Made by a program: the position numbers and the translations under genes | Notes under the pieces: generated by a model | Databases searched by the model: none | What the model saw: only the letters and a program-made list of their open reading frames with translations | What the model was told of the DNA's origin: nothing | Part shown: positions 1-64,000 of the stretch, piece by piece | How the letters are laid out: each line of letters starts with the position of its first letter | Numbering within the stretch: position 1 is the first letter of the stretch | DNA from: a virus | Strand: one strand, 5' to 3' | Length of the DNA stretch: 64,000 nt | IMG/VR virus record: IMGVR_UViG_3300017917_001336 | Location: 32,001 to 96,000 of that record

Positions 1-2
1 AC

Positions 3-2231
3 GGTGCAACAGGAGTTGGAGCGTCTGGAACATACGGCGTTACTTTAACTTATGTTGGAACACTAGCAGTAGCAAGTGCAAACACAAACACCAATGCTGC
101 AGGTTATGGTGTAATTAGTTACACCGTTTCTCAAACAGGTTATGGTTACGCAACTACACCAGCTGTTACAATTACAGATCCTAACGCAGCGTTTGTTGCA
201 ATATCTGAAGCTACAACATCTGCGGCGTATAGCACAGATAAAGGTGCAACTTGGACAGCTACAGGTGGCAATACTGGAAAAACTAACTTAAAATCTCTTG
301 CATACGGTAATAACTTATATATTGCAGTCGGCGGAACAAGTTCTGCTGTAGCAGTATCATTAAGCGGATCACCAACTAATACATGGTCAGATCAATCTAC
401 AAATATTACTACAAATGCATCTGGTTATGCAACTGTTACATATGGTGCAGGTGTATTCTGTGCATTAGGTGGAACTGTTAGTTCGTTTACAGCAGCTGAT
501 CCAACTAAATGGTATACTGGTGCAAGCATTCCAAGTAAAACTTGGGTCAGTGCCGCATACGGCAACGGTAAGTTTGTTGGTTTAGCAAGTGACGGTACAA
601 TTATTGTTACAACAAACTGGCAGTCAAATAACTGGACAACAGGCCCATTTGCAGCAAATAATACTTGGGTAACAATTAGCAATAATCCGTTATTAGCTAG
701 TGGTATTACTACTTGGAGAAGAATTAGATACGGACAAGGTTTATTTGTCGCTGTAGCAACCTCAAGCCAGGCCGTAGCAACTAGCTGGGACGGTTTAAAC
801 TGGACATTCTACTCAACAGGAATGCCAAGTTCTAGCAACTGGTACGGTTTAGCATTTGGTAATCCGCAAAATGCTACACTAGGCGCAGTTCCTACTTGGG
901 TGAGTGTTTCAAATACTAGCGGAAAAGTAGCTACAACGATTGCTACTGGTGCAAGACCTTTAGGTCGTGCTAAAGTTGTCAACAATCAAATTTCTGAAAT
1001 TAGAATGATTGAGCCCGGTAGCGGATTCCCACGTGGTAATGTTACAGCTACTTCAAATACAAGTACAGGTACAATTACTGTTGATAGTACAATTAACCTA
1101 GTAGCTAATCAACCAGTTGTATTCAATGGAACAAGCGCAGGCGGAATTACTACTGGAACATACTACTATGTTAAAGGTAATCCAACAAGTACAACATTCC
1201 AGATATCTGCTACAGCAGGCGGATCAGTAATAGCATTAACAAATGCGTCAATATCTGGCATGACTTATTTTGCAGGTCCAATTATTACGCAAACTGACCC
1301 TAACAAGGTTAACACCGCTCCAATTGTACCGCGTATTGGTAACGGAGCATTAGGTAACCCAAGTTTTGGTCATCGAGGTACTGCTAACTCAACTGCTACC
1401 GCCAGCTACTCAGGTGACGGTTATGCTGATTTATATCAAACAGGAACTTATGTCAACGTTAGCGGACTATATCAAATTCCAACAGCAGGTTGTAACGTGG
1501 TATTCAGTAGCATTACTGGCACAAGTCGTTGGTATAAACTTGTTAGTGTAACTAACGTACTTGGAGTTCCTGGTAACTATACAGCTACATTCCAGATCAA
1601 TCCAGGTCTAACAACATTGTTAGCACCAGCACATAACGATTTGATCACAACAAACTTACAATATAGTAATGTTCGTTTAACTGGACATGACTTCTTGTAT
1701 GTTGGTACTGGTGGATTTACAGCAACTAACTATCCGTATGTAGATGCTACTAAAGCAGTAACAGCATACCAGCAAGTAACTACAGCCGGCGGTCGCGTGT
1801 TCTTTACAAGTACTGACCAAGACGGTAACTTTAACGTTGGTAATTTGTTTGGAGTTCAACAGTCAACTGGTACTGCTACATTGAACGCTAGTGCGTTTAA
1901 CTTATCAGGATTGCAGTCTCTAACACTTGGATCAGTTAGCCTTGGTGTTGGATCAGCTACAATTTACCAATTTAGTACAGATCCGTACTTTACAGCTAAC
2001 AGCGATGGTGTTGTACCTACGCAAAGAGCTATCAAGGCATACATAACCGCACAAATTGGTGGTGGTCAAAGCTCACTAAACGTAAATACAATCACATCTG
2101 GTCAAATCTACATAGCTGGAAATCAGATAAGTAATACAAACAACGTCCAAATTTACGTAGCAAGTAAAATGTTATTTACAGGCGGAGTGGATGGAGCACC
2201 TGTTGCTCTTGCATTCTTTGGACAGCGATAA
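3..2231 (+). CDS. Large virion structural/tail protein (5' truncated by window edge) with beta-propeller/Asp-box repeats and a conserved C-terminal domain
   Basis: Frame is open from position 3 through the 822 ATG to the stop at 2231. Repeats YSTDKGATW, TSWDGLNW, W..xAYGNG.FV; C-terminal VRLTGHDFL..GTGG..GRVFFTSTDQDGNF domain also present in 21601..25296. Confidence 0.75.
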   Translation, partial: GATGVGASGTYGVTLTYVGTLAVASANTNTNAAGYGVISYTVSQTGYGYATTPAVTITDPNAAFVAISEATTSAAYSTDKGATWTATGGNTGKTNLKSLAYGNNLYIAVGGTSSAVAVSLSGSPTNTWSDQSTNITTNASGYATVTYGAGVFCALGGTVSSFTAADPTKWYTGASIPSKTWVSAAYGNGKFVGLASDGTIIVTTNWQSNNWTTGPFAANNTWVTISNNPLLASGITTWRRIRYGQGLFVAVATSSQAVATSWDGLNWTFYSTGMPSSSNWYGLAFGNPQNATLGAVPTWVSVSNTSGKVATTIATGARPLGRAKVVNNQISEIRMIEPGSGFPRGNVTATSNTSTGTITVDSTINLVANQPVVFNGTSAGGITTGTYYYVKGNPTSTTFQISATAGGSVIALTNASISGMTYFAGPIITQTDPNKVNTAPIVPRIGNGALGNPSFGHRGTANSTATASYSGDGYADLYQTGTYVNVSGLYQIPTAGCNVVFSSITGTSRWYKLVSVTNVLGVPGNYTATFQINPGLTTLLAPAHNDLITTNLQYSNVRLTGHDFLYVGTGGFTATNYPYVDATKAVTAYQQVTTAGGRVFFTSTDQDGNFNVGNLFGVQQSTGTATLNASAFNLSGLQSLTLGSVSLGVGSATIYQFSTDPYFTANSDGVVPTQRAIKAYITAQIGGGQSSLNVNTITSGQIYIAGNQISNTNNVQIYVASKMLFTGGVDGAPVALAFFGQR

Positions 2232-2253
2232 TAAACAATTTGGAGAAACATAA

Positions 2254-2607
2254 ATGGCAACAGGAATTTTATACACAGGTACACCGGCAGCAACAACAGC
2301 AACTACTGCCTATACTGTACCAACAACAACTTATAGTGTTGTTAACGTCAGTTTTACTAACACCGGTACCACATCTGCAACTATTCGTTTGTATATTGGT
2401 TCTAGTTTAGGATCCGCTGGTAGCCCAACCGGATCGTTAGTTAACAGTGAAGCTATTGAATACGATACTGTAATTGCTCCTAAAGGAGTATTTGAACGAA
2501 CAGGTCTAGTGTTAAGTAGTGTTACTGGAGCAAAATATATTACAGTATGGGCTTCAACTGCTAACGTGAACGTAAACATCTACGGTATCGAGACATCAAC
2601 AGTATAA
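2254..2607 (+). CDS. Small beta-rich virion protein
   Basis: GGAG RBS, Thr/Ser-rich, lies between structural genes. Confidence 0.55.
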   Translation: MATGILYTGTPAATTATTAYTVPTTTYSVVNVSFTNTGTTSATIRLYIGSSLGSAGSPTGSLVNSEAIEYDTVIAPKGVFERTGLVLSSVTGAKYITVWASTANVNVNIYGIETSTV

Positions 2608-2627
2608 TATAAAAGAGAGATAATAAT

Positions 2628-3770
2628 ATGGCACGTTATAATACGGTAATCCCAACAGCGACTGCGTCTGCTACAGCATCAATTGCATCTCCAGGTGCTG
2701 GTGCATTTACAAAACTTACAGGTACTAGCTATACTGTAACAATTGGAGATCCTGTACTATTTGCCGGTCAATCTCAAGTATTCTATAATGCTGCCAGCGG
2801 AACAATTACATTAACATTTACTAGTACTGGTGCAGGAACATTTATTGGCCCAGGCGGAAGCACTACAACAAGTCAAACAATTGGTAGTGGATCAACATTA
2901 ACAATTTATTCTGATGGTACTAACTGGGTATTAATGGGTTCAGGTGGCGGTCCTGTAACAGCAACAACAGGTTCATTTAGCGGCGACATAACACTTACTG
3001 GCGCAACACCTACAGTTAACTTTAACAATACTAATCCAACTATTGCTACAAACAGTTCAGGAAGTACAGCTACAGTTTTTAACACTAACGTTACTACGCT
3101 TAACATTGGCGGTGCAGCCACTACTATTGCAATGGGTGTAAATGCTGGTACAACTACATTAAAAGGTAAGCTATCGCTTGCTGGCTCAGGTAGTGGTACT
3201 GTTTCATTCCAGGCAGCAGCCGCGGCAGGTTCAGTAACTTATACATTACCGAGTGCCGATGCAGCTGCGTCTGGTTATGCACTAGTATCAAACGGTAGTG
3301 GTACATTAAGTTGGGCACAAACAGGTGCATCAGTAACTGACGACAGTTCATCAACAACTTTATATCCATTGTTGTTTAATGCTACTAGCGGAAATGCAAC
3401 AACTATCAGAGTATCAAGTACAAAATTATCGTTTAATGCTTCGACTGGTACAATGACAGCAACGGCATTGACTGCAACAACTATTACTGAAACTTCTAGT
3501 ATAGCACTAAAAGAAAATTTAAATCCAATTACTGGTGCACTTGATAAAGTTTTACAACTAGCAGCATATACATATGATCGTAAAGATGGATCTAGTAAAA
3601 ACGAAGCTGGTTTAATTGCTGAAGATGTAAACGAAATTATTCCAAACTTAGTTACATTAGATAAAGATGGCAAGCCTTACGGTATTCAATATACGAAACT
3701 TACAGCTTATCTTGTTGAAGCAGTTAAATCACTAAAGGAAGAGATTGATAGATTAAAAGGTAATAAGTAA
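2628..3770 (+). CDS. Tail fibre protein with C-terminal intramolecular chaperone (peptidase S74)
   Basis: T/S/G-rich shaft, then SSIALKENL..ALDKVLQL...GLIAEDV..IIPNLV...IQYTKLTAYLVEAVKSL coiled end. Confidence 0.8.
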   Translation: MARYNTVIPTATASATASIASPGAGAFTKLTGTSYTVTIGDPVLFAGQSQVFYNAASGTITLTFTSTGAGTFIGPGGSTTTSQTIGSGSTLTIYSDGTNWVLMGSGGGPVTATTGSFSGDITLTGATPTVNFNNTNPTIATNSSGSTATVFNTNVTTLNIGGAATTIAMGVNAGTTTLKGKLSLAGSGSGTVSFQAAAAAGSVTYTLPSADAAASGYALVSNGSGTLSWAQTGASVTDDSSSTTLYPLLFNATSGNATTIRVSSTKLSFNASTGTMTATALTATTITETSSIALKENLNPITGALDKVLQLAAYTYDRKDGSSKNEAGLIAEDVNEIIPNLVTLDKDGKPYGIQYTKLTAYLVEAVKSLKEEIDRLKGNK

Positions 3771-5596
3771 TGGCAACGTTAAAAAATACCACAATTAGTG
3801 ATACTGGAACTTTAAAATTATCAACAGGTACGCAAGCACAGCGTCCAGCGATTGTTTCAAAAGTACAATCATTTTCAAGCCCTGGTACATGGACTGCACC
3901 TACTGGAGTAACTAGCGTTGAAGTGTTAGTTGTTGCCGGTGGTGGTGGTACTGGTTGGGACGTTGGTGGCGGAGGTGGCGGAGGTGGCGTACTATATGCT
4001 GCTAGTTTTCCAGTCACACCAGGAACACCATATCCAGTAGGCGTAGGTTCAGGTGGTGCTTCTGCATCAACTCCCGGAGCTAAAGGATCTAACGGAGGCA
4101 ACTCAAACTTTTCAACATTAACTGCTGTCGGCGGTGGTGGAGGAGGAGCATATCCCGGTAACGGTGCAGGTCTTCCCGGCGGATCTGGTGGTGGTGGAGG
4201 AGACCAATTTGCTTCGGGCGGTTCTGGAACACAATCTCCAAGCGGCCCAGCTACTGGATACGGATTTCCTGGAGGTGGTAGTGGACAAGCATGGGTAGGT
4301 GGTGGTGGCGGTGGCGCTGGCGGCGCTGGCCAAGGTGGCGGAGGAATTTTGCGCTATCAAGATTCAAGAGAAAGCAACTTATCAGGCGGCGACGGTTCTA
4401 TTGCATTGCCTGGAGGATGGACTGGTTACCCGGGATCAGGCGGCTTTTATGAAGGAACAGCAGCTTTAGGTGGGCCAGGATTAACATTTACAATTACTGG
4501 AACAGCAATTACATATTCAGGCGGCGGCCACGGGCAATCTGACGGTGGATTTATTCAACCAACAAACCCTAATCCAGGGTGGGGTGCAAACGGTTCTGGT
4601 GAAGGCGGCTCGTATTATCCCGGAAGTCCCGGTGTAGTTGTTTTAAGATATAGAGTTCCAACTGATACAGAAACTAGTGGATATGCTAGATTTAACACAA
4701 ATAGTAATAGTTTAGAAATGGACGGTGGTAGCGGTTTTTCATCGTTACAAGATGCAGCAGATTCACGCATTGTTAAATTTACCGAAGTTGGTAGTTGGAC
4801 TTGGACTGTTCCTGCAAACGTTTATAGCGTCAGAGTACTAGTAGTTGCTGGCGGTGGTGGCGGATGTGAACGTCACGGTGGTGGTGGAGGTGGAGGCGGT
4901 ATGCTTGAGCATTTTGGCTATCCAGTTACACCAGGCGCAAGTATCCCAGTAGTAGTTGGCGCAGGCGGTAAAGGTTTAGCTAAACCATCAGGAAATCCAC
5001 ACGGAAATCCAGGCTATCAAGGTTATCCAAGTAGTTTTGGAGATATTATTACTTATGGCGGTGGCGGTGGATTCAGTGACGGAAGTGTCCAAGGCGATCC
5101 AAGAGCCACTGGTGGCGGAGTCCAGCTCGCTGGCGGATCAGGTGGCGGCGGAAGCCATAACCCTGGTAACGTGTCTGGCGTAGGCATCTTAGGACAAGGA
5201 TTTCCAGGCGGTGGCGCATCTAGTTCGCAGACAAGCCGTGGCGGTACAGGCCCATATCCTGGTACAGGTAACCCACATGCAGGCGGTGGTGGCGGTGGCG
5301 CAGGTGGCGCAGGCGAACCATCGAGAAGCAACAGTGAAGCAGGTAATGGTGGCCCAGGACGAATGAGCGATATTACTGGACAACAAGTTTGGTACGCAGG
5401 CGGCGGCGGCGGATCTTGCCATAATAACACTACTCAAGGCGGTAAAGGTGGTATTGGTGGTGGTGGCGATGGTGGCGGCCCTGGATATCATCAACCGGGT
5501 GTTGACGGTCTTGGTGGTGGTGGCGGTGCAGCTAATAATGATCCAGCTCCTGTAGGTGGATATGGTGGCTCCGGAATTGTTATTATTCGTTATTAA
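3770..5596 (+). CDS. Glycine-rich virion/fibre protein, paralog 1 (two Gly-rich domains)
   Basis: Two copies of FSSPGTWTAP.GV.SV.VLVVAGGGGG...GGSGIVIIRY; N-terminus MATLKNTTI.DTG shared with 8047 and 9889. Confidence 0.75.
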   Translation: MATLKNTTISDTGTLKLSTGTQAQRPAIVSKVQSFSSPGTWTAPTGVTSVEVLVVAGGGGTGWDVGGGGGGGGVLYAASFPVTPGTPYPVGVGSGGASASTPGAKGSNGGNSNFSTLTAVGGGGGGAYPGNGAGLPGGSGGGGGDQFASGGSGTQSPSGPATGYGFPGGGSGQAWVGGGGGGAGGAGQGGGGILRYQDSRESNLSGGDGSIALPGGWTGYPGSGGFYEGTAALGGPGLTFTITGTAITYSGGGHGQSDGGFIQPTNPNPGWGANGSGEGGSYYPGSPGVVVLRYRVPTDTETSGYARFNTNSNSLEMDGGSGFSSLQDAADSRIVKFTEVGSWTWTVPANVYSVRVLVVAGGGGGCERHGGGGGGGGMLEHFGYPVTPGASIPVVVGAGGKGLAKPSGNPHGNPGYQGYPSSFGDIITYGGGGGFSDGSVQGDPRATGGGVQLAGGSGGGGSHNPGNVSGVGILGQGFPGGGASSSQTSRGGTGPYPGTGNPHAGGGGGGAGGAGEPSRSNSEAGNGGPGRMSDITGQQVWYAGGGGGSCHNNTTQGGKGGIGGGGDGGGPGYHQPGVDGLGGGGGAANNDPAPVGGYGGSGIVIIRY

Positions 5597-5604
5597 GGAT
5601 TTTT

Positions 5605-5904
5605 ATGGCAGAGCTAGAAAATAATCAACAAGAACAAACAGTAGTTAGTGTTCCCACTCTTCCTACAAAAGAAGAATTATTAGAAAAATGGGATTCTTCT
5701 TGGGGAGTTTATATATGGTACGGATCAATTCCAGAATTTTTGTTAAAATGGGGATTGTTAGGAAACCATGAAATTAGAGAACACACAGAATATGAGTATA
5801 TTGACACCGATCAAGATGGCACATATGAAGTAATGTTTACTACTAAGAATGTAGAGTTTAGTACAGATGAAGAATTTTCATCAAAAATTAAACAAGTTCG
5901 ATAA
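5605..5904 (+). CDS. Hypothetical acidic protein
   Basis: AAGGA RBS, 99 aa ORF following the Gly-rich gene. Confidence 0.6.
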   Translation: MAELENNQQEQTVVSVPTLPTKEELLEKWDSSWGVYIWYGSIPEFLLKWGLLGNHEIREHTEYEYIDTDQDGTYEVMFTTKNVEFSTDEEFSSKIKQVR

Positions 5905-5917
5905 AATTACTACTAAT

Positions 5918-5944
5918 AAAAAAGCACCCTTAGGGTGCTTTTTT
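5918..5944. terminator. Bidirectional rho-independent terminator
   Basis: AAAAAAGCACCC-TTA-GGGTGCTTTTTT between convergent genes. Confidence 0.9.
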
Positions 5945-7409
5945 ATTTTGTGTCTCTTATTACTGAAAGCATCATTTTGTGAGATATTTCTTTAGTTTCT
6001 TTTAAGAAATTTATCTCATGTGCTACAAGGTTATCAGCATGTTCTCTAATTAATGAATGTAACATCTGATACTCTTTCTTAATAGATTCTTGATCAAATA
6101 ATCCAAGCCCCTGCATTACTACAATAAAATTAGCTTCTGTAAATAATGCATATTGAGAAACATTATAAAAGTCTTCTTTGATTGGCAACTTATATCTCCA
6201 CTGCTCTAAATTAGATTTTAGGCTATCTGGAAGTTCAAGATTTTGTATATCTTTCCAAAACTGACTGTTATCTTTTTTAACAACGTAATGTAGCGCAATG
6301 AAATCTCTAATATTTTCCATAATGCTGGTTATTGATCTATTATAACTTTCAATTGTTTTTTCATCATAGTTTGCTAGTCTATGCATTAAAATAAATGCCT
6401 GTTGAATAGACGTGCCAATACTAGTTGCTTCTAGTGGCTCTACAAAACTTCCGCTAAGGCCGATTGCAACACAATTTTTAATCCATGCACGATCTAATGC
6501 ACCCGGATCAAATTTAAATTCTTTACCAATTTCAATCTCATGTCCTAGGTATTTTTCTGCTTCTGCCTTAGCTTGATCCTGCGTAATATAATCGCTGTCA
6601 TAGATATAACCATTTCCACCACGACCCCAAACAGGTATTCTAAACATCCAACCGTAATCCATTGCTTTTGCTAAAGTCCACATATTATAGTTTTCTGTAT
6701 CCGGTGTTGGAAATGCTATAGCAGCCTTCATTTTTAAATACTTTCCGTAACTTATCCACTTTGCTCCTAACTTAGACATTAGAATACGTTTAAATCCGGT
6801 ACTATCGATGTAAAAATCATAGTTGTAATCTTGTTTGTTTCCTTTAAGAGTACCAATACTACCATCTTCAGCTAAAGTAACATCAATAATTTCGTCATCG
6901 ATAAAATTAATCCCCAAAGATTTACCAGTTTTAGTTAAAAATTCATTTAATTTATGTGTGTTAAAATGATACTGACTAGCAGGTGATTCTTTTGGATTAT
7001 TTAAAAACCATGTATTAACTTGACTTCTCCAATATCGTTCACTTGACATTGCTGTAGCTGGTTCGCCTTCAGCAATTAATTTGCCGTACACATATCTATA
7101 TTGACTGGCTCGACCGTCGTAAGGGACTTGTACGCTGTGCATATAAGGATCAGGAGTCCAATCTCTAAACATAATACCTACTTTGTATGTAGCATCGCAT
7201 TCTTTGATTAATGTGTATTGGTCAATTTCTAAAAAATCCATAAACTCTTTCCAGTGTTCAGTACTTCCTTCACCGACACCAACTATCCCAATAGCTTTAG
7301 AACATATTAAATCAATATGTAAATCTGGGAGACGTTTTTTTAAAACTAATGCAGCTACTAGTCCAGCGGTACCGCCGCCGACTACTGCTAATCTATTAAC
7401 ATGTTTCAT
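5943..7409 (-). CDS. Flavin-dependent halogenase (tryptophan halogenase/PrnA family)
   Basis: VVGGGTAG FAD motif, GVGEGS, DATYKVGIMFRDW (catalytic Lys position), IDSTGF, GWMFRIP (WxWxIP variant), FVEPLEATSIG. Confidence 0.88.
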   Translation of the reverse strand: MKHVNRLAVVGGGTAGLVAALVLKKRLPDLHIDLICSKAIGIVGVGEGSTEHWKEFMDFLEIDQYTLIKECDATYKVGIMFRDWTPDPYMHSVQVPYDGRASQYRYVYGKLIAEGEPATAMSSERYWRSQVNTWFLNNPKESPASQYHFNTHKLNEFLTKTGKSLGINFIDDEIIDVTLAEDGSIGTLKGNKQDYNYDFYIDSTGFKRILMSKLGAKWISYGKYLKMKAAIAFPTPDTENYNMWTLAKAMDYGWMFRIPVWGRGGNGYIYDSDYITQDQAKAEAEKYLGHEIEIGKEFKFDPGALDRAWIKNCVAIGLSGSFVEPLEATSIGTSIQQAFILMHRLANYDEKTIESYNRSITSIMENIRDFIALHYVVKKDNSQFWKDIQNLELPDSLKSNLEQWRYKLPIKEDFYNVSQYALFTEANFIVVMQGLGLFDQESIKKEYQMLHSLIREHADNLVAHEINFLKETKEISHKMMLSVIRDTK

Positions 7410-7966
7410 ACGAAATTATACCATCCTGTAATTATATATTTTTCTTCAGTTGGACTAATTACACCTCTATGTGTATGTGTCCAGTCTGCAGGCCAAATTA
7501 ATGTTTTTCCTTGCTCAGCTGTTGTAATCAAATTTTGATGGAAAAATTCAGTTCCTCCACCATTACTTACTGTGTTTAAGTACGTCATAAAAACTAAATG
7601 CCTTGTACTGTTTATAGGATCGGGCGATCCTCTTTCAGTATGATATGCAACATATCCTTCACCTGGTTTATAATGCTGTATTTTCACTCGTTCTCTAATA
7701 GTAAATGGACTATAAGAATTGCAATATGGATATTGCTGTATATAAGTTTCTAATACTTGTTGCAATTCATACAAATAATTTGATAGCGCAGGATCTAAGA
7801 TATCATACCTACATTCTGTGCTAGATTTTTCTAAAGAATTTACAAGACCATCGACTTTACCTTGCCAAATAGTTCCTGCACGTTTTGAAGGATCATTTTT
7901 AAATAATTCTATTAAATCTTCGCAAGTTTGGGGAGAAACAACCCCTTGTCCTATAAACGTATTCAT
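7406..7966 (-). CDS. 2OG-Fe(II) oxygenase (prolyl-hydroxylase-like)
   Basis: YHTE...VFMTYLN..GGGTEF...WPADWTHTHRG..KYIITGW; start moved to ATG 7966, 5 nt below a TAACTA box. Confidence 0.85.
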   Translation of the reverse strand: MNTFIGQGVVSPQTCEDLIELFKNDPSKRAGTIWQGKVDGLVNSLEKSSTECRYDILDPALSNYLYELQQVLETYIQQYPYCNSYSPFTIRERVKIQHYKPGEGYVAYHTERGSPDPINSTRHLVFMTYLNTVSNGGGTEFFHQNLITTAEQGKTLIWPADWTHTHRGVISPTEEKYIITGWYNFV

Positions 7967-8046
7967 ACATTTAGTTAGCACTTTTTAACTTTCTTGCTTT
8001 AATATTTGGCTAAATAATAGAAATAATCGTAAAGAGATTAGAATTC

Positions 8047-9873
8047 ATGGCTACACTAAAGAATACAACTATTAATGATACAGGGTTTATACAATTACCC
8101 AAAGGAACAACAGCCCAGCGCGGCATTTACACCTTTACGGGCCCAGGATCATGGACTGCACCAGCGGGTGTAACTAGTGTTTCAGTACTAGTAGTAGGCG
8201 GCGGAGGCGCTGGTGGACAAGATACCGCCGGTGGAGGAGGTGGAGGAGGCGTTGTTTTCCACAATAGCTTTCCAGTTACACCAGGCACATCTTATCCTAT
8301 TACAGTTGGCGCAGGCGGAGTTCGTCCTGACGGCGGCCCAACAGGAGCAAGAGGAAATAATGGAAGTCCTTCAACATTTAGTACACTAACAGCACTAGGT
8401 GGCGGTGGTGGAACAGGTAGTGCATCGGGCGGTCTAGCTGCTCAACCAGGTGGTTCGGGTGGTGGAGGCGGAAACGGCTTGGCCGCTGGATCTGCAACAC
8501 AACCAGGTCAATCAAATCCAGGCGCAACAGTAAATGCTGGTTTTGCCGGAGAAGCAGCTGCATCAGGCTATGGCGCAGGTGGCGGCGGAGCAGGTGAAGC
8601 TGGCGGTACAAAAGGTATTATGCGAGGCGGTGACGGCTTAAGATTTTTTGGCCAATACTGGGGCGGCGGTGGCGGCGGTACAATAAATGGCGCAGGCGGC
8701 CTTGGCGGAGCGGGTGGTGGCGGTTTTAACCTACCAGGTACTAGCTTCCAAGGTCCAAGAAATAACGGATTAGCAAACACCGGCGGCGGTGGTTCTGCAC
8801 ATTATGGATCATGGAATGGAGCAGGTAATGGTGGTTCTGGTATTGTTATTGTTTGTACAGACCAGGTAGGTAGTGTACGATATAATACAGATAACAATTT
8901 AGTTGAATATTTTGACGGAACAGAGTGGCAAAACTTTAAGTGTAGAGGCACCGGCGGATCTATACAAACTATCACAATCCACTCATTTAAAACAGTAGGA
9001 AGTCATTCATTTACAGCACCTCCAGGTGTTGACCGTGTATGGGCACTAGTTGTCGCTGGTGGTGGAGGTGGAGGCACACGTAATTCCGGTGGTGGAGGTG
9101 GAGGCACTGACGGCGGTTCAGGTGGCGGTGCTGGAGGAATGTTAGAAGGAACATATCCAGTTACACCAGGAACAACTTATTCAATTACAGTTGGTGCTGG
9201 CGGTGCTGGTGGCGGTCGAGCTGGTTCACCTAACCCAGGAGGTCAAAGTCCAGGCGCAAAAGGCGGAGATTCTGTATTTGCAACAGCAACAGCCATTGGC
9301 GGCGGATTTGGTGGCTGTGGCCCAGGCGGGAATCCCGGAGGCCCAGGCGGCAGTTCAGGTGGTGCAGGTGGCGGCGGCGGATCAGCAACATCAACTCCTG
9401 GTGCTGCACAAACTCCAAGCGGTGGCCTAACAGGATACGGAAACGCTGGCGCAGGCAATCCTCAAGTTGCTCCATATACAGGTTCAGGTGGTGGCGGTGC
9501 TGGCTCAGGCGGAACAGCTGGCGGTTCTCAAAACAAAGGTTGGGGCGGATACGGAAGATTAAGTTATATTACAGGTACTGCTGTATTGTACGCTGCAGGC
9601 GGTGGTGGTGGTGGTTCTGGACCTACTTTCTCGTGGGGTGGCACAGGCGGTGCTCAAATGCGTGGTGGTCATAACACTACAGCCGGCGGCATTGGCGGAG
9701 CAGGTGGCGGAACTATGCAAAGTTATATTAGAACAGGTTATAACGAAGCTGACGGAGATAACGGAGCAACAAACACAGGTTCAGGCGGTGGTGGTGGTGC
9801 AGGAAATCCTTGGTCTACTCCAGGCGGCTATGGTGGAGCAGGCGGCCCAGGAATTGTAATCATTCGCTACTAA
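8047..9873 (+). CDS. Glycine-rich virion/fibre protein, paralog 2
   Basis: Same N-terminus and two Gly-rich domains as 3770; TAAATA at 8011-8016. Confidence 0.75.
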   Translation: MATLKNTTINDTGFIQLPKGTTAQRGIYTFTGPGSWTAPAGVTSVSVLVVGGGGAGGQDTAGGGGGGGVVFHNSFPVTPGTSYPITVGAGGVRPDGGPTGARGNNGSPSTFSTLTALGGGGGTGSASGGLAAQPGGSGGGGGNGLAAGSATQPGQSNPGATVNAGFAGEAAASGYGAGGGGAGEAGGTKGIMRGGDGLRFFGQYWGGGGGGTINGAGGLGGAGGGGFNLPGTSFQGPRNNGLANTGGGGSAHYGSWNGAGNGGSGIVIVCTDQVGSVRYNTDNNLVEYFDGTEWQNFKCRGTGGSIQTITIHSFKTVGSHSFTAPPGVDRVWALVVAGGGGGGTRNSGGGGGGTDGGSGGGAGGMLEGTYPVTPGTTYSITVGAGGAGGGRAGSPNPGGQSPGAKGGDSVFATATAIGGGFGGCGPGGNPGGPGGSSGGAGGGGGSATSTPGAAQTPSGGLTGYGNAGAGNPQVAPYTGSGGGGAGSGGTAGGSQNKGWGGYGRLSYITGTAVLYAAGGGGGGSGPTFSWGGTGGAQMRGGHNTTAGGIGGAGGGTMQSYIRTGYNEADGDNGATNTGSGGGGGAGNPWSTPGGYGGAGGPGIVIIRY

Positions 9874-9888
9874 TAGGATAAACACAGT

Positions 9889-10944
9889 ATGGCAACTTTA
9901 AAAAATTCGATAATTAGCGACACAGGTTTTTTTGATTTACCTGGAGGTACAACAGCTCAACGTCCGGCTAGCCCAGTATCGGGAATGCTTCGTTTTAACA
10001 CAGATTTAAATTGTGCAGAATTTTACAACGGAACAACCTGGGTTCAAATTGAAAATCAAACAGTTAACTCAACGGGTGAAATTACTAAAACAGTACTACA
10101 CGTTTTTAATCAAGTAGGCAGTTATACATTTACACCACCAGTTGGTGTTGATGTAGTTCAAGTATTAGTAGTTGCTGGCGGTGGCGGCGGTGGTTCACGT
10201 AACGGTGGCGCAAACGGTGGCGGTACTGACGGGGGTGCAGGCGGCGGCGCTGGCGGCTTTGTTGAAGTAGGTTACTATCCAGTAACAGGCGGAGTAGGTA
10301 TTCCTGTTGTTGTGGGTCGAGGTGGCGTTGGCGGTTCTAGACCAGCTGTACCGGGACAAAGCCCAGGCGAAAACGGAACAAACTCATCATTTGGAGCACT
10401 AATTGCAATCGGTGGTGGAGGCGGAGGATGCGGGCCAGGCGGCCCAGCTGCTGACGGAAAACCGGGCGGTTCAGGTGGCGGACGTGGAGGCGGCGGCTCT
10501 CCAAATACCGGCGTTACCGGAACAGGTACACAAAAATCACAACCAACTGCATCAGGCGGCGGCACACGTGGCTGGGGATACCCAGGCGGTTATAATCCAA
10601 ACGTGTCCAACTATTCTGGTGCTGGTGGTGGCGGTGCCGGTGGCGCAGGATATGACGGTGGTTCTAGTAGAACAGCACCAGGCGGCCAAGGACGTATGAG
10701 TATGATTACTGGATATCAAGTTTGGTATGCAGGTGGTGGCGGCGGAGCCAGTGGATCAAGTGCTAGCCACGCAGGTCAAGGTGGTCTTGGCGGCGGCGGC
10801 CGCGGAAACGGATATAGTGCCAGCGGAGATCCGGGCGGATTTGCATCTGGCGGTGGTGGTGGTGGCGGATCTGGAGGTAACTCTGGTGACGGCGCAGGCT
10901 ACGGCGGCGATGGCGGTCCAGGAATTGTTATTGTTAGATATTAA
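9889..10944 (+). CDS. Glycine-rich virion/fibre protein, paralog 3 (single Gly-rich domain)
   Basis: LPGGTTAQRP..GMLRFNTD..EFYNGTTW anchor, then one Gly-rich domain ending GGPGIVIVRY. Confidence 0.75.
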   Translation: MATLKNSIISDTGFFDLPGGTTAQRPASPVSGMLRFNTDLNCAEFYNGTTWVQIENQTVNSTGEITKTVLHVFNQVGSYTFTPPVGVDVVQVLVVAGGGGGGSRNGGANGGGTDGGAGGGAGGFVEVGYYPVTGGVGIPVVVGRGGVGGSRPAVPGQSPGENGTNSSFGALIAIGGGGGGCGPGGPAADGKPGGSGGGRGGGGSPNTGVTGTGTQKSQPTASGGGTRGWGYPGGYNPNVSNYSGAGGGGAGGAGYDGGSSRTAPGGQGRMSMITGYQVWYAGGGGGASGSSASHAGQGGLGGGGRGNGYSASGDPGGFASGGGGGGGSGGNSGDGAGYGGDGGPGIVIVRY

Positions 10945-10953
10945 GGAATTGAA

Positions 10954-11160
10954 ATGTTACCGTTAACAACAGAAGATGCAGCTCAACTAAATCTACATTA
11001 TCAAGGATATACTATTGATTCTAGTAAAGGTCCTCATTTAGCTACAAACGAACTAGTAGCTAAATGCCACACAGAAAAATTACCTAGCGGAAATGTTGCA
11101 CATTTGTACTATGATCTAGCAGCTGATCATGTATATGTGTATGACGTTACACCAGGTTAA
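10954..11160 (+). CDS. Hypothetical protein
   Basis: AAGGA RBS, 68 aa; same position after a Gly-rich gene as 5605..5904. Confidence 0.5.
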   Translation: MLPLTTEDAAQLNLHYQGYTIDSSKGPHLATNELVAKCHTEKLPSGNVAHLYYDLAADHVYVYDVTPG

Positions 11161-11801
11161 CTGTAACCATACAGTTCAAACTGTCTTTCAGAACTTAACT
11201 TTCTAGTATTTGAATTTAAACCTAACATTGGCCGAGTGTCGTATTTTAATTCAGCTCTCGGCCCGTTTGCACGAACATAGAACATAAATGCGTTAATTTG
11301 TTCTCGCCCGTGGTATGGGGTTCTCCAGTGAGGAAGCTCATGTCCTCTGTACATAATAGCATCTCCTGGTTCTTGAACTATTTCCATAACAGTTTTATCT
11401 TTGTCTTCCATGTATAATGGCCAAGGTGTTGTAGTTTCGTCCACTTCTATACACAACGACACACTAAATTCTGATGCAGATCTATCAATGTGTCTTAACA
11501 TCTCTGCACCATTTGAATATATTCTAGCATATGAATATGTAGGAAATACAGGCTCCTTAAGATAATTTTCTACAACTGATTTAATTAAACTATCTGAAAG
11601 AGCTTCAAAACATAATGGACTGTACCATGAAAAACTACGATTTACCATTTCGTCATGCCACGGAAACTCATTTTCAGTAGTAGGTCTTTGAACAGCATAC
11701 GCAAGCTCTCTAGCTAATTTAAATTCTCTTGCTAAAATTTTACACGCATCTTTATGTACAGCATTTTTTAAAATAGCGTACCCATCTTTTTCAAAACTCA
11801 T
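11157..11801 (-). CDS. 2OG-Fe(II) oxygenase-like protein
   Basis: PTYSYARIY...LRHIDR.SEFSVSL...GDAIMYRG..LPHWR; paralog of 15034..15693. Confidence 0.8.
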   Translation of the reverse strand: MSFEKDGYAILKNAVHKDACKILAREFKLARELAYAVQRPTTENEFPWHDEMVNRSFSWYSPLCFEALSDSLIKSVVENYLKEPVFPTYSYARIYSNGAEMLRHIDRSASEFSVSLCIEVDETTTPWPLYMEDKDKTVMEIVQEPGDAIMYRGHELPHWRTPYHGREQINAFMFYVRANGPRAELKYDTRPMLGLNSNTRKLSSERQFELYGYS

Positions 11802-13501
11802 AGAGAATCCTTTTTTATTAATAGATTAAATTCTGGCAAATACAAATAATTAATTTCAGATCTGCGAATAGTACCTAGCGCATCATCGATAGTTTCTACT
11901 ATACAATCACCAGCTAAATTAAAACTAGTATTGAACAGTATAGGCACGCCTGTTAGTTTATAAAACTCATTAATTAAGTTGTAAAAATGTTTATTATCAT
12001 CATGTTTTAAAGTTTGTACTCGACAAGTGCCATCAACATGTGTTATAGCTGGTATTTCTGATTGTTTATTTTTATGAACATTAACAGCAAACATCATGTA
12101 AGGACTTTCATGCAACCCCCTTAAGTCAAACCAATCATTTGCATATTCATGCAATACAGTACCAGCAAATGGCCTAAACCATTCTCTTTGTTTAACAGTA
12201 TTAACATGATCCTTTCCCACTGGATCTCTAGGATCATATAGGATGCTACGATTTCCTAATGCTCTAGGGCCAGCCTCGCTTCTTCCTTGATACATTGCTA
12301 CAATATTTTTATTAGCAATGATTGTTGCTACATCACTCGGCGTAACAACTGTATAAGTTTCCTTAACCAATTTAGAAATTATATCATTGACAGAATAACT
12401 ATACTCTAATCCATAGTATAATGATTTTTGAGGACGCTTTGTAGTATCTTTTGTTTTTTCGTGCCAGATTAACTTAGCCGCTCCAATGCTAGTGCCGGCA
12501 TCTGATGAAATTGGTTCAACATATATTTTTATGTCTGGCGGCAGTTCATTTAAAAATTCATAGTTAGCTACACAATTTAAAAAGTAACCACCAGATAAAC
12601 ATACATTCTTACACCCAGTAAGTTTTACCATTTTGAGGATATATGACTTAATTTCGTTTTGAGTTTGAGTTTGCAAACTGTAAGCAAAATCAGCTTGTGT
12701 TTGAAAATCTGCATTTATTAAGTGCGGAGCTAACTTTGTATTAACTTCGACTGTTCTTAAATCGTTTTGTTTAGGTTTAAATAACTCTGTATTCACAAAA
12801 CCTTGTTTAATAATAGCCGGATTCCGATCATCGTTCCTTCCATAGGAACTCATACCCATAACTTTACCAGCATCTAACTCGTGAAATCCAAATTGTTTTG
12901 ATGTCTTTTGAAACGCCAATGCTTCACTGATTGCATTTGTAATTTTAACATTATCGTCAACTATAACGTTAGCTTCAAACGGCACTGACACTACTTTATC
13001 AAGTTGAACAAAATTAGCAGGATAATTAGCAATAAAAGTTGTACTAGATTCTCTACCGTACGAACCTTGCAAAAATCTTTGGTCATTTATGTAGTAATCA
13101 CTGCCCATTCCGTCTTTAATAATACAAAGAGCTTGGTCAAATCCTGAATTATAAAATGCACACGCAGCATGTAACTTGTGATGATGTGCCCATAGGTCAT
13201 AAAAATTATAATCTTTATTATAGAAATCTTTGTTTAATCTTGATATAAAGGTTGTATAGACATTGTCTGTAGTAAAATTTTCTACAGGAACTGTTGGCCC
13301 AACACCAGCTACACAAATATCGTTAACATGATCTACATAGTCGGGTAATTTTGCCAGTGTTTGAAACACATACGCATCGTATTTTATGTTAGACAACCGT
13401 TCGTTTTCTAAATGGAATACCATCTCGCCATTTTTTAAAACGGTTACAGCAGAATTGTGTACTCTGCTTATTCCTACAGTAATGTGGTCGTGTTTGCTCA
13501 T
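11798..13501 (-). CDS. Carbamoyltransferase, NodU/CmcH/TobZ family (full length)
   Basis: HHKLHAACAFY, GKVMGMSSYG, LSGGYFLNCVAN, DAGTSIGAA, GRSEAGPRALGNRSIL, KQREWFRPFAG, HVDGTCRVQT, NTSFN. Confidence 0.92.
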   Translation of the reverse strand: MSKHDHITVGISRVHNSAVTVLKNGEMVFHLENERLSNIKYDAYVFQTLAKLPDYVDHVNDICVAGVGPTVPVENFTTDNVYTTFISRLNKDFYNKDYNFYDLWAHHHKLHAACAFYNSGFDQALCIIKDGMGSDYYINDQRFLQGSYGRESSTTFIANYPANFVQLDKVVSVPFEANVIVDDNVKITNAISEALAFQKTSKQFGFHELDAGKVMGMSSYGRNDDRNPAIIKQGFVNTELFKPKQNDLRTVEVNTKLAPHLINADFQTQADFAYSLQTQTQNEIKSYILKMVKLTGCKNVCLSGGYFLNCVANYEFLNELPPDIKIYVEPISSDAGTSIGAAKLIWHEKTKDTTKRPQKSLYYGLEYSYSVNDIISKLVKETYTVVTPSDVATIIANKNIVAMYQGRSEAGPRALGNRSILYDPRDPVGKDHVNTVKQREWFRPFAGTVLHEYANDWFDLRGLHESPYMMFAVNVHKNKQSEIPAITHVDGTCRVQTLKHDDNKHFYNLINEFYKLTGVPILFNTSFNLAGDCIVETIDDALGTIRRSEINYLYLPEFNLLIKKDSL

Positions 13502-13574
13502 GATTAACTAGTTATCTTCAAAACTTTCAAGCCCTAAAATATTGTACTATAAATACTTGCCACCGTAAAGAGAA

Positions 13575-14237
13575 ATGACTATGTTCACTAATATTGAAAA
13601 ATCGCCCGAAAACTCAAATTTTGCATCAAAAGATTTAATTGATAAAACAATAGAGTCAAAAGACCAACAGCGTGTTGATCTTTATCAACCAAAAGCACCT
13701 GAAGGGTTGTTATCTATTGCTACCGCTACATTATTCAATAATGAAGAATGTAAAAAAATTATTGATAGTTGCATTGGCGAGCTTTGGACACCAGTTAAAG
13801 TGTACGGATCTGGAAACATACATCGAGCATCAATGCAACGATTAAGAGGAAATTTATCAGAGCATCCTTTAAATTTATTTCGAGAGGCAATTGTATCTGC
13901 TAACGCAGAAATATACAACTTTAGTCTTGTAGGCATGATTGACTTAGATTATCCTCAAGTAGCTCGATATAGTAAAGGTGATTTCTATGATCTTCATACT
14001 GAAATTAATCCTATGACTCTAACAAGAAAACTTTCGTTTCTTGTTATGTTAAACGATCCATCAGAGTACGAGGGCGGTGAAATTGAATTTTTAAATACAG
14101 AATTAAAACACGAAGAAACTTCACAAGTTGGTACTATGCTTATCTTTCCTAGTTTTTTAACTTATAGAATTAAGCCTGTAAAGAAAGGAAGTAGATATGT
14201 AGTTACTGGAAGCATTCATGGAGATTCGTTTAAATGA
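13575..14237 (+). CDS. 2OG-Fe(II) oxygenase-like protein, distal His replaced (possibly inactive)
   Basis: YDLHTE..RKLSFLVMLNDPSEYEGGE...FPSFLTYRIKPVKKGSRY; perfect TATAAATA at 13548-13555. Confidence 0.75.
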   Translation: MTMFTNIEKSPENSNFASKDLIDKTIESKDQQRVDLYQPKAPEGLLSIATATLFNNEECKKIIDSCIGELWTPVKVYGSGNIHRASMQRLRGNLSEHPLNLFREAIVSANAEIYNFSLVGMIDLDYPQVARYSKGDFYDLHTEINPMTLTRKLSFLVMLNDPSEYEGGEIEFLNTELKHEETSQVGTMLIFPSFLTYRIKPVKKGSRYVVTGSIHGDSFK

Positions 14238-15037
14238 TATTAGAAAATAATTATTTTTGGTTTAAATCTGCATTAAGTCCCGAGGTATGTAATAAAATTA
14301 TCGACTTGGGAGAAGAAAAACTAGCAGAATTAGAGCGACAGTTTGGTGAAAGAGCTACGGAAGCTACTACATTTGATCACAAACAAAAGAATGGGTCTAT
14401 CGGTGATGAGCCTGCTGGTAAATTATCTGCAGGTGCATTATCAAGAGAAGGTAGATTAAAAAAAGGTATTAAAGAAGAAGATGTTTACATTCGTGATACA
14501 AAAGTATCGTGGTTAGACGATCGCTGGATTTACGACTTAATACATCCGTACATCCACGAAGCAAATTATCGAGCAGGTTGGAATTTTGAATGGGATTGGT
14601 CAGAATCCTGTCAATTTACAAAGTATGGTATCGATCAGTTTTATGGTTGGCATACTGACTCTGGTTGGGAACCTTATACACGATTTGACCCCGAAGTTGA
14701 CGAAATTGTTAGATATGCCGACGGCACTCCTATGTTAGATGCTTTTAACAACGTCATACCAAAAAATAGACATAAGATTACAGATGAAAATAAAATTGGG
14801 AAGATTAGAAAAATTAGTGTTACTATTAATTTGACCGACCCAAAAAACTATGACGGCGGAAACTTAAAATTTGATTTTGGACCACACGCTGAAAAAAGAT
14901 TTCATACATGTACTGAAATTAGACCAAAGGGTAGTATAATTGTTTTTCCGTCACATGTATATCATCAAGTAACCCCAGTAACTAGAGGTACACGATACAG
15001 TCTAGTTTTATGGAATTTAGGAAAGCCATTCAGATGA
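14234..15037 (+). CDS. 2OG-Fe(II) oxygenase (PKHD/prolyl-4-hydroxylase-like)
   Basis: FYGWHTD...RKISVTINL..YDGGNL...FPSHVYHQVTPVTRGTRYSLVLW. Confidence 0.88.
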   Translation: MILENNYFWFKSALSPEVCNKIIDLGEEKLAELERQFGERATEATTFDHKQKNGSIGDEPAGKLSAGALSREGRLKKGIKEEDVYIRDTKVSWLDDRWIYDLIHPYIHEANYRAGWNFEWDWSESCQFTKYGIDQFYGWHTDSGWEPYTRFDPEVDEIVRYADGTPMLDAFNNVIPKNRHKITDENKIGKIRKISVTINLTDPKNYDGGNLKFDFGPHAEKRFHTCTEIRPKGSIIVFPSHVYHQVTPVTRGTRYSLVLWNLGKPFR

Positions 15038-15693
15038 GCAACGCAGAATATTTTAAAGAACATCATTATACAGTTATTAAAGGTATTATACCTCAAGAAA
15101 TTTGTAACGTAGCTACTAAGTATGCGTTATTAAAAATGGAAACTGAGTTTAATCCTGAAGATGTAAGAACTGGACAAATTCCAGGAACACATTCTATCTA
15201 CAGCGATACACTAATGGAAACATTAATGCATTTTATGTTGCCACACATGGAAGCAGCAACAGGATTAGAATTATGTCCAACATATACTTACTACAGAGTT
15301 TACAAAGCAGGTGATGAATTGCTTAGACATAAAGATAGAGAAAGTTGTGAGATATCAACAACTGTATGTTTTGGATTTAATTATCTAAGTGATGATTCCA
15401 ACTATCGTTGGCCTATATTTGTAGACGAAAAATCTGTTTCTGTTTCTACTAAAAACGGATTTGTATCAGCAAACAATCCAGGAGTTTCAGTTAGCATGGA
15501 ACCTGGAGATGCTGTTGTATATCGAGGTTGCGAAGTAGAGCATTGGCGAGAAAAATTTGATGTAAAAGAAGGTAGTTATCACGTACAAGCATTCTTACAT
15601 TATATTGATAAGAATGGTCCGTACTATCCTGAATTTGCGTTTGACGGTCGCAAAGGCATTGGATATAAAAAAGATTACACTTACACAAAATAA
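15034..15693 (+). CDS. 2OG-Fe(II) oxygenase-like protein
   Basis: PTYTYYRVY...LRHKDRESCEIS...GDAVVYRG..EHWRE..QAFLHY; ATGA overlap with upstream gene gives start 15034. Confidence 0.8.
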   Translation: MSNAEYFKEHHYTVIKGIIPQEICNVATKYALLKMETEFNPEDVRTGQIPGTHSIYSDTLMETLMHFMLPHMEAATGLELCPTYTYYRVYKAGDELLRHKDRESCEISTTVCFGFNYLSDDSNYRWPIFVDEKSVSVSTKNGFVSANNPGVSVSMEPGDAVVYRGCEVEHWREKFDVKEGSYHVQAFLHYIDKNGPYYPEFAFDGRKGIGYKKDYTYTK

Positions 15694-16361
15694 TGGCACA
15701 TTTGTACACTGATTTTATTTTTTGTAAAAATAATTTTTTTAAAAATCCAAAACGTGTATTGGAGTTTGCTAACTCTTTAGATTTTTCATTTAAAAATAGT
15801 GCGTTCCCTGGAACAAGGACAGAAAACTTAGCATTATCTAAAGATCCGGTTTCTAAAGAATTTGCACAATTTTTTGCAAGAAAACTTGTAAATGAAGTTT
15901 ATACTAACATTATTGACTTAGATATTGATATTCGTTTTCACAAGTACCCTAATTTACATGAAGATGCTGAATTAGACATTGGATGGGTACATCAAGATGA
16001 TAATGAATTATTAGCAGGTCTTGTTTATCTAAATGAAGATGTGGATAATTTTGATTCAGGCACATCGTTTTACAGTTCCCCTAATAACTTTGATTATCCA
16101 GGACAAATTAGATTAGATTTTAATTCTAATAACGCTGACATCAATTTAGAAAATTATAAAACTTGCTTGAAAAACCATACAGGACAATTTAAAGAAAATG
16201 CAAGAGTAGGTAATTTATATAATCGATTAATAACATATGATTCAAATGTTTTCCATAGACCCAATTCTTATAATACAGGCGACGGAAACAATAGACTCAT
16301 ATTAATTTTTGTAGTATCAAACTACTCATATAGAAATCGTGAATATGAGATTCACGAGTGA
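15693..16361 (+). CDS. 2OG-Fe(II) oxygenase-like protein
   Basis: FPGTRT, GWVHQD..LAGLVYLN..SGTSFY...YNRLITYDS.VFHRP..RLILIF. Confidence 0.7.
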   Translation: MAHLYTDFIFCKNNFFKNPKRVLEFANSLDFSFKNSAFPGTRTENLALSKDPVSKEFAQFFARKLVNEVYTNIIDLDIDIRFHKYPNLHEDAELDIGWVHQDDNELLAGLVYLNEDVDNFDSGTSFYSSPNNFDYPGQIRLDFNSNNADINLENYKTCLKNHTGQFKENARVGNLYNRLITYDSNVFHRPNSYNTGDGNNRLILIFVVSNYSYRNREYEIHE

Positions 16362-16391
16362 TAAGTAAACTTAAAACATTAGGAGATATAA

Positions 16392-16724
16392 ATGTCAGAA
16401 AGACCACAAGTTGAACCGTTTTTTGATTACGGATCAGTAAACGACACACACAAAGAAGCTGCTAAAGCATGTGCTGTAATCTGTGAAGAATGCGGAATTC
16501 CAGAAATTGGCCAAATCATCAAACAGAGATTTGCAATTGAAGAACCTCCAACATACGATTTACATGCATCAGAATTTTATAAAGTTGCAACAGAAAATAA
16601 AATTTCTGTAACAGCTGGCGGTTATATTATGGAAAACGGTATGAAATATCCGTACTGTAATGTTTCAGCTGATATTAGAACATTAGAAAAGTTTTTAGAA
16701 ACTTTAAGATCTCAAAAAGATTAA
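16392..16724 (+). CDS. Hypothetical protein
   Basis: AGGAG RBS, TAAGTA box at 16362. Confidence 0.65.
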   Translation: MSERPQVEPFFDYGSVNDTHKEAAKACAVICEECGIPEIGQIIKQRFAIEEPPTYDLHASEFYKVATENKISVTAGGYIMENGMKYPYCNVSADIRTLEKFLETLRSQKD

Positions 16725-17170
16725 ATTAAATCTACAATATCAAATACAGTTTGTAGTTTAGTTCTAATTGCTTTATTTGAGAAACTATTTCGAAGCCCCT
16801 GATGTAGGGGCTTCGGTGCATAATCAATAGTAGCCCACACCCACCCCATATGTTCTTCACTTAGTGTAGGAATAAATTCGTCTTCTATGACGCACAGATA
16901 AGTGTGAAAATTAAAAACTTTGTCGTTACTAACAAATGTTTCTAGCGGAATAGTTTTGATAATATTTGGTACTTTGCCAATTTCTTCAGTAACTTCTCTT
17001 TGAAGTCCTTGCCACGGATTTTCATTTTGTAAATTAGTACCGCCAACAAGCCCCCAAGTCCCGGTGTGTTTTCCATGAGCTTTTTGTAGTAGTAAAATTC
17101 TTCGTGTAGATTTAGCGTAGAACAATGCTCCGCTACAAACTATACGATCTTTTACAACTCCAGTCTCCAT
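16721..17170 (-). CDS. Nudix hydrolase
   Basis: WGLVGG..NENPWQGLQREVTEEIG Nudix box; LSEEH.GW.W, PLHQG. Confidence 0.85.
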   Translation of the reverse strand: METGVVKDRIVCSGALFYAKSTRRILLLQKAHGKHTGTWGLVGGTNLQNENPWQGLQREVTEEIGKVPNIIKTIPLETFVSNDKVFNFHTYLCVIEDEFIPTLSEEHMGWVWATIDYAPKPLHQGLRNSFSNKAIRTKLQTVFDIVDLI

Positions 17171-18579
17171 GTACCTGCCTTATACTCACCTTCAAACGAT
17201 TTGGCCCACATTACGTTATTCCATACGTATTGTATTCCTGTGTATATATTCGTTTGATAAATGATCTGATCAGGTTCTTGAGCATTGAACACAATTTGCC
17301 AATCAGTACCATCGTATTCAATTATGTCGTTAGCATAGGCAACAAAATCACCCCACGCATCGGTGTCTTTAGTTATGTCATCAACTATTAAGAATCGATC
17401 TCCGGCAGTTTCTCCAGTCATACCGTTACCAGGATACACCTTAGTTGGATCTATGATAGCATCAAAAGTTCCTAAACTTCTACCACCGTTAGCATTTCTG
17501 TCACCTGGACTTGGCAAATCGTCGTCCCAGTGACCAGTATCTGTGTCCCAATTAACTGTTAAGACAGTAGGGTCTAATGGACTAATTGCAACAGTACCTA
17601 TAATTTCAGTACCGTTAGGTTGTGTTAAATGTAATGTGCTAGATCCGGCAGTAAATTTACCAGGGTACTTATCTATAACTTCTTGCCAGTTTAACGGAGT
17701 ACCGTATCTTGTAGGTATATCTAAAGTTGGTTCTCTTGGAGATAACACAGCATCAAGAGGTAAAAGTGTAACTTGACTATTGTACACTTCAATATTATAA
17801 TCAGTAATACTTACTACTTCTCTAGCTAGTAGAGTAGACATACTAATATCTGGTGTAACTAATGGTTGTCCTAAACCGTCAATATAGGTGCTGTCTGATT
17901 GCGAGCCTTGATATAGACTAGCAATAACTTTAGTAATAACGCCAAGGTGTTTAACTTTAACAGGAGGACTTATCCATATAGGCGTTTCTAAAGTTAACGT
18001 AGCAATATCAATAGGACTTTCAGTGCCCATAGGAACACTTCTGCTAGTCCATATGATGTTACTTAAATTTAAAACACTAAGACTAGTCCAGTCAATGTAG
18101 TTGTCTGTTGTTTGTAGTTCAAGACTAGGGTTAAACAATACTAAAATTTGTTCAAGTATTTGTAGTTTCTGTTCTGTGTTTGCCGACCATATATCACATT
18201 TTAAAGTTAACTTAAACGGAGTTGGCATCAAACGTTCTACAGTATAATTGCGTCCCTGGCCTGTAGTATAAACAGGATCGTTAGGATCAGCATCATTAAT
18301 TTCTCTTTCTCTGATATGAACCTTACCAACAAAGGTTGAATCACCAAGTCTGCTGTGATCAATATCTAATGCAGCAATATAAACAGCAATGCGAGGTACA
18401 GAATTAACTTTGTTTTCACTGTTACCTCGGATTATAGATGCTGCTTGTCTGTCCTGATCACCGTACATAACAGGTATACGCACAAGGGTGCCATCACCGT
18501 ACTTGACAGTAAAATTACTTAAAACTCTAATTGTTTGGGCAAGATATCTTCTAATCTGCCCGTCATAAAACCATTGCAT
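17152..18579 (-). CDS. T4 gp15-like tail sheath stabiliser/tail terminator with C-terminal extension
   Basis: FYDGQIRRY..F, IPVMYG, MPTPFKL..DIW...QILEQILVLFNPS pattern; adjacent to neck genes. Confidence 0.7.
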   Translation of the reverse strand: MQWFYDGQIRRYLAQTIRVLSNFTVKYGDGTLVRIPVMYGDQDRQAASIIRGNSENKVNSVPRIAVYIAALDIDHSRLGDSTFVGKVHIREREINDADPNDPVYTTGQGRNYTVERLMPTPFKLTLKCDIWSANTEQKLQILEQILVLFNPSLELQTTDNYIDWTSLSVLNLSNIIWTSRSVPMGTESPIDIATLTLETPIWISPPVKVKHLGVITKVIASLYQGSQSDSTYIDGLGQPLVTPDISMSTLLAREVVSITDYNIEVYNSQVTLLPLDAVLSPREPTLDIPTRYGTPLNWQEVIDKYPGKFTAGSSTLHLTQPNGTEIIGTVAISPLDPTVLTVNWDTDTGHWDDDLPSPGDRNANGGRSLGTFDAIIDPTKVYPGNGMTGETAGDRFLIVDDITKDTDAWGDFVAYANDIIEYDGTDWQIVFNAQEPDQIIYQTNIYTGIQYVWNNVMWAKSFEGEYKAGTWRLEL

Positions 18580-20066
18580 TATATATCCGCCTTTAATCTT
18601 GCTTTAGGTCTAAGAACATTAGACAAGCTCTGACGTTGTTCTTCTTTGTTGTTACACAAGCTCAATTTCCATAATCCGTCTTCTGGTAATTTTTCTTGAA
18701 CAGAATTAACTATTGGTAATGTGATTAAAACTTTACCACTAACATTTGTTATGATTCCTGGATGATCAGCTGTTGCATAAACAATTTCTAAGTTATCTAA
18801 TTTAAACACAACATAGGTAGATGTTACATAGTTAATATTTGTTGGAATAACGTAGTTGTAGTTTGCAGGCACAGGAACAGTATCTGGCGGCAATTTAATA
18901 AAATCAACACCAACTGCTTGATTGTATATTGCCGCACTATTGTTAATAAAGCTAGTTTTAAGAGTTTGTCTAGTTTCACTATTTGGTGCAGGTTTCCCGT
19001 CAGTTGGAGTATTTGTCATAGTCATACGGACTGCATCCTCAACTTTTACCCATCTAGTGCTACTAAATCTAAATAATCTGTTAGGTAAGAAATCAGTACG
19101 TAAGAAATAATCGCCATCAACAGCGTTATTTGGAAATTGTATTCCATGGCCAAATTCGGCGTACCCGTTATCTGGAATACCGTCACCAACTAAGTATCCA
19201 GTATAACTTGTTCTTAAAGGACGTTTGTTACTTTCTAAAGCAGTAATTGAAGTAATACTAGCATCTAAATCATTAACATTGTCTGCTGTATTTAGAATAG
19301 TCTTACCTTTTTCGTCAACTGCTAATGTATAAAATTGTTCTGTTTGGTATCCGCTTAACGGAGCATCTTTTTCAGCTTCACCAATTGTAGCATCGTTAAT
19401 TAATAATTCTGTATTGTGAGTGCTTAACAAGTCGCGTAATGTTGTACCATCCTCAATAGGATCACCATTAGCATCTAATACAGCTTTACCAAGAATGTCA
19501 GCAAACTGCTGGTTATCAGTAATCTTTTTAAGTTTTAATCTATATAAGTGCGGATACCATGTAGCACTAAATCCTTCACTAGCACGGCCTACATCTTCAA
19601 TAACATAGTATCGAGGTAATCCTATTTCAATAACTTTTCCTGTAATCGGGCTAATGCTGTCAATTGCAAAGTTATCACGCAAGTGTGGTAATTCTAGTAC
19701 ATCACCGATTATAGGTTTACGTCCTATAAATTTAATAAAATCGTTAATATGCACAGTCATAAAAACTGTGTCATTGTCGATAAACAATCCAAACTGACTT
19801 AGGTTAAAGTCAATGTTTTGTACGTTGTAAATTCCGCGGATTCTGTAGATTTCTTCATCATACTTTCTGTCGCGATTTTCTAAAAACATCAAATCTTGTA
19901 TTTGTGTAAAATCTTTAAAATCTTCAGGGTTTCCAGTAGCATTAGTTCCTATGTACTTGTGCAAATACACGTCTGTACCGCCAACCTGAAACATCTCAGA
20001 TATCTGGCGATCTATGAAGGAATAATCCTGGCTTTTTTCTGGGCGGTATAATGATAATCGTGGCAT
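18579..20066 (-). CDS. T4 gp14-like neck/head-closure protein
   Basis: MPRLSLYRP start at 20066; GGTDVYLHKY, DLMFLENRDRKY, LSQFGLFI.ND, KPIIGDVLELPH. Confidence 0.65.
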   Translation of the reverse strand: MPRLSLYRPEKSQDYSFIDRQISEMFQVGGTDVYLHKYIGTNATGNPEDFKDFTQIQDLMFLENRDRKYDEEIYRIRGIYNVQNIDFNLSQFGLFIDNDTVFMTVHINDFIKFIGRKPIIGDVLELPHLRDNFAIDSISPITGKVIEIGLPRYYVIEDVGRASEGFSATWYPHLYRLKLKKITDNQQFADILGKAVLDANGDPIEDGTTLRDLLSTHNTELLINDATIGEAEKDAPLSGYQTEQFYTLAVDEKGKTILNTADNVNDLDASITSITALESNKRPLRTSYTGYLVGDGIPDNGYAEFGHGIQFPNNAVDGDYFLRTDFLPNRLFRFSSTRWVKVEDAVRMTMTNTPTDGKPAPNSETRQTLKTSFINNSAAIYNQAVGVDFIKLPPDTVPVPANYNYVIPTNINYVTSTYVVFKLDNLEIVYATADHPGIITNVSGKVLITLPIVNSVQEKLPEDGLWKLSLCNNKEEQRQSLSNVLRPKARLKADI

Positions 20067-20070
20067 AATG

Positions 20071-20092
20071 ATATTTATCGTAAGATAAATAT
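20071..20092. promoter_or_regulatory. Back-to-back late promoters forming a palindrome
   Basis: ATATTTATC-GTAA-GATAAATAT: TAAATA on each strand between divergent neck genes. Confidence 0.7.
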
Positions 20093-20108
20093 GAGTGGAG
20101 AACAAAAA

Positions 20109-20900
20109 ATGGCAGATAACTACCCGCAGGATCCAGGGCAATCAGATAGTTTAAGAGAAAGAAACGCAGTTTTTGACTACGTTAAGACTATGCTGGGCGA
20201 CGGCATGGTTGAAGTAGAGCTAGATCCCGTACATTACGAAACTGCTCTAGATCGTGCTTTAAACAGATTTAGACAAAGAAGTAGTAACTCTGTTGAAGAA
20301 AGTTACATGTTCTTAGAATTAATTCAAGACGTTAACGAATATCGTTTACCTAATGAAGTTGTAACAGTACAATCGTTATTTCGTAGAAGCATTGGTAGCA
20401 GAAGTGGTTTAGGTGCAGGCGGAACATTGTTCGAGCCATTCAACTTGGCGTACACAAACACTTACTTACTAAGCGGAACTATGATGGGTGGTTTAGCAAC
20501 ATACGAGCTATTTGCTGGCTATCAAAAATTAGTAGGCCGTATGTTTGGTAGTTTCATGGAGTTTAAGTGGAACCCAACAAACCATATTTTAACAATTTTA
20601 CAAAGACCATTTGCTCAAGGCGAACAAATTTTAATTCGTTGCCACAATCATCGTCCTGACTTTGTTTTATTACAAGACATTTATGCAAAGCAATGGTTAA
20701 GAGATTATACACTAGCAACTGCTAAAGTTATGTTAGGTGAAGCTCGTAGTAAGTTTGGTAGTATTGCAGGCCCAGGCTCACCTATTACATTAAATGGTAC
20801 AGCATTACTTACTGCTGGTAAAGAAGAACTTAAAGAATTAGATAAAGAATTAGAAACGTTAGTTAGTGGCGGAACACCAATGACGTTTATTATAGGATAA
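20109..20900 (+). CDS. T4 gp13-like neck protein
   Basis: LGDGMVEVELD, WLRDYTLATAK.MLG.ARSKF..IAGPG..ITLNG, PMTFIIG C-terminus; GGAG RBS supports start 20109. Confidence 0.8.
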   Translation: MADNYPQDPGQSDSLRERNAVFDYVKTMLGDGMVEVELDPVHYETALDRALNRFRQRSSNSVEESYMFLELIQDVNEYRLPNEVVTVQSLFRRSIGSRSGLGAGGTLFEPFNLAYTNTYLLSGTMMGGLATYELFAGYQKLVGRMFGSFMEFKWNPTNHILTILQRPFAQGEQILIRCHNHRPDFVLLQDIYAKQWLRDYTLATAKVMLGEARSKFGSIAGPGSPITLNGTALLTAGKEELKELDKELETLVSGGTPMTFIIG

Positions 20901-20904
20901 TTAA

Positions 20905-21588
20905 ATGCCAATTAAGGTCACGCAATTACCATCGTTAGCTGTAGTAGACGGAACAGTTGTTGTACCGGTAGTTGACGTCTCTGGTACTCCTATAAGTAAA
21001 AAAACAACAGTATCAGCATTTACAAATTACATACTTTCTGGTAATGCGGCTACTGCTACAAAATTTCAAACTGCACGTAATATTAACGGGGTTGCGTTTG
21101 ACGGAACTGCTGATATTACTATTACTACATCAGTTCCAGATGCTAGCACAACTACTAAAGGTTTAGTCTTAATTCCAGCAGTTGGTACTAGTGGTATTAC
21201 AAACTCTAGTGGAACAATTGGATTAGCAACTTCATCTTCAACACAATTAGGCGGAGTAATTATACCGGTAGTAGGTACTAGTGGTATTACAAACTCTAGT
21301 GGAACAATTGGGCTAGCAGTTGCTACTGATAGTCAAATTGGTGGCGTTAAAATTGGCCCAGGTATTAACGTCTCTATGGACGGAACTATTACAGGTCCAG
21401 TTAGAAAATTTCACGGATTCAGTGTTGATTCAGAAGGTAATTTAATATACTCTACAACACAGGATACTACTATTTCCCTGCAAGATCAATACGGCGAGGA
21501 CCTATATGAGGACACAGATATAGGAACAAATGAATATTCATATTCACTAGACAATGATGGTAACTTAATAGTTACTTACAATATTTAA
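20905..21588 (+). CDS. Fibre-associated structural protein with 30-aa tandem repeats
   Basis: IKVTQLP N-terminus, GNAATATKFQTARNINGVAFDGTADI fibre motif, repeated IP.VGTSGITNSSGTIGLA. Confidence 0.65.
   Translation: MPIKVTQLPSLAVVDGTVVVPVVDVSGTPISKKTTVSAFTNYILSGNAATATKFQTARNINGVAFDGTADITITTSVPDASTTTKGLVLIPAVGTSGITNSSGTIGLATSSSTQLGGVIIPVVGTSGITNSSGTIGLAVATDSQIGGVKIGPGINVSMDGTITGPVRKFHGFSVDSEGNLIYSTTQDTTISLQDQYGEDLYEDTDIGTNEYSYSLDNDGNLIVTYNI
21184..21311 (+). repeat. 38-nt exact direct repeat with 90-nt period (coding)
   Basis: GGTACTAGTGGTATTACAAACTCTAGTGGAACAATTGG at 21184-21221 and 21274-21311. Confidence 0.9.
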
Positions 21589-21600
21589 ACGGAATAAAAA

Positions 21601-24600
21601 ATGGCAATCACATCGATTAACTTAGGTAAAATTAAATTTAACTGGAAAGGTGCTTGGGCACTTGGTGTACCCTACGTCAAAGACGATGTGGTTCGCTATA
21701 GCGGTTCAAGTTATGTCTGTGTTACAGGACACACAAGTGCAACTAGTTGGGCTACAAATTCAAGCAAGTTTGAGTTAATGGCTGAAGGCACAACACCCAC
21801 TACTACACAAGGTGATTTAATTGTTCGCGGAGCAACGCAAGACGAAAGATTAGGCGTAGGAGATCCTGGCCAAGTGTTAACAATCGTTAGTGGTGTGCCA
21901 GCATGGGCTGACAACGGTGTTAATGATAAAATTTATTATGTTAGTCCAAGCGGTGATGATGCTAACAGCGGTTTAAGTTGGGGTACGGCATTTGCTACTA
22001 TTAAACATGCATGTGCTCAAGCAGTTGGACCTGCAACTGTTTACGTTGCATCAGGACAATATGCAGAACAATTACCTATTATTGTTCCTAGTTTTGTTGC
22101 TGTTGTTGGAGATAACCAACGTACAACAATCGTTGGACCAGCACCCGGCTATGAACAACAAACTATGTGGAAGTTAGGTGATGGTGCATTACTTAATAAA
22201 ATGTGTTTTATTGGTTTAACTGGATTTGTCCCGTATGCACCAGACGATACAAATATTGAATTAGCAACAATTGGTGGTGTGTATATCGCATTTGACCCAT
22301 TAGTTCCTATTGCTACAAAATCTCCATACGTTATTGAATGTAGTGCTAAATCTAGCGGCGGTGTTGGAGCATTAGTTGACGGTAGTGTACACCTTACAGG
22401 TATTAAATCTATGGTATTCCATGGATATACTGTTATCATGGACAATGGTGTTGGTTTCTGGGTTAAAGATAACGGCAAGTCAGAAATTGTATCATGCTTT
22501 ACATATTACTGTCACATGGGATATGTTACTACAGGCGGCGGTAAAATACGTGCCTTAAACGGTAACAACTCTTATGGTACTTACGGTTCTTTATCAAAAG
22601 GCTATAATTTAGGAGAAGCCACAGTTAACGGAACTATTTATGGTAACATGTTAACATGGCAAAACGGTACGCTTGCTGGAGGTAGTTTTAGTGACGGAGA
22701 AACTATTACCGGCGGCACCAGCGGAGCAACGGGTGTTGTACAAAATGTACAACCAGGTACAAGTAGAATTTATTACAAATCTTCCAATGCATTTACATTC
22801 CAAGCCGGTGAAACTATTAGCAATGGCTCTGGAGTAAGTGCTACTATTGCTACAGGTGGTGTAACTGGGCAAACTGGTGTTATATTAGTTGTTACTGGTT
22901 TAAGTTCTGAACCTAAACCAGGCGGAAGTATTGAAATAACCGGTGACACATATACGTATGTTATACAAAGTTCTAGCGGTTGGTCAAATTCTGGAAGTAA
23001 AGTTGTCATTGTACTAGCAGGCGAGAAATCTGCAATATCGACTGACGGAACTTCAATGAAGATTCGTTATGATTATTCTCAAGTTCGACTAACTGGACAT
23101 GATTTTTTAAATATTGGAACTGGCGGAGTTGTTACAACAAATTACCCAGGTGTTCCAGTGCAAGCCCCAACACAAGGTAACGAAGTTATTGAACAATTTC
23201 CAGGGCGTGTGTTTTATGTTTCTACAGACCAAGACGGTAACTTCCGTGTTGGTGAATATTTTAAAGTTGACCAAGCTACTGGTCGTGCAACACTTAACGC
23301 TAGTGCGTTTGACTTGTCAGGTTTAACCAGCTTAAGATTAGGTTCTATTGGTGCTCAGCTCGGTGAACAAATTAACGAATTTTCAAGCGATACTACATTA
23401 AGCGGTAATAGTAATTTAGCTGTACCAACTGAAAAAGCAATCCGTACATACTTTGGACAAATAGCAACTAATGTTGCACCTTCAATTAGCAACAGTCTAA
23501 CACTTGGTACATCTAGTTACTTGTGGGATAAAGTTTATGCTAATAAATTAATTGGGCCATCAACACTAACACTTGATCCTGCCGCCGAAGGCGACAATAC
23601 TGGTACTGTTGTTATTAAGGGTAATTTACAAGTTGACGGAACAACTACAACAATAAATTCAACAACATTAATTGTTGATGACAAAAATATTGTTTTAGCA
23701 GACGGTGCTACTCTTGATAGTCAAGCAGATGGTGCAGGTATTAGTGTATCAGGAGCAACAACAAAAACATTTAATTGGGTCGATGCTACCGACGCATGGA
23801 CTTCAAGCGAGCATTTAGATCTTGCTAGTGGAAAAAGTTATTACATTAACGGAACAGCCGTAGTAAATGCAACAAGTTTAGGAAGTGGGGTTGTAAGTTC
23901 AAGTTTAACTAGTGTTGGAACTTTAAGTAGTTTAACAGTTAGTGGAACAATTAATGCTAACGGTACAACAGGTATTGTAACATCACAAACAGGAACAGTA
24001 CCTCTATTCAATACAAATGCTACAGGACTAAACATTGGTGGTGCAGCCACTGCTATCTCTATTGGTGCAGGAACTGGTACAACAACAATTAATAATCCTA
24101 CAGTAACATTAGGTGCTGCTACTACTGTTAACGTAAACGGAGCAAGCCCAACGATTGCTACATCAAGCACCGGTACTGTAACATTATTCAATACAAACGC
24201 AACTACAGTAAATGCATTCGGTGCTGCATCAACTATTGCAATTGGTGCAACTGGCGGCACACTTACAGTTAATAATACAACTGTAACATTTGGATCTGCA
24301 ACTACATTTAATATTAACGGTGCAAGCCCAACCGTTGCTACATCAAGTACAGGTACTGCAAGTGTATTCAATACAAATGCACTAACTGGAAATCTATTTG
24401 GGGCAGCAACTACAATTAATGCAGGTGCTCAAAATTCAAGCAGTACTTTTAACATTTACAATAAACTTTCTATTAGAGGTTCAACAAGCGGGTCAGTAAC
24501 ATTCCAAGCACCTGCAACTGCAGGATCAGTGACTTACACATTGCCAAGTGCTGATGCAGCAGTATCGGGATATGCACTAGTATCAAATGGTGCCGGTACA

Positions 24601-25296
24601 TTGAGTTGGGCTGCAGCTGGAGCAACTATTGCAGATGACACTAGCACAACTGCACTATATCCAGTATTCAGTACTGCAACAAGCGGTTCACTAACATCAG
24701 CTAAAGTATCAAGCACTAAGTTTTCATTTAATGCAAGTACTGGTAAAGGAACTATTACAGCACTTATTGTTGGTGATAACACTACATCATCTGGAGCACT
24801 AGTTGTAGGTAGTGCAAACTCATATGCTGGTGGTTTAGTGTTAGGTAAACCTAGTACATACAGTGGATATATCTCAGCAACTGATAACTTATATGTTCGT
24901 CCGTATGCATCGGGCGGCGCAGGCAGCGGTAACATGGTTGTTGAAAATGCGTCTGGTACTGCACAATTTACAATGAATTGCAGTACTGGTGCATTTACTG
25001 CCGCTGGAACACTTACATCAAACTCAGATGCAAGATTAAAAACTAACGTTGAAACTATTACAAGTGCTCTTAATAAAGTATTATCACTTCGCGGAGTAAT
25101 GTATGATCGTATTTCATCAGGTAAACGAGAAGTTGGTATGATTGCTCAAGAAGTTGAAGAAATTATTCCAGAACTAGTAGTAACTGACGAAAACGGAATT
25201 AAATCACTTGCGTATGCTAATACTGTTGCAATGTTAGTTGAAGCAATTAAAGAACAACAAACTCAAATCGATGAATTAAAGAAGAAATTAGCATAA
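21601..25296 (+). CDS. Long tail fibre/spike with N-terminal carbohydrate-binding-like module, probable beta-helix and C-terminal S74 chaperone
   Basis: WKGAW..Y.KDDVVRYSGSSYVC; YYVSPSGDD..G.SW..AFATIKHA; SDARLKTNV...GMIAQEVEEIIPELV...LAYANTVAMLVEAIKEQQ. Confidence 0.8.
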   Translation: MAITSINLGKIKFNWKGAWALGVPYVKDDVVRYSGSSYVCVTGHTSATSWATNSSKFELMAEGTTPTTTQGDLIVRGATQDERLGVGDPGQVLTIVSGVPAWADNGVNDKIYYVSPSGDDANSGLSWGTAFATIKHACAQAVGPATVYVASGQYAEQLPIIVPSFVAVVGDNQRTTIVGPAPGYEQQTMWKLGDGALLNKMCFIGLTGFVPYAPDDTNIELATIGGVYIAFDPLVPIATKSPYVIECSAKSSGGVGALVDGSVHLTGIKSMVFHGYTVIMDNGVGFWVKDNGKSEIVSCFTYYCHMGYVTTGGGKIRALNGNNSYGTYGSLSKGYNLGEATVNGTIYGNMLTWQNGTLAGGSFSDGETITGGTSGATGVVQNVQPGTSRIYYKSSNAFTFQAGETISNGSGVSATIATGGVTGQTGVILVVTGLSSEPKPGGSIEITGDTYTYVIQSSSGWSNSGSKVVIVLAGEKSAISTDGTSMKIRYDYSQVRLTGHDFLNIGTGGVVTTNYPGVPVQAPTQGNEVIEQFPGRVFYVSTDQDGNFRVGEYFKVDQATGRATLNASAFDLSGLTSLRLGSIGAQLGEQINEFSSDTTLSGNSNLAVPTEKAIRTYFGQIATNVAPSISNSLTLGTSSYLWDKVYANKLIGPSTLTLDPAAEGDNTGTVVIKGNLQVDGTTTTINSTTLIVDDKNIVLADGATLDSQADGAGISVSGATTKTFNWVDATDAWTSSEHLDLASGKSYYINGTAVVNATSLGSGVVSSSLTSVGTLSSLTVSGTINANGTTGIVTSQTGTVPLFNTNATGLNIGGAATAISIGAGTGTTTINNPTVTLGAATTVNVNGASPTIATSSTGTVTLFNTNATTVNAFGAASTIAIGATGGTLTVNNTTVTFGSATTFNINGASPTVATSSTGTASVFNTNALTGNLFGAATTINAGAQNSSSTFNIYNKLSIRGSTSGSVTFQAPATAGSVTYTLPSADAAVSGYALVSNGAGTLSWAAAGATIADDTSTTALYPVFSTATSGSLTSAKVSSTKFSFNASTGKGTITALIVGDNTTSSGALVVGSANSYAGGLVLGKPSTYSGYISATDNLYVRPYASGGAGSGNMVVENASGTAQFTMNCSTGAFTAAGTLTSNSDARLKTNVETITSALNKVLSLRGVMYDRISSGKREVGMIAQEVEEIIPELVVTDENGIKSLAYANTVAMLVEAIKEQQTQIDELKKKLA

Positions 25297-26588
25297 TGGC
25301 AATTACACTAAACAATGATACGTTAACTGCAACTGCTCCCAGTGATACTACTATAGGGCTGACTGCAGGAAACCCTGCAGAAAGTGCAACACAAATACTT
25401 GCAGTTGCGCCAGCATCGGCTAACGGTCTTTATTGGATACAACCTAGAGGATCAGGTGTTTCTGCACAACAAATTTATTGTGATATGACTGGCGGAGGTT
25501 GGATGTTAGTAGCATCAAATAACGCTAGCGATACAACAATACCTGGCGGCACTAGTAGGAATAGTGCTAGCTATCAACTTGATAGAACTGGAGCTTTAGG
25601 AACAGCATCACCTAATAGCGATTATATTATAGGGTCAATGATTAATAATCTTGCATACGATCAAGTTAAGGTAGTTGCATTTGGAAGAGGATCATTAAAC
25701 GGATCAACTACTTGGTCAAGTCTTGGGACTTACATTACTGCAACTTGGTCATTAAATTCTAAGGGTTCTGATCGATTAACAGAAATTGTTCCTAGAGCAA
25801 ATGTCACAATTGGCGGGAATTCATCGTTAAGTTCAAGTGCGGCCTATTTTATTTTAGACGGAGTCAAGATTGACTTTGTTGCAAACGGTTCGTATGATGC
25901 AAACTCTAATCAAAGTACAATCGGCGGTGTTGGTGTTACTGCAAGCAATGGCGACCCAGTTGGCGGAACTTATTTAGGTCACGGGTCAACCGAAGGTAGT
26001 TACGAAGGCTGGTATGATTCTGGCAACTCTGTTACAGATTGCCAAGGATATACCACTTGGGTTAAAGACAGCACAGATTATTCTAATTCAATTATTATTC
26101 CAGGGGCATATACTGTATCTGGAGGTGCTATTACAGCACCAGGTAGAATTGTAAACATTACACGCTGGCAAAATTCTACAAGAACAGCTATTAGTGCTGC
26201 AACAAGTTATACAATATGGAGTCCAGGTAACGTAAACAAATTAATTGCTAATAGCAAATTAATAATTATGGGGCAAATGCCATTTAAACAGGCAGTTGAT
26301 GGAGAAGTTGGCGCTTGGTGGCAAATAGGATCAAGTGGTATACGTAGAGATGGAATTGTTCATACTGGTAGTGCATACGGTACTAACGATGTTGGTATGA
26401 AATATGCTTGGCATATTAAATGTTCTTATACAACTAGTGCAACTGGTAACTTAGCTGTAAGTATTGGATGGACTACAGCGAACAGTAGTTCTAAATCTCC
26501 AGGTAATATATGGAATCCAAATGCATCAGATGACGGTAGAAGCCAACAACATACAAGTGATTTAATGATAATTGAAGTAGCAACCTAA
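25296..26588 (+). CDS. Putative receptor-binding protein with fibrinogen-like (FReD N-terminal) motif and a C-terminal domain repeated in the next two genes
   Basis: NGLYWIQP...IYCDMTGGGWMLVA; C-terminal WWQIGSSG.RRDGI...NPN.SDD..QQHTSDL. Confidence 0.65.
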   Translation: MAITLNNDTLTATAPSDTTIGLTAGNPAESATQILAVAPASANGLYWIQPRGSGVSAQQIYCDMTGGGWMLVASNNASDTTIPGGTSRNSASYQLDRTGALGTASPNSDYIIGSMINNLAYDQVKVVAFGRGSLNGSTTWSSLGTYITATWSLNSKGSDRLTEIVPRANVTIGGNSSLSSSAAYFILDGVKIDFVANGSYDANSNQSTIGGVGVTASNGDPVGGTYLGHGSTEGSYEGWYDSGNSVTDCQGYTTWVKDSTDYSNSIIIPGAYTVSGGAITAPGRIVNITRWQNSTRTAISAATSYTIWSPGNVNKLIANSKLIIMGQMPFKQAVDGEVGAWWQIGSSGIRRDGIVHTGSAYGTNDVGMKYAWHIKCSYTTSATGNLAVSIGWTTANSSSKSPGNIWNPNASDDGRSQQHTSDLMIIEVAT

Positions 26589-26597
26589 GGACTCATA

Positions 26598-27161
26598 ATG
26601 GCATTAATTTTAAACGGAAGTAATAATTCAATATATCCTGATTCTGGAACAACAATAAGTATTGGGTCTGGAACAAATATAATTTCATCAGCATATGATG
26701 CTATTCCGTATGATCGAGGAGAAGTCATTGATGTTACTCATGTGCAATACAGTACTCGATTAGCATTATCAAACTCTACCTCTGTTACAATATGGACAGG
26801 ATCAATGACAAAACGAATTGCTAATTCAACTTTACACATTGTCGGTCAGTTACCCCATAGTTACGGTAACAGTTATAACATGGGTTATTGGTGGCAAATA
26901 GGTTCAAGCGGTTTACGTCGAGATGGGATATTCCAAAAACACTGGCACAGCGATTCCGGCCATAGTAACAGCGTAAAATTATTATGGTCTATTAATAGTT
27001 CATTTGCTACAACCGCTACTGGAAGTTTAAGTGTAAGTGTAGGTTGGGCCAGTTTAAATAACGGGGCAGATTCACCCGGCAATACAAATCCAAATTCATC
27101 AGACGATGCCGCAGGCGGCCAAACGTCATCGGATTTACTTATTTTTGAGGTAGTAAACTAA
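26598..27161 (+). CDS. Small fibre/receptor-binding paralog
   Basis: Shares YNMGYWWQIGSSGLRRDGIFQ domain with neighbours. Confidence 0.65.
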   Translation: MALILNGSNNSIYPDSGTTISIGSGTNIISSAYDAIPYDRGEVIDVTHVQYSTRLALSNSTSVTIWTGSMTKRIANSTLHIVGQLPHSYGNSYNMGYWWQIGSSGLRRDGIFQKHWHSDSGHSNSVKLLWSINSSFATTATGSLSVSVGWASLNNGADSPGNTNPNSSDDAAGGQTSSDLLIFEVVN

Positions 27162-27718
27162 TGGCTATAACAATTAACAATAATACTATTAGTAGTAACA
27201 ACGGAACTATAACTATCCCATCAGGTAAAAAATTATATTCTCCGGGCACTAATAAATTATACACTACTGGCAAAATAATAAATGTAACACAATTTACTAA
27301 CAGTAGTAGATCTGCTTTAAGTGCTTCAACAAGCACTACCTTATGGAGTGCAGGAAATGTTGTTAAAAAAACATCTAGTAGTAAATTAATTATCGTTGGT
27401 CAGTTATGTTTTGGAGACGGTGAATCATACAATATGGGATATTGGTGGCAAATAGGTTCAAGCGGTTTACGTCGAGATGGGATATTCCAAGATCATTATC
27501 CTTCAGACAGTTATTCTACAGCAACTATTAAATTAGGTTGGTACATTAACGGCGAATATTCTACTAGCGCCACGGGAAACTTAGCAGTGAGTCTTGGTTG
27601 GGCTGCTATAGACGGTAGTTCTAATACGCCAGGTTTAGTATGGAATCCAAATACAAGTGACGATGGTAGAAGCCAACAACATACAAGTGATTTAAAAATA
27701 TACGAGGTATTGACATGA
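27161..27718 (+). CDS. Small fibre/receptor-binding paralog
   Basis: Shares domain and exact DNA patches with both upstream genes. Confidence 0.65.
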   Translation: MAITINNNTISSNNGTITIPSGKKLYSPGTNKLYTTGKIINVTQFTNSSRSALSASTSTTLWSAGNVVKKTSSSKLIIVGQLCFGDGESYNMGYWWQIGSSGLRRDGIFQDHYPSDSYSTATIKLGWYINGEYSTSATGNLAVSLGWAAIDGSSNTPGLVWNPNTSDDGRSQQHTSDLKIYEVLT

Positions 27719-28062
27719 TTTTTAACAAAGAAGGTAAAAAGATTTATGAAATAGCAGACGCTCTGCGTATTATGGAACCAACTGCACAATGGCGAGTAGT
27801 TGGCGACCCCATGGATTTTAATAATATACAATGGGAGTCTGAAGACATAACGCAACCATCAAACTCAGCAATATCAGCTAAACTAGCCGAAATGCAGTCG
27901 GCATACGATGCTATAGAGTACCAAAGACAGCGTCAACCAGAATACCCAAGTTTAGCAGAATTAGCTGATGCAATATATTGGCAAAGTCAAGGTGATAACA
28001 CTAAAATGGATGCTTATGTTGCAAAGGTGCAAGCAGTAAAAGAAAAGTTTCCAAAGCCATGA
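27715..28062 (+). CDS. Tail-fibre assembly chaperone-like protein
   Basis: YQRQRQPEYPSLAELADAIYW...VKEKFPKP, a motif typical of small genes following phage fibres. Confidence 0.6.
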   Translation: MIFNKEGKKIYEIADALRIMEPTAQWRVVGDPMDFNNIQWESEDITQPSNSAISAKLAEMQSAYDAIEYQRQRQPEYPSLAELADAIYWQSQGDNTKMDAYVAKVQAVKEKFPKP

Positions 28063-28099
28063 TTACAAAGTCATGCAAGTAGGTAAGATAACTATTTGC

Positions 28100-28741
28100 A
28101 TGACACAATTAACATCTAAAGATCCGTGGACACCGTTAATATGGCACACTCACTTTGACGGTTTAGACTGGCAAACAATTGAACCAAAATGCAAATGGTT
28201 ATTATCTCAAATAAAAAGTAATAGCTACCTTGAAAAAGACGGCGGAACAAGCTCTGTTACGCTACAATCTAAAGAAGAAACTCAACCGCATACCTGGAAA
28301 GAATTTCAAAAATTACAAGAATTCTTAAATCCAGTAATCTCTGAAGTAATTAAACAGTTTCGCTTAATGGAACAACCGTACCAAGTTTCTAACAGTTGGA
28401 TAAACTGTCATCCTCCCGGAGCTTGGACAGCCGAGCATTGCCACAGAGGAATACAAATAGCAATGGCAATTTATTTGCGTGTTCCAGAAAACAGTGGAAG
28501 AATACTATTTCGAGATCCGTTAGAGTATCACTGGGCAGGAGATCCTAGCGACACACGAGGAGAAGCTGACGGAAACTGGTATCCGGTTGATGTTAAATCT
28601 GGAGACGTATTATTATTTCCGGGTTGGTTAAATCATAAGACAGAAGTAAATCAAAGCAACGAAGATAGGTATGTACTAACAATTAACCTAATGGGCCAAG
28701 TACCAATGCGCTCTCTAGTGCAAATGGGTGTATTTGGTTAA
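28100..28741 (+). CDS. Putative 2OG-Fe(II) oxygenase (TIGR02466-like, HxH type)
   Basis: SWIN..PPG...EHCH....AIYL.VPENSG.I.F.DP...GDVLLFPGWLNHKT..N.S..DR; start at 28100, 5 nt below TAACTA. Confidence 0.8.
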   Translation: MTQLTSKDPWTPLIWHTHFDGLDWQTIEPKCKWLLSQIKSNSYLEKDGGTSSVTLQSKEETQPHTWKEFQKLQEFLNPVISEVIKQFRLMEQPYQVSNSWINCHPPGAWTAEHCHRGIQIAMAIYLRVPENSGRILFRDPLEYHWAGDPSDTRGEADGNWYPVDVKSGDVLLFPGWLNHKTEVNQSNEDRYVLTINLMGQVPMRSLVQMGVFG

Positions 28742-28800
28742 TTAAATATTGCGTTTTCAAAAAAAGTGTTATAAACTAACAACTCAACTAGGAGATTCTT

Positions 28801-29499
28801 ATGATCATTGGAATATGTGGCTTTATTGGTTCGGGCAAAGATACTATTGCTGACTACTTGACTAACTACCACGGATTCCGACGAGAATCATTTGCTAATT
28901 CCTTAAAAGATGCAGTTTCACAAGTTTTTGGGTGGGACCGCACACTACTTGAAGGGCGCACAAAACAAGCCCGCGAATGGCGTGAACAAGTAGATCCATG
29001 GTGGGCAGAACGCTTAAAAATGCCTAATTTAACTCCGCGTTTAATGCTACAATTATGGGGCACAGAAGTTTGCCGTAGAGGCTTCCACGATGATATTTGG
29101 ATTGCTAGTTTAGAAAACAAACTACGTACAAGTACTGATGATATTGTTATTTCAGACTGCCGTTTTCCTAATGAAATTAAATCAATACGTGATGCCGGGG
29201 GTATTATTGTTTGGGTTAAACGCGGAGAATTACCAGAATGGTACGATTGGGCACTAAGCGCAAACGCTGGCGAAGTACAGAACTTTACATGGGCAACTAG
29301 TAGATCAAAATTAGAACAAGCAGGAATTCATGCTAGTGAAACAGCTTGGGTAGGCACTAAGTTCGATGCAATTTTAGAAAATAATGGCAGTATAGATGAC
29401 TTATTTGCTAAAGTTAAAGATCTGGTGTTAAACCACCTTGACGCCAACGAATCCCCTCTTTATGCAGGACACGCTGACAATTTGCACACACAGTCTTAA
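28801..29499 (+). CDS. Deoxynucleoside monophosphate kinase (T4 gp1-like)
   Basis: IIGICGFIGSGKDT P-loop, SFANSLKD, TPRLMLQLWGTE, VISDCRFPNE, HASE. Confidence 0.9.
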   Translation: MIIGICGFIGSGKDTIADYLTNYHGFRRESFANSLKDAVSQVFGWDRTLLEGRTKQAREWREQVDPWWAERLKMPNLTPRLMLQLWGTEVCRRGFHDDIWIASLENKLRTSTDDIVISDCRFPNEIKSIRDAGGIIVWVKRGELPEWYDWALSANAGEVQNFTWATSRSKLEQAGIHASETAWVGTKFDAILENNGSIDDLFAKVKDLVLNHLDANESPLYAGHADNLHTQS

Positions 29500-29740
29500 G
29501 ATTTGTAGGACGGCAGTTATTTAAATCTCCGTCTACATGAAACACATTAAACACTTGTTGATAAGGGCTTTTAAATCCACATTTATCACAAGTGTTTTTT
29601 ATTTTATACCCTGACAGTTCCCAGCGTGGCAATTTAACACCCCTGCTACAAGGTCCGCATTTACTTCTATAAAATGCCTTGCCATCTTTGTAGTAGTTAA
29701 TGGCTACAGGGTGTTTTCCGCACGAACAAAGTGGTCTCAT
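29414..29740 (-). CDS. Zn-binding HNH-like protein
   Basis: CSC..C..C, CDKC, FHVDGDLNNC...NLKTVCANC; TAAATA 4 nt above the ATG. Confidence 0.7.
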   Translation of the reverse strand: MRPLCSCGKHPVAINYYKDGKAFYRSKCGPCSRGVKLPRWELSGYKIKNTCDKCGFKSPYQQVFNVFHVDGDLNNCRPTNLKTVCANCQRVLHKEGIRWRQGGLTPDL

Positions 29741-29842
29741 ATTTTATTTAAGCCTTTTTGGAACCTTTTTCAAGGTGTATTACACGCACAAATATCCAAA
29801 ATCCACTAAATACATATAGAAAGTATTCACGGAGATCAGAAT

Positions 29843-32800
29843 ATGGCACAACTAAGTTCACCAGGCGTAAGCGTATCAGTTATAGACGAATCGTTCTATA
29901 CACCAGCCGCTCCCGGAACAGTCCCTTTAATCGTAGTTGCTTCTGAACAAGATAAAAGCAACGGTGCAGGTACAGGTACAGCACCAGGCACATTACAATC
30001 GAACGCAGGTAAAGTATATCTACTAACAAGTCAAAAAGACTTAGTAGATAACTTTGGTACCCCTGTATTTAAAACAGATGTAAGTAACAACCCAATTCAC
30101 GCTGGAGAACAAAACGAATATGGTCTTCAAGCAGCTTACAGCTTTTTAGGTGTTAGCAATCGTGCTTATGTAGTACGTGCTGATTTAGACCTAGGTCAAT
30201 TATCAGCAAGAGCAGAAGCTCCAGCAGGTGCACCTAACAATGGTCAATATTGGTTTGACACATCAACAACAAAATTTGGTTTATTCCAATGGAACGCAGC
30301 TGCAGCTACAGCAGGCGGTCAGTCATTTGGTAATAAAGTTCCAACAGTAATTACAAACTCAGCAAGCATTTCAGGTGGAGCACCGCTAACAAGCATTGGC
30401 TCAGTTGGTGACTACGCTGTAGTTGGTATTGATGGAACTTATACATTATGGTTTAAGAAAGCAAAAACTAACACAGCCGCAGGTACATGGGTACGTGTTG
30501 GTAGTACAGCATGGTCAGCAAGTTGGCCAGCAGCACAAGGTACTACTGCTAGCGGATCAGTTGGATTATCTGCAGGCGATACATTAACAATTACTGTTAA
30601 TTCTACACCACATGCGTTTACTGGTCATACATCATTAGCGACCCTTGTTGCAGATATTAACACAGCATTAGACGATAGCGACGGTGCAGGCACAGGCGAC
30701 TTAGACAACTCTGTTGATATGTTAGCTCTTGGTATCAGTGCAGCAGTTGTTAATGATCGTTTAGAAATTTATTCAACAGGCAACGAGTTTTCATTATCTG
30801 GAACAACTGTTGCTAAGGTTGGACTTACAGCAGGCACATATTATGCTCCAGTAGCACAAATTAGCCCGCACTATACTGTTCCAACATTTAAAGCAAGTGA
30901 AAACACAGGAACAGTTAACGGTTATCCAACTGGATCTATTTGGGTTAAAACAACAGAACCTAACTTAGGTGCAGCATGGAGAACTAAAGTTTACAGTTCA
31001 GTTAGCTCTTCATGGTCTAATGTAAGTGCTCCAATTTACAAAACAAGTGCTGCAGCACTTAAAGCACTTGATCCAAAAGGCGGCGGCATTAACTTAGCAC
31101 AAGGTGCGTTATATGTTAAGTCTAACGTAGAAGAAGCTGGCGATGGCAATATTGCTACAGCAGTTGATTTTAAAATTTATGCTAGAAGAACTAGCGGTGT
31201 AACATCAATTGTTTCTGGTACACCTAGTTTAACAAACGGTAGCTATACATTTAACATTGCTGAATCAGTTGCAGGTTCTGATGTTTTAACAAAAGACGCT
31301 GCTCCATCAACTCAAGAACTACAAGTTAGTTTCACAGTTAGTAGCAACACAGCTACAGCATTTGTTGCTGCATTAAACGCAGCACTAGTTGATGTATCAC
31401 ATAATGGTAATGCTTATACTAGTAGAGTAACAGCATCAGTTAATAGTGCAGGACAAGTTGTTATTACACATTTAGACGGTGGCGACATTTACTTCACAGA
31501 CGGTACAGGTTCTCCAATTGGTAATTTGTTTACCGCATACGATCCTGTTGATTCAACATCAACTGTAAATTTCTATGATGTAGTTGATGCATTAGGACAC
31601 GATTTTGTGGCTTCATTATGGTCACCATTTGCAGATATTACTCCAAGTTCATCTGCACCAACAACAACTGCTGCTGATAGCCAATTATGGTACAGCAGTA
31701 TTGTTGACGAAGTTGACATCATGGTACACGACGGATCAGCATGGGTAGGATACAAATCTTACTACCCTAGCACAAATCCAACAGGTCCAATTATTAGCGC
31801 AACTGCACCACTAACACAAACAGATGCAAGTCCATTAACAGATAACGATCTATGGATTGATACAAGTGATTTAGAAAATTATCCTAAGTTATACAAACGT
31901 CAAGGTTCAGGTGCTGGTGGTAAATGGATATTAGTTGACACAGCAGATGATACTACAACAGATGGCATTTTGTTTGCAGATGCTCGTTGGAGTACTTCCG
32001 GTGAAGATGATATGCCAGCTACAATTTTAGATTTACTAACTTCAGACTATGTAGATTTTGACGCTCCAGATCCAGCATTATATCCAAAAGGAATCATGCT
32101 ATGGAACTTACGTCGTAGCGGTAACAACGTGAAAAAGTTTGTTCGTAACTATGTTGATGTTAATGATATTAACACAAGAATGAATGAGAACATGACTAGT
32201 TACTATCCACATCGCTGGGTGACTGAATCTGGCAACCAAGAAAATGGTGCAGGAACTTTTGGTCGTAAAGCACAGCGTAAGGTTGTTATCCAAGCTCTAC
32301 AAGCATTAGTTAATACAAACCAACAAGTTCGTGACGAAGAATCACGTATCTTTAACTTAATTGCTTGCCCAGGTTATCCAGAACTAACAGGCGAACTAGT
32401 ATCACTAAACACAGATCGCGGTTTAACAGCATTTGTTGTTGCTGATACACCGGCACGTTTAACACCAGACGCTACAAGTTTAGCTAACTGGGGTAATAAC
32501 GTAGCAGGCGCATTGGAAGATAACGATAAAGGTTTAGTAACTAGCGATGAATACTTAGGTGTGTTCTATCCATGGGGTTACACAAGTGACAACTTAGGAA
32601 ATAACATTGTTGTTCCTCCAAGTCACATGATTTTACGCACTATTGCGTTAAATGACCAAGTTAGCTATCCATGGTTTGCACCTGCAGGTACACGCCGTGG
32701 TGGTATTACTAACGCTACAGCAGTTGGCTATGTTGACAGCAACGGAGAATTCCAATCAGTTGCATTAAACAACGGTCAGCGTGATACATTAGCAAGTGTT

Positions 32801-33211
32801 AAAGTTAATCCAATTACATTTATTACAGGAACAGGTCTTGTTAACTACGGTCAATATACTCGCGCTAAAAATGCAAGTTCATTAGATCGTATTAACGTAG
32901 CTCGTTTAGTGGTTTATCTACGTCGTCAATTGTCGCAGTTGGCAAAACCATATGTGTTTGAACCAAACGATAAGATTACACGTGATGAATTAAAAGGTGC
33001 AGCAGAAAGTTTATTACTAGAACTAGTCGGCCAACGTGCTCTTTATGATTATGTTGTAGTTTGCGATACAAGCAATAATACACCAACACGTATTGACCGT
33101 AATGAACTATATTTAGACATTGCGATTGAACCAGTTAAAGCAGTTGAATTTATTTACATTCCACTACGCTTAAAGAACACTGGCGAAATCAAAGGCCTAA
33201 ACAATCAATAA
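29843..33211 (+). CDS. Tail sheath protein (gp18-like) with large insertion
   Basis: LSSPGVSVSVIDES, NEYGLQAAYSFL, VPPS, YPWFAPAGTRRG, VNPI, SSLDRINVARL, FEPND..TR, VCDTSNNTP..IDRNEL, IEPVKAVEFIYI. Confidence 0.95.
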   Translation: MAQLSSPGVSVSVIDESFYTPAAPGTVPLIVVASEQDKSNGAGTGTAPGTLQSNAGKVYLLTSQKDLVDNFGTPVFKTDVSNNPIHAGEQNEYGLQAAYSFLGVSNRAYVVRADLDLGQLSARAEAPAGAPNNGQYWFDTSTTKFGLFQWNAAAATAGGQSFGNKVPTVITNSASISGGAPLTSIGSVGDYAVVGIDGTYTLWFKKAKTNTAAGTWVRVGSTAWSASWPAAQGTTASGSVGLSAGDTLTITVNSTPHAFTGHTSLATLVADINTALDDSDGAGTGDLDNSVDMLALGISAAVVNDRLEIYSTGNEFSLSGTTVAKVGLTAGTYYAPVAQISPHYTVPTFKASENTGTVNGYPTGSIWVKTTEPNLGAAWRTKVYSSVSSSWSNVSAPIYKTSAAALKALDPKGGGINLAQGALYVKSNVEEAGDGNIATAVDFKIYARRTSGVTSIVSGTPSLTNGSYTFNIAESVAGSDVLTKDAAPSTQELQVSFTVSSNTATAFVAALNAALVDVSHNGNAYTSRVTASVNSAGQVVITHLDGGDIYFTDGTGSPIGNLFTAYDPVDSTSTVNFYDVVDALGHDFVASLWSPFADITPSSSAPTTTAADSQLWYSSIVDEVDIMVHDGSAWVGYKSYYPSTNPTGPIISATAPLTQTDASPLTDNDLWIDTSDLENYPKLYKRQGSGAGGKWILVDTADDTTTDGILFADARWSTSGEDDMPATILDLLTSDYVDFDAPDPALYPKGIMLWNLRRSGNNVKKFVRNYVDVNDINTRMNENMTSYYPHRWVTESGNQENGAGTFGRKAQRKVVIQALQALVNTNQQVRDEESRIFNLIACPGYPELTGELVSLNTDRGLTAFVVADTPARLTPDATSLANWGNNVAGALEDNDKGLVTSDEYLGVFYPWGYTSDNLGNNIVVPPSHMILRTIALNDQVSYPWFAPAGTRRGGITNATAVGYVDSNGEFQSVALNNGQRDTLASVKVNPITFITGTGLVNYGQYTRAKNASSLDRINVARLVVYLRRQLSQLAKPYVFEPNDKITRDELKGAAESLLLELVGQRALYDYVVVCDTSNNTPTRIDRNELYLDIAIEPVKAVEFIYIPLRLKNTGEIKGLNNQ

Positions 33212-33227
33212 TATCGGAGCATAGAAT

Positions 33228-33854
33228 ATGGCAATCGCAAGTTTATCAAAATTTACAGTACCTTTAGCTAGTGATCAATCAGCTAGCGCACAAGGTATGT
33301 TGATGCCAAAGCTCAAATATCGCTTTAGAGTGATGTTTGAAAACTTTGGAGTATCAACACCAACAACAGAACTTACAAAACAAGTTCAAGATGCTGCAAG
33401 ACCAAACGTTCAGTTTGAAAACCAAAAGATTATGGTTTATAACTCAACAATTAACTATGCTGGCCGCCCAACTTGGCAGACAATGACTGTTAAGCTACGT
33501 GATGATGTAACTGGGTCAGTTAGCAAGTTAGTCGGCGAACAAATGCAAAAGCAGTTTGACTTCTTTGAACAAAGTTCAGCGGCTTCAGGCGGTGACTACA
33601 AGTTCTTAATGCGTGTAGAGATGTTAGACGGCGGTAACGGCGCTAATGCTCCAACAGTATTAGAAACTTGGGAGTGCTATGGTTGCTACGTTACTCAAGT
33701 TAACTACAACTCACTAGGTTATGGTGATCAAACTATGTTAACTATTGATTTAACAATTCAACCAGACAACTGTATCCAGACTACAGGTGGTGCAGCTGCA
33801 CCAACTATAAGAGCTCAAGGTACAGCAGCAACTGCATCAGGCAACAGAGTATAA
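33228..33854 (+). CDS. Tail tube protein (gp19-like)
   Basis: Follows sheath; PKLKYRFRV, RPNVQF, YAGRPTWQ.MTVKLRDD, ETWECYGCY. Confidence 0.85.
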   Translation: MAIASLSKFTVPLASDQSASAQGMLMPKLKYRFRVMFENFGVSTPTTELTKQVQDAARPNVQFENQKIMVYNSTINYAGRPTWQTMTVKLRDDVTGSVSKLVGEQMQKQFDFFEQSSAASGGDYKFLMRVEMLDGGNGANAPTVLETWECYGCYVTQVNYNSLGYGDQTMLTIDLTIQPDNCIQTTGGAAAPTIRAQGTAATASGNRV

Positions 33855-33858
33855 GAAT

Positions 33859-33886
33859 AAGGGCCTACTTAGTAGGCCTTTATTTT
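33859..33886 (+). terminator. Rho-independent terminator
   Basis: GGCCTAC-TTA-GTAGGCC followed by TTTATTTT. Confidence 0.75.
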
Positions 33887-33931
33887 AGGCATTCATTATA
33901 TACGTAGATTATTCGTTGAATAAATATTAGT

Positions 33932-34921
33932 ATGGCCTTTACCCCTAATCGATACTTACGACAAAACACATCAACAACATTGCGTGATCCGCAGCATGCC
34001 GCACGATTGTTTGTTGACGATCAATTTAGACTTGCACCTAAACACAAATTTTTATTCCACGTAGCATTTAATATTAATCCTGCCGCATTGTCAGATAGCA
34101 GTCTTATACAAAGGCACAGAAATGAAATTAATATGTTAGTTAAGAGTTGTGACTTACCTAACTTTAGTGTGCAATCTGAAACACTAAATCAATACAACAG
34201 AAAAAAGAATATTCAAACCATGATGAAATACAATGCAATAAACATTACGTTTCATGATGACAATATGGGGTTAGTAAATTATTTGTGGCAAAATTATTAC
34301 AGTTACTACTATGCTGATCCGTTAGTTTCTACAGACCCATCTGCATATAATAGAACAGCTACTAAAAACGGAAGTTTTATTAAAGTGCCTTATGGATTAG
34401 ATAACGGTAGTACATTACCATTTTTTAATTACATTACCATTTACCAAATGGCACGCCACGAGTATGTTAGTTATACTTTGCACACACCGTTGATTACCGC
34501 ATGGAATCATAATAAATTAGATTCATCGGCTACAGGTGTGCATGATAACTCAGTAACAGTTGCGTATGAAGCAGTATCATATGCATCGGGTGATGTCATC
34601 ACAGGAGACCCAGAAGGTTTTGGCCAAGAGCATTATGACACTGGCAGTAGCTCATTACAAGGTACTCCTTTAGCAGGATCACAATCCCCGTCGTTCGTTA
34701 ATAACAATCCAACAAACCCTATTGGTATTATTAACACCATAACAGAACAAGTTAGTACCTATCAAAATTCACAACAAAAAGCTAGCCCGTCTACTCCTGG
34801 AATAATTAATGCTGCTGTGACTCCAAACGCAACTACAGTTACCGGATTACAAGGAGTTGTATTTCCAAAAAGTAACATTGCTAACACAGATACAACAGTA
34901 GCATCACAAATTAAATTATAA
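33932..34921 (+). CDS. Tube-fold baseplate/tail-tube initiator (gp54/gp48-like)
   Basis: PKHKFLFHV.F, VKSCDLP.F, NQYNRK, YNAINITFHDD, tube-like pattern; position after the tube gene. Confidence 0.6.
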   Translation: MAFTPNRYLRQNTSTTLRDPQHAARLFVDDQFRLAPKHKFLFHVAFNINPAALSDSSLIQRHRNEINMLVKSCDLPNFSVQSETLNQYNRKKNIQTMMKYNAINITFHDDNMGLVNYLWQNYYSYYYADPLVSTDPSAYNRTATKNGSFIKVPYGLDNGSTLPFFNYITIYQMARHEYVSYTLHTPLITAWNHNKLDSSATGVHDNSVTVAYEAVSYASGDVITGDPEGFGQEHYDTGSSSLQGTPLAGSQSPSFVNNNPTNPIGIINTITEQVSTYQNSQQKASPSTPGIINAAVTPNATTVTGLQGVVFPKSNIANTDTTVASQIKL

Positions 34922-34933
34922 TTAGGAAAACAA

Positions 34934-35302
34934 ATGATATCTAATTTGCCATCAACAACAGTCACTGACTCTAGCTTAGAAGTTAGACAGTTTTTTAATA
35001 AATTTTACGACCATCAAGTTAGTTTTCCAGCAACAGAAATTGATAGTACTGTTGGATTTTTCCTCAAACATAATTTTGATGAAGAAAGTGCAAGAAGCAC
35101 CGCAATCGTTTTATTAAATCAAGCAAAAGAAGATGGCGTTAATGTATTCGAATTGTTAGATTCTTTAAAGCAATTAAATGATATTCAACTTAGTCAAGTT
35201 GTTGCACAAGTATTAAATGCTTACAGAGAAAAAACAAGTTTACTCGGTTATCGAGTAACACAAAACATTGACACATACGAAACTAGAAATATATTAGTGT
35301 AA
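34934..35302 (+). CDS. Hypothetical (probable structural) protein
   Basis: AGGA RBS, within the morphogenesis operon. Confidence 0.6.
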   Translation: MISNLPSTTVTDSSLEVRQFFNKFYDHQVSFPATEIDSTVGFFLKHNFDEESARSTAIVLLNQAKEDGVNVFELLDSLKQLNDIQLSQVVAQVLNAYREKTSLLGYRVTQNIDTYETRNILV

Positions 35303-35739
35303 TGGGTAGAAAATTCGCAAGTGGCAAATTTCAAATGACACATCCAGAAAAGTATGTAGGAACTAAGGTGCCTACATACAGATCAAGCTGGGAGTGGAGT
35401 TTTATGCGATTTTGTGATACTAATGTTTCAGTACAAAAATGGGCTAGCGAAGCCGTTCAGATACCTTACAGAGATCCGTTAACTGGAAGACAAACAGTTT
35501 ATGTTCCTGATTTCTTTATTCAATATATTGATAAGAACAGGAAAATGCATGTTGAGCTTATCGAAATCAAACCTGCAAGCCAAGCAATATTAGAGCGTGT
35601 AGGTAAGAACAAATACAATCAAGCACAATATGTAAAAAATCAAGCTAAGTGGGCTGCGGCAAATCTATGGTGTAAACAGCAAGGTATAAAGTTTCGTATA
35701 GTTAGCGAAAATGATTTATTTCATAATGGCCAAGCATAA
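35302..35739 (+). CDS. Head completion nuclease (T4 gp4-like, TnsA-type fold)
   Basis: PEKYVG, YRSSWE..FMRFCD, WASE..IPY, YVPDF, IEIKP, NQAKW.AA..WC, F.IVSE. Confidence 0.9.
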   Translation: MGRKFASGKFQMTHPEKYVGTKVPTYRSSWEWSFMRFCDTNVSVQKWASEAVQIPYRDPLTGRQTVYVPDFFIQYIDKNRKMHVELIEIKPASQAILERVGKNKYNQAQYVKNQAKWAAANLWCKQQGIKFRIVSENDLFHNGQA

Positions 35740-35747
35740 GTAAGAGT

Positions 35748-36236
35748 ATGACTAAAAAACTTGAAGAAATTTTAAACTTACCCGAAAGCAAGAAAATTGT
35801 TAAGGACGAAGAAAAGAAAGCAGTTAAAAACAGTCTTTCTAAACCCGAACCTTTTTTGCGTAGTATGGAAGAATTTGACAAAATCTCAGCTAGTTTGCCA
35901 CAAGTAAAAGGGTTAGGCGATGCTGCAGATTCTGAATTTGATGCACTAGCTCAACGTGCTACGGATGCCTACGATGATCTAATCGATTTAGGCATGAACG
36001 TTGAAGCTCGTTATTCAGCACGTATTTTTGAAGTTGCTGGTACAATGCTTAAAAATGCTATCGATGCTAAATCAGCTAAAATTGACAAAAAACTAAAAAT
36101 GATTGAGCTACAGCTAAAGAAAGCTAAGTTAGATCAAGATGCGAGTACAGCAGATGACGGAATAAGTTTACAAGGTGACGGTGTTATTATTACAGACCGC
36201 AATAGTTTGTTGGAAAAACTTAAGAATTTGAAATAA
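35748..36236 (+). CDS. Probable terminase small subunit
   Basis: Helical, ARIFEVAG.MLK, C-terminal DRNSLLEKL; near the large terminase. Confidence 0.55.
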   Translation: MTKKLEEILNLPESKKIVKDEEKKAVKNSLSKPEPFLRSMEEFDKISASLPQVKGLGDAADSEFDALAQRATDAYDDLIDLGMNVEARYSARIFEVAGTMLKNAIDAKSAKIDKKLKMIELQLKKAKLDQDASTADDGISLQGDGVIITDRNSLLEKLKNLK

Positions 36237-36257
36237 ATATAGTATCAGGATTATAAC

Positions 36258-36800
36258 ATGAAATCGTTTAAAGAATATCTAACAGAAAGCAAAAAAGTTT
36301 ACGAGTTTAAAATTAAACTTGCAGGCGATTTTGAAAAAGGCGGCGATGCTATTAAAAAAGCATTAGCACAGTACAAAGTTGAGTCTTGCTCATCAGGCAA
36401 GCGTACACCAATTGCGGAAACTCAGCCAGACTTCCCAAATCATAAAAATACAAACGTAACAGTTTTTGACGTTGTATTAGCATATCCAACAAATAGTCCA
36501 CGAGTACGTGCTGCTGTTGCTGAAGCTTTAGGTTGTGGTGAAGAATGCGTAAAAGTTCGTAATTTACAAGAAGAAGCAGAAGATGCCATCAATCACCAAC
36601 ACGATGAAAAAACAGGCGTTTCTGTGTTAAGCAAAGACTACGAAGCAAGTGATAATCAAAAACTTGTTGGTGATAAACATGTATTCAGTTTATTAAAAGA
36701 ATTAGGTAAAACCAAACACTCTGGTGAACAAGTTAAAGGCATCAACGATGAAATTTTAGCAAAGTCTGTTCCATCAGAAAAGACTGCTGGAGGAAAATAA
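36258..36800 (+). CDS. Probable head-associated protein
   Basis: N-terminus MKSFKEYLTE resembles the T4 capsid targeting sequence; TAAATA at 36234. Confidence 0.55.
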   Translation: MKSFKEYLTESKKVYEFKIKLAGDFEKGGDAIKKALAQYKVESCSSGKRTPIAETQPDFPNHKNTNVTVFDVVLAYPTNSPRVRAAVAEALGCGEECVKVRNLQEEAEDAINHQHDEKTGVSVLSKDYEASDNQKLVGDKHVFSLLKELGKTKHSGEQVKGINDEILAKSVPSEKTAGGK

Positions 36801-37909
36801 TGAATTTTCAAGACTTACTAACAAGAATCAAATCAATTGAAGAAGGCAATGGCGCCGGTGCCGGCGACGAATGCGATACTAACATGCCTACATCAACTGA
36901 TAACTTACTAATTGGTGAAAAAGGTATTGGTGGTGATCCAACTGATGATCTTATTTCAGATGTTACCGCAAAGGAATGCGGAATGATGCCAACAGCTGGC
37001 CCAAAACAATCTGATTCAGTTACTATGAATGTTAGCATGAATGGCAGCGGCGCAGGTGGCATACGTGACCTGATGGCAATTTTAAAGAATATAGAACAAG
37101 GCGGCGGCAAAGGTGATGTAGTATTTGGAACTGATGAAAATGCGTCAGCAGGTGCTACAAGCTCTGGAGCCATTGCTCCAATACCTAACGCTAAAGAAGA
37201 ATTTGCAAATGAACCAGACACGCATGTGTCTTCAGCTGATGCAGTTACGCCAACTGGTAATGACTTATCAAGCAAGGGCGGTGAAGCTGAAAAAGTCAAT
37301 GGCGGCGGAAATCCAATGGGCGTAGATGAAGCACTCGTACAAAGATTATCACAGCACTATCAGCGCATTAAAGAAGATGTCGGCATGCCAAACACAGCAA
37401 GACCACAACAACGTGCAATTGATCCTGTGAGACAAGCAGATGTTCAGCAAATTCCACAAAAAGTATCGCCACAAGCAAACCGTCCGGGACTTGCACCAAA
37501 TGGTGATCCTAAATTGTGGGATATACAGTTTGAGTTACAGAAAAAAGGATATAAAATTAAAGCTGACGGCTTAAATGGGCCAGCAACTGAAAAAGCTGCA
37601 CGTGAAGCAGGACTTGTACATGATAGTATGCAAGACATTGCTAATCCTACCGCAGTAACGGTTGGTGATAAAATTGGACATACTTTAGGTTCTGGAACAG
37701 GTTGGATTGAAACTGCATGGAGAAACATCAAGCAAGGATTTAACCGAGGCCGTGCCGGACTTGAAGAAGGCGACGAACCAAAGACTATGAGTCGTGCAGC
37801 CAAAGGTGTTATGAAGTACGGTAAAGACGGTATGAAAGCACTAGCTAAAGCTGGCAAAGAAGGCAAAGACTTAGATAAAGTTAGAGACAAATATAACAAA
37901 TACGATTAA
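36800..37909 (+). CDS. Low-complexity probable internal head protein with a peptidoglycan-binding-like segment
   Basis: LWDIQFELQKKGYKIKADGLNGPATEKAA resembles PG_binding_1. Confidence 0.5.
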   Translation: MNFQDLLTRIKSIEEGNGAGAGDECDTNMPTSTDNLLIGEKGIGGDPTDDLISDVTAKECGMMPTAGPKQSDSVTMNVSMNGSGAGGIRDLMAILKNIEQGGGKGDVVFGTDENASAGATSSGAIAPIPNAKEEFANEPDTHVSSADAVTPTGNDLSSKGGEAEKVNGGGNPMGVDEALVQRLSQHYQRIKEDVGMPNTARPQQRAIDPVRQADVQQIPQKVSPQANRPGLAPNGDPKLWDIQFELQKKGYKIKADGLNGPATEKAAREAGLVHDSMQDIANPTAVTVGDKIGHTLGSGTGWIETAWRNIKQGFNRGRAGLEEGDEPKTMSRAAKGVMKYGKDGMKALAKAGKEGKDLDKVRDKYNKYD

Positions 37910-37943
37910 TATTGTTCGTTGCAGTAGGGTAGATTAAGACCCC

Positions 37944-37970
37944 AAAACCACCCTTAGGGGTGGTTTTTTT
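37944..37970 (+). terminator. Rho-independent terminator
   Basis: AAAACCACCC-TTAG-GGGTGGTTTTTTT. Confidence 0.9.
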
Positions 37971-37983
37971 ATGTAAATAAAGT

Positions 37984-39576
37984 ATGGCTAAAAGTTTAGA
38001 TGGCGTCTTAACAAAAAAGGCGCATACTAAGGAAAAATTTACAGAACAGCAAGTACAAGACTTGCTAATGTGTGCTGACCCCGTAGAAGGGTACATGTAC
38101 TTTGTTAAGAATTTTTTCCATATTCAGCATCCTACCAAAGGCAAGGTTAAATTTGAACCTTTTGAATACCAGGAAAGGTTACTTCACTCATACCACGATT
38201 ATCGTTTTAATATTAACATGATGCCACGTCAGTCTGGAAAGACTACGTGTGCCGCAGGTTATTTGCTATGGTACGCCATGTTCCACCCTGATCAAACTAT
38301 TTTAGTTGCTGCTCACAAATATACAGGTGCTCAGGAAATTATGCAACGTATTCGCTACGGATATGAATTGTGTGCAGATTATATTAGAGCAGGTGTAATA
38401 AGTTACAATAAAGGATCTATTGAATTTGAAAACGGATCTCGTATTGTAAGTCAAACAACAACTGGAACAACGGGTCGTGGTATGTCTATTTCATTACTAT
38501 ACTGTGACGAGTTTGCGTTCGTACAACCTAATATTGCTGAAGAATTTTGGACTTCTATATCTCCTACACTAGCAACTGGTGGTAAGGCAATTATTACATC
38601 TACTCCTAATAGTGACGAAGATACATTTGCTAATATTTGGAAAGAAAGTAAAGAAACATTAGACGAGTATGGAAATGAAACAACAACAGGATTAGGGCGC
38701 AACGGATTTCATGGCTTTAGAGCCGAATGGTACGAACATCCTGACAGAGATGACGACTGGAGAAAAGCAGAATTAGGACGCATTGGCGAAGAGCGTTTCC
38801 GTCGTGAGTATGGATGTGAGTTCTTAATTTATGACGAAACTTTAATTAATTCTATTAAATTATCTGACATGACAGGTAAGGAGCCTGCATTTAAGATGGG
38901 GCAAATACGTTGGTACAAAAAACCAACATCGGGCAATACATACTTAGTGGGATTAGATCCTAGTTTAGGAACTGGTGGAGATTTTGCAGGTATACAAGTA
39001 TTTGAATTACCAAGTATGATTCAGTGTGCAGAGTGGCAACATAACTTAACAATCGTGCAAGATCAAGTTAAGTTGTTAAGAGATGTTATTAGATATATCC
39101 AGGACGAAATAGGACAAGATTATCAAAACAGCATTTACTGGAGTGTTGAAAATAATACGTTAGGTGAAGCTGCACTTGTAGTTATTGCTAATTTAGGCGA
39201 AGAAACATTTCCTGGCTTATTTTTAAGCGAGCCCGTAAGAAAAGGACATGTTCGTAAATTCCGTAAGGGATTTAATACTACACACGGATCAAAGATTTCA
39301 GCATGTAGTCGTTTAAAATATTTTATTGAAGAAAATAAAATGACTGTACACAGCAAGTCGTTAATTAGCGAGCTTAAAACATTTATTGCACAAGGCCCAA
39401 CGTTTAAAGCTAAAGAAGGACAACACGACGACCTTGTATCTGCATTATTACTAATAGTACGTATGACTGTAGTATTAGCAGAGTGGGATCCAGCTGTATT
39501 TGAAAAACTTAGCATCGAAAGTGTAATAGACGACGATTGGGAAGCTCCGCTGCCAATCTTCATTAGCAGTAATTAG
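37984..39576 (+). CDS. Terminase large subunit (gp17-like)
   Basis: PRQSGKTT Walker A, LLYCDEFAFV Walker B, ITSTPN, FRREYGCEF, GLDPSLG.GGD, VENN, HDDLV. Confidence 0.97.
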   Translation: MAKSLDGVLTKKAHTKEKFTEQQVQDLLMCADPVEGYMYFVKNFFHIQHPTKGKVKFEPFEYQERLLHSYHDYRFNINMMPRQSGKTTCAAGYLLWYAMFHPDQTILVAAHKYTGAQEIMQRIRYGYELCADYIRAGVISYNKGSIEFENGSRIVSQTTTGTTGRGMSISLLYCDEFAFVQPNIAEEFWTSISPTLATGGKAIITSTPNSDEDTFANIWKESKETLDEYGNETTTGLGRNGFHGFRAEWYEHPDRDDDWRKAELGRIGEERFRREYGCEFLIYDETLINSIKLSDMTGKEPAFKMGQIRWYKKPTSGNTYLVGLDPSLGTGGDFAGIQVFELPSMIQCAEWQHNLTIVQDQVKLLRDVIRYIQDEIGQDYQNSIYWSVENNTLGEAALVVIANLGEETFPGLFLSEPVRKGHVRKFRKGFNTTHGSKISACSRLKYFIEENKMTVHSKSLISELKTFIAQGPTFKAKEGQHDDLVSALLLIVRMTVVLAEWDPAVFEKLSIESVIDDDWEAPLPIFISSN

Positions 39577-39589
39577 TGATAAATATAAC

Positions 39590-41806
39590 ATGGACGCAAA
39601 TTTAGATAAAATCGCCAAAGATTTATATGGCAAAATACAGACCCGCTTTCGTAACATTAAAATTGGGGACGAAAACGCCGAAGTCTTGAGTAAAAAAGCA
39701 GACATTCCTAACGCTCGTTTCTTTGAATTTGAATACGAAGAAAACGGTGAACCGTTAGGAACTATTGCTATTACTTTAGATGCCGAAGACGGAATTGTAG
39801 TGCAAGTTAGCGGCGACCTAGTTAACGATGATGATACTACTACTCACCACGGAGCATATCAATTTATTCGCGGTTTTAGACAATTTGCTAAAGATAGATT
39901 ACTAAACTTTGATGTGCAAAATATTGGTAAAAGTAATTTAGATAAAAGAGATTATGAGTTTCAAGCGAAACGCAAGGAAGAACCTGTCATGCAACAACCA
40001 GCGATAATGGAAAATAAACTATACGGTAATGCTAGAATGAGCTATCAAGATTTAGGCGAAGCACGTTTAATTATTAAACACAGCCAACCTATCAACTTAG
40101 ATTTACCAGCAGGCCGAACAATGCATATTGAAAGCATTTACATTGAAAATGCTGAAGGTGAAAGATTCAAGTATCCGTACAAACATATCAATGGTGCTCG
40201 CGCATTAGCAGAACACATTAAGCATGGCGGTAATCCTTACGATGCAATTGGCAAACACATTTGTAACCTAAGCGAAGAACTTGCAAGCCTGAGAAAGTTT
40301 AAAGGATATGTTAGCCGTCAAGAACAGTTAAGCGAGGCAATGGCTAATGTAACATCTCGTGTTGTTGAACGTATTGAAGAAATCAAAGAAACAATCTCTA
40401 AATTACAAAGACCAGCTTACTACGAATCATTTGTAGAATCTTTTGAAGCACAAGAAGAACAAATGATTCCTGAAGAAGTACAAAATGATCTAATTGACCG
40501 TTTAACTATTCGCACGTTTAATGAAGAATTAAAATCTGTATTCCCATACATTTACAAATTTGTTGACGAATCAGAATTGCCAATTATTGAAGTAGGTGTT
40601 GAAGATATCCTAGGCGAAGAAAGCAAGACAGAATACTGCGATGCTTGTGATCGTCCAGAAAAAGACTGTGTATGCGATGATCATACTCGCAAGACAGACG
40701 AATCTTTAGATCCAGAGACAGCATTTGAATCATTTATGGACGATATTGTTCGTGAAGACAAGGACGAGTTACTAAGTCCTAACCCTGATGCACAAGCGGT
40801 GGCTATTAAAAAATTAAATGATTTATTAGCACAAAATATACAAATCGGTGTTAACGGTATGAATGCTATAGGTTCTCTAAAAGGAATCATAGATGATCCA
40901 AAATTTATTGATTTGTTGCAAACTGCTCCAGCTGAAACAGATCTAAATGATTTAGTACAAGGTTGGGTTGAAACTAATCACGAAGACCTATTACCTAAAT
41001 TAACATTTCCAGAGGGAGAAGAACCAGCACCAACACCTCAGCCAACTGTTACAGCAAATCAGGCTCCTGCTACTGAACCTCCTCCTGCAGCCGCAGAACC
41101 AACAACTGAGCCTACACTAGAACCTAGTGCAACAACTCCAACTGAACCAGCTCCAGTAGCAGAAGGTAAGAAAGATAAAGAAGAGGATAATGATCCTCCG
41201 TTTGATCCAGATCCTAAACCACACGGAAAAACAACTCCAGGTAAACATGGTCAGGGTTATTCACAAGCACGTCATTTAGCACGTCAAGGAATGGCCGCTG
41301 CTATGAAGAAAGCAGTCAAAGCAGGTGCAACTTTAGAAACAGCATTAGACTTTGGTTACGGTGTTAAAACTATCCAAGAAATTTTAGACGAATGCGGAAT
41401 GACTCCAGCAGATGTTGGATTTGATTCTCCACAGGAACAAGGCTTGCCAGGTATGCTAAAATACATTAGTGGTTTCTATAATAAAGAAGAAGGCAACTTC
41501 CCACTCGGCGGTATGCGTGTTAAAATTAAAGTTAAGAAAGCATTTGAAGATGGTGAGTTTGGCAGCGCAAGCCCAGAAGATCTAGCTAAAGTTATTCATT
41601 TTATTGATAAGAAAGATCCAAGCGGTGATGAACAACAAAGTATGTTAAAACTAGCAGGTGTCAAACATGATCATAACAAAGGTGTTCCAAAGTTTGACGA
41701 TCATATTGACGAGATTATGGCTGAACTAATAGAGACTAAGGAAACATCAAAGGGTTATACCGAAGATGAAACATTAGCTCGAATCATTGGATTAGCTAGA
41801 GGATAA
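39590..41806 (+). CDS. Large acidic hypothetical protein, probably prohead core/internal
   Basis: Acidic, Pro/Glu/Thr linker, MLKLAGV and LARIIGLARG motifs; TAAATA 4 nt above the ATG. Confidence 0.55.
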   Translation: MDANLDKIAKDLYGKIQTRFRNIKIGDENAEVLSKKADIPNARFFEFEYEENGEPLGTIAITLDAEDGIVVQVSGDLVNDDDTTTHHGAYQFIRGFRQFAKDRLLNFDVQNIGKSNLDKRDYEFQAKRKEEPVMQQPAIMENKLYGNARMSYQDLGEARLIIKHSQPINLDLPAGRTMHIESIYIENAEGERFKYPYKHINGARALAEHIKHGGNPYDAIGKHICNLSEELASLRKFKGYVSRQEQLSEAMANVTSRVVERIEEIKETISKLQRPAYYESFVESFEAQEEQMIPEEVQNDLIDRLTIRTFNEELKSVFPYIYKFVDESELPIIEVGVEDILGEESKTEYCDACDRPEKDCVCDDHTRKTDESLDPETAFESFMDDIVREDKDELLSPNPDAQAVAIKKLNDLLAQNIQIGVNGMNAIGSLKGIIDDPKFIDLLQTAPAETDLNDLVQGWVETNHEDLLPKLTFPEGEEPAPTPQPTVTANQAPATEPPPAAAEPTTEPTLEPSATTPTEPAPVAEGKKDKEEDNDPPFDPDPKPHGKTTPGKHGQGYSQARHLARQGMAAAMKKAVKAGATLETALDFGYGVKTIQEILDECGMTPADVGFDSPQEQGLPGMLKYISGFYNKEEGNFPLGGMRVKIKVKKAFEDGEFGSASPEDLAKVIHFIDKKDPSGDEQQSMLKLAGVKHDHNKGVPKFDDHIDEIMAELIETKETSKGYTEDETLARIIGLARG

Positions 41807-41843
41807 TTGGCTTAAAAATACCAGATTTACGGCAAGATTTCTC

Positions 41844-41872
41844 TTGCTATACTAAATAAAAGTGCGTACAAT
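41844..41872 (+). promoter_or_regulatory. Sigma70-type promoter (plus embedded TAAATA) upstream of the SSB gene
   Basis: TTGCTA-17nt-TACAAT; TAAATA at 41853-41858. Confidence 0.6.
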
Positions 41873-41950
41873 AACATGTATGCACTTTTTGTTTATGTAA
41901 GTTCATAAACACTATAAGGCAAAACAAAGGCATATTAAAGGAGAAATATT

Positions 41951-42943
41951 ATGGCATCTTTGGCTGAAATTCGAGCAAAACTAAAAGCAGCTGAGCAACG
42001 TGGCTCAGACAACAATTCTAGAACCGGTGGAGACAATTCCATTTATGCGTTTTGGAACTTGAAAGAAGGTGATGAATCTGTTCTAAGATTCCTTCCAGAT
42101 GGAAACACCGATAACACTTTTTTCTGGGTAGAACGTGCAATGATTAAATTGCCATTCGCTGGAATTAAAGGTGAAGCAGAAAGCAAACAAGTAACTGTCC
42201 AAGTACCTTGCATGGAAATGTACGGTGATACTTGCCCAATTCTAACTGAAGTCCGTCCTTGGTTTAAGGATCCTGCATTAGAAGATATGGGTCGTAAATA
42301 CTGGAAGAAACGCAGTTACATTTTCCAAGGCTTTGTCGTCGAAGACGGCTTAAAGGAAAAAGAAACTCCAGAAAATCCAATTCGTCGTTTCATTATTGGT
42401 CCACAAATTTTCCAACTAATTCGTTCAGCACTAGTTGATCCTGAGTTGGATGAATTGCCAACAGACTTTATTAAAGGTCTAGACTTCCGTATGAAGAAAG
42501 GTAGCAAAGGCGGTTACGCTGACTACTCAACTTCTTCATGGGCACGTCGTGAACGTCCTCTAAGTGACGATGAACAAGCAGCTATTAAGGCACACGGCTT
42601 GTTTAATTTGTCCGACTTTTTACCTAAGAAACCAACTGATGTTGAACTTAAGGTAATGAAGGAGATGTTTGAAGCATCTGTTGACGGTGAAGCATATGAT
42701 ATGGAACGCTGGGGTCAGTATTTCAAACCAGCTGGCATGAGCCAAAACACTGGTGATCCTAACAAATCAACCACATCAACTCCTAAAGCATCTGCATCAG
42801 CAGATGACTATGATGACGAACCTGCTCCAGTAGCTAAGGCAGCACCTGCCCCTGCTCCAAAAGCAGAATCACAAGATGCAGGTAGTGGCGATAGCCGTGC
42901 CCAAGACATCTTGGCGATGATTCGTAATCGTCAAAAGCAGTAA
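41951..42943 (+). CDS. Single-stranded DNA-binding protein (gp32-like)
   Basis: LRFLPD, CMEMYGDTCPI, YWKKRSY, YADYSTS, acidic tail; AAGGAG RBS. Confidence 0.85.
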   Translation: MASLAEIRAKLKAAEQRGSDNNSRTGGDNSIYAFWNLKEGDESVLRFLPDGNTDNTFFWVERAMIKLPFAGIKGEAESKQVTVQVPCMEMYGDTCPILTEVRPWFKDPALEDMGRKYWKKRSYIFQGFVVEDGLKEKETPENPIRRFIIGPQIFQLIRSALVDPELDELPTDFIKGLDFRMKKGSKGGYADYSTSSWARRERPLSDDEQAAIKAHGLFNLSDFLPKKPTDVELKVMKEMFEASVDGEAYDMERWGQYFKPAGMSQNTGDPNKSTTSTPKASASADDYDDEPAPVAKAAPAPAPKAESQDAGSGDSRAQDILAMIRNRQKQ

Positions 42944-42996
42944 TTATATAACGCTCGGGTTTGCGCCCGAGCCTTCACTATTTTAGGAGAATAACT

Positions 42997-43188
42997 ATGG
43001 CAAAATTAACAAAGCTAGCAAAGGTTAACGAGTCAATTACTATCAATCGTTATGATAACGCATGGATGGTTGAGATTGGCGGTCGTGACAAGAAGGAAGA
43101 TTGGAAAAACACCAAGACAGTATGTAATACTGAACAAGAACTGCTCGATGTAATTAAAGAGTGGAATACTATGGAGTTAGACACATAA
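42997..43188 (+). CDS. Hypothetical protein
   Basis: AGGAG RBS before ATG 42997; TAATG overlap with the recombinase gene. Confidence 0.7.
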   Translation: MAKLTKLAKVNESITINRYDNAWMVEIGGRDKKEDWKNTKTVCNTEQELLDVIKEWNTMELDT

Positions 43189-44252
43189 TGGCCACTAAAG
43201 CATTTGATTTATCAAAATTTCGTAAAACACTAACTAAGTCTATTGATGGACTTAGCGTAGGTTTTACAGACCCAACTGATTGGGTTAGTACAGGCAATTA
43301 TGCCTTAAATTATCTTATTAGTGGAGATTTTAATAAAGGAATCCCATTAGGTAAGGTTACTGTGTTTGCAGGTGAATCTGGTGCAGGTAAATCTTACATT
43401 TGTTCTGGTAACATTGTAAGAAATGCACAACAACAAGGCATCTATGTTGTATTAATTGACAGCGAAAATGCGCTTGATGAAGAATGGTTAAAGGCACTTG
43501 GTGTTGATACTAGCGAAGACAAGCTTCTTAAGCTAAACATGGCTATGATCGATGATGTTGCTAAGACTATCAATGAATTCATCAAAGAATACAAAGAAAT
43601 GCCCGAGGAGTCACGTCCAAAAGTATTATTTGTTGTTGATTCTTTAGGTATGTTGTTAACCCCAACTGATGTAAATCAGTTTGAGGCAGGAGATCTAAAA
43701 GGTGACATGGGTAGAAAGCCAAAAGCACTTACGGCGCTTGTTCGTAACTGTGTTAATATGTTTGGTAGTCTCAATATTGGCTTGGTGGCAACAAATCATA
43801 CATACGCAAGCCAAGATATGTTCGATCCTGATGACAAAATCAGCGGAGGACAAGGATTCATTTACGCATCTTCTATCGTGGTTGCCATGAAAAAGCTAAA
43901 ACTTAAAGAAGACGAAGACGGTAACAAAGTTTCAGAAGTTAACGGTATTCGTGCCGCATGTAAAATCATGAAAACACGTTATGCTAAACCTTTTGAAGGC
44001 GTCCAAGTTAAGATTCCTTATGAAACAGGTATGAATCCTTACTCAGGTGTTGTTGACTTGTTTGAAAAAGAAGGATTACTCAAGCAAGAAGGTAACAGAC
44101 TTAAATGGGTCGATCCAGAAACTGGAGAAGAATTCAAATTCTATCGAAAAGAGTGGAAAGATGATAAATTAGATATGATAATGGAGAAATTCAATATCAG
44201 AGCTGAAACAAAAACTACCATTCCTGAGGAGATAGACGAGAATGTTGAATGA
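43188..44252 (+). CDS. uvsX: RecA/UvsX recombinase
   Basis: STGNYALN.LISG, GESGAGKS, IDSENALD, VVDSLG, NHTY, SGGQG..YASS. Confidence 0.93.
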   Translation: MATKAFDLSKFRKTLTKSIDGLSVGFTDPTDWVSTGNYALNYLISGDFNKGIPLGKVTVFAGESGAGKSYICSGNIVRNAQQQGIYVVLIDSENALDEEWLKALGVDTSEDKLLKLNMAMIDDVAKTINEFIKEYKEMPEESRPKVLFVVDSLGMLLTPTDVNQFEAGDLKGDMGRKPKALTALVRNCVNMFGSLNIGLVATNHTYASQDMFDPDDKISGGQGFIYASSIVVAMKKLKLKEDEDGNKVSEVNGIRAACKIMKTRYAKPFEGVQVKIPYETGMNPYSGVVDLFEKEGLLKQEGNRLKWVDPETGEEFKFYRKEWKDDKLDMIMEKFNIRAETKTTIPEEIDENVE

Positions 44253-44475
44253 AACACAAATTGGTGATATCTGGTTGCTTTTTGCAGACTATATCGATAA
44301 AAAGCAAATAGAACAAGCCGCTGAAAGGTATGTGGATTTACTAGCAGATTACGGTGTTAGTGATCGTATTATGCAAAGTGCAACAGGAATTGATGAAAAT
44401 CTTGATGCCGCTATTGAATACTACCTTGACGAGCCCGATGAAGACGATGAAGATTACAAGGAATTGGATTTCTAA
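44242..44475 (+). CDS. Hypothetical acidic protein
   Basis: Overlapping starts/stops within the recombination operon. Confidence 0.65.
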   Translation: MLNETQIGDIWLLFADYIDKKQIEQAAERYVDLLADYGVSDRIMQSATGIDENLDAAIEYYLDEPDEDDEDYKELDF

Positions 44476-44930
44476 TGAGTTGGTACGCTAAAGTTTCAAA
44501 AGACATTTCGTACATACCGGATGCAGTTGAGTATTTTAACGCTGAACTGCAAGATGCTAGGTCTGAATGCCGAATTACTGGCAATGTAGAAAAAGCTGCG
44601 GCAAATATGCCTGGTATCGTAGAACAACGATTTGGTCAGCTTCAAGAAATTGAGGCAATTTTGGAATATTTAAATATTGAGCTCCGTCGTTTAAAGAGCC
44701 AACACTTTCGCAAGTACTTAGAAAACTACCAACGTGCTCTAAGTTCAAGAGATTGTGAAAAATTTGTTGAAGGTGAGGCAGATGTTGTTGACTTTGAAAA
44801 AATTATCAACGAATTTGCCTTACTACGCAACAAATGGCTTGGAATCACAAAAGCATTAGATCAAAAACAGTGGCAACTTACAAATATTGTAAAATTGCGT
44901 GTTGCAGGTATGGAAGATGCAACGTTATAA
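44475..44930 (+). CDS. uvsY: UvsY-like recombination mediator
   Basis: Helical protein near uvsX; KALDQKQWQLTNIVKLR C-terminus. Confidence 0.7.
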   Translation: MSWYAKVSKDISYIPDAVEYFNAELQDARSECRITGNVEKAAANMPGIVEQRFGQLQEIEAILEYLNIELRRLKSQHFRKYLENYQRALSSRDCEKFVEGEADVVDFEKIINEFALLRNKWLGITKALDQKQWQLTNIVKLRVAGMEDATL

Positions 44931-44953
44931 CTAATTTGTCCAAACTTAACCAC

Positions 44954-44988
44954 ATAGGCCTTAAATATTTATGAGGCCTATTTTTTTT
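44954..44988 (+). terminator. Rho-independent terminator
   Basis: ATAGGCCT-12nt-AGGCCTAT followed by a T run. Confidence 0.75.
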
Positions 44989-44996
44989 ATAAAAGG

Positions 44997-45024
44997 TTGA
45001 CTTTTAGATTTCCGGTGTTATAAT
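44997..45024 (+). promoter_or_regulatory. Sigma70-type promoter, extended -10
   Basis: TTGACT-16nt-TATAAT with TGn; ATG 6 nt downstream. Confidence 0.7.
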
Positions 45025-45030
45025 AAAAAT

Positions 45031-46221
45031 ATGAAGACTATTGACCAATTATTATTGACTATTGTAAATGATACAAGCCCTACTATTGAAGAACAAATTG
45101 CTAGTAGAGATGCAAAAGTATTAAGAAGCCTTGCAACTGCAATTTCCAGTCAAAAATTTATAACTGAAAATCAATCAAAACTATTAATTAAAATTTTGTC
45201 AGAAAATTCTGAAAAAATCCAAAATTTTACAGATGAAATTTTAGTAACTATTTCAACACCGTCGTGGTCAAGAGTGTTTAGACAAATCGATCAAACAAAA
45301 AAATTATATATTTCTCAGTCAATTGACGGTGTTGACCTGTTAGTGGTAGAATTTGCATTTAATTCACAAGTTCGCAAACTTTTGTCAAATTTTTCCAAAA
45401 AAATCAGTGGTCTAGTTCAACACCATAACGGTAGAATTTATCATGCCGAGCTTACTGAAAGAAATATTGTTACATTGGTTGAGCTGTTAACACCACATAA
45501 TTTTGAAATTGAACAAAAAATCCAAGATTTTTACAAAACCATAAAATCTTGGTCAGAAAATGAGGTAAAAAATCAATTTTTAATTACCTCCATAACACAT
45601 CCAAATTTTCAAAAACACATAACAGAAGATTTGGGATTAGAAACTGAAATTGATAAAAACATTATTAATGACAGACGAGTAAGATATCAATATTTTGTTG
45701 AAGATATCAAAAAAACACCAGAAAATTTGACTGAAATTATTGCAAATCGAAAAAGTACAAAACTATGGATTGATCAAACCACTTGCGATCTTTCAGATGT
45801 TATTGCTAGTTTGATTTTCTTAAAAAGACTACCAATTCTTTTTATATTTGACACATATGACACTAAAGGGTGTGTTGAAAATTTGAAAATTTTGTCAAAA
45901 TCTTTGAAAAAAAATGAAATTTTTGACCAAGTAGGAATTTACTTTAGATTACCTAATTCAGAGACCGGTATAGAATTTAATAAATTTATTGCAGACAATC
46001 AATACAACTGCCAACTAGATCAAGACACAAAAATAGTGGCGGTGCAAAATGGAAAAATACCAAAATTTTTCCTAAAAACTGACTGGAAACCAATGAGCGT
46101 TATTGCAATTGGTAATTCATTAAAACAGACAAAAACAGCCGTCTATGCTAACATGTGTGACTTAATTATTTCATACACTACACAACAACCAATTATAGAG
46201 ACAAGAACGCTATGGGAGTAA
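45031..46221 (+). CDS. Hypothetical protein upstream of UvsW
   Basis: 396 aa, very AT-rich ORF coupled to the helicase gene. Confidence 0.7.
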   Translation: MKTIDQLLLTIVNDTSPTIEEQIASRDAKVLRSLATAISSQKFITENQSKLLIKILSENSEKIQNFTDEILVTISTPSWSRVFRQIDQTKKLYISQSIDGVDLLVVEFAFNSQVRKLLSNFSKKISGLVQHHNGRIYHAELTERNIVTLVELLTPHNFEIEQKIQDFYKTIKSWSENEVKNQFLITSITHPNFQKHITEDLGLETEIDKNIINDRRVRYQYFVEDIKKTPENLTEIIANRKSTKLWIDQTTCDLSDVIASLIFLKRLPILFIFDTYDTKGCVENLKILSKSLKKNEIFDQVGIYFRLPNSETGIEFNKFIADNQYNCQLDQDTKIVAVQNGKIPKFFLKTDWKPMSVIAIGNSLKQTKTAVYANMCDLIISYTTQQPIIETRTLWE

Positions 46222-47678
46222 AATTAGTCATAAAAGACGAGGTCAATATCAAATTTGAGAATCTTGCATTAGACGCTCGCAAGAAATTAGCCAACACCTT
46301 TAAATATGAGATTCCATACGCTAGATACCATCCGGCATTTAAATTAGGTCGATGGGATGGCATGGTTAGTTTGTTTGGATTAGGCGGTAATGGATACCTA
46401 AGTCAATTAGAAACTATATTAGACATACTTGGTAAAATGGGTGTTGAGATCGAAGAAGTAGAAGATCTAAGAACTACACAAAAAATATCCTTTATACCGG
46501 TTACAGAAACATACTGGGCGGATAAAGGCAAGGTCTGGCCAAAAGGGCATCCACAGGAGGGTCAGCCCATTATGCTTCGCGATTATCAAGTTGAAGCGAT
46601 TAATAAGTTTTTAGAAAATACGCAGGCATTACAAGAAATTGCAACCGGTGCCGGCAAGACAATTACTACTGCAACTCTGAGTCATCTTGCTGAAAAATAT
46701 GGTCGAACAATTACTATTGTTCCAAACAAATCACTAGTTGAACAAACTGAAGAAGATTTTCTAAATGTTGATTTAGATGTTGGTGTTTATTACGGAGATC
46801 GAAAAGATCTTAATAAAACTCATACAATATGTACTTGGCAAAGTCTCAACATTTTAGATAAAAAATCTAAAAATCATGAACAAGATATCGTTACTTTAGC
46901 AGAATTTTTAGATGGTGTAAAAACTGTAATTGTTGACGAGGTCCATATGGCTAAAGCTGAAGTTTTGAAAAATTTACTTACACAAAACTTATGTAACGCA
47001 GCAATTCGTTGGGGACTAACCGGAACAGTACCTAAAGAAAAATTTGAAAGCGAAAGTATTTTTGCCAGTATTGGTCCGGTAATTGGCGGTATTAAGGCGC
47101 ACGAACTACAAGAAAAAGGTGTGTTATCAAACTGCCATGTTAATGTAGTGCAAATGATAGATACCGTAGAATTTAGGAGTTATGCAGAAGAATTAAAGTA
47201 TCTTGTCACAGACGAAGATCGAATGATTTATATTAGTAAATTAATTAAGGGCATTAGTGAAACAGGCAATACGTTAGTGTTAGTTAATAGAATTGATTCA
47301 GGCAAATTTTTAATAAATGAAATCGAAGACGCTGTTTTTATTTCAGGCGAAGTAAAAACAACAGCAAGAAAGGAAGAATATGACGAAGTTAGGACCAGTA
47401 GCAACAAGATTATTGTGGCGACTTACGGTGTGGCCGCTGTGGGTATTAATATCCCTAGGATTTTTAATCTGGTTCTTTTGGAGCCCGGAAAGAGCTTTGT
47501 CCGCGTTATACAAAGTATTGGGCGAGGTATTAGAAAAGCCGAAGACAAAGACTTCGTTCAAATCTGGGACATTACCTCTACATGTAAGTACGCAAAGCGG
47601 CATCTTACGGAGAGGAAGAAATTTTATAAGGAAGCCAAATACCCGTTTACGTTAGAAAAAACGGATTGGTCTAAATAA
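46212..47678 (+). CDS. uvsW: UvsW-like SF2 helicase
   Basis: LRDYQ, ATGAGKT, VDEVH, GLTGT, AVGINIP, QSIGRGIR. Confidence 0.92.
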   Translation: MGVKLVIKDEVNIKFENLALDARKKLANTFKYEIPYARYHPAFKLGRWDGMVSLFGLGGNGYLSQLETILDILGKMGVEIEEVEDLRTTQKISFIPVTETYWADKGKVWPKGHPQEGQPIMLRDYQVEAINKFLENTQALQEIATGAGKTITTATLSHLAEKYGRTITIVPNKSLVEQTEEDFLNVDLDVGVYYGDRKDLNKTHTICTWQSLNILDKKSKNHEQDIVTLAEFLDGVKTVIVDEVHMAKAEVLKNLLTQNLCNAAIRWGLTGTVPKEKFESESIFASIGPVIGGIKAHELQEKGVLSNCHVNVVQMIDTVEFRSYAEELKYLVTDEDRMIYISKLIKGISETGNTLVLVNRIDSGKFLINEIEDAVFISGEVKTTARKEEYDEVRTSSNKIIVATYGVAAVGINIPRIFNLVLLEPGKSFVRVIQSIGRGIRKAEDKDFVQIWDITSTCKYAKRHLTERKKFYKEAKYPFTLEKTDWSK

Positions 47679-47684
47679 GGAATC

Positions 47685-48191
47685 ATGCAGATATTAACAT
47701 TAGAAAACAAAACATTTAGTTTAAACAATCTACCAGACGAAGTAGATGATAGTACAAGATTTGCTGTGCTAGATAATAGTTCACCAACCGAACCCGACTT
47801 CTTTTTTATGCCGTTAATATTTTTAGAATCATTTAATGCACCTGCAATGGTTTTAAGAATTGGAGAAGACGAAGTAACAATGCCAATTGATTGGTCAATA
47901 GCTGTTGGGGATAGTACAGCAGCAAGTGATATTGAAATTTTACCATTAACTAGTCTAAATGATAGGGGCTTTGAAGCATTAATTTTTAATCCATTAAGTT
48001 CATTTAGAGTGGAATTTAAAAAGATTGAAATTGTAAATTTTTACAACGATGTTAAATGGTATTTCCCTAAAATGAAGAATGGACAATTACTAGCAGTCCC
48101 TACTACATTCGGCGATAAACCTAGCTGCGCATACTTTGTTAAAGAAATTAGTAGACAAAGTGAAATAATTCATCTGGATAAAATATTATGA
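47685..48191 (+). CDS. Hypothetical all-beta protein
   Basis: AAGGA RBS, 168 aa. Confidence 0.7.
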   Translation: MQILTLENKTFSLNNLPDEVDDSTRFAVLDNSSPTEPDFFFMPLIFLESFNAPAMVLRIGEDEVTMPIDWSIAVGDSTAASDIEILPLTSLNDRGFEALIFNPLSSFRVEFKKIEIVNFYNDVKWYFPKMKNGQLLAVPTTFGDKPSCAYFVKEISRQSEIIHLDKIL

Positions 48192-48832
48192 CATTAAGAG
48201 TTGCATACTTTCAACCCACAGTATTAGCCATTGACGATATACCGCCAATGGAATTTAGTAAGATCTATAATCTTGCTGAATCATTACACGGACACCCCGA
48301 ACTTAACGATAGCGGAAATCCTATGATTAGCATTAGAGGTGGTCAACAGATACATGTATATCCTAATCAGTTAGGGCTTGATGTTACATGGCTAGTTAAA
48401 TGGTTAGAAACTATCTGTCAAGGGTATTTAGAACTAATTTCTGCACAATCAGGCACCGAAGAATTAAAATATTGTCAACCAAAAATTGTAAGTATATGGA
48501 CTATTAGACAGTTTGAAGGTGATTATCAAGAAATGCATAGTCATCCAGGCGGGCACCTTAGCGGAAACATGTACATTAGTTCTCCAGAGTTAGCACCCGG
48601 TAGTAGTTCGAGTGATAGTCAAATTTTATTTCGATTGCCTGTAACTAAGGATATTACTAAATTTGTAATGAATGATACTTGGAAATATAATCCAACACCG
48701 GGTACTGTTATTTTGTTTCCAAGCACATTACCTCACACAGTTTATCCATGGAAGGGAACTGGACATAGAACTGTCATGGCATTTGATGCTGTATTAGAAC
48801 CAAAAAAGGATCTTCAAGATGGGAACTCTTAA
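48188..48832 (+). CDS. Putative 2OG-Fe(II) oxygenase (TIGR02466-like, HxH type)
   Basis: SIW..RQFEGDYQEMHSH...LSG.MY...PGTVILFPSTLPHTVYP..GHR. Confidence 0.8.
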   Translation: MTLRVAYFQPTVLAIDDIPPMEFSKIYNLAESLHGHPELNDSGNPMISIRGGQQIHVYPNQLGLDVTWLVKWLETICQGYLELISAQSGTEELKYCQPKIVSIWTIRQFEGDYQEMHSHPGGHLSGNMYISSPELAPGSSSSDSQILFRLPVTKDITKFVMNDTWKYNPTPGTVILFPSTLPHTVYPWKGTGHRTVMAFDAVLEPKKDLQDGNS

Positions 48833-49085
48833 ACCTGGAGCCACTTATATTTACGAGCGTGACAAAGGTGTTGTTTATGCTAGAGAAGTTGGGGCAGATC
48901 CTAGCACTAAAAAAGCAATTGGTTGGGACCACGACTCTAACATTTACAAATCGATGTCAGATAACTATCATAATTCGATACTTTGGAAAAATATTTTTGA
49001 AGAAGCAAAAACCAATCACACTTTACAACAAGCAATTGAACGTGTTATAATATTATATAAATTGAGTGTATCTAAGTATGAGTGA
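48819..49085 (+). CDS. Hypothetical protein
   Basis: LKPGATYIYER..G.VYARE; overlaps neighbours. Confidence 0.65.
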   Translation: MGTLKPGATYIYERDKGVVYAREVGADPSTKKAIGWDHDSNIYKSMSDNYHNSILWKNIFEEAKTNHTLQQAIERVIILYKLSVSKYE

Positions 49086-49554
49086 AAAAGTTGAACTAAA
49101 AGAGAAGTTACAAGCAGTTGATCAAAACGTCCGAGAACTATGGGATGCGATGGATGCTGAACAGCAAAAAGCTCTTAAGAACGAATTTTTTATTCTTAAT
49201 CGGTATATTAGTAATGTCCAAGGACAAAAAAGAGAAATACAAGAACATTTTGTTTTAACAGTCAACGAATATTTTAACAAGCATTGGAACTTACTGCAAA
49301 AACATCCTAAACTTATGTGGATGTTGTTGTGTATGTGTAATTACAACGGACAAACATTTTTCCATCAGTGGATTGGTAACAAAAAGAAAGACAGCACCAA
49401 CAATAAAAAAACTAAATTTTTGTTAGAAATATATCCTAATAAAAAATCTGATGAGATTGAATTGCTTAGTATAATGACTACTGATAAGGAAATAAAAGAC
49501 CTTGCAAAACGCCACGGATTTGATGATGCAACTATCGCAAAAAAGTTTAAATGA
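49078..49554 (+). CDS. Possible clamp-loader small subunit (gp62-like)
   Basis: FILNRYIS...VNE...HQWI..KKK pattern and size, located in the replication module. Confidence 0.45.
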   Translation: MSEKVELKEKLQAVDQNVRELWDAMDAEQQKALKNEFFILNRYISNVQGQKREIQEHFVLTVNEYFNKHWNLLQKHPKLMWMLLCMCNYNGQTFFHQWIGNKKKDSTNNKKTKFLLEIYPNKKSDEIELLSIMTTDKEIKDLAKRHGFDDATIAKKFK

Positions 49555-50246
49555 TGTCTTTAATTGATTCTCAAGCATATACCTGCCAGTATTGCGGACA
49601 TAAATTTTCAAAAGAAAAAACATTAGCAGTACATGTCTGCGAGCAAAAACGTAGGGCGTTAGCTAAAACAGAAAGACATGTTGTTCTTGGGTTTGACACA
49701 TACAATAAATTTTTTAGAATGTCTCAAAATTCAAAGCACGATAAAACATACGAAGAATTTGCAAAAAGTCCATACTATAATGCTTTTGTAAAATTTGGCA
49801 GTTTTGTAAGCAATGTTAATCCGTTATATCCAGATAAGTTTATTCATTATGTAGTCACAAGTGGTGTTAAGTTAGACCATTGGTGTAGAGACGAACTTTA
49901 TGAGAAGTATGTGTTAGATCTTATTAAAACAGAAAATGTTGAAACTGCATTAGAACGCAGCATTAGACATATGATGGACTGGGCAGACAATAATCAAGCA
50001 CAATGGAATCATTACTTTTTATATGTTAGTCTTAACAGAGCAACGTACGATATTAAGGACGGAAAAGTTAGTCCTTGGGTAATACTAAACTCTAAAAACG
50101 GCAAAGAAATGTTACAAAAACTCAGTGATGAACAGCTGGCGGCAATAAGTAATATTATAGATTTACAATTTTGGCTTAATAAATTTAAGAAACTGCCAGC
50201 TGATACAGAATTAGTGCGGCAAGTAGTTAAGGAATCAAACATATGA
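49551..50246 (+). CDS. Hypothetical protein with N-terminal Zn finger
   Basis: YTCQYCGHKFSKEKTLAVHVC. Confidence 0.7.
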   Translation: MMSLIDSQAYTCQYCGHKFSKEKTLAVHVCEQKRRALAKTERHVVLGFDTYNKFFRMSQNSKHDKTYEEFAKSPYYNAFVKFGSFVSNVNPLYPDKFIHYVVTSGVKLDHWCRDELYEKYVLDLIKTENVETALERSIRHMMDWADNNQAQWNHYFLYVSLNRATYDIKDGKVSPWVILNSKNGKEMLQKLSDEQLAAISNIIDLQFWLNKFKKLPADTELVRQVVKESNI

Positions 50247-50440
50247 CAAATCCATCAAACCATGTAAGCGGAAATCCAGACGCACTACATTTAGATTTAG
50301 AAGTAATTGTATCAGAAGAAGATAATTCTGTTTATGTAAAATTTATTGGCTTTGATACCATTGAAGAAGCAGACGATTATGCAACCTACTTAACTGATAC
50401 ACTTCCGTTATTACTATTTGAGTCACAGGTGAAACATTGA
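50243..50440 (+). CDS. Hypothetical acidic protein
   Basis: ATGA overlap, AAGGA RBS. Confidence 0.6.
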   Translation: MTNPSNHVSGNPDALHLDLEVIVSEEDNSVYVKFIGFDTIEEADDYATYLTDTLPLLLFESQVKH

Positions 50441-50637
50441 AAACTAGAATTTTACACGATGGCAAAATTGTTGAAGAACTTGACGAAGCACGAGTGTATT
50501 CTATTAAGACAAGATGCCCCGATAAGTGGGTACTAATCGATATGGAAACAGGGGAGCAATACCGGCCATATCGAACAGATGGTAAAAATGATTGGGAACA
50601 AGTACATGCAGTTGAATGGAAAAGGGTTGATTACTAA
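50437..50637 (+). CDS. Hypothetical protein
   Basis: TTG start overlapping the upstream stop; TRCPDKWVLIDMETGE. Confidence 0.55.
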   Translation: MKTRILHDGKIVEELDEARVYSIKTRCPDKWVLIDMETGEQYRPYRTDGKNDWEQVHAVEWKRVDY

Positions 50638-51215
50638 TGCCTGATATTGATATTGACTTTGCTGACAGAACAAAGGCACTTGAGCATTTCAAGCATGTTA
50701 CTGCGGCTATTGAAGATAATAGTACTTTTAAAAAGCACAATACTGGAATATATTGTACTTCTGTGCCGCACAACCCGTTCACAGGGCTAAGTACAATAGA
50801 TTATAAAGAAGCAGAAGATAGAGGTTATTTCAAGATAGATTTCTTGAACGTTAGTGTATATGATAAAGTGCGTGACCGAGCACATCTTAAACAATTAATG
50901 GAGACTGAACCACTATGGGATCTACTGGAACAAGACGATTTCACGGATTTACTATTCCACGTAAATGGGCATGGGAGCTTATTGAGACAGATGAAGCCTA
51001 CTTCCATCGAAGAATTGGCAATGTGTCTCGCTTTAATCCGCCCAGCGAAGAAACACCTTATAGGGAAGGGATGGACGGAGATTGGGAAGACGATTTGGGA
51101 GAAGCCAGAGAACGGTGAGTATTACTTTAAGAAAGCTCACGCTATTGCTTACGCTCATGTTGTAGTAGTGCAAATGAACTTAATTTGTGAAAGTATTAGT
51201 TACGGATTTAGTTAA
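50637..51215 (+). CDS. Minimal DNA polymerase III alpha (DnaE, family C)-like protein
   Basis: MPDIDIDF, KHNTGIY, GYFKIDFL, MKPTSIEELA..LALIRP, YYFKKAHAIAYA in DnaE order. Confidence 0.85.
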   Translation: MPDIDIDFADRTKALEHFKHVTAAIEDNSTFKKHNTGIYCTSVPHNPFTGLSTIDYKEAEDRGYFKIDFLNVSVYDKVRDRAHLKQLMETEPLWDLLEQDDFTDLLFHVNGHGSLLRQMKPTSIEELAMCLALIRPAKKHLIGKGWTEIGKTIWEKPENGEYYFKKAHAIAYAHVVVVQMNLICESISYGFS

Positions 51216-51586
51216 CGAGTTTTTCTAACAAGTTGAACAGATTTACGTTTAACCCGCTTCATTGTTAAGTTCATTAAGTTTACTACAGGTCCTAGTATTA
51301 TTCGAACATCTTTGCTATTAAACGTCTTAATTGCGTATGCAAATGGTTGTATTTGATCCTTGCAAATAATACTAATGGGATACTGTCTATTTGATTCCCA
51401 CCACCAAGTTTCTCCTATTTCTAAAAATAGAGCTTGCTCTTCGGGGGATCTTATAGCGTTAAGATCGTAGAAACTTGTTACATACTGATCTTGATTAATT
51501 ATAATACCCACATACTCGCTATCGCCGTAGTTTAGTACGCTGATAAAGGGCATATTTTGTTCAATGTTGTCTCTTAATTTTGCCAT
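51212..51586 (-). CDS. Hypothetical protein
   Basis: 124 aa, ETWWWESNR; TATAAATA on the minus strand at 51633-51640. Confidence 0.7.
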   Translation of the reverse strand: MAKLRDNIEQNMPFISVLNYGDSEYVGIIINQDQYVTSFYDLNAIRSPEEQALFLEIGETWWWESNRQYPISIICKDQIQPFAYAIKTFNSKDVRIILGPVVNLMNLTMKRVKRKSVQLVRKTR

Positions 51587-51614
51587 AAATAGTATATAAA
51601 GGGTCTTGCCAGGT

Positions 51615-52703
51615 ATGCAAAAAATCTCAAGTTATTTATATCCGAATAGAGTAATACTATTAGCCGATTTGGCGGGCTTTCCTGTGGAGTGGACAAACGT
51701 GTACCAAAGAACAATAAAAATTTACAATGGCATTGATAATACTATCGAGTTTGATATTAAGAATGCTGATCAAAAACGTATCGATTTAGATACATTAACG
51801 AATATTGAATTGAATGTTATGGATGCCCAAGGGATTGCATTACCTAACAGCCCTTATACTATAACACCGTTTGATCAAACTAGCAGAAAAGGTTTAGCAT
51901 CTGTTACAATTCCGCAAGATGACTTAATTGATTTAACATCTCAAAATCTAAAGTATAGTGTGAGTGCTAATTCCAACGGAAACAACGTATTACTATATTG
52001 TGATAGTAGATTTGGTGCTGTAGGTACTATTGAGCTAGTCGGTAGTGCAATGCCTGTAGATAGAGCTAGTAGAACATATGATTCTTTTACCGCAGAAATT
52101 GATTTAAAAGGCTTCCCAACTTGGCATTCTAGTGCAATACCTACAAAATTTTATGAAGCAGTTCCTACAACAACATTACAGTTTGATATTGATGTTAAGG
52201 GGTTAACTGGAAACGTTTGGATTGAAGGCACTAAGAAAAGCACCATTAATACCGAAGCATTCAAAACTGGAGATATAGTATATTCTTTCTCAGATTGTAA
52301 TGACACTACTGACACACTTTCTTCGCCAGCTTTGAATATAGGTGATTATCAATATTTTAGAGTTTCTTATGCTACACAACTTGGAAACGGCATTGGTGCA
52401 GCATTTGCAGTTACTCAGCGAGATGGCGACTATGATGTAGTTGTTAGAGCAGGCGGAACTGGTTATGCTGTAGGAAGTCAAATTAAAATTTTTGGTAGCT
52501 TAATTGGCGGAACTGACGGTGTGAACGATCTAATTATAACGGTTACCCAAGTTGACGGCGCATCAACTGGATACATTTCAAGTTATTCTGTTAGTTCAGC
52601 TTCTGGTATTTCTTGGACAGGTAATGCAGCACCTGGCTCGTCAACATTTGTAGTAACGGGCAAAAATATTACCGGAACTGTTGACAAAGTTACAGTAAAT
52701 TAA
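51615..52703 (+). CDS. Probable structural (baseplate-like, Ig-fold) protein
   Basis: IKIYNGIDNTIEFDIKNADQK, GGTGYAVG..I..GGTDG.NDL.ITVT; TAAATA at 51586. Confidence 0.55.
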   Translation: MQKISSYLYPNRVILLADLAGFPVEWTNVYQRTIKIYNGIDNTIEFDIKNADQKRIDLDTLTNIELNVMDAQGIALPNSPYTITPFDQTSRKGLASVTIPQDDLIDLTSQNLKYSVSANSNGNNVLLYCDSRFGAVGTIELVGSAMPVDRASRTYDSFTAEIDLKGFPTWHSSAIPTKFYEAVPTTTLQFDIDVKGLTGNVWIEGTKKSTINTEAFKTGDIVYSFSDCNDTTDTLSSPALNIGDYQYFRVSYATQLGNGIGAAFAVTQRDGDYDVVVRAGGTGYAVGSQIKIFGSLIGGTDGVNDLIITVTQVDGASTGYISSYSVSSASGISWTGNAAPGSSTFVVTGKNITGTVDKVTVN

Positions 52704-52710
52704 GTATAAT
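52681..52710 (+). promoter_or_regulatory. Sigma70-type promoter of the primase gene
   Basis: TTGACA-18nt-TATAAT; ATG 6 nt downstream. Confidence 0.7.
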
Positions 52711-52716
52711 AGTGCT

Positions 52717-53721
52717 ATGAGCCTCATAGCCGATACTTTACTAACTTATCTTCCTGCTAAAAAGAAACACACTCCAAGTGGTTGGATTAGTTTTAACGCA
52801 CCCTGTTGTGGTGATAAGCGTATGCGTGGCGGATTTATTGTTAACGCAGGCGATGCAGTAAGTTATCATTGTTTTAATTGCGGGTTCAAAGCAAGTTGGC
52901 AACCTGGCCGAACAATCAGTCAAAAGATGAATAAACTCATGCGGGATTTGAACATGCCCGATGATGTTATTAGCCAATTAAGATTAGAAGCATTGCGTCT
53001 TAATGAAAATTCAAACGCAACTGTGAGACAAGTTATTCCAACATTCGAAGAACGTGCTTTGCCAATGGACGCAAAGAGTTTAGAAGAATGGAGTACCTGG
53101 ATTGAGCTACAGGGTTGGGAAAATACTGACCAAGAACTAATCAATGCGTTTTGTTATTTACGAAACAACCGAGCAATAGATCCATATTCATATCCGTTTT
53201 ATTGGACTAACAAAATAGGATTTAAAAATAGAATTATTATTCCTTTTTATAAAGACGGCAAAGTTGTAGGCTATACTGCCCGTGCTACTAATGATGCTAA
53301 ACCTAAGTTTATTAGTGAACAACAACCAGGTTATGTTTTTAATTTAGATAGACAAACGCAGGATAAAGAATTCGTAATTGTATGTGAAGGCCCATTTGAT
53401 GCGATAAGTATTGACGGCTGTGCAATTTTAGGTGCAGAAATTAAAGATAGTCAAAACTGGTTATTAAAACAACTAGGCAAAGAAATTATCTTAGTACCAG
53501 ATAGAGACCATGAAGGCCCACGTACAGTAGAACAAGCACTAGAATTTGGTTGGTCAGTTAGCATGCCTGAATGGTCCGACGGCGTTAAAGACGTTAATGA
53601 CGCAGTTAAAAAATATGGACGTTTAGCAACACTATATTTGATTTTGCAATCACGAGAATCAAATAACCTTAAAATACAACTAAAGGCAAAGAAATGGTTC
53701 AAGGAACAAGAGAATGTATAA
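52717..53721 (+). CDS. DNA primase (gp61/DnaG-like)
   Basis: PCC...YHCFNCG Zn ribbon, RIIIPF..VGYTAR, CEGPFDA and PDRD Toprim motifs, KDVND. Confidence 0.88.
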   Translation: MSLIADTLLTYLPAKKKHTPSGWISFNAPCCGDKRMRGGFIVNAGDAVSYHCFNCGFKASWQPGRTISQKMNKLMRDLNMPDDVISQLRLEALRLNENSNATVRQVIPTFEERALPMDAKSLEEWSTWIELQGWENTDQELINAFCYLRNNRAIDPYSYPFYWTNKIGFKNRIIIPFYKDGKVVGYTARATNDAKPKFISEQQPGYVFNLDRQTQDKEFVIVCEGPFDAISIDGCAILGAEIKDSQNWLLKQLGKEIILVPDRDHEGPRTVEQALEFGWSVSMPEWSDGVKDVNDAVKKYGRLATLYLILQSRESNNLKIQLKAKKWFKEQENV

Positions 53722-53827
53722 ACTTTGGCAATTCTTAAAAAACCCGTTTACGTATATTCAAAATCGTAGATTGCTCAAGAAACGACTCGACGAGTTGCGT
53801 AAAAGAGATCCGTTTATATACAAATGA
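53714..53827 (+). CDS. Small basic protein (37 aa), not in the ORF track
   Basis: MYKLWQFLKNPFTYIQNRRLLKKRLDELRKRDPFIYK; fills the gap exactly, AAGGA upstream, ATGA overlap with the next gene. Confidence 0.65.
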   Translation: MYKLWQFLKNPFTYIQNRRLLKKRLDELRKRDPFIYK

Positions 53828-54771
53828 TTGAATGGGGAATAAATGCTCTAAACCACGGCAGTAGTTTAGCCGTGTTTAAGAGTGGAGAATATAAAGCTAA
53901 TATGATAGCTAATACTGACGAGATTCCGAGCGAAATAATTCGTTCAGCATTAGATTACGGGTCTCCAGATAAAATATACTGGTACGAAAATCCATGGACG
54001 AAAAAGGCTAGACAAATTTACGCAGGACAATATAAGACAGCAATTGATTTGTCTGTGCTTCCAAGTAAATATCTTAAACGTGCGAGGCTAGACTATGCAT
54101 CCTTATATTATACTCCTCATCATGCTAGTCATGCTGCCGCTGGGTATTATACTAGTCCTTTCAACCATACTGCGATTGTGGTTTTAGATGCTATTGGCGA
54201 ATTTGATTGTGCAAGTATTTGGGAAGGAAAACACGGAGAAATTCGGAAAGTGTGGAGCAAACGTTATCCACATAGTTTAGGATTATTTTATTCAGCCTTT
54301 ACAAAATTACTTGGATTAGAGCCAATTAAACAGGAATTTTTATTACAACAAATGAGCGATCAAGGAAACCCTAATAAGTATTATTTTGATGTAAAAGAGT
54401 ATATAGGTACGTTAGTGCAAGCTCATAAAAATATGCATAGAGGCATTAACGATTGGCCGCATGAAATTAAAAATTTACAAGATCAATGTGATATTGCAGC
54501 CGCAGTTCAAGAAATATTTACAGAACAAGTAGATATGGTAATGAAACAAGCTATCGAGCTGACTGGCGCTGATTCTTTGGTGTACATGGGCGGTTGTGCT
54601 ATGAATAGTAAAACAAACAAACAAGTTGTCGAACCTAAATTTAAATGGATTTGGTCATTGCCAAATCCCGGCGATCCTTCTAGTTCAATTGGTGCAGTTA
54701 CATATCACAATAAACAACGAGTCTGGCGTAATGATTGGACACCAATCAAACATATTGCTATTAAGGTATAA
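53824..54771 (+). CDS. Carbamoyltransferase N-terminal (Kae1-like) domain only
   Basis: HHASHAAAGYY, VVLDAIGE, HSLGLFYSAFT, DIAAAVQ, GGCAMN, PNPGD.SSSIGA; no C-terminal GPRALG domain. Confidence 0.85.
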   Translation: MIEWGINALNHGSSLAVFKSGEYKANMIANTDEIPSEIIRSALDYGSPDKIYWYENPWTKKARQIYAGQYKTAIDLSVLPSKYLKRARLDYASLYYTPHHASHAAAGYYTSPFNHTAIVVLDAIGEFDCASIWEGKHGEIRKVWSKRYPHSLGLFYSAFTKLLGLEPIKQEFLLQQMSDQGNPNKYYFDVKEYIGTLVQAHKNMHRGINDWPHEIKNLQDQCDIAAAVQEIFTEQVDMVMKQAIELTGADSLVYMGGCAMNSKTNKQVVEPKFKWIWSLPNPGDPSSSIGAVTYHNKQRVWRNDWTPIKHIAIKV

Positions 54772-54783
54772 AGATAATATAAT
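54755..54783 (+). promoter_or_regulatory. Sigma70-type promoter of the helicase gene
   Basis: TTGCTA-17nt-TATAAT; ATG 6 nt downstream. Confidence 0.6.
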
Positions 54784-54789
54784 ATAACA

Positions 54790-56220
54790 ATGAAACAAAA
54801 TACAGATTACGGTTACGATATTCAAAAAGTATATTTAGAAATGATGCTTGCAGATGCAGCAACATTTGCTCGATGTCAAACAATTTTTGATCCTAGCTTG
54901 TTTGATAGAAAATTGCAACTAGGCGCAGAGTTTATCAATGAATATATTAAAGAACATTCAGTGATGCCAACTGAAGAGATTGTAAATGCTGCTACCAGCA
55001 TGAATTTTAAAGTTCCACACGATTTAAGAGAAGAGCACTTTGATTGGCTATTAAACGATTTTGAAACTTTTACAAGGCACAAAGGTCTTGAACGTGCTAT
55101 CCTTGAATCAGCAGACATGTTAGAAAAAGGTGAGTACGGAACTGTAGAAGAAAAAATTAAAAAAGCAGTACAAGTTGGTCTAACCAAAGACATGGGCACT
55201 GATTACTGGGCTGATCCTAGGGCCCGTCTAATGAAAATCAAAGATAAGAATGGTCAAATTAGTACAGGCTGGAAGTCAGTTGATGACAAACTATTTGGCG
55301 GAATGAATCGAGGCGAATTGAATATTTTTGCGGCAGCTTCGGGTGGCGGTAAGTCTTTGTTCCTTGCAAACTTAGGTGTTAACTGGGCAATGGCAGGATT
55401 AAATGTAATTTACTTAACACTTGAACTTAGTGAAGAACTAGTGTCAATGCGTGTTGATTCGATGATTACAGGAATTCCAACTAGAGAAATTTTTAAGAGT
55501 CTTGATGATGTAGAAATGAAAGTTAAAATGATTGGTAAAAAATCTGGTAGCTTTCAAGTCAAGTACATGCCAAGCGGTAAAACAGCAAACGATATTAGAA
55601 GTTATCTAAAAGAATATGAAATTAGAATGGGCCAAAAGTGTGATGTATTGTTAGTTGACTACTTAGACTTGTTAATGCCAATGAGTAAGAAGATTTCAGC
55701 AGAAAACTTGTTTATTAAAGACAAGTATGTCTCTGAAGAATTGCGTAACTTAGCAATGGAAAAGAATTGTATTTTTGTAACTGCGGCACAGTTAAATCGC
55801 GGAGCAGTTGAAGAAGTAGAATTTGATCATTCACACATTTCAGGTGGACTATCTAAAATCCAAACCGCAGATAATGTAATTGGTATCTTTACTAGTCGTG
55901 CAATGCGTGAACGTGGACGTTATCAAATTCAATTTATGAAAACACGTAGTTCTAGTGGTGTTGGACAAAAAATTGATTTAGAATTTAACATTGATACTTT
56001 AAGAATTACTGATCTTGAACAAGAAGATAGTTATGGCAATAGTAGCGTACAAAGTGCAGGTAGCACACTATTGGCTAGTATTAAAAATCGAGCAACCGTT
56101 GATGCCCAAACTGGAGAAATTGATCCAAACAGTTTAACACCAGTACCAAAAATTAAAGCACAAGTTGAATCGAGTAAACTAAGAGAATTACTTAACAATT
56201 TACCATCCGACGATCTTTGA
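54790..56220 (+). CDS. Replicative DnaB-family helicase (gp41-like)
   Basis: STGW..D..LFGG..RGELNIFAAASGGGKS, YLTLELSE, VDYLDL, TAAQLNR, KTRSS. Confidence 0.93.
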   Translation: MKQNTDYGYDIQKVYLEMMLADAATFARCQTIFDPSLFDRKLQLGAEFINEYIKEHSVMPTEEIVNAATSMNFKVPHDLREEHFDWLLNDFETFTRHKGLERAILESADMLEKGEYGTVEEKIKKAVQVGLTKDMGTDYWADPRARLMKIKDKNGQISTGWKSVDDKLFGGMNRGELNIFAAASGGGKSLFLANLGVNWAMAGLNVIYLTLELSEELVSMRVDSMITGIPTREIFKSLDDVEMKVKMIGKKSGSFQVKYMPSGKTANDIRSYLKEYEIRMGQKCDVLLVDYLDLLMPMSKKISAENLFIKDKYVSEELRNLAMEKNCIFVTAAQLNRGAVEEVEFDHSHISGGLSKIQTADNVIGIFTSRAMRERGRYQIQFMKTRSSSGVGQKIDLEFNIDTLRITDLEQEDSYGNSSVQSAGSTLLASIKNRATVDAQTGEIDPNSLTPVPKIKAQVESSKLRELLNNLPSDDL

Positions 56221-56278
56221 TTATCTGGCAGTTTATTGTAAAATTAATAAATACGCATATAACTGCTAGGAAACCGCC

Positions 56279-56722
56279 ATGGAATTGCACCACATCAAAG
56301 ATTTATCTGACCCTCTTGTTAAAGTAATTAAGGACGATCCCGTTCGCCCACACATCCCATTAGAACAAAGAATTAATGATGCTGCTGAAATTTTAATTCT
56401 TAAGGCAGGAGAAGAAATTCTTGCGGCTACTTGTATGCAGTGGTTAAAAGACATTCCTGAAGACGAACAAGATCTAGTTGAAATGGAAAAGGATAAAGAA
56501 GTAGCAGTATTCTATACTATTTGGAGTTATAAGCCAGGTGCAGGACAAGCATTGATTAAACAAGCTGCAGATTGGTTATTAAGCGAATATAAGGATATTA
56601 AAAACATTGTTACGCTAAGTCCACAAACAGAAATGGCTCGTCGTTTCCACCATAAAAACGGTGCTAAAACTCTACGAGAAAATCAAACAAGTGTTAATTA
56701 CGAATATTACTCAAAAAAGTAA
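56279..56722 (+). CDS. GNAT-fold-like protein
   Basis: FYTIWSYKPGAGQALI...VTLSP..EMARRFH.KNGA resembles GNAT motifs A/B. Confidence 0.5.
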   Translation: MELHHIKDLSDPLVKVIKDDPVRPHIPLEQRINDAAEILILKAGEEILAATCMQWLKDIPEDEQDLVEMEKDKEVAVFYTIWSYKPGAGQALIKQAADWLLSEYKDIKNIVTLSPQTEMARRFHHKNGAKTLRENQTSVNYEYYSKK

Positions 56723-56740
56723 CTAGTAAATCACACAAAT

Positions 56741-56764
56741 AAACCCCGAAAGGGGTTTTTCTTT
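56741..56764 (+). terminator. Rho-independent terminator
   Basis: AAACCCC-GAAA-GGGGTTTTTCTTT. Confidence 0.9.
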
Positions 56765-56803
56765 GGGCGATAAATACAGTACCTATTCAAGGACTGTGAC
56801 CTA

Positions 56804-59569
56804 ATGAAACACGTAAGATTACCGGCGTATGACGCTTACGATTTAGATAGACTAAGCTATTCTAACGGCGAATTAGTAAATGATACAACTAATGCGATTA
56901 TCCGTTATATGGACGGAGAAACCCCTGGCGGCTTTAAAATTGCTACCCAAGACTATGTGCAGGCTAATGCTATTACACAGTCTAACTTAGATTCAGCATT
57001 AACTGTAAAATTACAACCATATGCAAAAACAACAGATTTAGCACCATACGCTCTTACAGTTGATGTAAACAATGCGATTGCTGCTATTCCAGTTTACTCA
57101 TTACCAACTGCATCTACCTCAATTAAAGGTGGTGTTAAGGTTGATGGTACAACGATTCTTATCGATGGTAATGGTGTTATTAGCGGTGCTAATCAATATG
57201 TGTTGCCAACAGCCGGTGTAGGATCAGGTGGAACAAAAGGTGGTGTTAAGGTAGACGGCACAACAATTCTTATTGATGGCAACGGTGTTATCAGTGGTGC
57301 TAACCAATATGTACTTCCTACAGCATCTACTACAGTTAAAGGTGGGGTTATTATACCTGCTGTGGGGACTAGCGGTCTTAACAACTCAGCAGGATCGATT
57401 ACACTAGCTACTGCTAGCACTACACAGTTAGGTGGTGTTAAAGTTGATGGTACAACTATTACTATCAGTAATGGAGTTATCAGCGGTAGTAATCAATACG
57501 TATTACCAACTGCAACAACATCAGTTTTAGGCGGCGTAACTGTTCCTGCAACAGCTAACTCAGGTTTAACAAATACATCAGGTGCAATACGTATTGCAAC
57601 AGCTAGTACAAACCAAATTGGTGGTGTTAAAGTAGACGGTGTTACAATTACTATTAACGGTTCTGGTGTTATTTCTGCTAACATTACAGGTGCAATTATT
57701 TTCCAAGGCGGTTGGGATGCTAGTCTTAACAGTCCAACCCTAAACAACTCTAGTGGTGCATTTAACGTAAACGGTTATGAATTTGTTACAACTGTAGCTG
57801 GTACAGTAAACTTTGGTGCAGGTAACGTAACATTTGCTGTTGGTGATAACGTAATTTATGATGGTACTAAATGGGTTAAAGTTCCTATTGGTTCAAGTGC
57901 TGGACAAACTAATAGTATATTAACAGTTAACAACTCAGGCACAGGTGATGCAAGTGGTACAACTTTTAATGGTTCTTCTCCTATAACAATCAGTTACAAC
58001 TCAGTAGGAGCAAGTCCGTTAGCTGGAAGTAGTAGTTTAACAACTGTAGGCACAATAACATCTGGTACATGGAGCGGCAATATTATTAGCCCAACTTACG
58101 GCGGTACTGGGATTAACAATGGCTCTTATACATTAACAATTACAGGCGCCAACAGAACATTAGATCAAAACGTATCGTCAGGTTCTAGCCCATCATTTGA
58201 CGGAACAAACTTTTCTGGAACTGCATCAAGTTTATCAGTAGGGTCAGCTTCAAATGCAACATCAGCAACATCAGCAGGTAAGTCAACAAACATTGCTGGT
58301 GGTACTGCTAATAGAATTCCTTATCAAACTGCTGCAGATACAACAAGTTTTATTGCTGCACCTGCAGACGGTACATTCCTTAATTATACTACAGCAGGTG
58401 GACTAGCATGGACTAGTACAATAGCGGCTACTACTGCAACAAACGTAAGTGGTGGTGCAGCCAACAGAATTGTATATCAAACAGGTGCTAGTACTACAGG
58501 ATTTATAGCTGCGCCAGCAAGTACCAACACATACTTACAATGGAACGGAACAGCGTTTGTGTTTGCCGCAGTTTCTGGTGCAACTGGTGGTACAGTAACA
58601 TCTGTTAGTGGTACTGGTACAGTTAGCGGTATAACATTATCAGGTACTGTAACATCTACTGGTAACTTAACATTAGGCGGCTCTTTAAGTTTAGTAAGCC
58701 CTCCTGCAATTGGTTCAACAACACCAAACACCGGTGCATTTACTATCCTTACAGTTAACTCAGCTTCAACTTCAGCAGTTACACTAAGCCCAACAGGAAC
58801 TGGTACAGTAACTATAAACCCAACAACTGCTGGTACAATTAATAACATGAGTATTGGTGCTACAACAGCATCAACTGGACGCTTTACAACAATTACGTCA
58901 ACTGTTACTACTGGTACTGCTCCATTTACTGTTGCTTCAAGCACTAACGTGGCTAACTTAAATGCTAGTTCGTTAAACGGTGCAACTTTTGCAAGCCCCG
59001 GACAAATCGGTTCAGTTACTGCATCGTCAGGAAGATTTACTACTATTGAATCAACAGTAACAACAGGTACTGCACCATTTACAGTAGCGTCTACAACTAA
59101 CGTGGTCAACTTAAACGCTAGTTCACTGAATGGTGCAACGTTTGCAAGTCCAGGATCAATTGGTAGTAGCGTAGCAGGCAGTGGTGCATTTACTACTGTA
59201 ACTGCTACAACAAGCGTTAAGGCCAGTGGTAGTGGTGGTGTTGGTTATAACACAGGTGCTGCCGCAGGTGGTACTGTAACACAGTTAGTTTCACGTACAA
59301 CAGGTGTTACCCTTAACAAAATTACTGGACAAATTACTTTGTTTACAGCAGCTGGTGATAACACTCAATGGTTAACATTTACAGTTACTAATAGTACTGT
59401 AGTCGCAACTGACGTTGTTATTGTTACTGGAGATACTGCTACTAACAAATATATTGCCAACGTGTCTAATGTAACTGCAGGATCGTTTGATATTACTTAC
59501 TTCTCTTTTGGTACAGCTATTGATGCACCAACATTTAACTTTGCTGTAATCAAAGGATCAAATAACTAA
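56804..59569 (+). CDS. Repetitive fibre-like structural protein
   Basis: Repeats YVLPTA.T...GGVKVDGTTI.I..NGVISGA and STVTTGTAPFTVAS.TNV.NLNASSLNGATFASPG; TAAATA at 56771. Confidence 0.75.
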   Translation: MKHVRLPAYDAYDLDRLSYSNGELVNDTTNAIIRYMDGETPGGFKIATQDYVQANAITQSNLDSALTVKLQPYAKTTDLAPYALTVDVNNAIAAIPVYSLPTASTSIKGGVKVDGTTILIDGNGVISGANQYVLPTAGVGSGGTKGGVKVDGTTILIDGNGVISGANQYVLPTASTTVKGGVIIPAVGTSGLNNSAGSITLATASTTQLGGVKVDGTTITISNGVISGSNQYVLPTATTSVLGGVTVPATANSGLTNTSGAIRIATASTNQIGGVKVDGVTITINGSGVISANITGAIIFQGGWDASLNSPTLNNSSGAFNVNGYEFVTTVAGTVNFGAGNVTFAVGDNVIYDGTKWVKVPIGSSAGQTNSILTVNNSGTGDASGTTFNGSSPITISYNSVGASPLAGSSSLTTVGTITSGTWSGNIISPTYGGTGINNGSYTLTITGANRTLDQNVSSGSSPSFDGTNFSGTASSLSVGSASNATSATSAGKSTNIAGGTANRIPYQTAADTTSFIAAPADGTFLNYTTAGGLAWTSTIAATTATNVSGGAANRIVYQTGASTTGFIAAPASTNTYLQWNGTAFVFAAVSGATGGTVTSVSGTGTVSGITLSGTVTSTGNLTLGGSLSLVSPPAIGSTTPNTGAFTILTVNSASTSAVTLSPTGTGTVTINPTTAGTINNMSIGATTASTGRFTTITSTVTTGTAPFTVASSTNVANLNASSLNGATFASPGQIGSVTASSGRFTTIESTVTTGTAPFTVASTTNVVNLNASSLNGATFASPGSIGSSVAGSGAFTTVTATTSVKASGSGGVGYNTGAAAGGTVTQLVSRTTGVTLNKITGQITLFTAAGDNTQWLTFTVTNSTVVATDVVIVTGDTATNKYIANVSNVTAGSFDITYFSFGTAIDAPTFNFAVIKGSNN

Positions 59570-61569
59570 ACGCCAGCTAACTTACGCACACGAGTTAGCT
59601 CTGCGCTTTCTTTAAATCCGTCTATAGTATTTGATGCACTTGCCGGGGTATTAAAGTTTTGTGTTGGCGATTGCGGAGGAGTAGTTCCGTATGCATGGTC
59701 TACTAGCATGTCAATAAACTGTTCAACAGTATTGCCAAATGCCTTGTTAGCCGCCACTGCAGCCGCAAAACCTGTACCAGCACCGATGATAGCCGCCGGA
59801 ATAACACCTATAACAGTTGGACTGGCCACAGTACCTGCCAAGGCCGCGCCAAATATAGCAGCCACAATCTCAAGACCAAAACGTGCAATAGGTTGTGCAA
59901 TAATCTTAGTAACTTCAGCACGATACTGATCCTGTGTCATCTTCTTAGGATCAAGTGCTTGATACTTGGCAACAGCATCGCTTACTTCAACGTAAATTGA
60001 ATAACCTAACAACAACCAACCACCTGCTTTAAATGCAGCACCAGTAGCGGCTTTGGCATTTGTTACAGCAGTCTTAGGTGCTTGTGCTACTTTAGCGGCA
60101 AACTCATCAGCGGCTAAATCTAAACGTGTGGTGCCAATTTTAACCGAGTTCCAAGTATTTGGTAATAAACTTTTTTGAATACTGTCTTGTGGAATGCCTG
60201 TTAAGAATGCACGGAATCGAGCACTCCAAGATGCTTTACCAGCGGCACTGGATAAATCAACTGGACTGGTTTGTTGTTGGCTAACAAACTTAACAGCTTT
60301 GTTAAACAGTTTACGAAACTCTGGATCTTTAAGTGCAGAACTAAGTGCTTCCTTTTGAAACTCGGGCGCACTAGTTTTTAAACTACTACGCAAAAAATTT
60401 CTAAATTCTTTGTCCGCTACTTCACCATTGGGAAATGACTTGGGCATTTTGTTAGGGTCAACAAACTCAGCAGTAATGTTTTGATCCAAGAAGCTTTTTT
60501 CAATCATAGCAACAATTTGCTCGTTAGACATCTTGGGTTTAACATCCCGGGCCATTTGTTCCACGGCTTGTTGTAATCGTGAGTTAAGTTCTACAGGGTC
60601 ACGCCAATAAGCATCACCATGATAGTCTGTGGGTATCTTAGGATTAGCTGGCGCCGCACCGGTCTTTAAACGATCACGTAACACAGCCATTTCTTGACGA
60701 TGTGCTGTTAGTCGTTCGCTAGCTGACTTAATAGCAGCTTGATCACCACTGCGAGTAGCGGCAGTTAGTGTTTTTTGTAATTCAGGTTCTTGTTTGACTA
60801 ATTCAGCTAAACGATCGCGATTTTCTACAGCTTGTCGTAAAAATGAGTTAGGAATAGTCTTAGGATCAGTACCCGGAGGAATAGCATCTAGTTGGGCCTT
60901 AAACTTAGCACGGTCGGCGTTTGCATTAACTCGACGCTGTGTGTCAGCCATGCTCATACCTTGTAGTGCGTTATAATGGTGATTTAATTCGTGAGCAATA
61001 GTAGAACGCATACCCTTTAAATCACTAGTAACACGATTGGTAACCCAAAGTCTGTTTGCACGTGGCCCCGGAGAATTAATATTCATGTTGCCCGTGATAG
61101 TTTCTGTGGGTATGTTAATTTGTAGTTTATGCCCTTGCTTTTCTAACCAACTAGCCATGCGGGGATCTTGGCGGAAATCACCCATGCTTGGGCGAGCATT
61201 AGCCTTGTCTGATCGGGCCAAGTCCCAGGGATCAGCAACCTTTGGATTATACTGATAGCCCGTCTTAGGATCAGCAAACCATGTACTAGCACTAGCACGG
61301 GGCATGTCAATAGTATATCCCCCATCGGGTAACTGTTTAAACTTAGCCATGGGCTCAAAGTTAACTTGCCCAGACTGCGCTAATATCTGAACTTGTGGAC
61401 TTTTAAAATCTGCAGGATTAATACCCATGTCTGTTAAATTAACACGAGACCCGTCTTTGACTTTACCGGGGTTGGCATTTAAGTAGTCAATGATCTTTTG
61501 ACTAATTAGTGATAGTTCCTGTTGTGCAACAGCATCTTCTTGTACTAATTGAATATATTCGCGGAGCAT
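59566..61569 (-). CDS. Zincin-motif protein with C-terminal hydrophobic helices, probable internal/ejected virion protein
   Basis: STIAHELNHHYN (HExxH), later YWRDPVELNSR; hydrophobic G/A-rich helices; ends ELTRVRKLAGV; TAAATA 5 nt above the ATG. Confidence 0.6.
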   Translation of the reverse strand: MLREYIQLVQEDAVAQQELSLISQKIIDYLNANPGKVKDGSRVNLTDMGINPADFKSPQVQILAQSGQVNFEPMAKFKQLPDGGYTIDMPRASASTWFADPKTGYQYNPKVADPWDLARSDKANARPSMGDFRQDPRMASWLEKQGHKLQINIPTETITGNMNINSPGPRANRLWVTNRVTSDLKGMRSTIAHELNHHYNALQGMSMADTQRRVNANADRAKFKAQLDAIPPGTDPKTIPNSFLRQAVENRDRLAELVKQEPELQKTLTAATRSGDQAAIKSASERLTAHRQEMAVLRDRLKTGAAPANPKIPTDYHGDAYWRDPVELNSRLQQAVEQMARDVKPKMSNEQIVAMIEKSFLDQNITAEFVDPNKMPKSFPNGEVADKEFRNFLRSSLKTSAPEFQKEALSSALKDPEFRKLFNKAVKFVSQQQTSPVDLSSAAGKASWSARFRAFLTGIPQDSIQKSLLPNTWNSVKIGTTRLDLAADEFAAKVAQAPKTAVTNAKAATGAAFKAGGWLLLGYSIYVEVSDAVAKYQALDPKKMTQDQYRAEVTKIIAQPIARFGLEIVAAIFGAALAGTVASPTVIGVIPAAIIGAGTGFAAAVAANKAFGNTVEQFIDMLVDHAYGTTPPQSPTQNFNTPASASNTIDGFKESAELTRVRKLAGV

Positions 61570-61583
61570 GATAGTATTTACCG

Positions 61584-61648
61584 CGCGAAGCGGCAGCGCA
61601 GATTTTAAGAAGCGCGAAGCGTTAGCGCAAAAAAATAACCGCGAAGCG
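61584..61648. repeat. Three CGCGAAGCG mini-hairpin repeats
   Basis: Copies at 61584-61592, 61613-61621 and 61640-61648 in a GC-rich intergenic island. Confidence 0.9.
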
Positions 61649-61701
61649 GCAACGGTAAACGCGATACCGAGCGTTCTGTTGGCTGTGCCATAAATAATTA
61701 T

Positions 61702-62133
61702 ATGTTAAACATGACTGCAATCAACGGTTTCCGCAGCATCTTAGCTGACACTTGCACCCGCCATGGTTGGCAAGCACCCGAAACTGTACTAGACTACTCT
61801 GTTAAGATTCTAGCTGACAAGCTGGATAAAAATCCATGGCAACCTGAGCCTAGCTACGCAGAACGCTATATGACCCTTAAAAGCATCACAGAAGCTATAG
61901 AATTGGGCAATACTTGTTGGTTCACTAGGGCTGTATTTCCAGAGCTAATGCAGCGTAGAGGTTTAAGCAGCCGTTACTTTGTAGATATGGGTCAAGGATG
62001 CTATAGTATGGTTCTTAAGCATAATCCGCACCCAGCTATATCTATACTAAACAAACACTTTGAGTTTACAGCTGAAATAGCATATACAGCAGTACGCCAC
62101 TTTAACAGTCAGCGTGAAATGTGGGATTTATAA
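61702..62133 (+). CDS. Hypothetical protein
   Basis: 143 aa, TAAATA 5 nt above the ATG. Confidence 0.7.
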   Translation: MLNMTAINGFRSILADTCTRHGWQAPETVLDYSVKILADKLDKNPWQPEPSYAERYMTLKSITEAIELGNTCWFTRAVFPELMQRRGLSSRYFVDMGQGCYSMVLKHNPHPAISILNKHFEFTAEIAYTAVRHFNSQREMWDL

Positions 62134-62340
62134 GGGCAAACCTGTAGCTAAGTCTAGTGCGGGATCTACATGTTCTACACTAGAACCAAAACGTATAATA
62201 AACTCTGTTAGTAACGGACCTTCTGGGATCCAAAAACGTGTACGATTTAAGTGCATTTCACTGGCTATACTATGACTCTTGATATAGTTGATAACGTGTA
62301 CAAAGTTTGGATTTTGGGTTAGAATATAATAGTGTCTCAT
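62128..62340 (-). CDS. Hypothetical protein
   Basis: 70 aa, EMHLNRTRFWIP. Confidence 0.65.
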   Translation of the reverse strand: MRHYYILTQNPNFVHVINYIKSHSIASEMHLNRTRFWIPEGPLLTEFIIRFGSSVEHVDPALDLATGLPL

Positions 62341-62468
62341 GCTAGAATATTTACTTGTGTGCCCTTGGGACGAGTATTATTATAGAGCCACATGTGATAA
62401 CGATGTAGTGTATTGTAGCTAGTACGATTAGGCGGGGATTGTTTTAAGTATTGAGCAGTTGTCCACAT
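62337..62468 (-). CDS. Small protein (43 aa), not in the ORF track
   Basis: AGGAGCGAA RBS then ATG; MWTTAQYLKQSPPNRTSYNTLHRYHMWLYNNTRPKGTQVNILA; ATGA overlap with the 62340 gene; TAAATA at 62491-62496 (minus). Confidence 0.6.
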   Translation of the reverse strand: MWTTAQYLKQSPPNRTSYNTLHRYHMWLYNNTRPKGTQVNILA

Positions 62469-62722
62469 AGTTTCGCTCCTTGTGACAACGTATTTAATGA
62501 TATTTGACTATTGCCCAGAATGGGTCCTGCAGGATAAAAAAATAGCCGCGCAAAAAATTATAGGGAAGTACTTACAGATTCATGATGGTGATTTTGAGTC
62601 TATATGGGGTGTTTTTTTAGGTTGCGCTGTTGCAAAAATGCCACACATTTTATATTATATACCCCGACCCCCCATAAACCGAACCGAGCCCCACCGACCA
62701 CCGAGAGGCCGAACCTGAGACC

Positions 62723-62860
62723 AAAAAAAACCCCTAGGATACCGGGAGCGAATCGGGTTTATACCTAGGGGCACTACAAAGGCCGTTGCCTCGTTGGCGT
62801 CGACCGCTGACAGCTTACCGGGAGCGAATCGTTGGGCTGTCTACTACAGTATGCACTACA
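62723..62860 (-). ncRNA. Candidate three-hairpin sRNA / structured 3' UTR ending in a rho-independent terminator
   Basis: Stems GACAGC/GCTGTC and CCCCTAGG/CCTAGGGG each enclose the same 16-mer CGATTCGCTCCCGGTA; last stem is followed by T8. Confidence 0.6.
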
Positions 62861-62864
62861 GCTC

Positions 62865-63770
62865 TTAGCGGCTGTTACGCATACACGTTACTTCTACTAC
62901 GCTACGCCAGTTGCTGGGCATACTAACACGAATGTCCGCAACCTTAAGCACCATACGCAGGCTTAGCTCTCGCATACGCTCTGCATTGTTATTAATGTAG
63001 TCTACTACTTCTTGCTTGTCCTCATCAGTTAGCTTGTAGTCATCGAGCATACCGCACTCGTTAACTACCTGCTTGATACGCAACAGCTTCTCACGGGTAG
63101 TATCAATAGTCAGATCCAAATAGTGACAACGTGACTCCAATGCTTCCAAGTGATCGCGCAGCTTCTTTGACTTAACGTGATCGAACTTGATGTTGCTAAT
63201 AAAGATAGCACCACCGTGGAAGTCGAAACTGTTGGGCACACCTTCTTGTCTAAGCAAACGGCTGTCCGTGTTCCAATGGATAGTACGCTTCTTACCTGAG
63301 TCTAGCGCAGCCTTTAGGATGTTCAAGCTAAGGTCATCTAGCAGTACAGAGTCGCAGTCATCAAACACTAGGATGCATTTACGATCGCTGAACTCGTAGA
63401 GCTTTTTGTACAAGCCAATGGCACTCATTGCGCCCTTGACTACTTCGTATTTCTTCAGCTTGGTATCGTTGGCTACATTAGCAAACACATCATGCTTGCC
63501 CAGTACCCGTTCTACACCAAAGCTCTTACCAACACCCGGAGGGCCAGTTACGATCATAGCACGAACATCACCCTTCTTTACAGCACGGGTCATGTCTTCT
63601 AGAATCTGAAAACGTTGGCCCAAACGTTCCATAATACTTTCATCGGACTCGGCTTTGAGCTGGCGCTCTTTTTCTTTAATATAGTCCTTGTCCTGCTCCA
63701 AGCTGGCTGTAGTGCCTGCTGAGCTCTTTTTACCTTTGGGCATGTCTGCTAGTGTCATTACTTTTGCCAT
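62865..63770 (-). CDS. AAA+/P-loop ATPase
   Basis: IVTGPPGVGKS Walker A, ILVFDDCD Walker B, LNILKAALD, IFISN, ALESR. Confidence 0.85.
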   Translation of the reverse strand: MAKVMTLADMPKGKKSSAGTTASLEQDKDYIKEKERQLKAESDESIMERLGQRFQILEDMTRAVKKGDVRAMIVTGPPGVGKSFGVERVLGKHDVFANVANDTKLKKYEVVKGAMSAIGLYKKLYEFSDRKCILVFDDCDSVLLDDLSLNILKAALDSGKKRTIHWNTDSRLLRQEGVPNSFDFHGGAIFISNIKFDHVKSKKLRDHLEALESRCHYLDLTIDTTREKLLRIKQVVNECGMLDDYKLTDEDKQEVVDYINNNAERMRELSLRMVLKVADIRVSMPSNWRSVVEVTCMRNSR

Positions 63771-63799
63771 GTGTGTTCGCTCCTTTATTTAAAACATCT

Positions 63800-63828
63800 A
63801 GTATACTATCGAATGCAGTCTTGGTCAA
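63800..63828 (-). promoter_or_regulatory. Strong sigma70-type (early) promoter
   Basis: TTGACC-17nt-TATACT on the minus strand, followed by AAAGGAGCGAA RBS. Confidence 0.8.
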
Positions 63829-63983
63829 CTCTTTTGAAACACGCTTTGCACATAGCACTCGGAGCCATATTGGGCTTCTACTAGTGCTCGAGCCTGTTGC
63901 GGATGGTTGGCCTGAACCACTTGGGTAATGTTTCTCAGTTGGGTGTCGCCACCCACTGAGAATGTAACTTCATACATGTTCAT
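63825..63983 (-). CDS. Small hypothetical protein (52 aa), not in the ORF track
   Basis: MNMYEVTFSVGGDTQLRNITQVVQANHPQQARALVEAQYGSECYVQSVFQKS; TAATG coupling with an upstream stop. Confidence 0.6.
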   Translation of the reverse strand: MNMYEVTFSVGGDTQLRNITQVVQANHPQQARALVEAQYGSECYVQSVFQKS

Positions 63984-64000
63984 TAGTCGAGCCTCGAACC

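What the first reader, a model, noticed from the sequence alone, without database searches (positions are those of the whole stretch)
3770..16361. RiPP-like tailoring cluster (halogenase, six 2OG-Fe(II) oxygenases, carbamoyltransferase) interleaved with three Gly/Pro-rich virion proteins
Seen: Gly-rich gene, small gene, then a convergent enzyme operon, occurring twice (halogenase+oxygenase; oxygenase+carbamoyltransferase), followed by four more oxygenase-like genes. The enzyme operons start at TAA(A/C)TA boxes like those of structural genes (7972-7977 minus, 13509-13514 minus, 13548-13555), not at sigma70 promoters as the replication genes do. Established: NodU/TobZ enzymes carbamoylate hydroxyl groups, 2OG oxygenases hydroxylate Pro/Lys/Asp, and PrnA-type enzymes halogenate aromatic rings. 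Inference: a late-expressed pathway that decorates virion fibres (hydroxylation, then carbamoylation; Trp/Tyr halogenation) rather than DNA.
Basis: partly seen in the sequence, partly recalled or inferred. Interest (0 to 1): 0.75.

Follow-up and report, generated by a model that had tools for sequence, protein, structure and literature searches.

The report
Phage fibre tips paired with tailoring enzymes
An uncultured lake phage interleaves three glycine-rich tail-fibre tip genes with a halogenase, a carbamoyltransferase and six oxygenase-type genes, and across many phages each tip subtype keeps its own enzyme set, so the enzymes probably decorate the host-recognition tip, though no modification has been measured.

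Summary
The promoter claim holds for only one of three enzyme operons.

The three Gly-rich proteins are tail-fibre tips. An AF2 model of Gly3 matches the cyanophage Pam3 fibre gp24 (Z 16.4) and the Bxb1 tail tip (Z 16.2).

The enzymes are a flavin halogenase, a TobZ/NodU-type O-carbamoyltransferase (CT), and six 2OG-oxygenase-fold proteins. One of the six lacks a metal ligand. They are homologues of the Syn9 gp40-54 array, known since 2007-2010, whose target is still unknown.

New here:
- Tip subtype and neighbouring enzyme type are inherited together, even where module order differs.
- Tips beside the CT carry a private loop, [ST]RN...GGTDGG, often with QPGxPG.
- I scanned IMG/VR for that loop alone. 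All 36 evaluable tips had a tailoring enzyme directly downstream: 23 CT, 12 oxygenases only, 1 glycosyltransferase.
- Most other Gly-rich tips have none.

Best reading (about 0.45): tip-specific cassettes hydroxylate, carbamoylate or halogenate exposed tip loops. Rivals are matched receptor masking and secondary metabolism.

This scan has flagged similar clusters before on other DNA. Cultured phages with the same module (S-SSM5, S-TIM4, P-RSM4, Syn9) make the idea testable by mass spectrometry.

The parts
2628..3770 (+). Fibre shaft protein (380 aa) with a C-terminal S74 intramolecular-chaperone domain. It directly precedes the tip genes.
   Evidence: PF13884 E 2.5e-11. The same order, giant fibre - p117 - S74 fibre - Gly tips, is seen in relatives L003, L005, L088 and L089.
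3770..5596 (+). Gly1: a 608-aa fibre-tip protein with two Gly_rich_2 domains. It is the HAL-type tip ((E/Q/N)RH, SHN and PYPG motifs).
   Evidence: PF21722 E 2.6e-33. Its nearest tips elsewhere are also halogenase-adjacent: L069 62%, L073 57%. Motifs.
5605..5904 (+). small99: a 99-aa protein behind Gly1, a candidate tip chaperone. This is inferred from its position only.
   Evidence: No Pfam or PHROG hit. Homologues follow HAL-type tips in L003 and L005. Pam3 gp24 is followed by its chaperone gp25 (PMC9608196).
5915..5947 (.). Bidirectional terminator-like hairpin between small99 and the halogenase gene.
   Evidence: 15-pair stem with T-runs on both sides.
5943..7409 (-). Flavin-dependent (tryptophan-type) halogenase, 488 aa.
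   Evidence: PF04820 E 4.7e-94. PDB Trp halogenases E 7e-63 and VirX1 6qgm E 1e-42. GxGxxG, Lys in ATYKVGI and EPLE are present; WxWxIP reads GWMFRIP. Matches Syn9 gp41/gp42.
7406..7966 (-). Oxy1: P4H-type 2OG-Fe(II) oxygenase, first gene of the halogenase operon. I take the ATG at 7966 as the start rather than the GTG at 7981.
   Evidence: PF13640 E 2.4e-8. H-T-E ... WTHTHRG is conserved in 12 homologues. Matches Syn9 gp50 at E 9e-47. Weak hit to PBCV-1 P4H 5c5t.
8010..8016 (+). Late-type promoter box CTAAATA, 30 nt before the Gly2 start.
8047..9873 (+). Gly2: a 608-aa fibre-tip protein with two domains. The second domain is CT-type (TRN...GGTDGG).
   Evidence: PF21722 E 6.5e-35. Motif.
9889..10944 (+). 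Gly3: a 351-aa CT-type fibre tip. It has an N-terminal fibre-attachment motif followed by a TNF-like plus polyglycine domain. Private loops: SRNGGANGGGTDGG (residues 103-116) and TQKSQP (214-219).
   Evidence: AF2 pLDDT 78. Pam3 gp24 Z 16.4, rmsd 2.5 over 187 residues; Bxb1 tail tip Z 16.2. Nearest tips are all CT-adjacent. Motifs.
10954..11160 (+). small68: a 68-aa protein behind Gly3, with no homologue found. Its stop overlaps the convergent Oxy2 stop.
11157..11801 (-). Oxy2: a 2OG-Fe(II) oxygenase of the family that public records call 'ferrochelatase' (phrog_2954, T4-GC 615).
   Evidence: phrog_2954 E 7e-51. AF2 pLDDT 92. Foldseek top hits are Pseudomonas PPHD 4j25/4iw3 and PHD2. H104, D106 and H158 are invariant in 26 sequences. 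Matches Syn9 gp54.
11798..13501 (-). NodU/CmcH/TobZ-family O-carbamoyltransferase, 567 aa.
   Evidence: PF16861 E 2.7e-61 and PF02543 E 4e-21. PDB hits 7xb6, NovN, GdmN and TobZ at E 1e-40 to 1e-49. 55% identical to the S-SSM5, S-CAM8, P-RSM4 and S-TIM4 CTs.
13548..13555 (+). Perfect T4-type late promoter box TATAAATA, 19 nt before the Oxy3 start.
   Evidence: One of 2 copies in the window against 8.6 expected. TAAATA is 11-fold enriched upstream of starts.
13575..14237 (+). Oxy3: a P4H-fold protein that lacks the distal iron-binding His. It is probably catalytically inactive.
   Evidence: PF13640 E 5e-12. Tyr (window) or Phe (L003) stands in place of the His.
14234..15037 (+). Oxy4: a PKHD/PiuC-like P4H-type 2OG oxygenase. 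This family accompanies the CT in most phages.
   Evidence: PF13640 E 8e-13. PiuC 9ghl E 1.3e-5. WHTD ... HQVTPVTRGTRY is conserved. It neighbours the CT.
15010..15693 (+). Oxy5: a paralogue of Oxy2, and the second usual partner of the CT.
   Evidence: phrog_2954 E 4.5e-45. phmmer against Oxy2 E 1e-21. In alignment A2.
15693..16361 (+). Oxy6: a DUF6445 protein of the Syn9 gp52 dioxygenase family. HQD ... H is present in the sequence.
   Evidence: PF20043 E 5e-9. Matches Syn9 gp52 at E 1e-18. Iyer 2010 places gp52 among classical 2OG dioxygenases.
16392..16724 (+). p110: a small CxxC protein that recurs inside these cassettes in other phages. Function unknown.
   Evidence: 10 homologues lie within cassettes. 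Only weak thioredoxin/DsbA-like features.

Best explanation
The region is the distal tail-fibre (receptor-binding) module of a T4-like-tailed phage.

ANATOMY:
- Three paralogous tips with a TNF-like plus polyglycine domain, of the Pam3 gp24 type, follow an S74-type fibre shaft.
- Each tip subtype carries its own enzyme cassette. The Gly1 (HAL-type) tip is paired with a flavin halogenase and a P4H-type oxygenase.
- The Gly2 and Gly3 (CT-type) tips are paired with an O-carbamoyltransferase, two PHD-like oxygenases and a PiuC-like oxygenase.

PROPOSED MECHANISM (inferred, not shown):
- During virion assembly the oxygenases hydroxylate side chains in exposed, glycine-flanked loops of the tip. Candidates are the [ST]RN...GGTDGG insertion in the first polyglycine loop and the (T/A)Q-P-G-x-P-G loop, which resembles the X-Pro-Gly sites of collagen prolyl hydroxylases.
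- The carbamoyltransferase then O-carbamoylates a new or existing hydroxyl.
- The halogenase halogenates an aromatic residue of the HAL-type tip.
- The result would be a chemically altered receptor-binding surface.

SHOWN: the folds and families, the gene linkage, and the co-variation of motif and enzyme. INFERRED: the substrate, the residues and the timing.
For: (1) The Gly-rich proteins are fibre tips. Gly3 residues 58-351 match Pam3 gp24 (Z 16.4) and the Bxb1 tail tip (Z 16.2). Residues 13-59 match N-termini of other phage fibre proteins (PMC9608196).

(2) All these enzymes and all Gly-rich proteins of the genome lie in this one block.

(3) Of 29 unique full-length CTs in other phages, 20 have a Gly-rich tip within 6 kb and 14 have one immediately convergent. 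21 have a P4H-type and 19 an FC-type oxygenase nearby. This includes cultured S-SSM5.

(4) Tip subtype tracks enzyme type. The nearest cross-locus tip has the same label in 15 of 18 cases, against 10.6% in shuffles (0 of 5000 shuffles reached it).

(5) Module order differs between this window and L005, while the tip-enzyme pairing is kept.

(6) CT-type tips have private loops. G[TS]DGG is in 19 of 21 CT-adjacent tips against 6 of 61 others, and 4 of those 6 are tandem partners inside CT cassettes. QPGxPG is in 11 of 21 against 0 of 61.

(7) An enzyme-blind IMG/VR scan for GGTDGGxGGGAGG gave 36 evaluable tips. 23 have a CT, 12 have P4H, Oxy_5 or FC oxygenases only, and 1 has a GT2 glycosyltransferase. 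None lacks a tailoring enzyme.

(8) Cassettes in relatives hold only tailoring enzymes (oxygenases, halogenases, a methyltransferase, a cupin). No scaffold-building enzymes were found.

(9) The closest folds to Oxy2 are protein prolyl hydroxylases.

(10) The Oxy3-6 operon and Gly2 both have late boxes, and they share a leader 10-mer that occurs only twice in the genome.

(11) From my own knowledge: the wider superfamily of the CT includes HypF, which carbamoylates a protein cysteine, and MibH, SrpI and ChlH are peptide halogenases.
Against: - No chemical evidence of any modified fibre exists.
- 27 of 32 Gly-rich-tip loci sampled without regard to enzymes lack them, so such tips fold and work unmodified.
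- The Hal-Oxy1 and CT-Oxy2 operons lie on the opposite strand and have no late box. In S-SSM5-like phages the CT start is preceded by a TATAAT-like sequence, not TAAATA. That fits early rather than late expression.
- Characterised NodU/TobZ-family enzymes act on sugars and small molecules, not proteins.
- The fold matches of the oxygenases are distant (TM about 0.6, 11-19% identity) and include small-molecule enzymes such as SnoN and FtmOx1.
- In this window's own lineage the proline loop is degenerate (TQKSQP, not QPGxPG).
- Many of the loci are close relatives, so the counts overstate the number of independent events.
Confidence: 0.45

Rival explanations
1. Matched receptor masking. Each cassette modifies the host-cell surface structure (a glycan or an exported protein) that its neighbouring tip recognises. 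This would keep progeny from sticking to infected cells and debris, or block superinfection. It is analogous in logic to T5 llp beside the pb5 gene, or cor beside tail-fibre genes.
For: - It also predicts the co-inheritance of tip subtype and enzyme type.
- The opposite-strand operons lacking late boxes, and the TATAAT-like sequence before the CT in S-SSM5-like phages, fit early expression.
- Known NodU/TobZ enzymes carbamoylate sugars.
- One motif-bearing tip (L159) has a GT2 glycosyltransferase instead.
- The T5 llp and cor arrangement is from my own knowledge, not tested here.
Against: - The partner enzymes are overwhelmingly soluble 2OG oxygenases of protein-hydroxylase-like fold, plus flavin halogenases. 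These are not membrane-bound envelope modifiers, and almost no sugar-pathway genes occur in these cassettes.
- It does not explain why the enzyme-linked tips carry private conserved loops in otherwise hypervariable positions.
- The Oxy3-6 operon has a late box.
Confidence: 0.15
2. Accessory metabolism. The enzymes act on free amino acids, peptides or host metabolites, for example to make halogenated or hydroxylated secondary metabolites as Iyer et al. proposed for the Syn9 array, or to shift 2-oxoglutarate levels. They sit beside fibre genes only because that is a plastic, insertion-tolerant part of the genome.
For: - The window's enzymes are homologues of the Syn9 gp41/42, gp50, gp52 and gp54 array.
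- That array was interpreted this way in PMC2938197. Related readings are in PMC3037559 and PMC9146016.
- The enzyme genes have low GC (29-36%, against a genome median of 39%), consistent with acquired accessory genes.
- VirX1, a cyanophage homologue, halogenates many small molecules in vitro (cited).
- Halogenase and CT homologues also occur away from Gly-rich tips in some phages, such as S-H38 and the split-CT group.
Against: - A mere insertion hot spot does not predict that a given tip subtype keeps a given enzyme type through rearrangement.
- Nor does it predict that 36 of 36 tips found by their loop motif alone have a tailoring enzyme next to them, while 27 of 32 other Gly-rich tip loci have none.
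- No scaffold-forming enzymes are present.
Confidence: 0.2
3. DNA or nucleotide modification. Oxygenases plus the carbamoyltransferase, with the adjacent Nudix enzyme, hypermodify phage DNA bases.
For: - A Nudix hydrolase lies next to the block at 16721-17170.
- From my own knowledge, the Kae1/YrdC relatives of the CT carbamoylate tRNA.
- An earlier unchecked note on this genome suspects guanine modification.
Against: - The oxygenases belong to P4H, PHD, PiuC and gp52-type families, not to TET/JBP or AlkB.
- No base-modification genes are in the block.
- The tight linkage to a fibre-tip subtype would be unexplained.
Confidence: 0.04

Closest known systems
Syn9 gp40-gp54 array of two tryptophan-type halogenases and ten dioxygenases (Weigele 2007 genome; Iyer, Abhiman, de Souza and Aravind 2010, PMC2938197)
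   Same: - Homologous enzymes: Hal matches gp41/42, Oxy1 matches gp50 (E 9e-47), Oxy2 and Oxy5 match gp54, and Oxy6 matches gp52.
- The array lies directly behind Gly-rich tip genes (gp36, gp38, gp39) in the fibre module, with an ATAAATA box before gp40.
- Its target is unknown.
   Different: - Syn9 has one same-strand tandem array. Here the enzymes are split into three operons interleaved with the tips, two of them convergent.
- This cluster adds a carbamoyltransferase.
- The phage backbone is different: the terminase is nearest to PA5oct, not to Kyanoviridae.
- The published interpretation was secondary metabolism, not fibre decoration.
Cyanophage Pam3 tail fibre gp24 with chaperone gp25 (PDB 7ypx/7yfw; PMC9608196). 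Related: S16 gp38 and the Bxb1 tail-tip protein.
   Same: - The TNF-like plus polyglycine receptor-binding domain: Z 16.4, 30% identity over 187 residues.
- A small gene follows the tip gene, as gp25 follows gp24.
   Different: - Pam3 has one tip and no tailoring enzymes are described for it.
- Here there are three paralogous tips, two of them with two domains, attached behind a separate S74 shaft.
- The tips carry subtype-specific loop insertions.
S-SSM5 / S-CAM8 / P-RSM4 / S-TIM4 'Nol-like carbamoyltransferase' locus (T4-GC 303) in marine T4-like cyanophages
   Same: - The CT is 54-55% identical.
- It is convergent with a Gly-rich tip (SSSM5_040, 388 aa) that carries the same RN...GGTDGG loop.
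- It is flanked by the same P4H-type and 'ferrochelatase'-type oxygenases.
   Different: - There is a single tip with a single cassette and no halogenase at that site.
- The literature treats the CT as a nucleotide-synthesis or 'other' auxiliary gene (PMC9146016, PMC3037559).
Virus-encoded modification of virion proteins, from my own knowledge and not tested here: mycobacteriophage capsid and tail glycosylation, chlorovirus and mimivirus collagen-type hydroxylation and glycosylation, PBCV-1 prolyl 4-hydroxylase
   Same: - The logic is the same: structural genes sit beside virus-encoded tailoring enzymes.
- Oxy1 gives a weak hit to PBCV-1 P4H 5c5t (E 0.045).
   Different: - The chemistry proposed here (carbamoylation, halogenation) and the target (receptor-binding polyglycine tip) have no demonstrated precedent.
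- The sequence similarity to those enzymes is marginal.
Bacterial operons of beta-hydroxylase and PhyH dioxygenases plus sulfotransferases, co-encoded with tail-collar or secreted glycine-rich proteins (Iyer 2010, PMC2938197)
   Same: Dioxygenases are co-encoded with a glycine-rich or phage-fibre-like protein that is predicted to be their substrate: hydroxylation followed by a group transfer.
   Different: Those are bacterial, use sulfation rather than carbamoylation, and involve different dioxygenase families. They too are only predicted.

Membership tests
Flavin-dependent tryptophan-type halogenase (PF04820) | Full-length match to the family profile and to solved halogenases | tested here: met
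   PF04820 E 4.7e-94 over residues 7-441. PDB 6nsd E 7e-63, PrnA E 2e-52, VirX1 E 1e-42.
Flavin-dependent tryptophan-type halogenase (PF04820) | GxGxxG FAD motif, catalytic Lys, and the conserved Glu in E-P-L-E | tested here: met
   The sequence has VVGGGTAGLV, K in ATYKVGI (aligned to ATYKLAV of 6nsd) and VEPLEATSI. Assigning these residues to catalytic roles rests on my knowledge of PrnA and RebH.
Flavin-dependent tryptophan-type halogenase (PF04820) | WxWxIP motif | tested here: inconclusive
   It reads GWMFRIP: the second Trp is Phe. The effect is unknown.
NodU/CmcH/TobZ O-carbamoyltransferase | Two-domain architecture: Kae1-like N domain plus YrdC-like C domain | tested here: met
   PF02543 E 4e-21 and PF16861 E 2.7e-61. 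TobZ, GdmN and NovN at E 1e-40 to 1e-49.
NodU/CmcH/TobZ O-carbamoyltransferase | Metal-site HxxxH and the carbamoyl-adenylate motifs of the C domain | tested here: met
   AHHHKLHAAC aligns to HHRAHLAC of 7xb6. GRSEAGPRALGNRS, FRPFA, THVDGTCRVQT and NTSFN are all aligned and conserved.
NodU/CmcH/TobZ O-carbamoyltransferase | Acceptor is a hydroxyl of a sugar or small molecule | not testable with these tools
   The acceptor is unknown. The reading proposed here (a protein hydroxyl) would depart from all characterised members.
2OG-Fe(II) oxygenase (double-stranded beta-helix) | HxD/E...H iron triad in each of the six proteins | tested here: not met
   - Met in five: Oxy1 HTE...H; Oxy2 H104, D106, H158; Oxy4 HTD...H; Oxy5 HKD...H; Oxy6 HQD...H.
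- Oxy3 has HTE, but Tyr replaces the distal His (Phe in its L003 orthologue).
- So Oxy3 has the fold but is probably not an active member.
2OG-Fe(II) oxygenase (double-stranded beta-helix) | Fold of the two proteins with no Pfam hit (Oxy2, Oxy5) | tested here: met
   AF2 pLDDT 92, pTM 0.88. Foldseek hits to PPHD 4j25 (E 1.5e-10, TM 0.59-0.68) and PHD2.
Pam3 gp24-type TNF-like plus polyglycine fibre tip | Fold match over the whole tip domain to solved virion fibre proteins | tested here: met
   7ypx Z 16.4, rmsd 2.5 over 187 residues; 9d93_Qb Z 16.2; ALK and LTK Gly-rich domains Z about 8.
Pam3 gp24-type TNF-like plus polyglycine fibre tip | Presence in the virion and binding to a receptor | not testable with these tools
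   Inferred from the fold and from the position behind the fibre shaft genes.
Syn9-type dioxygenase/halogenase array | Homologous enzyme set next to fibre genes | tested here: met
Syn9-type dioxygenase/halogenase array | Single same-strand tandem array | tested here: not met
   Here there are three operons on both strands, interleaved with the tip genes.
RiPP biosynthetic cluster | Short precursor peptide with a leader, plus a recognition element or core maturase | tested here: not met
   No such gene is present. The small ORFs (99, 68 and 110 aa) have no Pfam or PHROG hit. All the enzymes are tailoring types. The resemblance is limited to 'ribosomal product plus tailoring enzymes'.
Receptor-masking genes beside RBP genes (T5 Llp / Cor type) | Exported or membrane lipoprotein that blocks the receptor, expressed early | not tested
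   Signal peptides and timing were not examined. The proteins here are enzyme families normally found in the cytoplasm.

The most novel reading that the evidence does not exclude
Phages enzymatically rewrite the chemistry of their own receptor-binding tips. Dedicated cassettes, inherited together with a tip subtype, would hydroxylate, O-carbamoylate or halogenate exposed loops of polyglycine tail-fibre tips (the [ST]RN...GGTDGG and QPGxPG loops for the CT type, aromatic/His loops for the HAL type). If so, the long-unexplained banks of 2OG oxygenases, halogenases and carbamoyltransferases in cyanophages and their freshwater relatives would have a function: tuning host recognition or fibre stability.
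Probability: 0.4. Interest if true: 0.85.

Novelty: new variant of a known kind. Interest (0 to 1): 0.6.

Why it matters
Marine and freshwater myoviruses carry up to dozens of 2OG oxygenase genes, plus halogenases and carbamoyltransferases. Since 2005-2010 their roles have only been guessed at: DNA repair, 2-oxoglutarate control, pyrimidine synthesis, secondary metabolites.

The linkage shown here, with a tip subtype, a private loop motif and an enzyme cassette inherited together, turns that open question into a concrete experiment. The experiment can be run on phages already in culture. The peptides to look for are named, and so are the mass shifts: +16, +43, +59 and +34/+78/+126 Da.

If the tips are modified, this would be a new layer of host-range determination that sequence alone cannot show. 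It would also be the first protein substrate for a NodU-type carbamoyltransferase and for a viral halogenase. If the tips are not modified, the same linkage points to receptor masking matched to each tip, which would also be new for these phages.

Tried and rejected
SEARCHES THAT FAILED OR WERE UNINFORMATIVE:
- megablast of the region against phage records found nothing.
- tblastn with Gly2 found nothing, because the query is masked as low complexity. This says nothing about relatives.
- The search for related loci with Gly3 alone gave no confirmed locus.
- With the tip alignments, tblastn confirmed only 32 of 600 and 3 of 597 pattern matches, for the same reason. I replaced this with a direct DNA-pattern scan.

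READINGS TESTED AND REJECTED:
- 'Enzyme operons are generally late' was tested in relatives. 10 of 55 enzyme-operon leaders have TAAATA, against 50 of 270 for other genes, so there is no enrichment overall. 8 of 14 have it in the closest relatives.
- I rejected the 'ferrochelatase', 'DNA endonuclease V' and 'minor coat protein' labels that PHROGs and RefSeq give to these families.
- I rejected 'carbamoyltransferase = pyrimidine synthesis' (PMC9146016). The protein is a NodU/TobZ-type O-carbamoyltransferase, not an aspartate carbamoyltransferase.

LEADS THAT GAVE NOTHING:
- p110 gave only weak thioredoxin-like leads.
- The pelagiphage transcriptome paper held nothing on timing of these genes.

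Full report
WHAT IS THERE

The window is bases 32001-96000 of a single 147.6-kb phage contig with 39% GC. Earlier notes of this scan describe it as an uncultured freshwater phage. Its tail genes are T4-like: gp15 is PF16724. Its large terminase, however, is nearest to Pseudomonas phage PA5oct (55%) and not to cyanomyoviruses.

In order they are:
- the end of a 3354-aa fibre protein, a 117-aa protein, and a 380-aa fibre shaft with an S74 chaperone domain;
- Gly1 (3770-5596) and a 99-aa gene;
- a bidirectional hairpin (5915-5947);
- the convergent operon Oxy1-Hal (7966-5943);
- Gly2 (8047-9873), Gly3 (9889-10944) and a 68-aa gene;
- the convergent operon CT-Oxy2 (13501-11157);
- the plus-strand operon Oxy3-Oxy4-Oxy5-Oxy6 (13575-16361);
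- p110, then a Nudix gene and gp15 on the minus strand.

Every halogenase, carbamoyltransferase, oxygenase-like and Gly-rich gene of the whole genome is in this block. The enzyme genes have 29-36% GC, against a genome median of 39%.

THE PROTEINS

Halogenase. Hal is a full-length flavin-dependent halogenase: PF04820 E 5e-94, PDB Trp halogenases E 7e-63, VirX1 E 1e-42. It has the FAD motif, the lysine and the EPLE glutamate. WxWxIP is altered to WMFRIP.

Carbamoyltransferase. CT is a two-domain NodU/CmcH/TobZ O-carbamoyltransferase with its metal-site and adenylate motifs intact.

Oxygenases:
- Oxy1, Oxy3 and Oxy4 hit PF13640, and Oxy6 hits DUF6445.
- Oxy2 and Oxy5 have no Pfam hit and belong to a PHROG labelled 'ferrochelatase'.
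- An AF2 model of Oxy2 (pLDDT 92) is a double-stranded beta-helix. Its closest folds are the EF-Tu prolyl hydroxylase PPHD and PHD2. H104, D106 and H158 are invariant in 26 homologues.
- Oxy3 and its orthologue have lost the distal histidine.
- So 'six oxygenases' means five apparently competent enzymes and one probable pseudo-enzyme.

Fibre tips:
- The Gly-rich proteins (32-34% Gly, 5-7% Pro) carry PF21722.
- An AF2 model of Gly3 (pLDDT 78) matches the cryo-EM structure of the cyanophage Pam3 fibre gp24 (Z 16.4, rmsd 2.5 A over 187 residues, 30% identity).
- It also matches the Bxb1 tail-tip protein (Z 16.2) and, more weakly, the ALK and LTK glycine-rich domains.
- In Pam3 this TNF-like plus polyglycine domain is the receptor-binding tip, and a chaperone gene follows it (PMC9608196).
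- The three proteins are therefore tail-fibre tips, and the small genes behind them may be chaperones. The chaperone role is inferred from position only.

PROMOTERS

Early genes (window 62.8-73 kb, minus strand) have TTGACA/TATAAT promoters and a GGAGCGAA ribosome site.

The late signal is TAAATA. 36 of its 114 copies in the genome lie within 45 nt upstream of a same-strand start codon, where 2.8% would be expected. ATAAATA reaches 15 of 24.
- TATAAATA at 13548-13555 heads the Oxy3-6 operon. It is one of two copies in the window against 8.6 expected.
- CTAAATA at 8010 heads Gly2.
- These two leaders also share the 10-mer CGTAAAGAGA, which occurs nowhere else in the genome.

The CT operon has only a weak sigma-70-like match. 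Late expression is therefore supported by sequence for one enzyme operon and left open for the other two.

In S-SSM5-like phages the CT is preceded by a TATAAT-like sequence. No expression data could be obtained.

COMPARATIVE EVIDENCE

Best matches. The CT and Hal have their best matches in marine cyanomyoviruses (45-55% identity) and in IMG/VR contigs.

Close relatives. L003/L069, L004/L005 and L072 keep the alternation of tip gene and opposite-strand enzyme cassette, but with different enzymes. The unknown genes in their cassettes are further 2OG oxygenases, a methyltransferase and a cupin. None is a scaffold-building enzyme.

CT neighbourhoods. Of 29 unique full-length CTs:
- 20 have a Gly-rich tip within 6 kb;
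- 14 have one immediately convergent;
- 21 have a P4H-type oxygenase nearby;
- 19 have a 'ferrochelatase'-type oxygenase nearby.
This includes cultured S-SSM5, where SSSM5_041 is the CT and SSSM5_040 the tip. On a CT tree the tip-linked sequences form one group of 21, of which 19 are linked (this is the quick tree, not the finished search).

Reverse sampling. Loci found through the tip protein, without regard to enzymes, carry these enzymes in only about 5 of 32 cases. Gly-rich tips as a class do not need them.

Tip subtype tracks enzyme type:
- I compared the last 300 residues of 98 tips. After de-replication at 70% identity, the nearest tip from another locus has the same neighbour label (CT or HAL) in 15 of 18 cases. 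Shuffled labels give 10.6%, and 0 of 5000 shuffles reached the observed value.
- Relatedness inflates such a test. However, the pairing also survives rearrangement. In the window the order is shaft - Gly1[HAL] - Gly2 - Gly3[CT]. In L005 it is shaft - tip[CT] - tip[oxygenases] - tip[HAL]. Each tip is still most similar to the window tip with the same enzyme partner.

Private loops of the CT-type tips:
- They share an insertion, [ST]RN-x-GGTDGG, in the first polyglycine loop. This is Gly3 residues 103-116, which includes a low-confidence stretch of the model, and it is also present in the second domain of Gly2.
- They share a second loop, (T/A)Q-P-G-x-P-G.
- G[TS]DGG is in 19 of 21 CT-adjacent tips and 6 of 61 others. 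Four of those six are tandem partners inside a CT cassette.
- QPGxPG is in 11 of 21 against 0 of 61.
- HAL-type tips instead have (E/Q/N)RH, SHN and PYPG motifs.

Enzyme-blind test:
- I scanned IMG/VR for the DNA pattern encoding GGTDGGxGGGAGG and got 43 stretches.
- Of the 36 where the motif lies in a Gly-rich ORF with readable downstream sequence, 23 have a CT beside it.
- 12 have P4H, Oxy_5 or 'ferrochelatase'-type oxygenases without a CT.
- One (L159) has a GT2 glycosyltransferase. None lacks a tailoring enzyme.
- Many of these loci are close relatives. By tip length, gene context and contig I count roughly a dozen distinct lineages.

WHAT IS KNOWN

The window's enzymes map onto the Syn9 gp40-gp54 array: Hal to gp41/42, Oxy1 to gp50, Oxy2 and Oxy5 to gp54, Oxy6 to gp52. 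In Syn9 that array follows the Gly-rich tips gp36, gp38 and gp39 and has an ATAAATA box before gp40.

Published readings:
- Iyer et al. 2010 described the Syn9 array and proposed halogenated secondary metabolites. In the same paper they predicted that bacterial dioxygenase and sulfotransferase operons modify co-encoded tail-collar or glycine-rich proteins (PMC2938197).
- Sullivan et al. 2010 and later genome papers list the oxygenases as DNA-repair or 2OG-related genes, and the CT as 'other' or pyrimidine synthesis.
- Reviews treat the halogenases as metabolic genes.

I found no paper linking the CT and oxygenases to a tip subtype. Earlier reports of this scan reached similar 'fibre-linked tailoring' readings on other genomes. 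The cluster type is therefore not new to the scan.

INTERPRETATION

The linkage data argue against a mere insertion hot spot. They favour a functional tie between each tip subtype and its cassette. Two mechanisms predict such a tie.

Decoration of the tip itself (0.45). I prefer this for four reasons:
- The linked tips carry private, conserved loops in positions that are otherwise hypervariable.
- One of those loops is an X-Pro-Gly repeat of the kind collagen-type prolyl hydroxylases use.
- The cassettes hold only tailoring enzymes, with protein-hydroxylase-like folds.
- One enzyme operon shares late signals with a tip gene.
A hydroxylase followed by an O-carbamoyltransferase is an established two-step logic (cephamycin, discussed).

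Against it: the missing late boxes on two operons, the sugar and small-molecule substrates of all characterised NodU-type enzymes, the degenerate proline loop in this window's own tips, and the complete absence of chemical data.

The rivals:
- Matched receptor masking (0.15) would explain the opposite-strand, possibly early operons.
- Accessory or secondary metabolism (0.20) remains the published view.
- DNA modification (0.04) has no specific support.

VERDICT

The cluster is a rearranged, carbamoyltransferase-bearing relative of a known cyanophage array, in a different phage backbone. Its main value is that it names cultured phages, proteins and loops in which the hypothesis can be tested directly.

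Noticed in passing
whole genome; in the window e.g. 33921, 37974, 39580, 61691 (+) and 20072, 61575 (-): TAAATA boxes fall into two distance classes from the start codon: 18-30 nt and only 4-7 nt. The second class leaves no room for a leader with a ribosome site. Either many late mRNAs are leaderless or nearly so, or TAAATA also serves as a translation-initiation element.
   Followed up: partly
window 8028-8037 and 13564-13573: The 10-mer CGTAAAGAGA occurs only twice in the 147.6-kb genome. Both copies lie in late leaders, those of Gly2 and Oxy3, just downstream of the late box. It may be a shared regulatory or ribosome-binding element, or a copied promoter cassette.
   Followed up: partly
window 13575-14237 (Oxy3) and L003:4423-5079: This is a conserved P4H-fold protein that has lost the distal iron-binding histidine (Tyr or Phe instead) and, in L003, the 2OG-binding Arg. 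It may be a pseudo-enzyme, possibly a substrate-binding or scaffolding partner.
   Followed up: partly
window 16392-16724 (p110): A small protein with a C-E-E-C motif recurs inside these enzyme cassettes in about 10 other loci. It has only weak thioredoxin/DsbA-like features. It could be a redox helper.
   Followed up: partly
public annotation: phrog_2954, phrog_2297, phrog_1644; Syn9 gp46, gp51-gp54; SSSM5_043: Three 2OG-oxygenase families are labelled 'ferrochelatase', 'DNA endonuclease (V)' and 'minor coat protein' in PHROGs and RefSeq. Fold and motif evidence and Iyer 2010 show that they are dioxygenases. These labels propagate into new phage genomes.
   Followed up: yes
window 21601-27718: There is a second fibre set: a 1231-aa fibre sharing the S74-shaft sequence, followed by three paralogues of 430, 187 and 185 aa. 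They are not Gly-rich and have no enzymes beside them. The 430-aa protein is 43% identical to S-SSM5 SSSM5_037.
   Followed up: no
L159:6027-8117 (IMGVR_UViG_3300035670_002721): This is the only GGTDGG-loop tip without an oxygenase or CT. It has a GT2 glycosyltransferase two genes downstream, just before the portal gene. It hints that the same loop may be glycosylated in some phages.
   Followed up: partly
L126, L131, L133, L137, L143, L144, L150, L153, L157: A second class of GGTDGG-loop tips (583-589 aa) is followed by P4H, two Oxy_5-type oxygenases and a 'ferrochelatase'-type oxygenase, then a 643-725-aa protein of unknown family. There is no CT.
   Followed up: partly
L120:13150-14328 (Syn9 gp39, RefSeq): The annotated gp39 translation holds the same tip-domain segment twice, separated by a Cys/Leu-rich stretch that looks out of frame. 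It may be a tandem duplication read through a frameshift in the record.
   Followed up: no
window 53824-54771: A 315-aa protein gives a weak phmmer hit to the CT (E 1e-6). It may be another Kae1/ASKHA-fold protein. I did not examine it.
   Followed up: no

Follow-up and report, generated by a model that had tools for sequence, protein, structure and literature searches.

A candidate multi-loop anti-Shine-Dalgarno 3' UTR behind an ATPase gene may read a private ribosome-binding tag on early genes of giant phages

Among the RNAs that act on ribosome-binding sites (RBSs), the c4 RNA is phage-encoded, comes from the same transcript as its target, and pairs through two exposed loops with sites that cover the RBS. 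Its position is upstream of one target operon only (icd-ant), its role is in the immunity of temperate phages, and it differs between related phages by matched changes in loop and target. The RsaE/RoxS and RNAIII-type sRNAs of Firmicutes carry C-rich loop motifs that pair with the Shine-Dalgarno (SD) sequences of several mRNAs. Repeated hairpins with a common loop are known from the Cuckoo/CcsR sRNAs of the Alphaproteobacteria, where 2–4 adjacent hairpins with highly variable stems share the loop sequence CCUCCUCCC (PMC4615179), and which occupy the 3' UTR of a DUF1127 gene (PMC8034643). In Staphylococcus aureus, the 3' UTR of the icaR mRNA contains a UCCCCUG motif; its pairing with the SD of that mRNA blocks initiation and creates an RNase III site (PMC3868564). 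T4 RegB inactivates early mRNAs at a GGAG SD with the class-typical 3' extension GGAGRAYARAA and helps to end the early period (PMC3014915). The c4 antisense RNA of phages P1/P7 constitutes Rfam family RF01695 (listed in PMC2864571).

The locus considered here lies in a 64,000-nt stretch (positions 32,001 to 96,000, "the window") of the viral record IMGVR_UViG_3300017917_001336, where tandem hairpins follow an AAA+ ATPase gene of a giant myovirus. Read along the transcribed strand, the features are as follows.

63800..63828, minus strand: sigma-70-type promoter of the ATPase cassette, TTGACC-17-TATACT (10/12 matches)
63776..63783, minus strand: tagged SD GGAGCGAA of the ATPase gene, 5 nt before the ATG at 63770
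62865..63770, minus strand: AAA+ ATPase gene (301 aa, PHROG 1250), of which the element is the putative 3' UTR
62816-62831 and 62740-62755, minus strand: the 16-mer CGATTCGCTCCCGGTA, 0 mismatches in either copy
62809-62841, minus strand: hairpin 1, with stem GACAGC/GCUGUC, internal loop CCAA/UAA and inner pairs CG/CG
62821-62829, minus strand: loop of hairpin 1, AUUCGCUCC, 9 nt
62781-62805, minus strand: middle GC hairpin, GGUCG..CGGCC with loop CGCCAACGAGGCAA, found in only some relatives
62731-62771, minus strand: hairpin 2, the terminator stem CCCCUAGG/CCUAGGGG with inner stem CCG/CGG
62745-62753, minus strand: loop of hairpin 2, AUUCGCUCC, 9 nt
62723-62730, minus strand: U8 tail of the intrinsic terminator, the predicted RNA 3' end
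62472..62479, minus strand: tagged SD GGAGCGAA of a 43-aa ORF (62337-62468), ATG at 62468

The 16-mer CGAUUCGCUCCCGGUA has two minus-strand copies, the only ones in the whole 147,567-bp record (147.6 kb), and no further match to CGATTCGCTCCCGGTA with at most 3 mismatches was found in the window, where 0.11 would be expected by chance. The copies sit in the apical loops of two different hairpins with unrelated stems, and UGUAGU precedes each of these hairpins. An earlier note on this DNA had described the twin 16-mers, the two stems, the U8, the GC hairpin between them and UGUAGU, and every one of these sequence details was confirmed. Hairpin 2 has the form of an intrinsic terminator, a GC-rich stem followed by U8 on the transcribed strand; a simple terminator scanner does not report it, since that scanner accepts loops of at most 8 nt. 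Hairpin 1 is not a terminator. Only on the ATPase strand is the last hairpin followed by a U run, the opposite strand having none, and relatives retain T7–T9 runs after the last hairpin. Taken as a whole, the 156-nt region has only a slight folding advantage over shuffles (z = -1.64). No sigma-70-like promoter was found between the ATPase stop codon and hairpin 1. In some relatives the first loop motif includes the stop codon itself (TGAttcgctcc, TAGccctc), which requires that gene and element be transcribed together, the element presumably as the 3' UTR of the ATPase gene. After the terminator comes a conserved non-coding block with G-rich repeats.

The ATPase cassette promoter is one of the consensus-type early promoters of a minus-strand block. 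Homologues of the ATPase are present on 80 viral contigs at 54–84% identity, and NCBIfam and PDB sequence searches returned no function for it. The best cultured relative in a protein search is PA5oct gp126 (46% identity). In PA5oct the next gene follows 43 nt after the ATPase gene and there is no element in that position, and this phage is therefore not usable as a model. The cassette of the 43-aa ORF is not conserved at the corresponding place in relatives.

The element itself is conserved. In 60/60 loci where the ATPase has at least 67% identity, UUCGCUCC is found 0–100 nt past the ATPase stop, and 53 of those 60 loci have at least two copies. The number of motif hairpins per element is two here and 1–3 in relatives of the same clade (clade 1). 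In minimum free energy folds, the 8-nt core is fully unpaired in 69/92 distinct instances. Among 24 distinct homologues of the type-1 hairpin (hairpin 1), 98.1% of cells pair, against 24–37% in slid controls; the outer pairs show compensatory changes on both sides in 7/7, and 0/500 shuffles reach the observed score. The inner closing pairs switch among relatives (CCG/CGG, GUG/CAC, CUG/CAG, GCG/CGC), and the long stems of 35 distinct homologues of the terminator-type hairpin (hairpin 2) are all different. Applied to 30 terminator-type hairpins, RNAalifold recovered only 3 invariant inner pairs, since a sequence alignment leaves the outer stems beginning at unequal offsets; the stems are evident in single-sequence folds. 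An invariant loop on covarying stems, which the earlier note had proposed looking for, is thus found in 60 relatives.

Searches for a described counterpart of the element were negative. In a permissive Rfam search no family matched with E ≤ 10 at the element (61000-64000) or with E ≤ 1 in five related loci, and this includes the c4 covariance model (RF01695); the only Rfam matches in relatives were tRNAs, upstream of the element. Compared at the DNA level with 50,697 phage records, the region gave no match, and we found no description of such a phage element in the literature. An exact 14-mer scan of viral contigs returned many single matches, at about chance level (an estimate, not computed), and since only twin 14-mer matches belong to the family, the scan was unhelpful for sizing it. 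A tRNA or tmRNA origin of the UUCG-containing loop was considered and rejected, as ARAGORN finds none in the window and the loop has 9 nt versus the 7 nt of a T-loop.

The complement of the loop, GGAGCGAA, occurs four times in the window versus 0.79 expected, and 0/100 shuffles reach four. Two of these are the loops themselves read on the reverse strand, and the remaining two are the RBSs of the ATPase gene and of the 43-aa ORF, where the earlier note had placed them. In the record as a whole, GGAGCG is part of the RBS in 14/26 genes of the adjacent minus-strand early block versus 1/137 other genes (Fisher p = 2e-12), which answers positively the question of enrichment elsewhere in the genome and upholds the observation that other RBSs are without the CGAA extension; after GGAG near the start, genes outside the early block mostly have A. 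Between 94.4 and 105.2 kb of the genome, the minus strand carries ten GGAGCGAA and 16 GGAGCG, with an ATG 1–5 nt after each of the ten octamers (3–7 nt after the GGAGCG hexamer). On its own strand, the early block has TTGACA-17-TATAAT promoters of which 11 are perfect and 4 near-perfect (11 of 12), and it is from these consensus promoters that we argue that the tagged genes are immediate-early.

When our genome and the 60 related loci are pooled, an ATG lies 3–7 nt downstream of 210/227 distinct same-strand GGAGCG. Upstream of 201 of those 210 RBSs there is a -10 box, most often at 20–21 nt, and the leader bases flanking the tag vary across the 210 distinct contexts. GGAGCG is the constant part, with the AA extension present in 68% of tags; the octamer that had been proposed as the tag is enriched on the early class, but its full length is not constant. 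Of the 19 best predicted duplexes between the loop and a TIR in the record, 15 involve early-block genes. Near-complete relatives (356 and 345 kb) show a cluster of GGAGCGAA on a single strand beside the ATPase gene, with 0–2 matches in backward-read controls. The idea that the tag is a mere booster of pairing with the 16S tail was rejected, as GGAGCGAA at -7.9 kcal/mol is no better than plain GGAG sites.

The loop and the tag have both changed in a sister clade. In its 65 loci the RBS tag is GAGGGC(A/U)A, and 2–4 hairpins at the same place display GCCCUC, of which at least 4 of 6 nt are unpaired in 93/93 distinct hairpins. The 60 loci with CGCUCC loops only contain 252 GGAGCG RBSs and 1 GAGGGC RBS; the 65 loci with GCCCUC loops contain 14 and 307, respectively, and 32 loci with neither loop contain 8 of each. 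The association of loop type with RBS tag has p = 6e-145. Cognate loop:tag duplexes were computed at -13.9 and -14.2 kcal/mol, versus -5.5 and -6.1 for the crossed pairs. The co-change of loop and RBS that the earlier note had named as a check is thus seen. More distant ATPase-bearing loci (L064, L068, L072-L083, L263-L280) have neither the tag nor loops behind the ATPase gene. In such loci the next gene often comes directly after the ATPase gene. No third tag/loop pair was found among the ATPase-bearing loci examined, and with only two tag/loop states the independent co-change events are few.

The known systems each share part of this picture. Like Cuckoo/CcsR, the phage element has adjacent hairpins in which a C/U-rich, anti-SD-like loop motif is repeated on variable stems, so that the architecture is the same and the biogenesis likely so. 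The loops, however, are AUUCGCUCC or (U)GCCCUC rather than CCUCCUCCC, and the element is located behind an AAA+ ATPase gene (PHROG 1250) of a giant myovirus rather than a DUF1127 gene. Cuckoo/CcsR RNAs are chromosomal and belong to stress responses, and they have no known private SD tag on a defined regulon or co-change of tag and loop. With c4 the likeness is one of mechanism only: loops complementary to RBS-covering sites, and matched loop/target differences between relatives. Unlike c4, the element belongs to a virulent-type giant myovirus, would be a 3' UTR, and matches about 15 separate early cassettes. As in icaR, the ATPase mRNA would bear both the target, here the tag at 63776-63783, and the loops in its 3' UTR; icaR has one motif for one mRNA, whereas there are 2–4 loops here and the tag is common to a whole putative temporal class. 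RegB may be considered a functional analogue, as it inactivates early mRNAs through an extended SD, but it is a protein nuclease working with ribosomal protein S1, and the proposed reader of the tag here is an RNA loop. The RsaE/RoxS and RNAIII-type sRNAs act on ordinary G-rich host SDs and are not phage-encoded, in contrast to the private tag and phage-encoded loops at this locus.

The reading that we favor, at a probability of roughly two in three, is that the element is a multi-loop anti-SD RNA from a 3' UTR, which would pair with a private immediate-early tag and shut off translation. The ~140 nt from the ATPase stop to U8 (62723-62864, minus strand) would form the 3' end of an immediate-early transcript, ending in tandem hairpins, two of which would present the invariant 9-nt loop AUUCGCUCC. 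This loop would pair with GGAGCG(AA), a private SD extension carried by the promoter-proximal gene of about 14–16 putative immediate-early cassettes, including the ATPase gene. The loop:tag duplex is predicted at -13.9 kcal/mol, compared with -7.9 for the 16S rRNA tail on the same site (a canonical tail, which may not be that of the host) and -6.0 for the loop on the other RBSs of the phage. Since the loop:tag duplex beats the 16S pairing and such a duplex is absent on the other RBSs, a block of the 30S subunit would be expected on early mRNAs only. The terminator-ended, hairpin-rich 3' fragment might outlive the mRNA bodies and accumulate as a discrete RNA that acts in trans; pairing in vivo would then bring about repression, rather than activation, as a delayed RNA-based shut-off of immediate-early translation. 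It is very probable, from comparison of the two clades, that loops and tags base-pair to control early protein synthesis, because the sister lineage changed both together. The proposal of the earlier note, a 3'-UTR RNA or 5'-3' looping that acts on tagged early RBSs, is supported by three computational tests. As counterpoints, the loop/tag complementarity spans just 6–8 nt, one 3' UTR would need to titrate mRNAs from about 15 consensus promoters, and recombination could keep the early promoter-leader-RBS cassettes alike, with the loops tracking the ATPase gene's own leader alone.

This last point leads to the alternative that the loops pair only in cis, with the SD region of their own ATPase mRNA, and tune the ATPase alone, the other early genes being tagged since the promoter-leader cassettes were copied from each other. 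In every case the element comes immediately after the ATPase gene, and 37/39 distinct relatives have GGAGCG in the ATPase RBS, so cis action fits too; a loop motif over the stop codon, as in some relatives, would couple availability of the loop to ATPase translation, and icaR, with its 3'-UTR UCCCCUG motif pairing with its own SD, is a precedent (PMC3868564). Nevertheless, 210 distinct RBS contexts retain the tag although their flanking leader bases vary, the sister clade switched its whole regulon to GAGGGC and not the ATPase gene alone, and 2–4 loops per RNA exceed the need of one SD, so that we regard action confined to the ATPase mRNA as unlikely. There is a slim chance that the loops are instead binding sites for a protein, such as a phage RNA-binding regulator, a processing enzyme or a termination factor, with the complementarity to the tag having no role in pairing. 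CsrB and RsmZ, which are protein sponges, also have repeated identical loops on variable stems, and the invariant stretch of type-1 hairpins (for example, CCAACGAUUCGCUCCCGGYAA) is longer than the 8 nt able to pair with the tag. What a protein site leaves unexplained is the exact complementarity of loop and tag in two differently tagged clades, in which the crossed pairs mismatch.

At the DNA level, GGAGCGAA could be a double-stranded protein site, which was the fallback of the earlier note; for example, an early repressor could bind ~20 nt past the -10 box and at two more GGAGCGAA sites behind the ATPase gene, or the hairpins could form in single-stranded DNA, as at an origin. The rather fixed distance of the tag from the -10 box, most often 20–21 nt, and the conserved non-coding block with G-rich repeats after the terminator would be in keeping with this. 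However, the promoter-side copies are all in one orientation, at SD distance from an ATG (210/227), the reverse orientation is confined to the apical loops of covarying hairpins, which a duplex-DNA site would not need, and the intrinsic terminator formed by the last hairpin is directed one way only, along the transcribed strand; we consider a DNA site very improbable. The simplest account would be a terminator and nothing else, the RBS match being a by-product of chance or of inverted RBS cassette remnants. Hairpin 2 with U8 is a plausible intrinsic terminator, and the fold of the whole region is only slightly better than that of shuffles. Against this, the stems have been exchanged across 60 loci but the loop has stayed invariant, the 16-mer pair has a chance expectation of 0.11, the sister-clade loop differs yet matches its own tag, and hairpin 1 is not a terminator. 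On the comparative data this account is very unlikely, to the point of being scarcely credible.

In large virulent phages, known temporal control is mostly exerted by proteins (sigma factors, anti-sigma factors, RegA/RegB). We suggest tentatively, at slightly less than even odds, that the multi-headed anti-SD RNA could be a master off-switch for all immediate-early genes in a family of giant phages, an RNA counterpart of RegB, with orthogonal tag/loop sets and a role in RNA-based superinfection exclusion. Were the tag/loop pairs orthogonal between lineages, an RNA that accumulates could also turn off early genes of any superinfecting phage sharing its tag, which would be comparable to the heteroimmunity of P1/P7 based on c4. 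The two clades would provide natural orthogonal tag/loop sets (about -14 vs -6 kcal/mol), from which orthogonal translational repressors might be derived. Looking for variable stems that carry identical loops, with the loop being the complement of an over-represented RBS word, could reveal more such RNAs in uncultured phages. If the reading of an anti-SD 3' UTR is correct, immediate-early mRNAs of a giant aquatic phage lineage (>120 contigs, two clades) bear a private ribosome-binding tag, and this tag is read by a small multi-loop RNA from the end of an early transcript. Such a system would amount to a compact translational switch that times itself, and no regulon-wide anti-SD RNA would have been described in a virulent phage before it.

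Both identical 16-mers that the earlier note had described behind the ATPase gene were found as CGATTCGCTCCCGGTA, at 62740-62755 and 62816-62831 on the minus strand. There is no further match with up to three mismatches in the window (0.11 expected), and none elsewhere in the record. The anatomy claimed for the region, two motif hairpins with a GC-rich one between them, was recovered in full when the minus-strand RNA was folded:

Features of the element (hairpins from the fold of the minus-strand RNA)
62809-62841, minus strand: hairpin 1
62781-62805, minus strand: middle hairpin, GC-rich
62731-62771, minus strand: hairpin 2, with U8 directly after
62723-62730, minus strand: U8 run, directly after hairpin 2

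In the MFE structure, both motif hairpins carry the same 9-nt apical loop, AUUCGCUCC, on a short closing helix of CG or CCG. In the window, the interval from the ATPase stop codon to hairpin 1 has no sigma-70-like promoter, and the element matches none of the Rfam families. The middle hairpin has a loop region, CGCCAACGAGGCAA, that some relatives share in the form CGCCAACAAGGCAA and others lack; it is a likeness, not a complement, of the A-rich early leader (..AACAAGG..).

The 147,567-bp IMG/VR record, of which the window is bases 32001-96000, is 40% complete by CheckV, and its near-complete relatives are 345-356 kb in size, so that it covers only part of a giant, uncultured phage genome. Among the products encoded in the window are a myovirus tail sheath, a T4-type large terminase, tail fibres and a DnaB-like helicase. 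A search against 50,697 phage records gave no DNA match. For the ATPase gene, the nearest cultured homologue is PA5oct gp126 (46% identity). A 667-aa ORF (59566-61569, minus strand), which closes the minus-strand block, was without match in Pfam and PHROG searches. The window has no tRNA gene; several relatives (loci L010, L047, L227 and L245) have 2-3 clustered tRNA genes in their early region, upstream of the ATPase.

The octamer GGAGCGAA is indeed the ribosome-binding site (RBS) of both the ATPase gene and the 43-aa ORF, as had been claimed. It occurs four times in the window against 0.79 expected, a count reached in 0/100 shuffles; two copies are the hairpin loops read on the opposite strand and two are RBSs. 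A minus-strand block of short genes (genome 91.6-107.5 kb) runs past the end of the window. In the count over the whole record, ten minus-strand copies of GGAGCGAA and 16 of GGAGCG fell within 94.4-105.2 kb. There, an ATG follows each octamer by 1-5 nt (each hexamer by 3-7 nt), and most tagged sites have a TATAAT or TATACT box ahead of them. By a crude gene call, 14/26 block genes have GGAGCG in the RBS vs 1/137 other genes (Fisher p = 2e-12), which bears out the earlier reading that other RBSs lack the extension; in those, the base after GGAG is mostly A. Within each cassette it is the promoter-proximal gene that carries the tag, with other Shine-Dalgarno (SD) sequences on the downstream genes of the same operons. 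On the block's own strand there are 11 perfect and 4 near-perfect TTGACA-17-TATAAT promoters, which mark the tagged genes as predicted immediate-early cassettes transcribed by the host RNA polymerase; the ATPase promoter is TTGACC-17-TATACT. When all 187 translation-initiation regions of the record were ranked by duplex energy with the loop, early-block genes took 15 of the top 19 places.

The same early island holds, outside the window, a 1,272-nt plus-strand run free of GA and GG (G000:C1:102034-103305 of the window's record; L003:11034-12305), the second-longest such run in the record being 156 nt. The minus-strand mRNAs of 3-4 early genes are therefore without UC or CC; they might in this way avoid a YC-specific nuclease or deaminase.

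An ATPase protein search gathered 80 viral contigs. The element is conserved: all 60 contigs with at least 67% ATPase identity have UUCGCUCC 0-100 nt downstream of the ATPase stop codon, 53 of them in at least two copies, and GGAGCGAA is found again upstream on that strand. Among 92 distinct hairpin instances the stems are very different, and the 8-nt core is wholly unpaired in 69 (MFE fold). Stem covariation was found in 24 distinct hairpin-1-type hairpins, where all seven outer pairs show compensatory changes; in their ungapped alignment 98.1% of cells are paired vs 24-37% with slid partners, and the covariation score was matched by 0/500 shuffles. The closing helix adjoining the loop switches between CCG/CGG, GUG/CAC, CUG/CAG and GCG/CGC while G-AUUCGCUCC-C is invariant across the hairpins of this clade. 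A T7-T9 run follows the last hairpin in relatives, on the ATPase strand only. In some, the first motif includes the ATPase stop codon (TGAttcgctcc), which indicates that the element is transcribed with the ATPase gene.

In the window's own genome and the 60 loci, 210 of 227 distinct GGAGCG on the ATPase strand have an ATG 3-7 nt downstream, and for 201 of these 210 a -10 box is present upstream, most often at 20-21 nt; AA comes directly after the hexamer in 68%. In the 345-356 kb relatives, GGAGCGAA is clustered on one strand beside the ATPase, with 0-2 hits for backward-read controls. The 356-kb relative also has a lone loop motif in the opposite orientation, CGGGAGCGAATCG (L084:300-370; G001:C1:278900-278970), far from the ATPase locus and 40 nt before a normal GGAGCGAA-ATG RBS.

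Directly 3' of the U8 terminator is a non-coding block of ~170 nt (62500-62720, minus strand), kept in 48 related loci, with G-rich GGTCGG repeats, a GTATATA box, a hairpin TGTTG..CAACAGCGC, AAAATCACC, AAGTACTTCTTTATAATTTTTTGCGCG and AGGACCCATTTGGG. No Rfam match was found for it; possible identities are another class of promoter, an origin and a second non-coding RNA.

One set of the more distant ATPase-bearing contigs, a sister group (L065-L071, extended to 78 further loci), uses GAGGGC(A/U)A in its early RBSs, which stand behind promoters of the same type. Its ATPase stop codon is followed immediately by 2-4 hairpins that display (U)GCCCUC, the first often overlapping the stop codon (TAGccctc). 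The co-change of loop and RBS looked for in relatives was thus found (p = 6e-145):

RBS words in loci grouped by loop word
Loops CGCUCC only: 60 loci; GGAGCG RBSs 252; GAGGGC RBSs 1
Loops GCCCUC: 65 loci; GGAGCG RBSs 14; GAGGGC RBSs 307
Loops neither: 32 loci; GGAGCG RBSs 8; GAGGGC RBSs 8

The CGCUCC hexamer is also present in 15 of the 65 GCCCUC loci, within a longer sequence beside the stop codon. Stems are again highly varied, and at least 4/6 of GCCCUC is unpaired in 93/93 distinct sister-clade hairpins. Cognate loop:tag duplexes have energies of -13.9 and -14.2 kcal/mol vs -5.5 and -6.1 kcal/mol when crossed; the canonical 16S tail on either tag gives about -8 kcal/mol. The more distant ATPase-bearing contigs, this group included, lack both the GGAGCG-type tag and its loop word. 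Two of them, L072 and L073, of another lineage, carry many short genes in a row that share a conserved leader, cATAAaCAaAGGAGCA; the next gene stands directly behind the ATPase, and the 6.8 kb examined showed no loop element.

The data fit an element that acts at the RNA level: it occurs in one orientation only, its motif is always in an apical loop, selection maintains pairing in the stems but not their sequence, and a one-way terminator closes it. In two lineages whose tags differ, the loops match a private RBS tag, which argues for loop:tag pairing. Points of caution are that the complementarity is short (6-8 nt), that the independent tag/loop states are few (two), and that recombination may have homogenised the early cassettes. 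The simplest mechanism would be SD occlusion: a stable RNA made from the 3' UTR would accumulate while early transcription proceeds, and its loops would pair in trans with the tagged SD of immediate-early mRNAs in the cell, giving repression as a delayed shut-off of early translation. One RNA would have to serve against about 15 consensus promoters, a further caution, on stoichiometry. Cis looping, for which icaR is a precedent (PMC3868564), is a live alternative or additional mode because 37/39 distinct relatives have the tag on the RBS of the ATPase gene itself; the element would then loop on the tag of its own mRNA.

Compared with known systems, the SD-occluding RNA proposed here is closest in architecture to the cuckoo/CcsR RNAs, which differ in loop motif, genomic context and host. 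The nearest phage RNA in logic is c4 of P1/P7, whose loops pair with sites over an RBS in their own operon, loop and site differing in step from phage to phage; c4 has a single target, and its model has no match at the element. An end comparable to the proposed shut-off is reached in T4 by RegB, which cuts early mRNAs at GGAG sites with a typical 3' extension (PMC3014915). Since the literature searched yielded no account of an anti-SD RNA acting regulon-wide in a virulent phage, we would rate the element, from its sequence, as a candidate of a known kind, the anti-SD hairpin-loop sRNA, in which the new part would be a private tag carried by one temporal class of genes.
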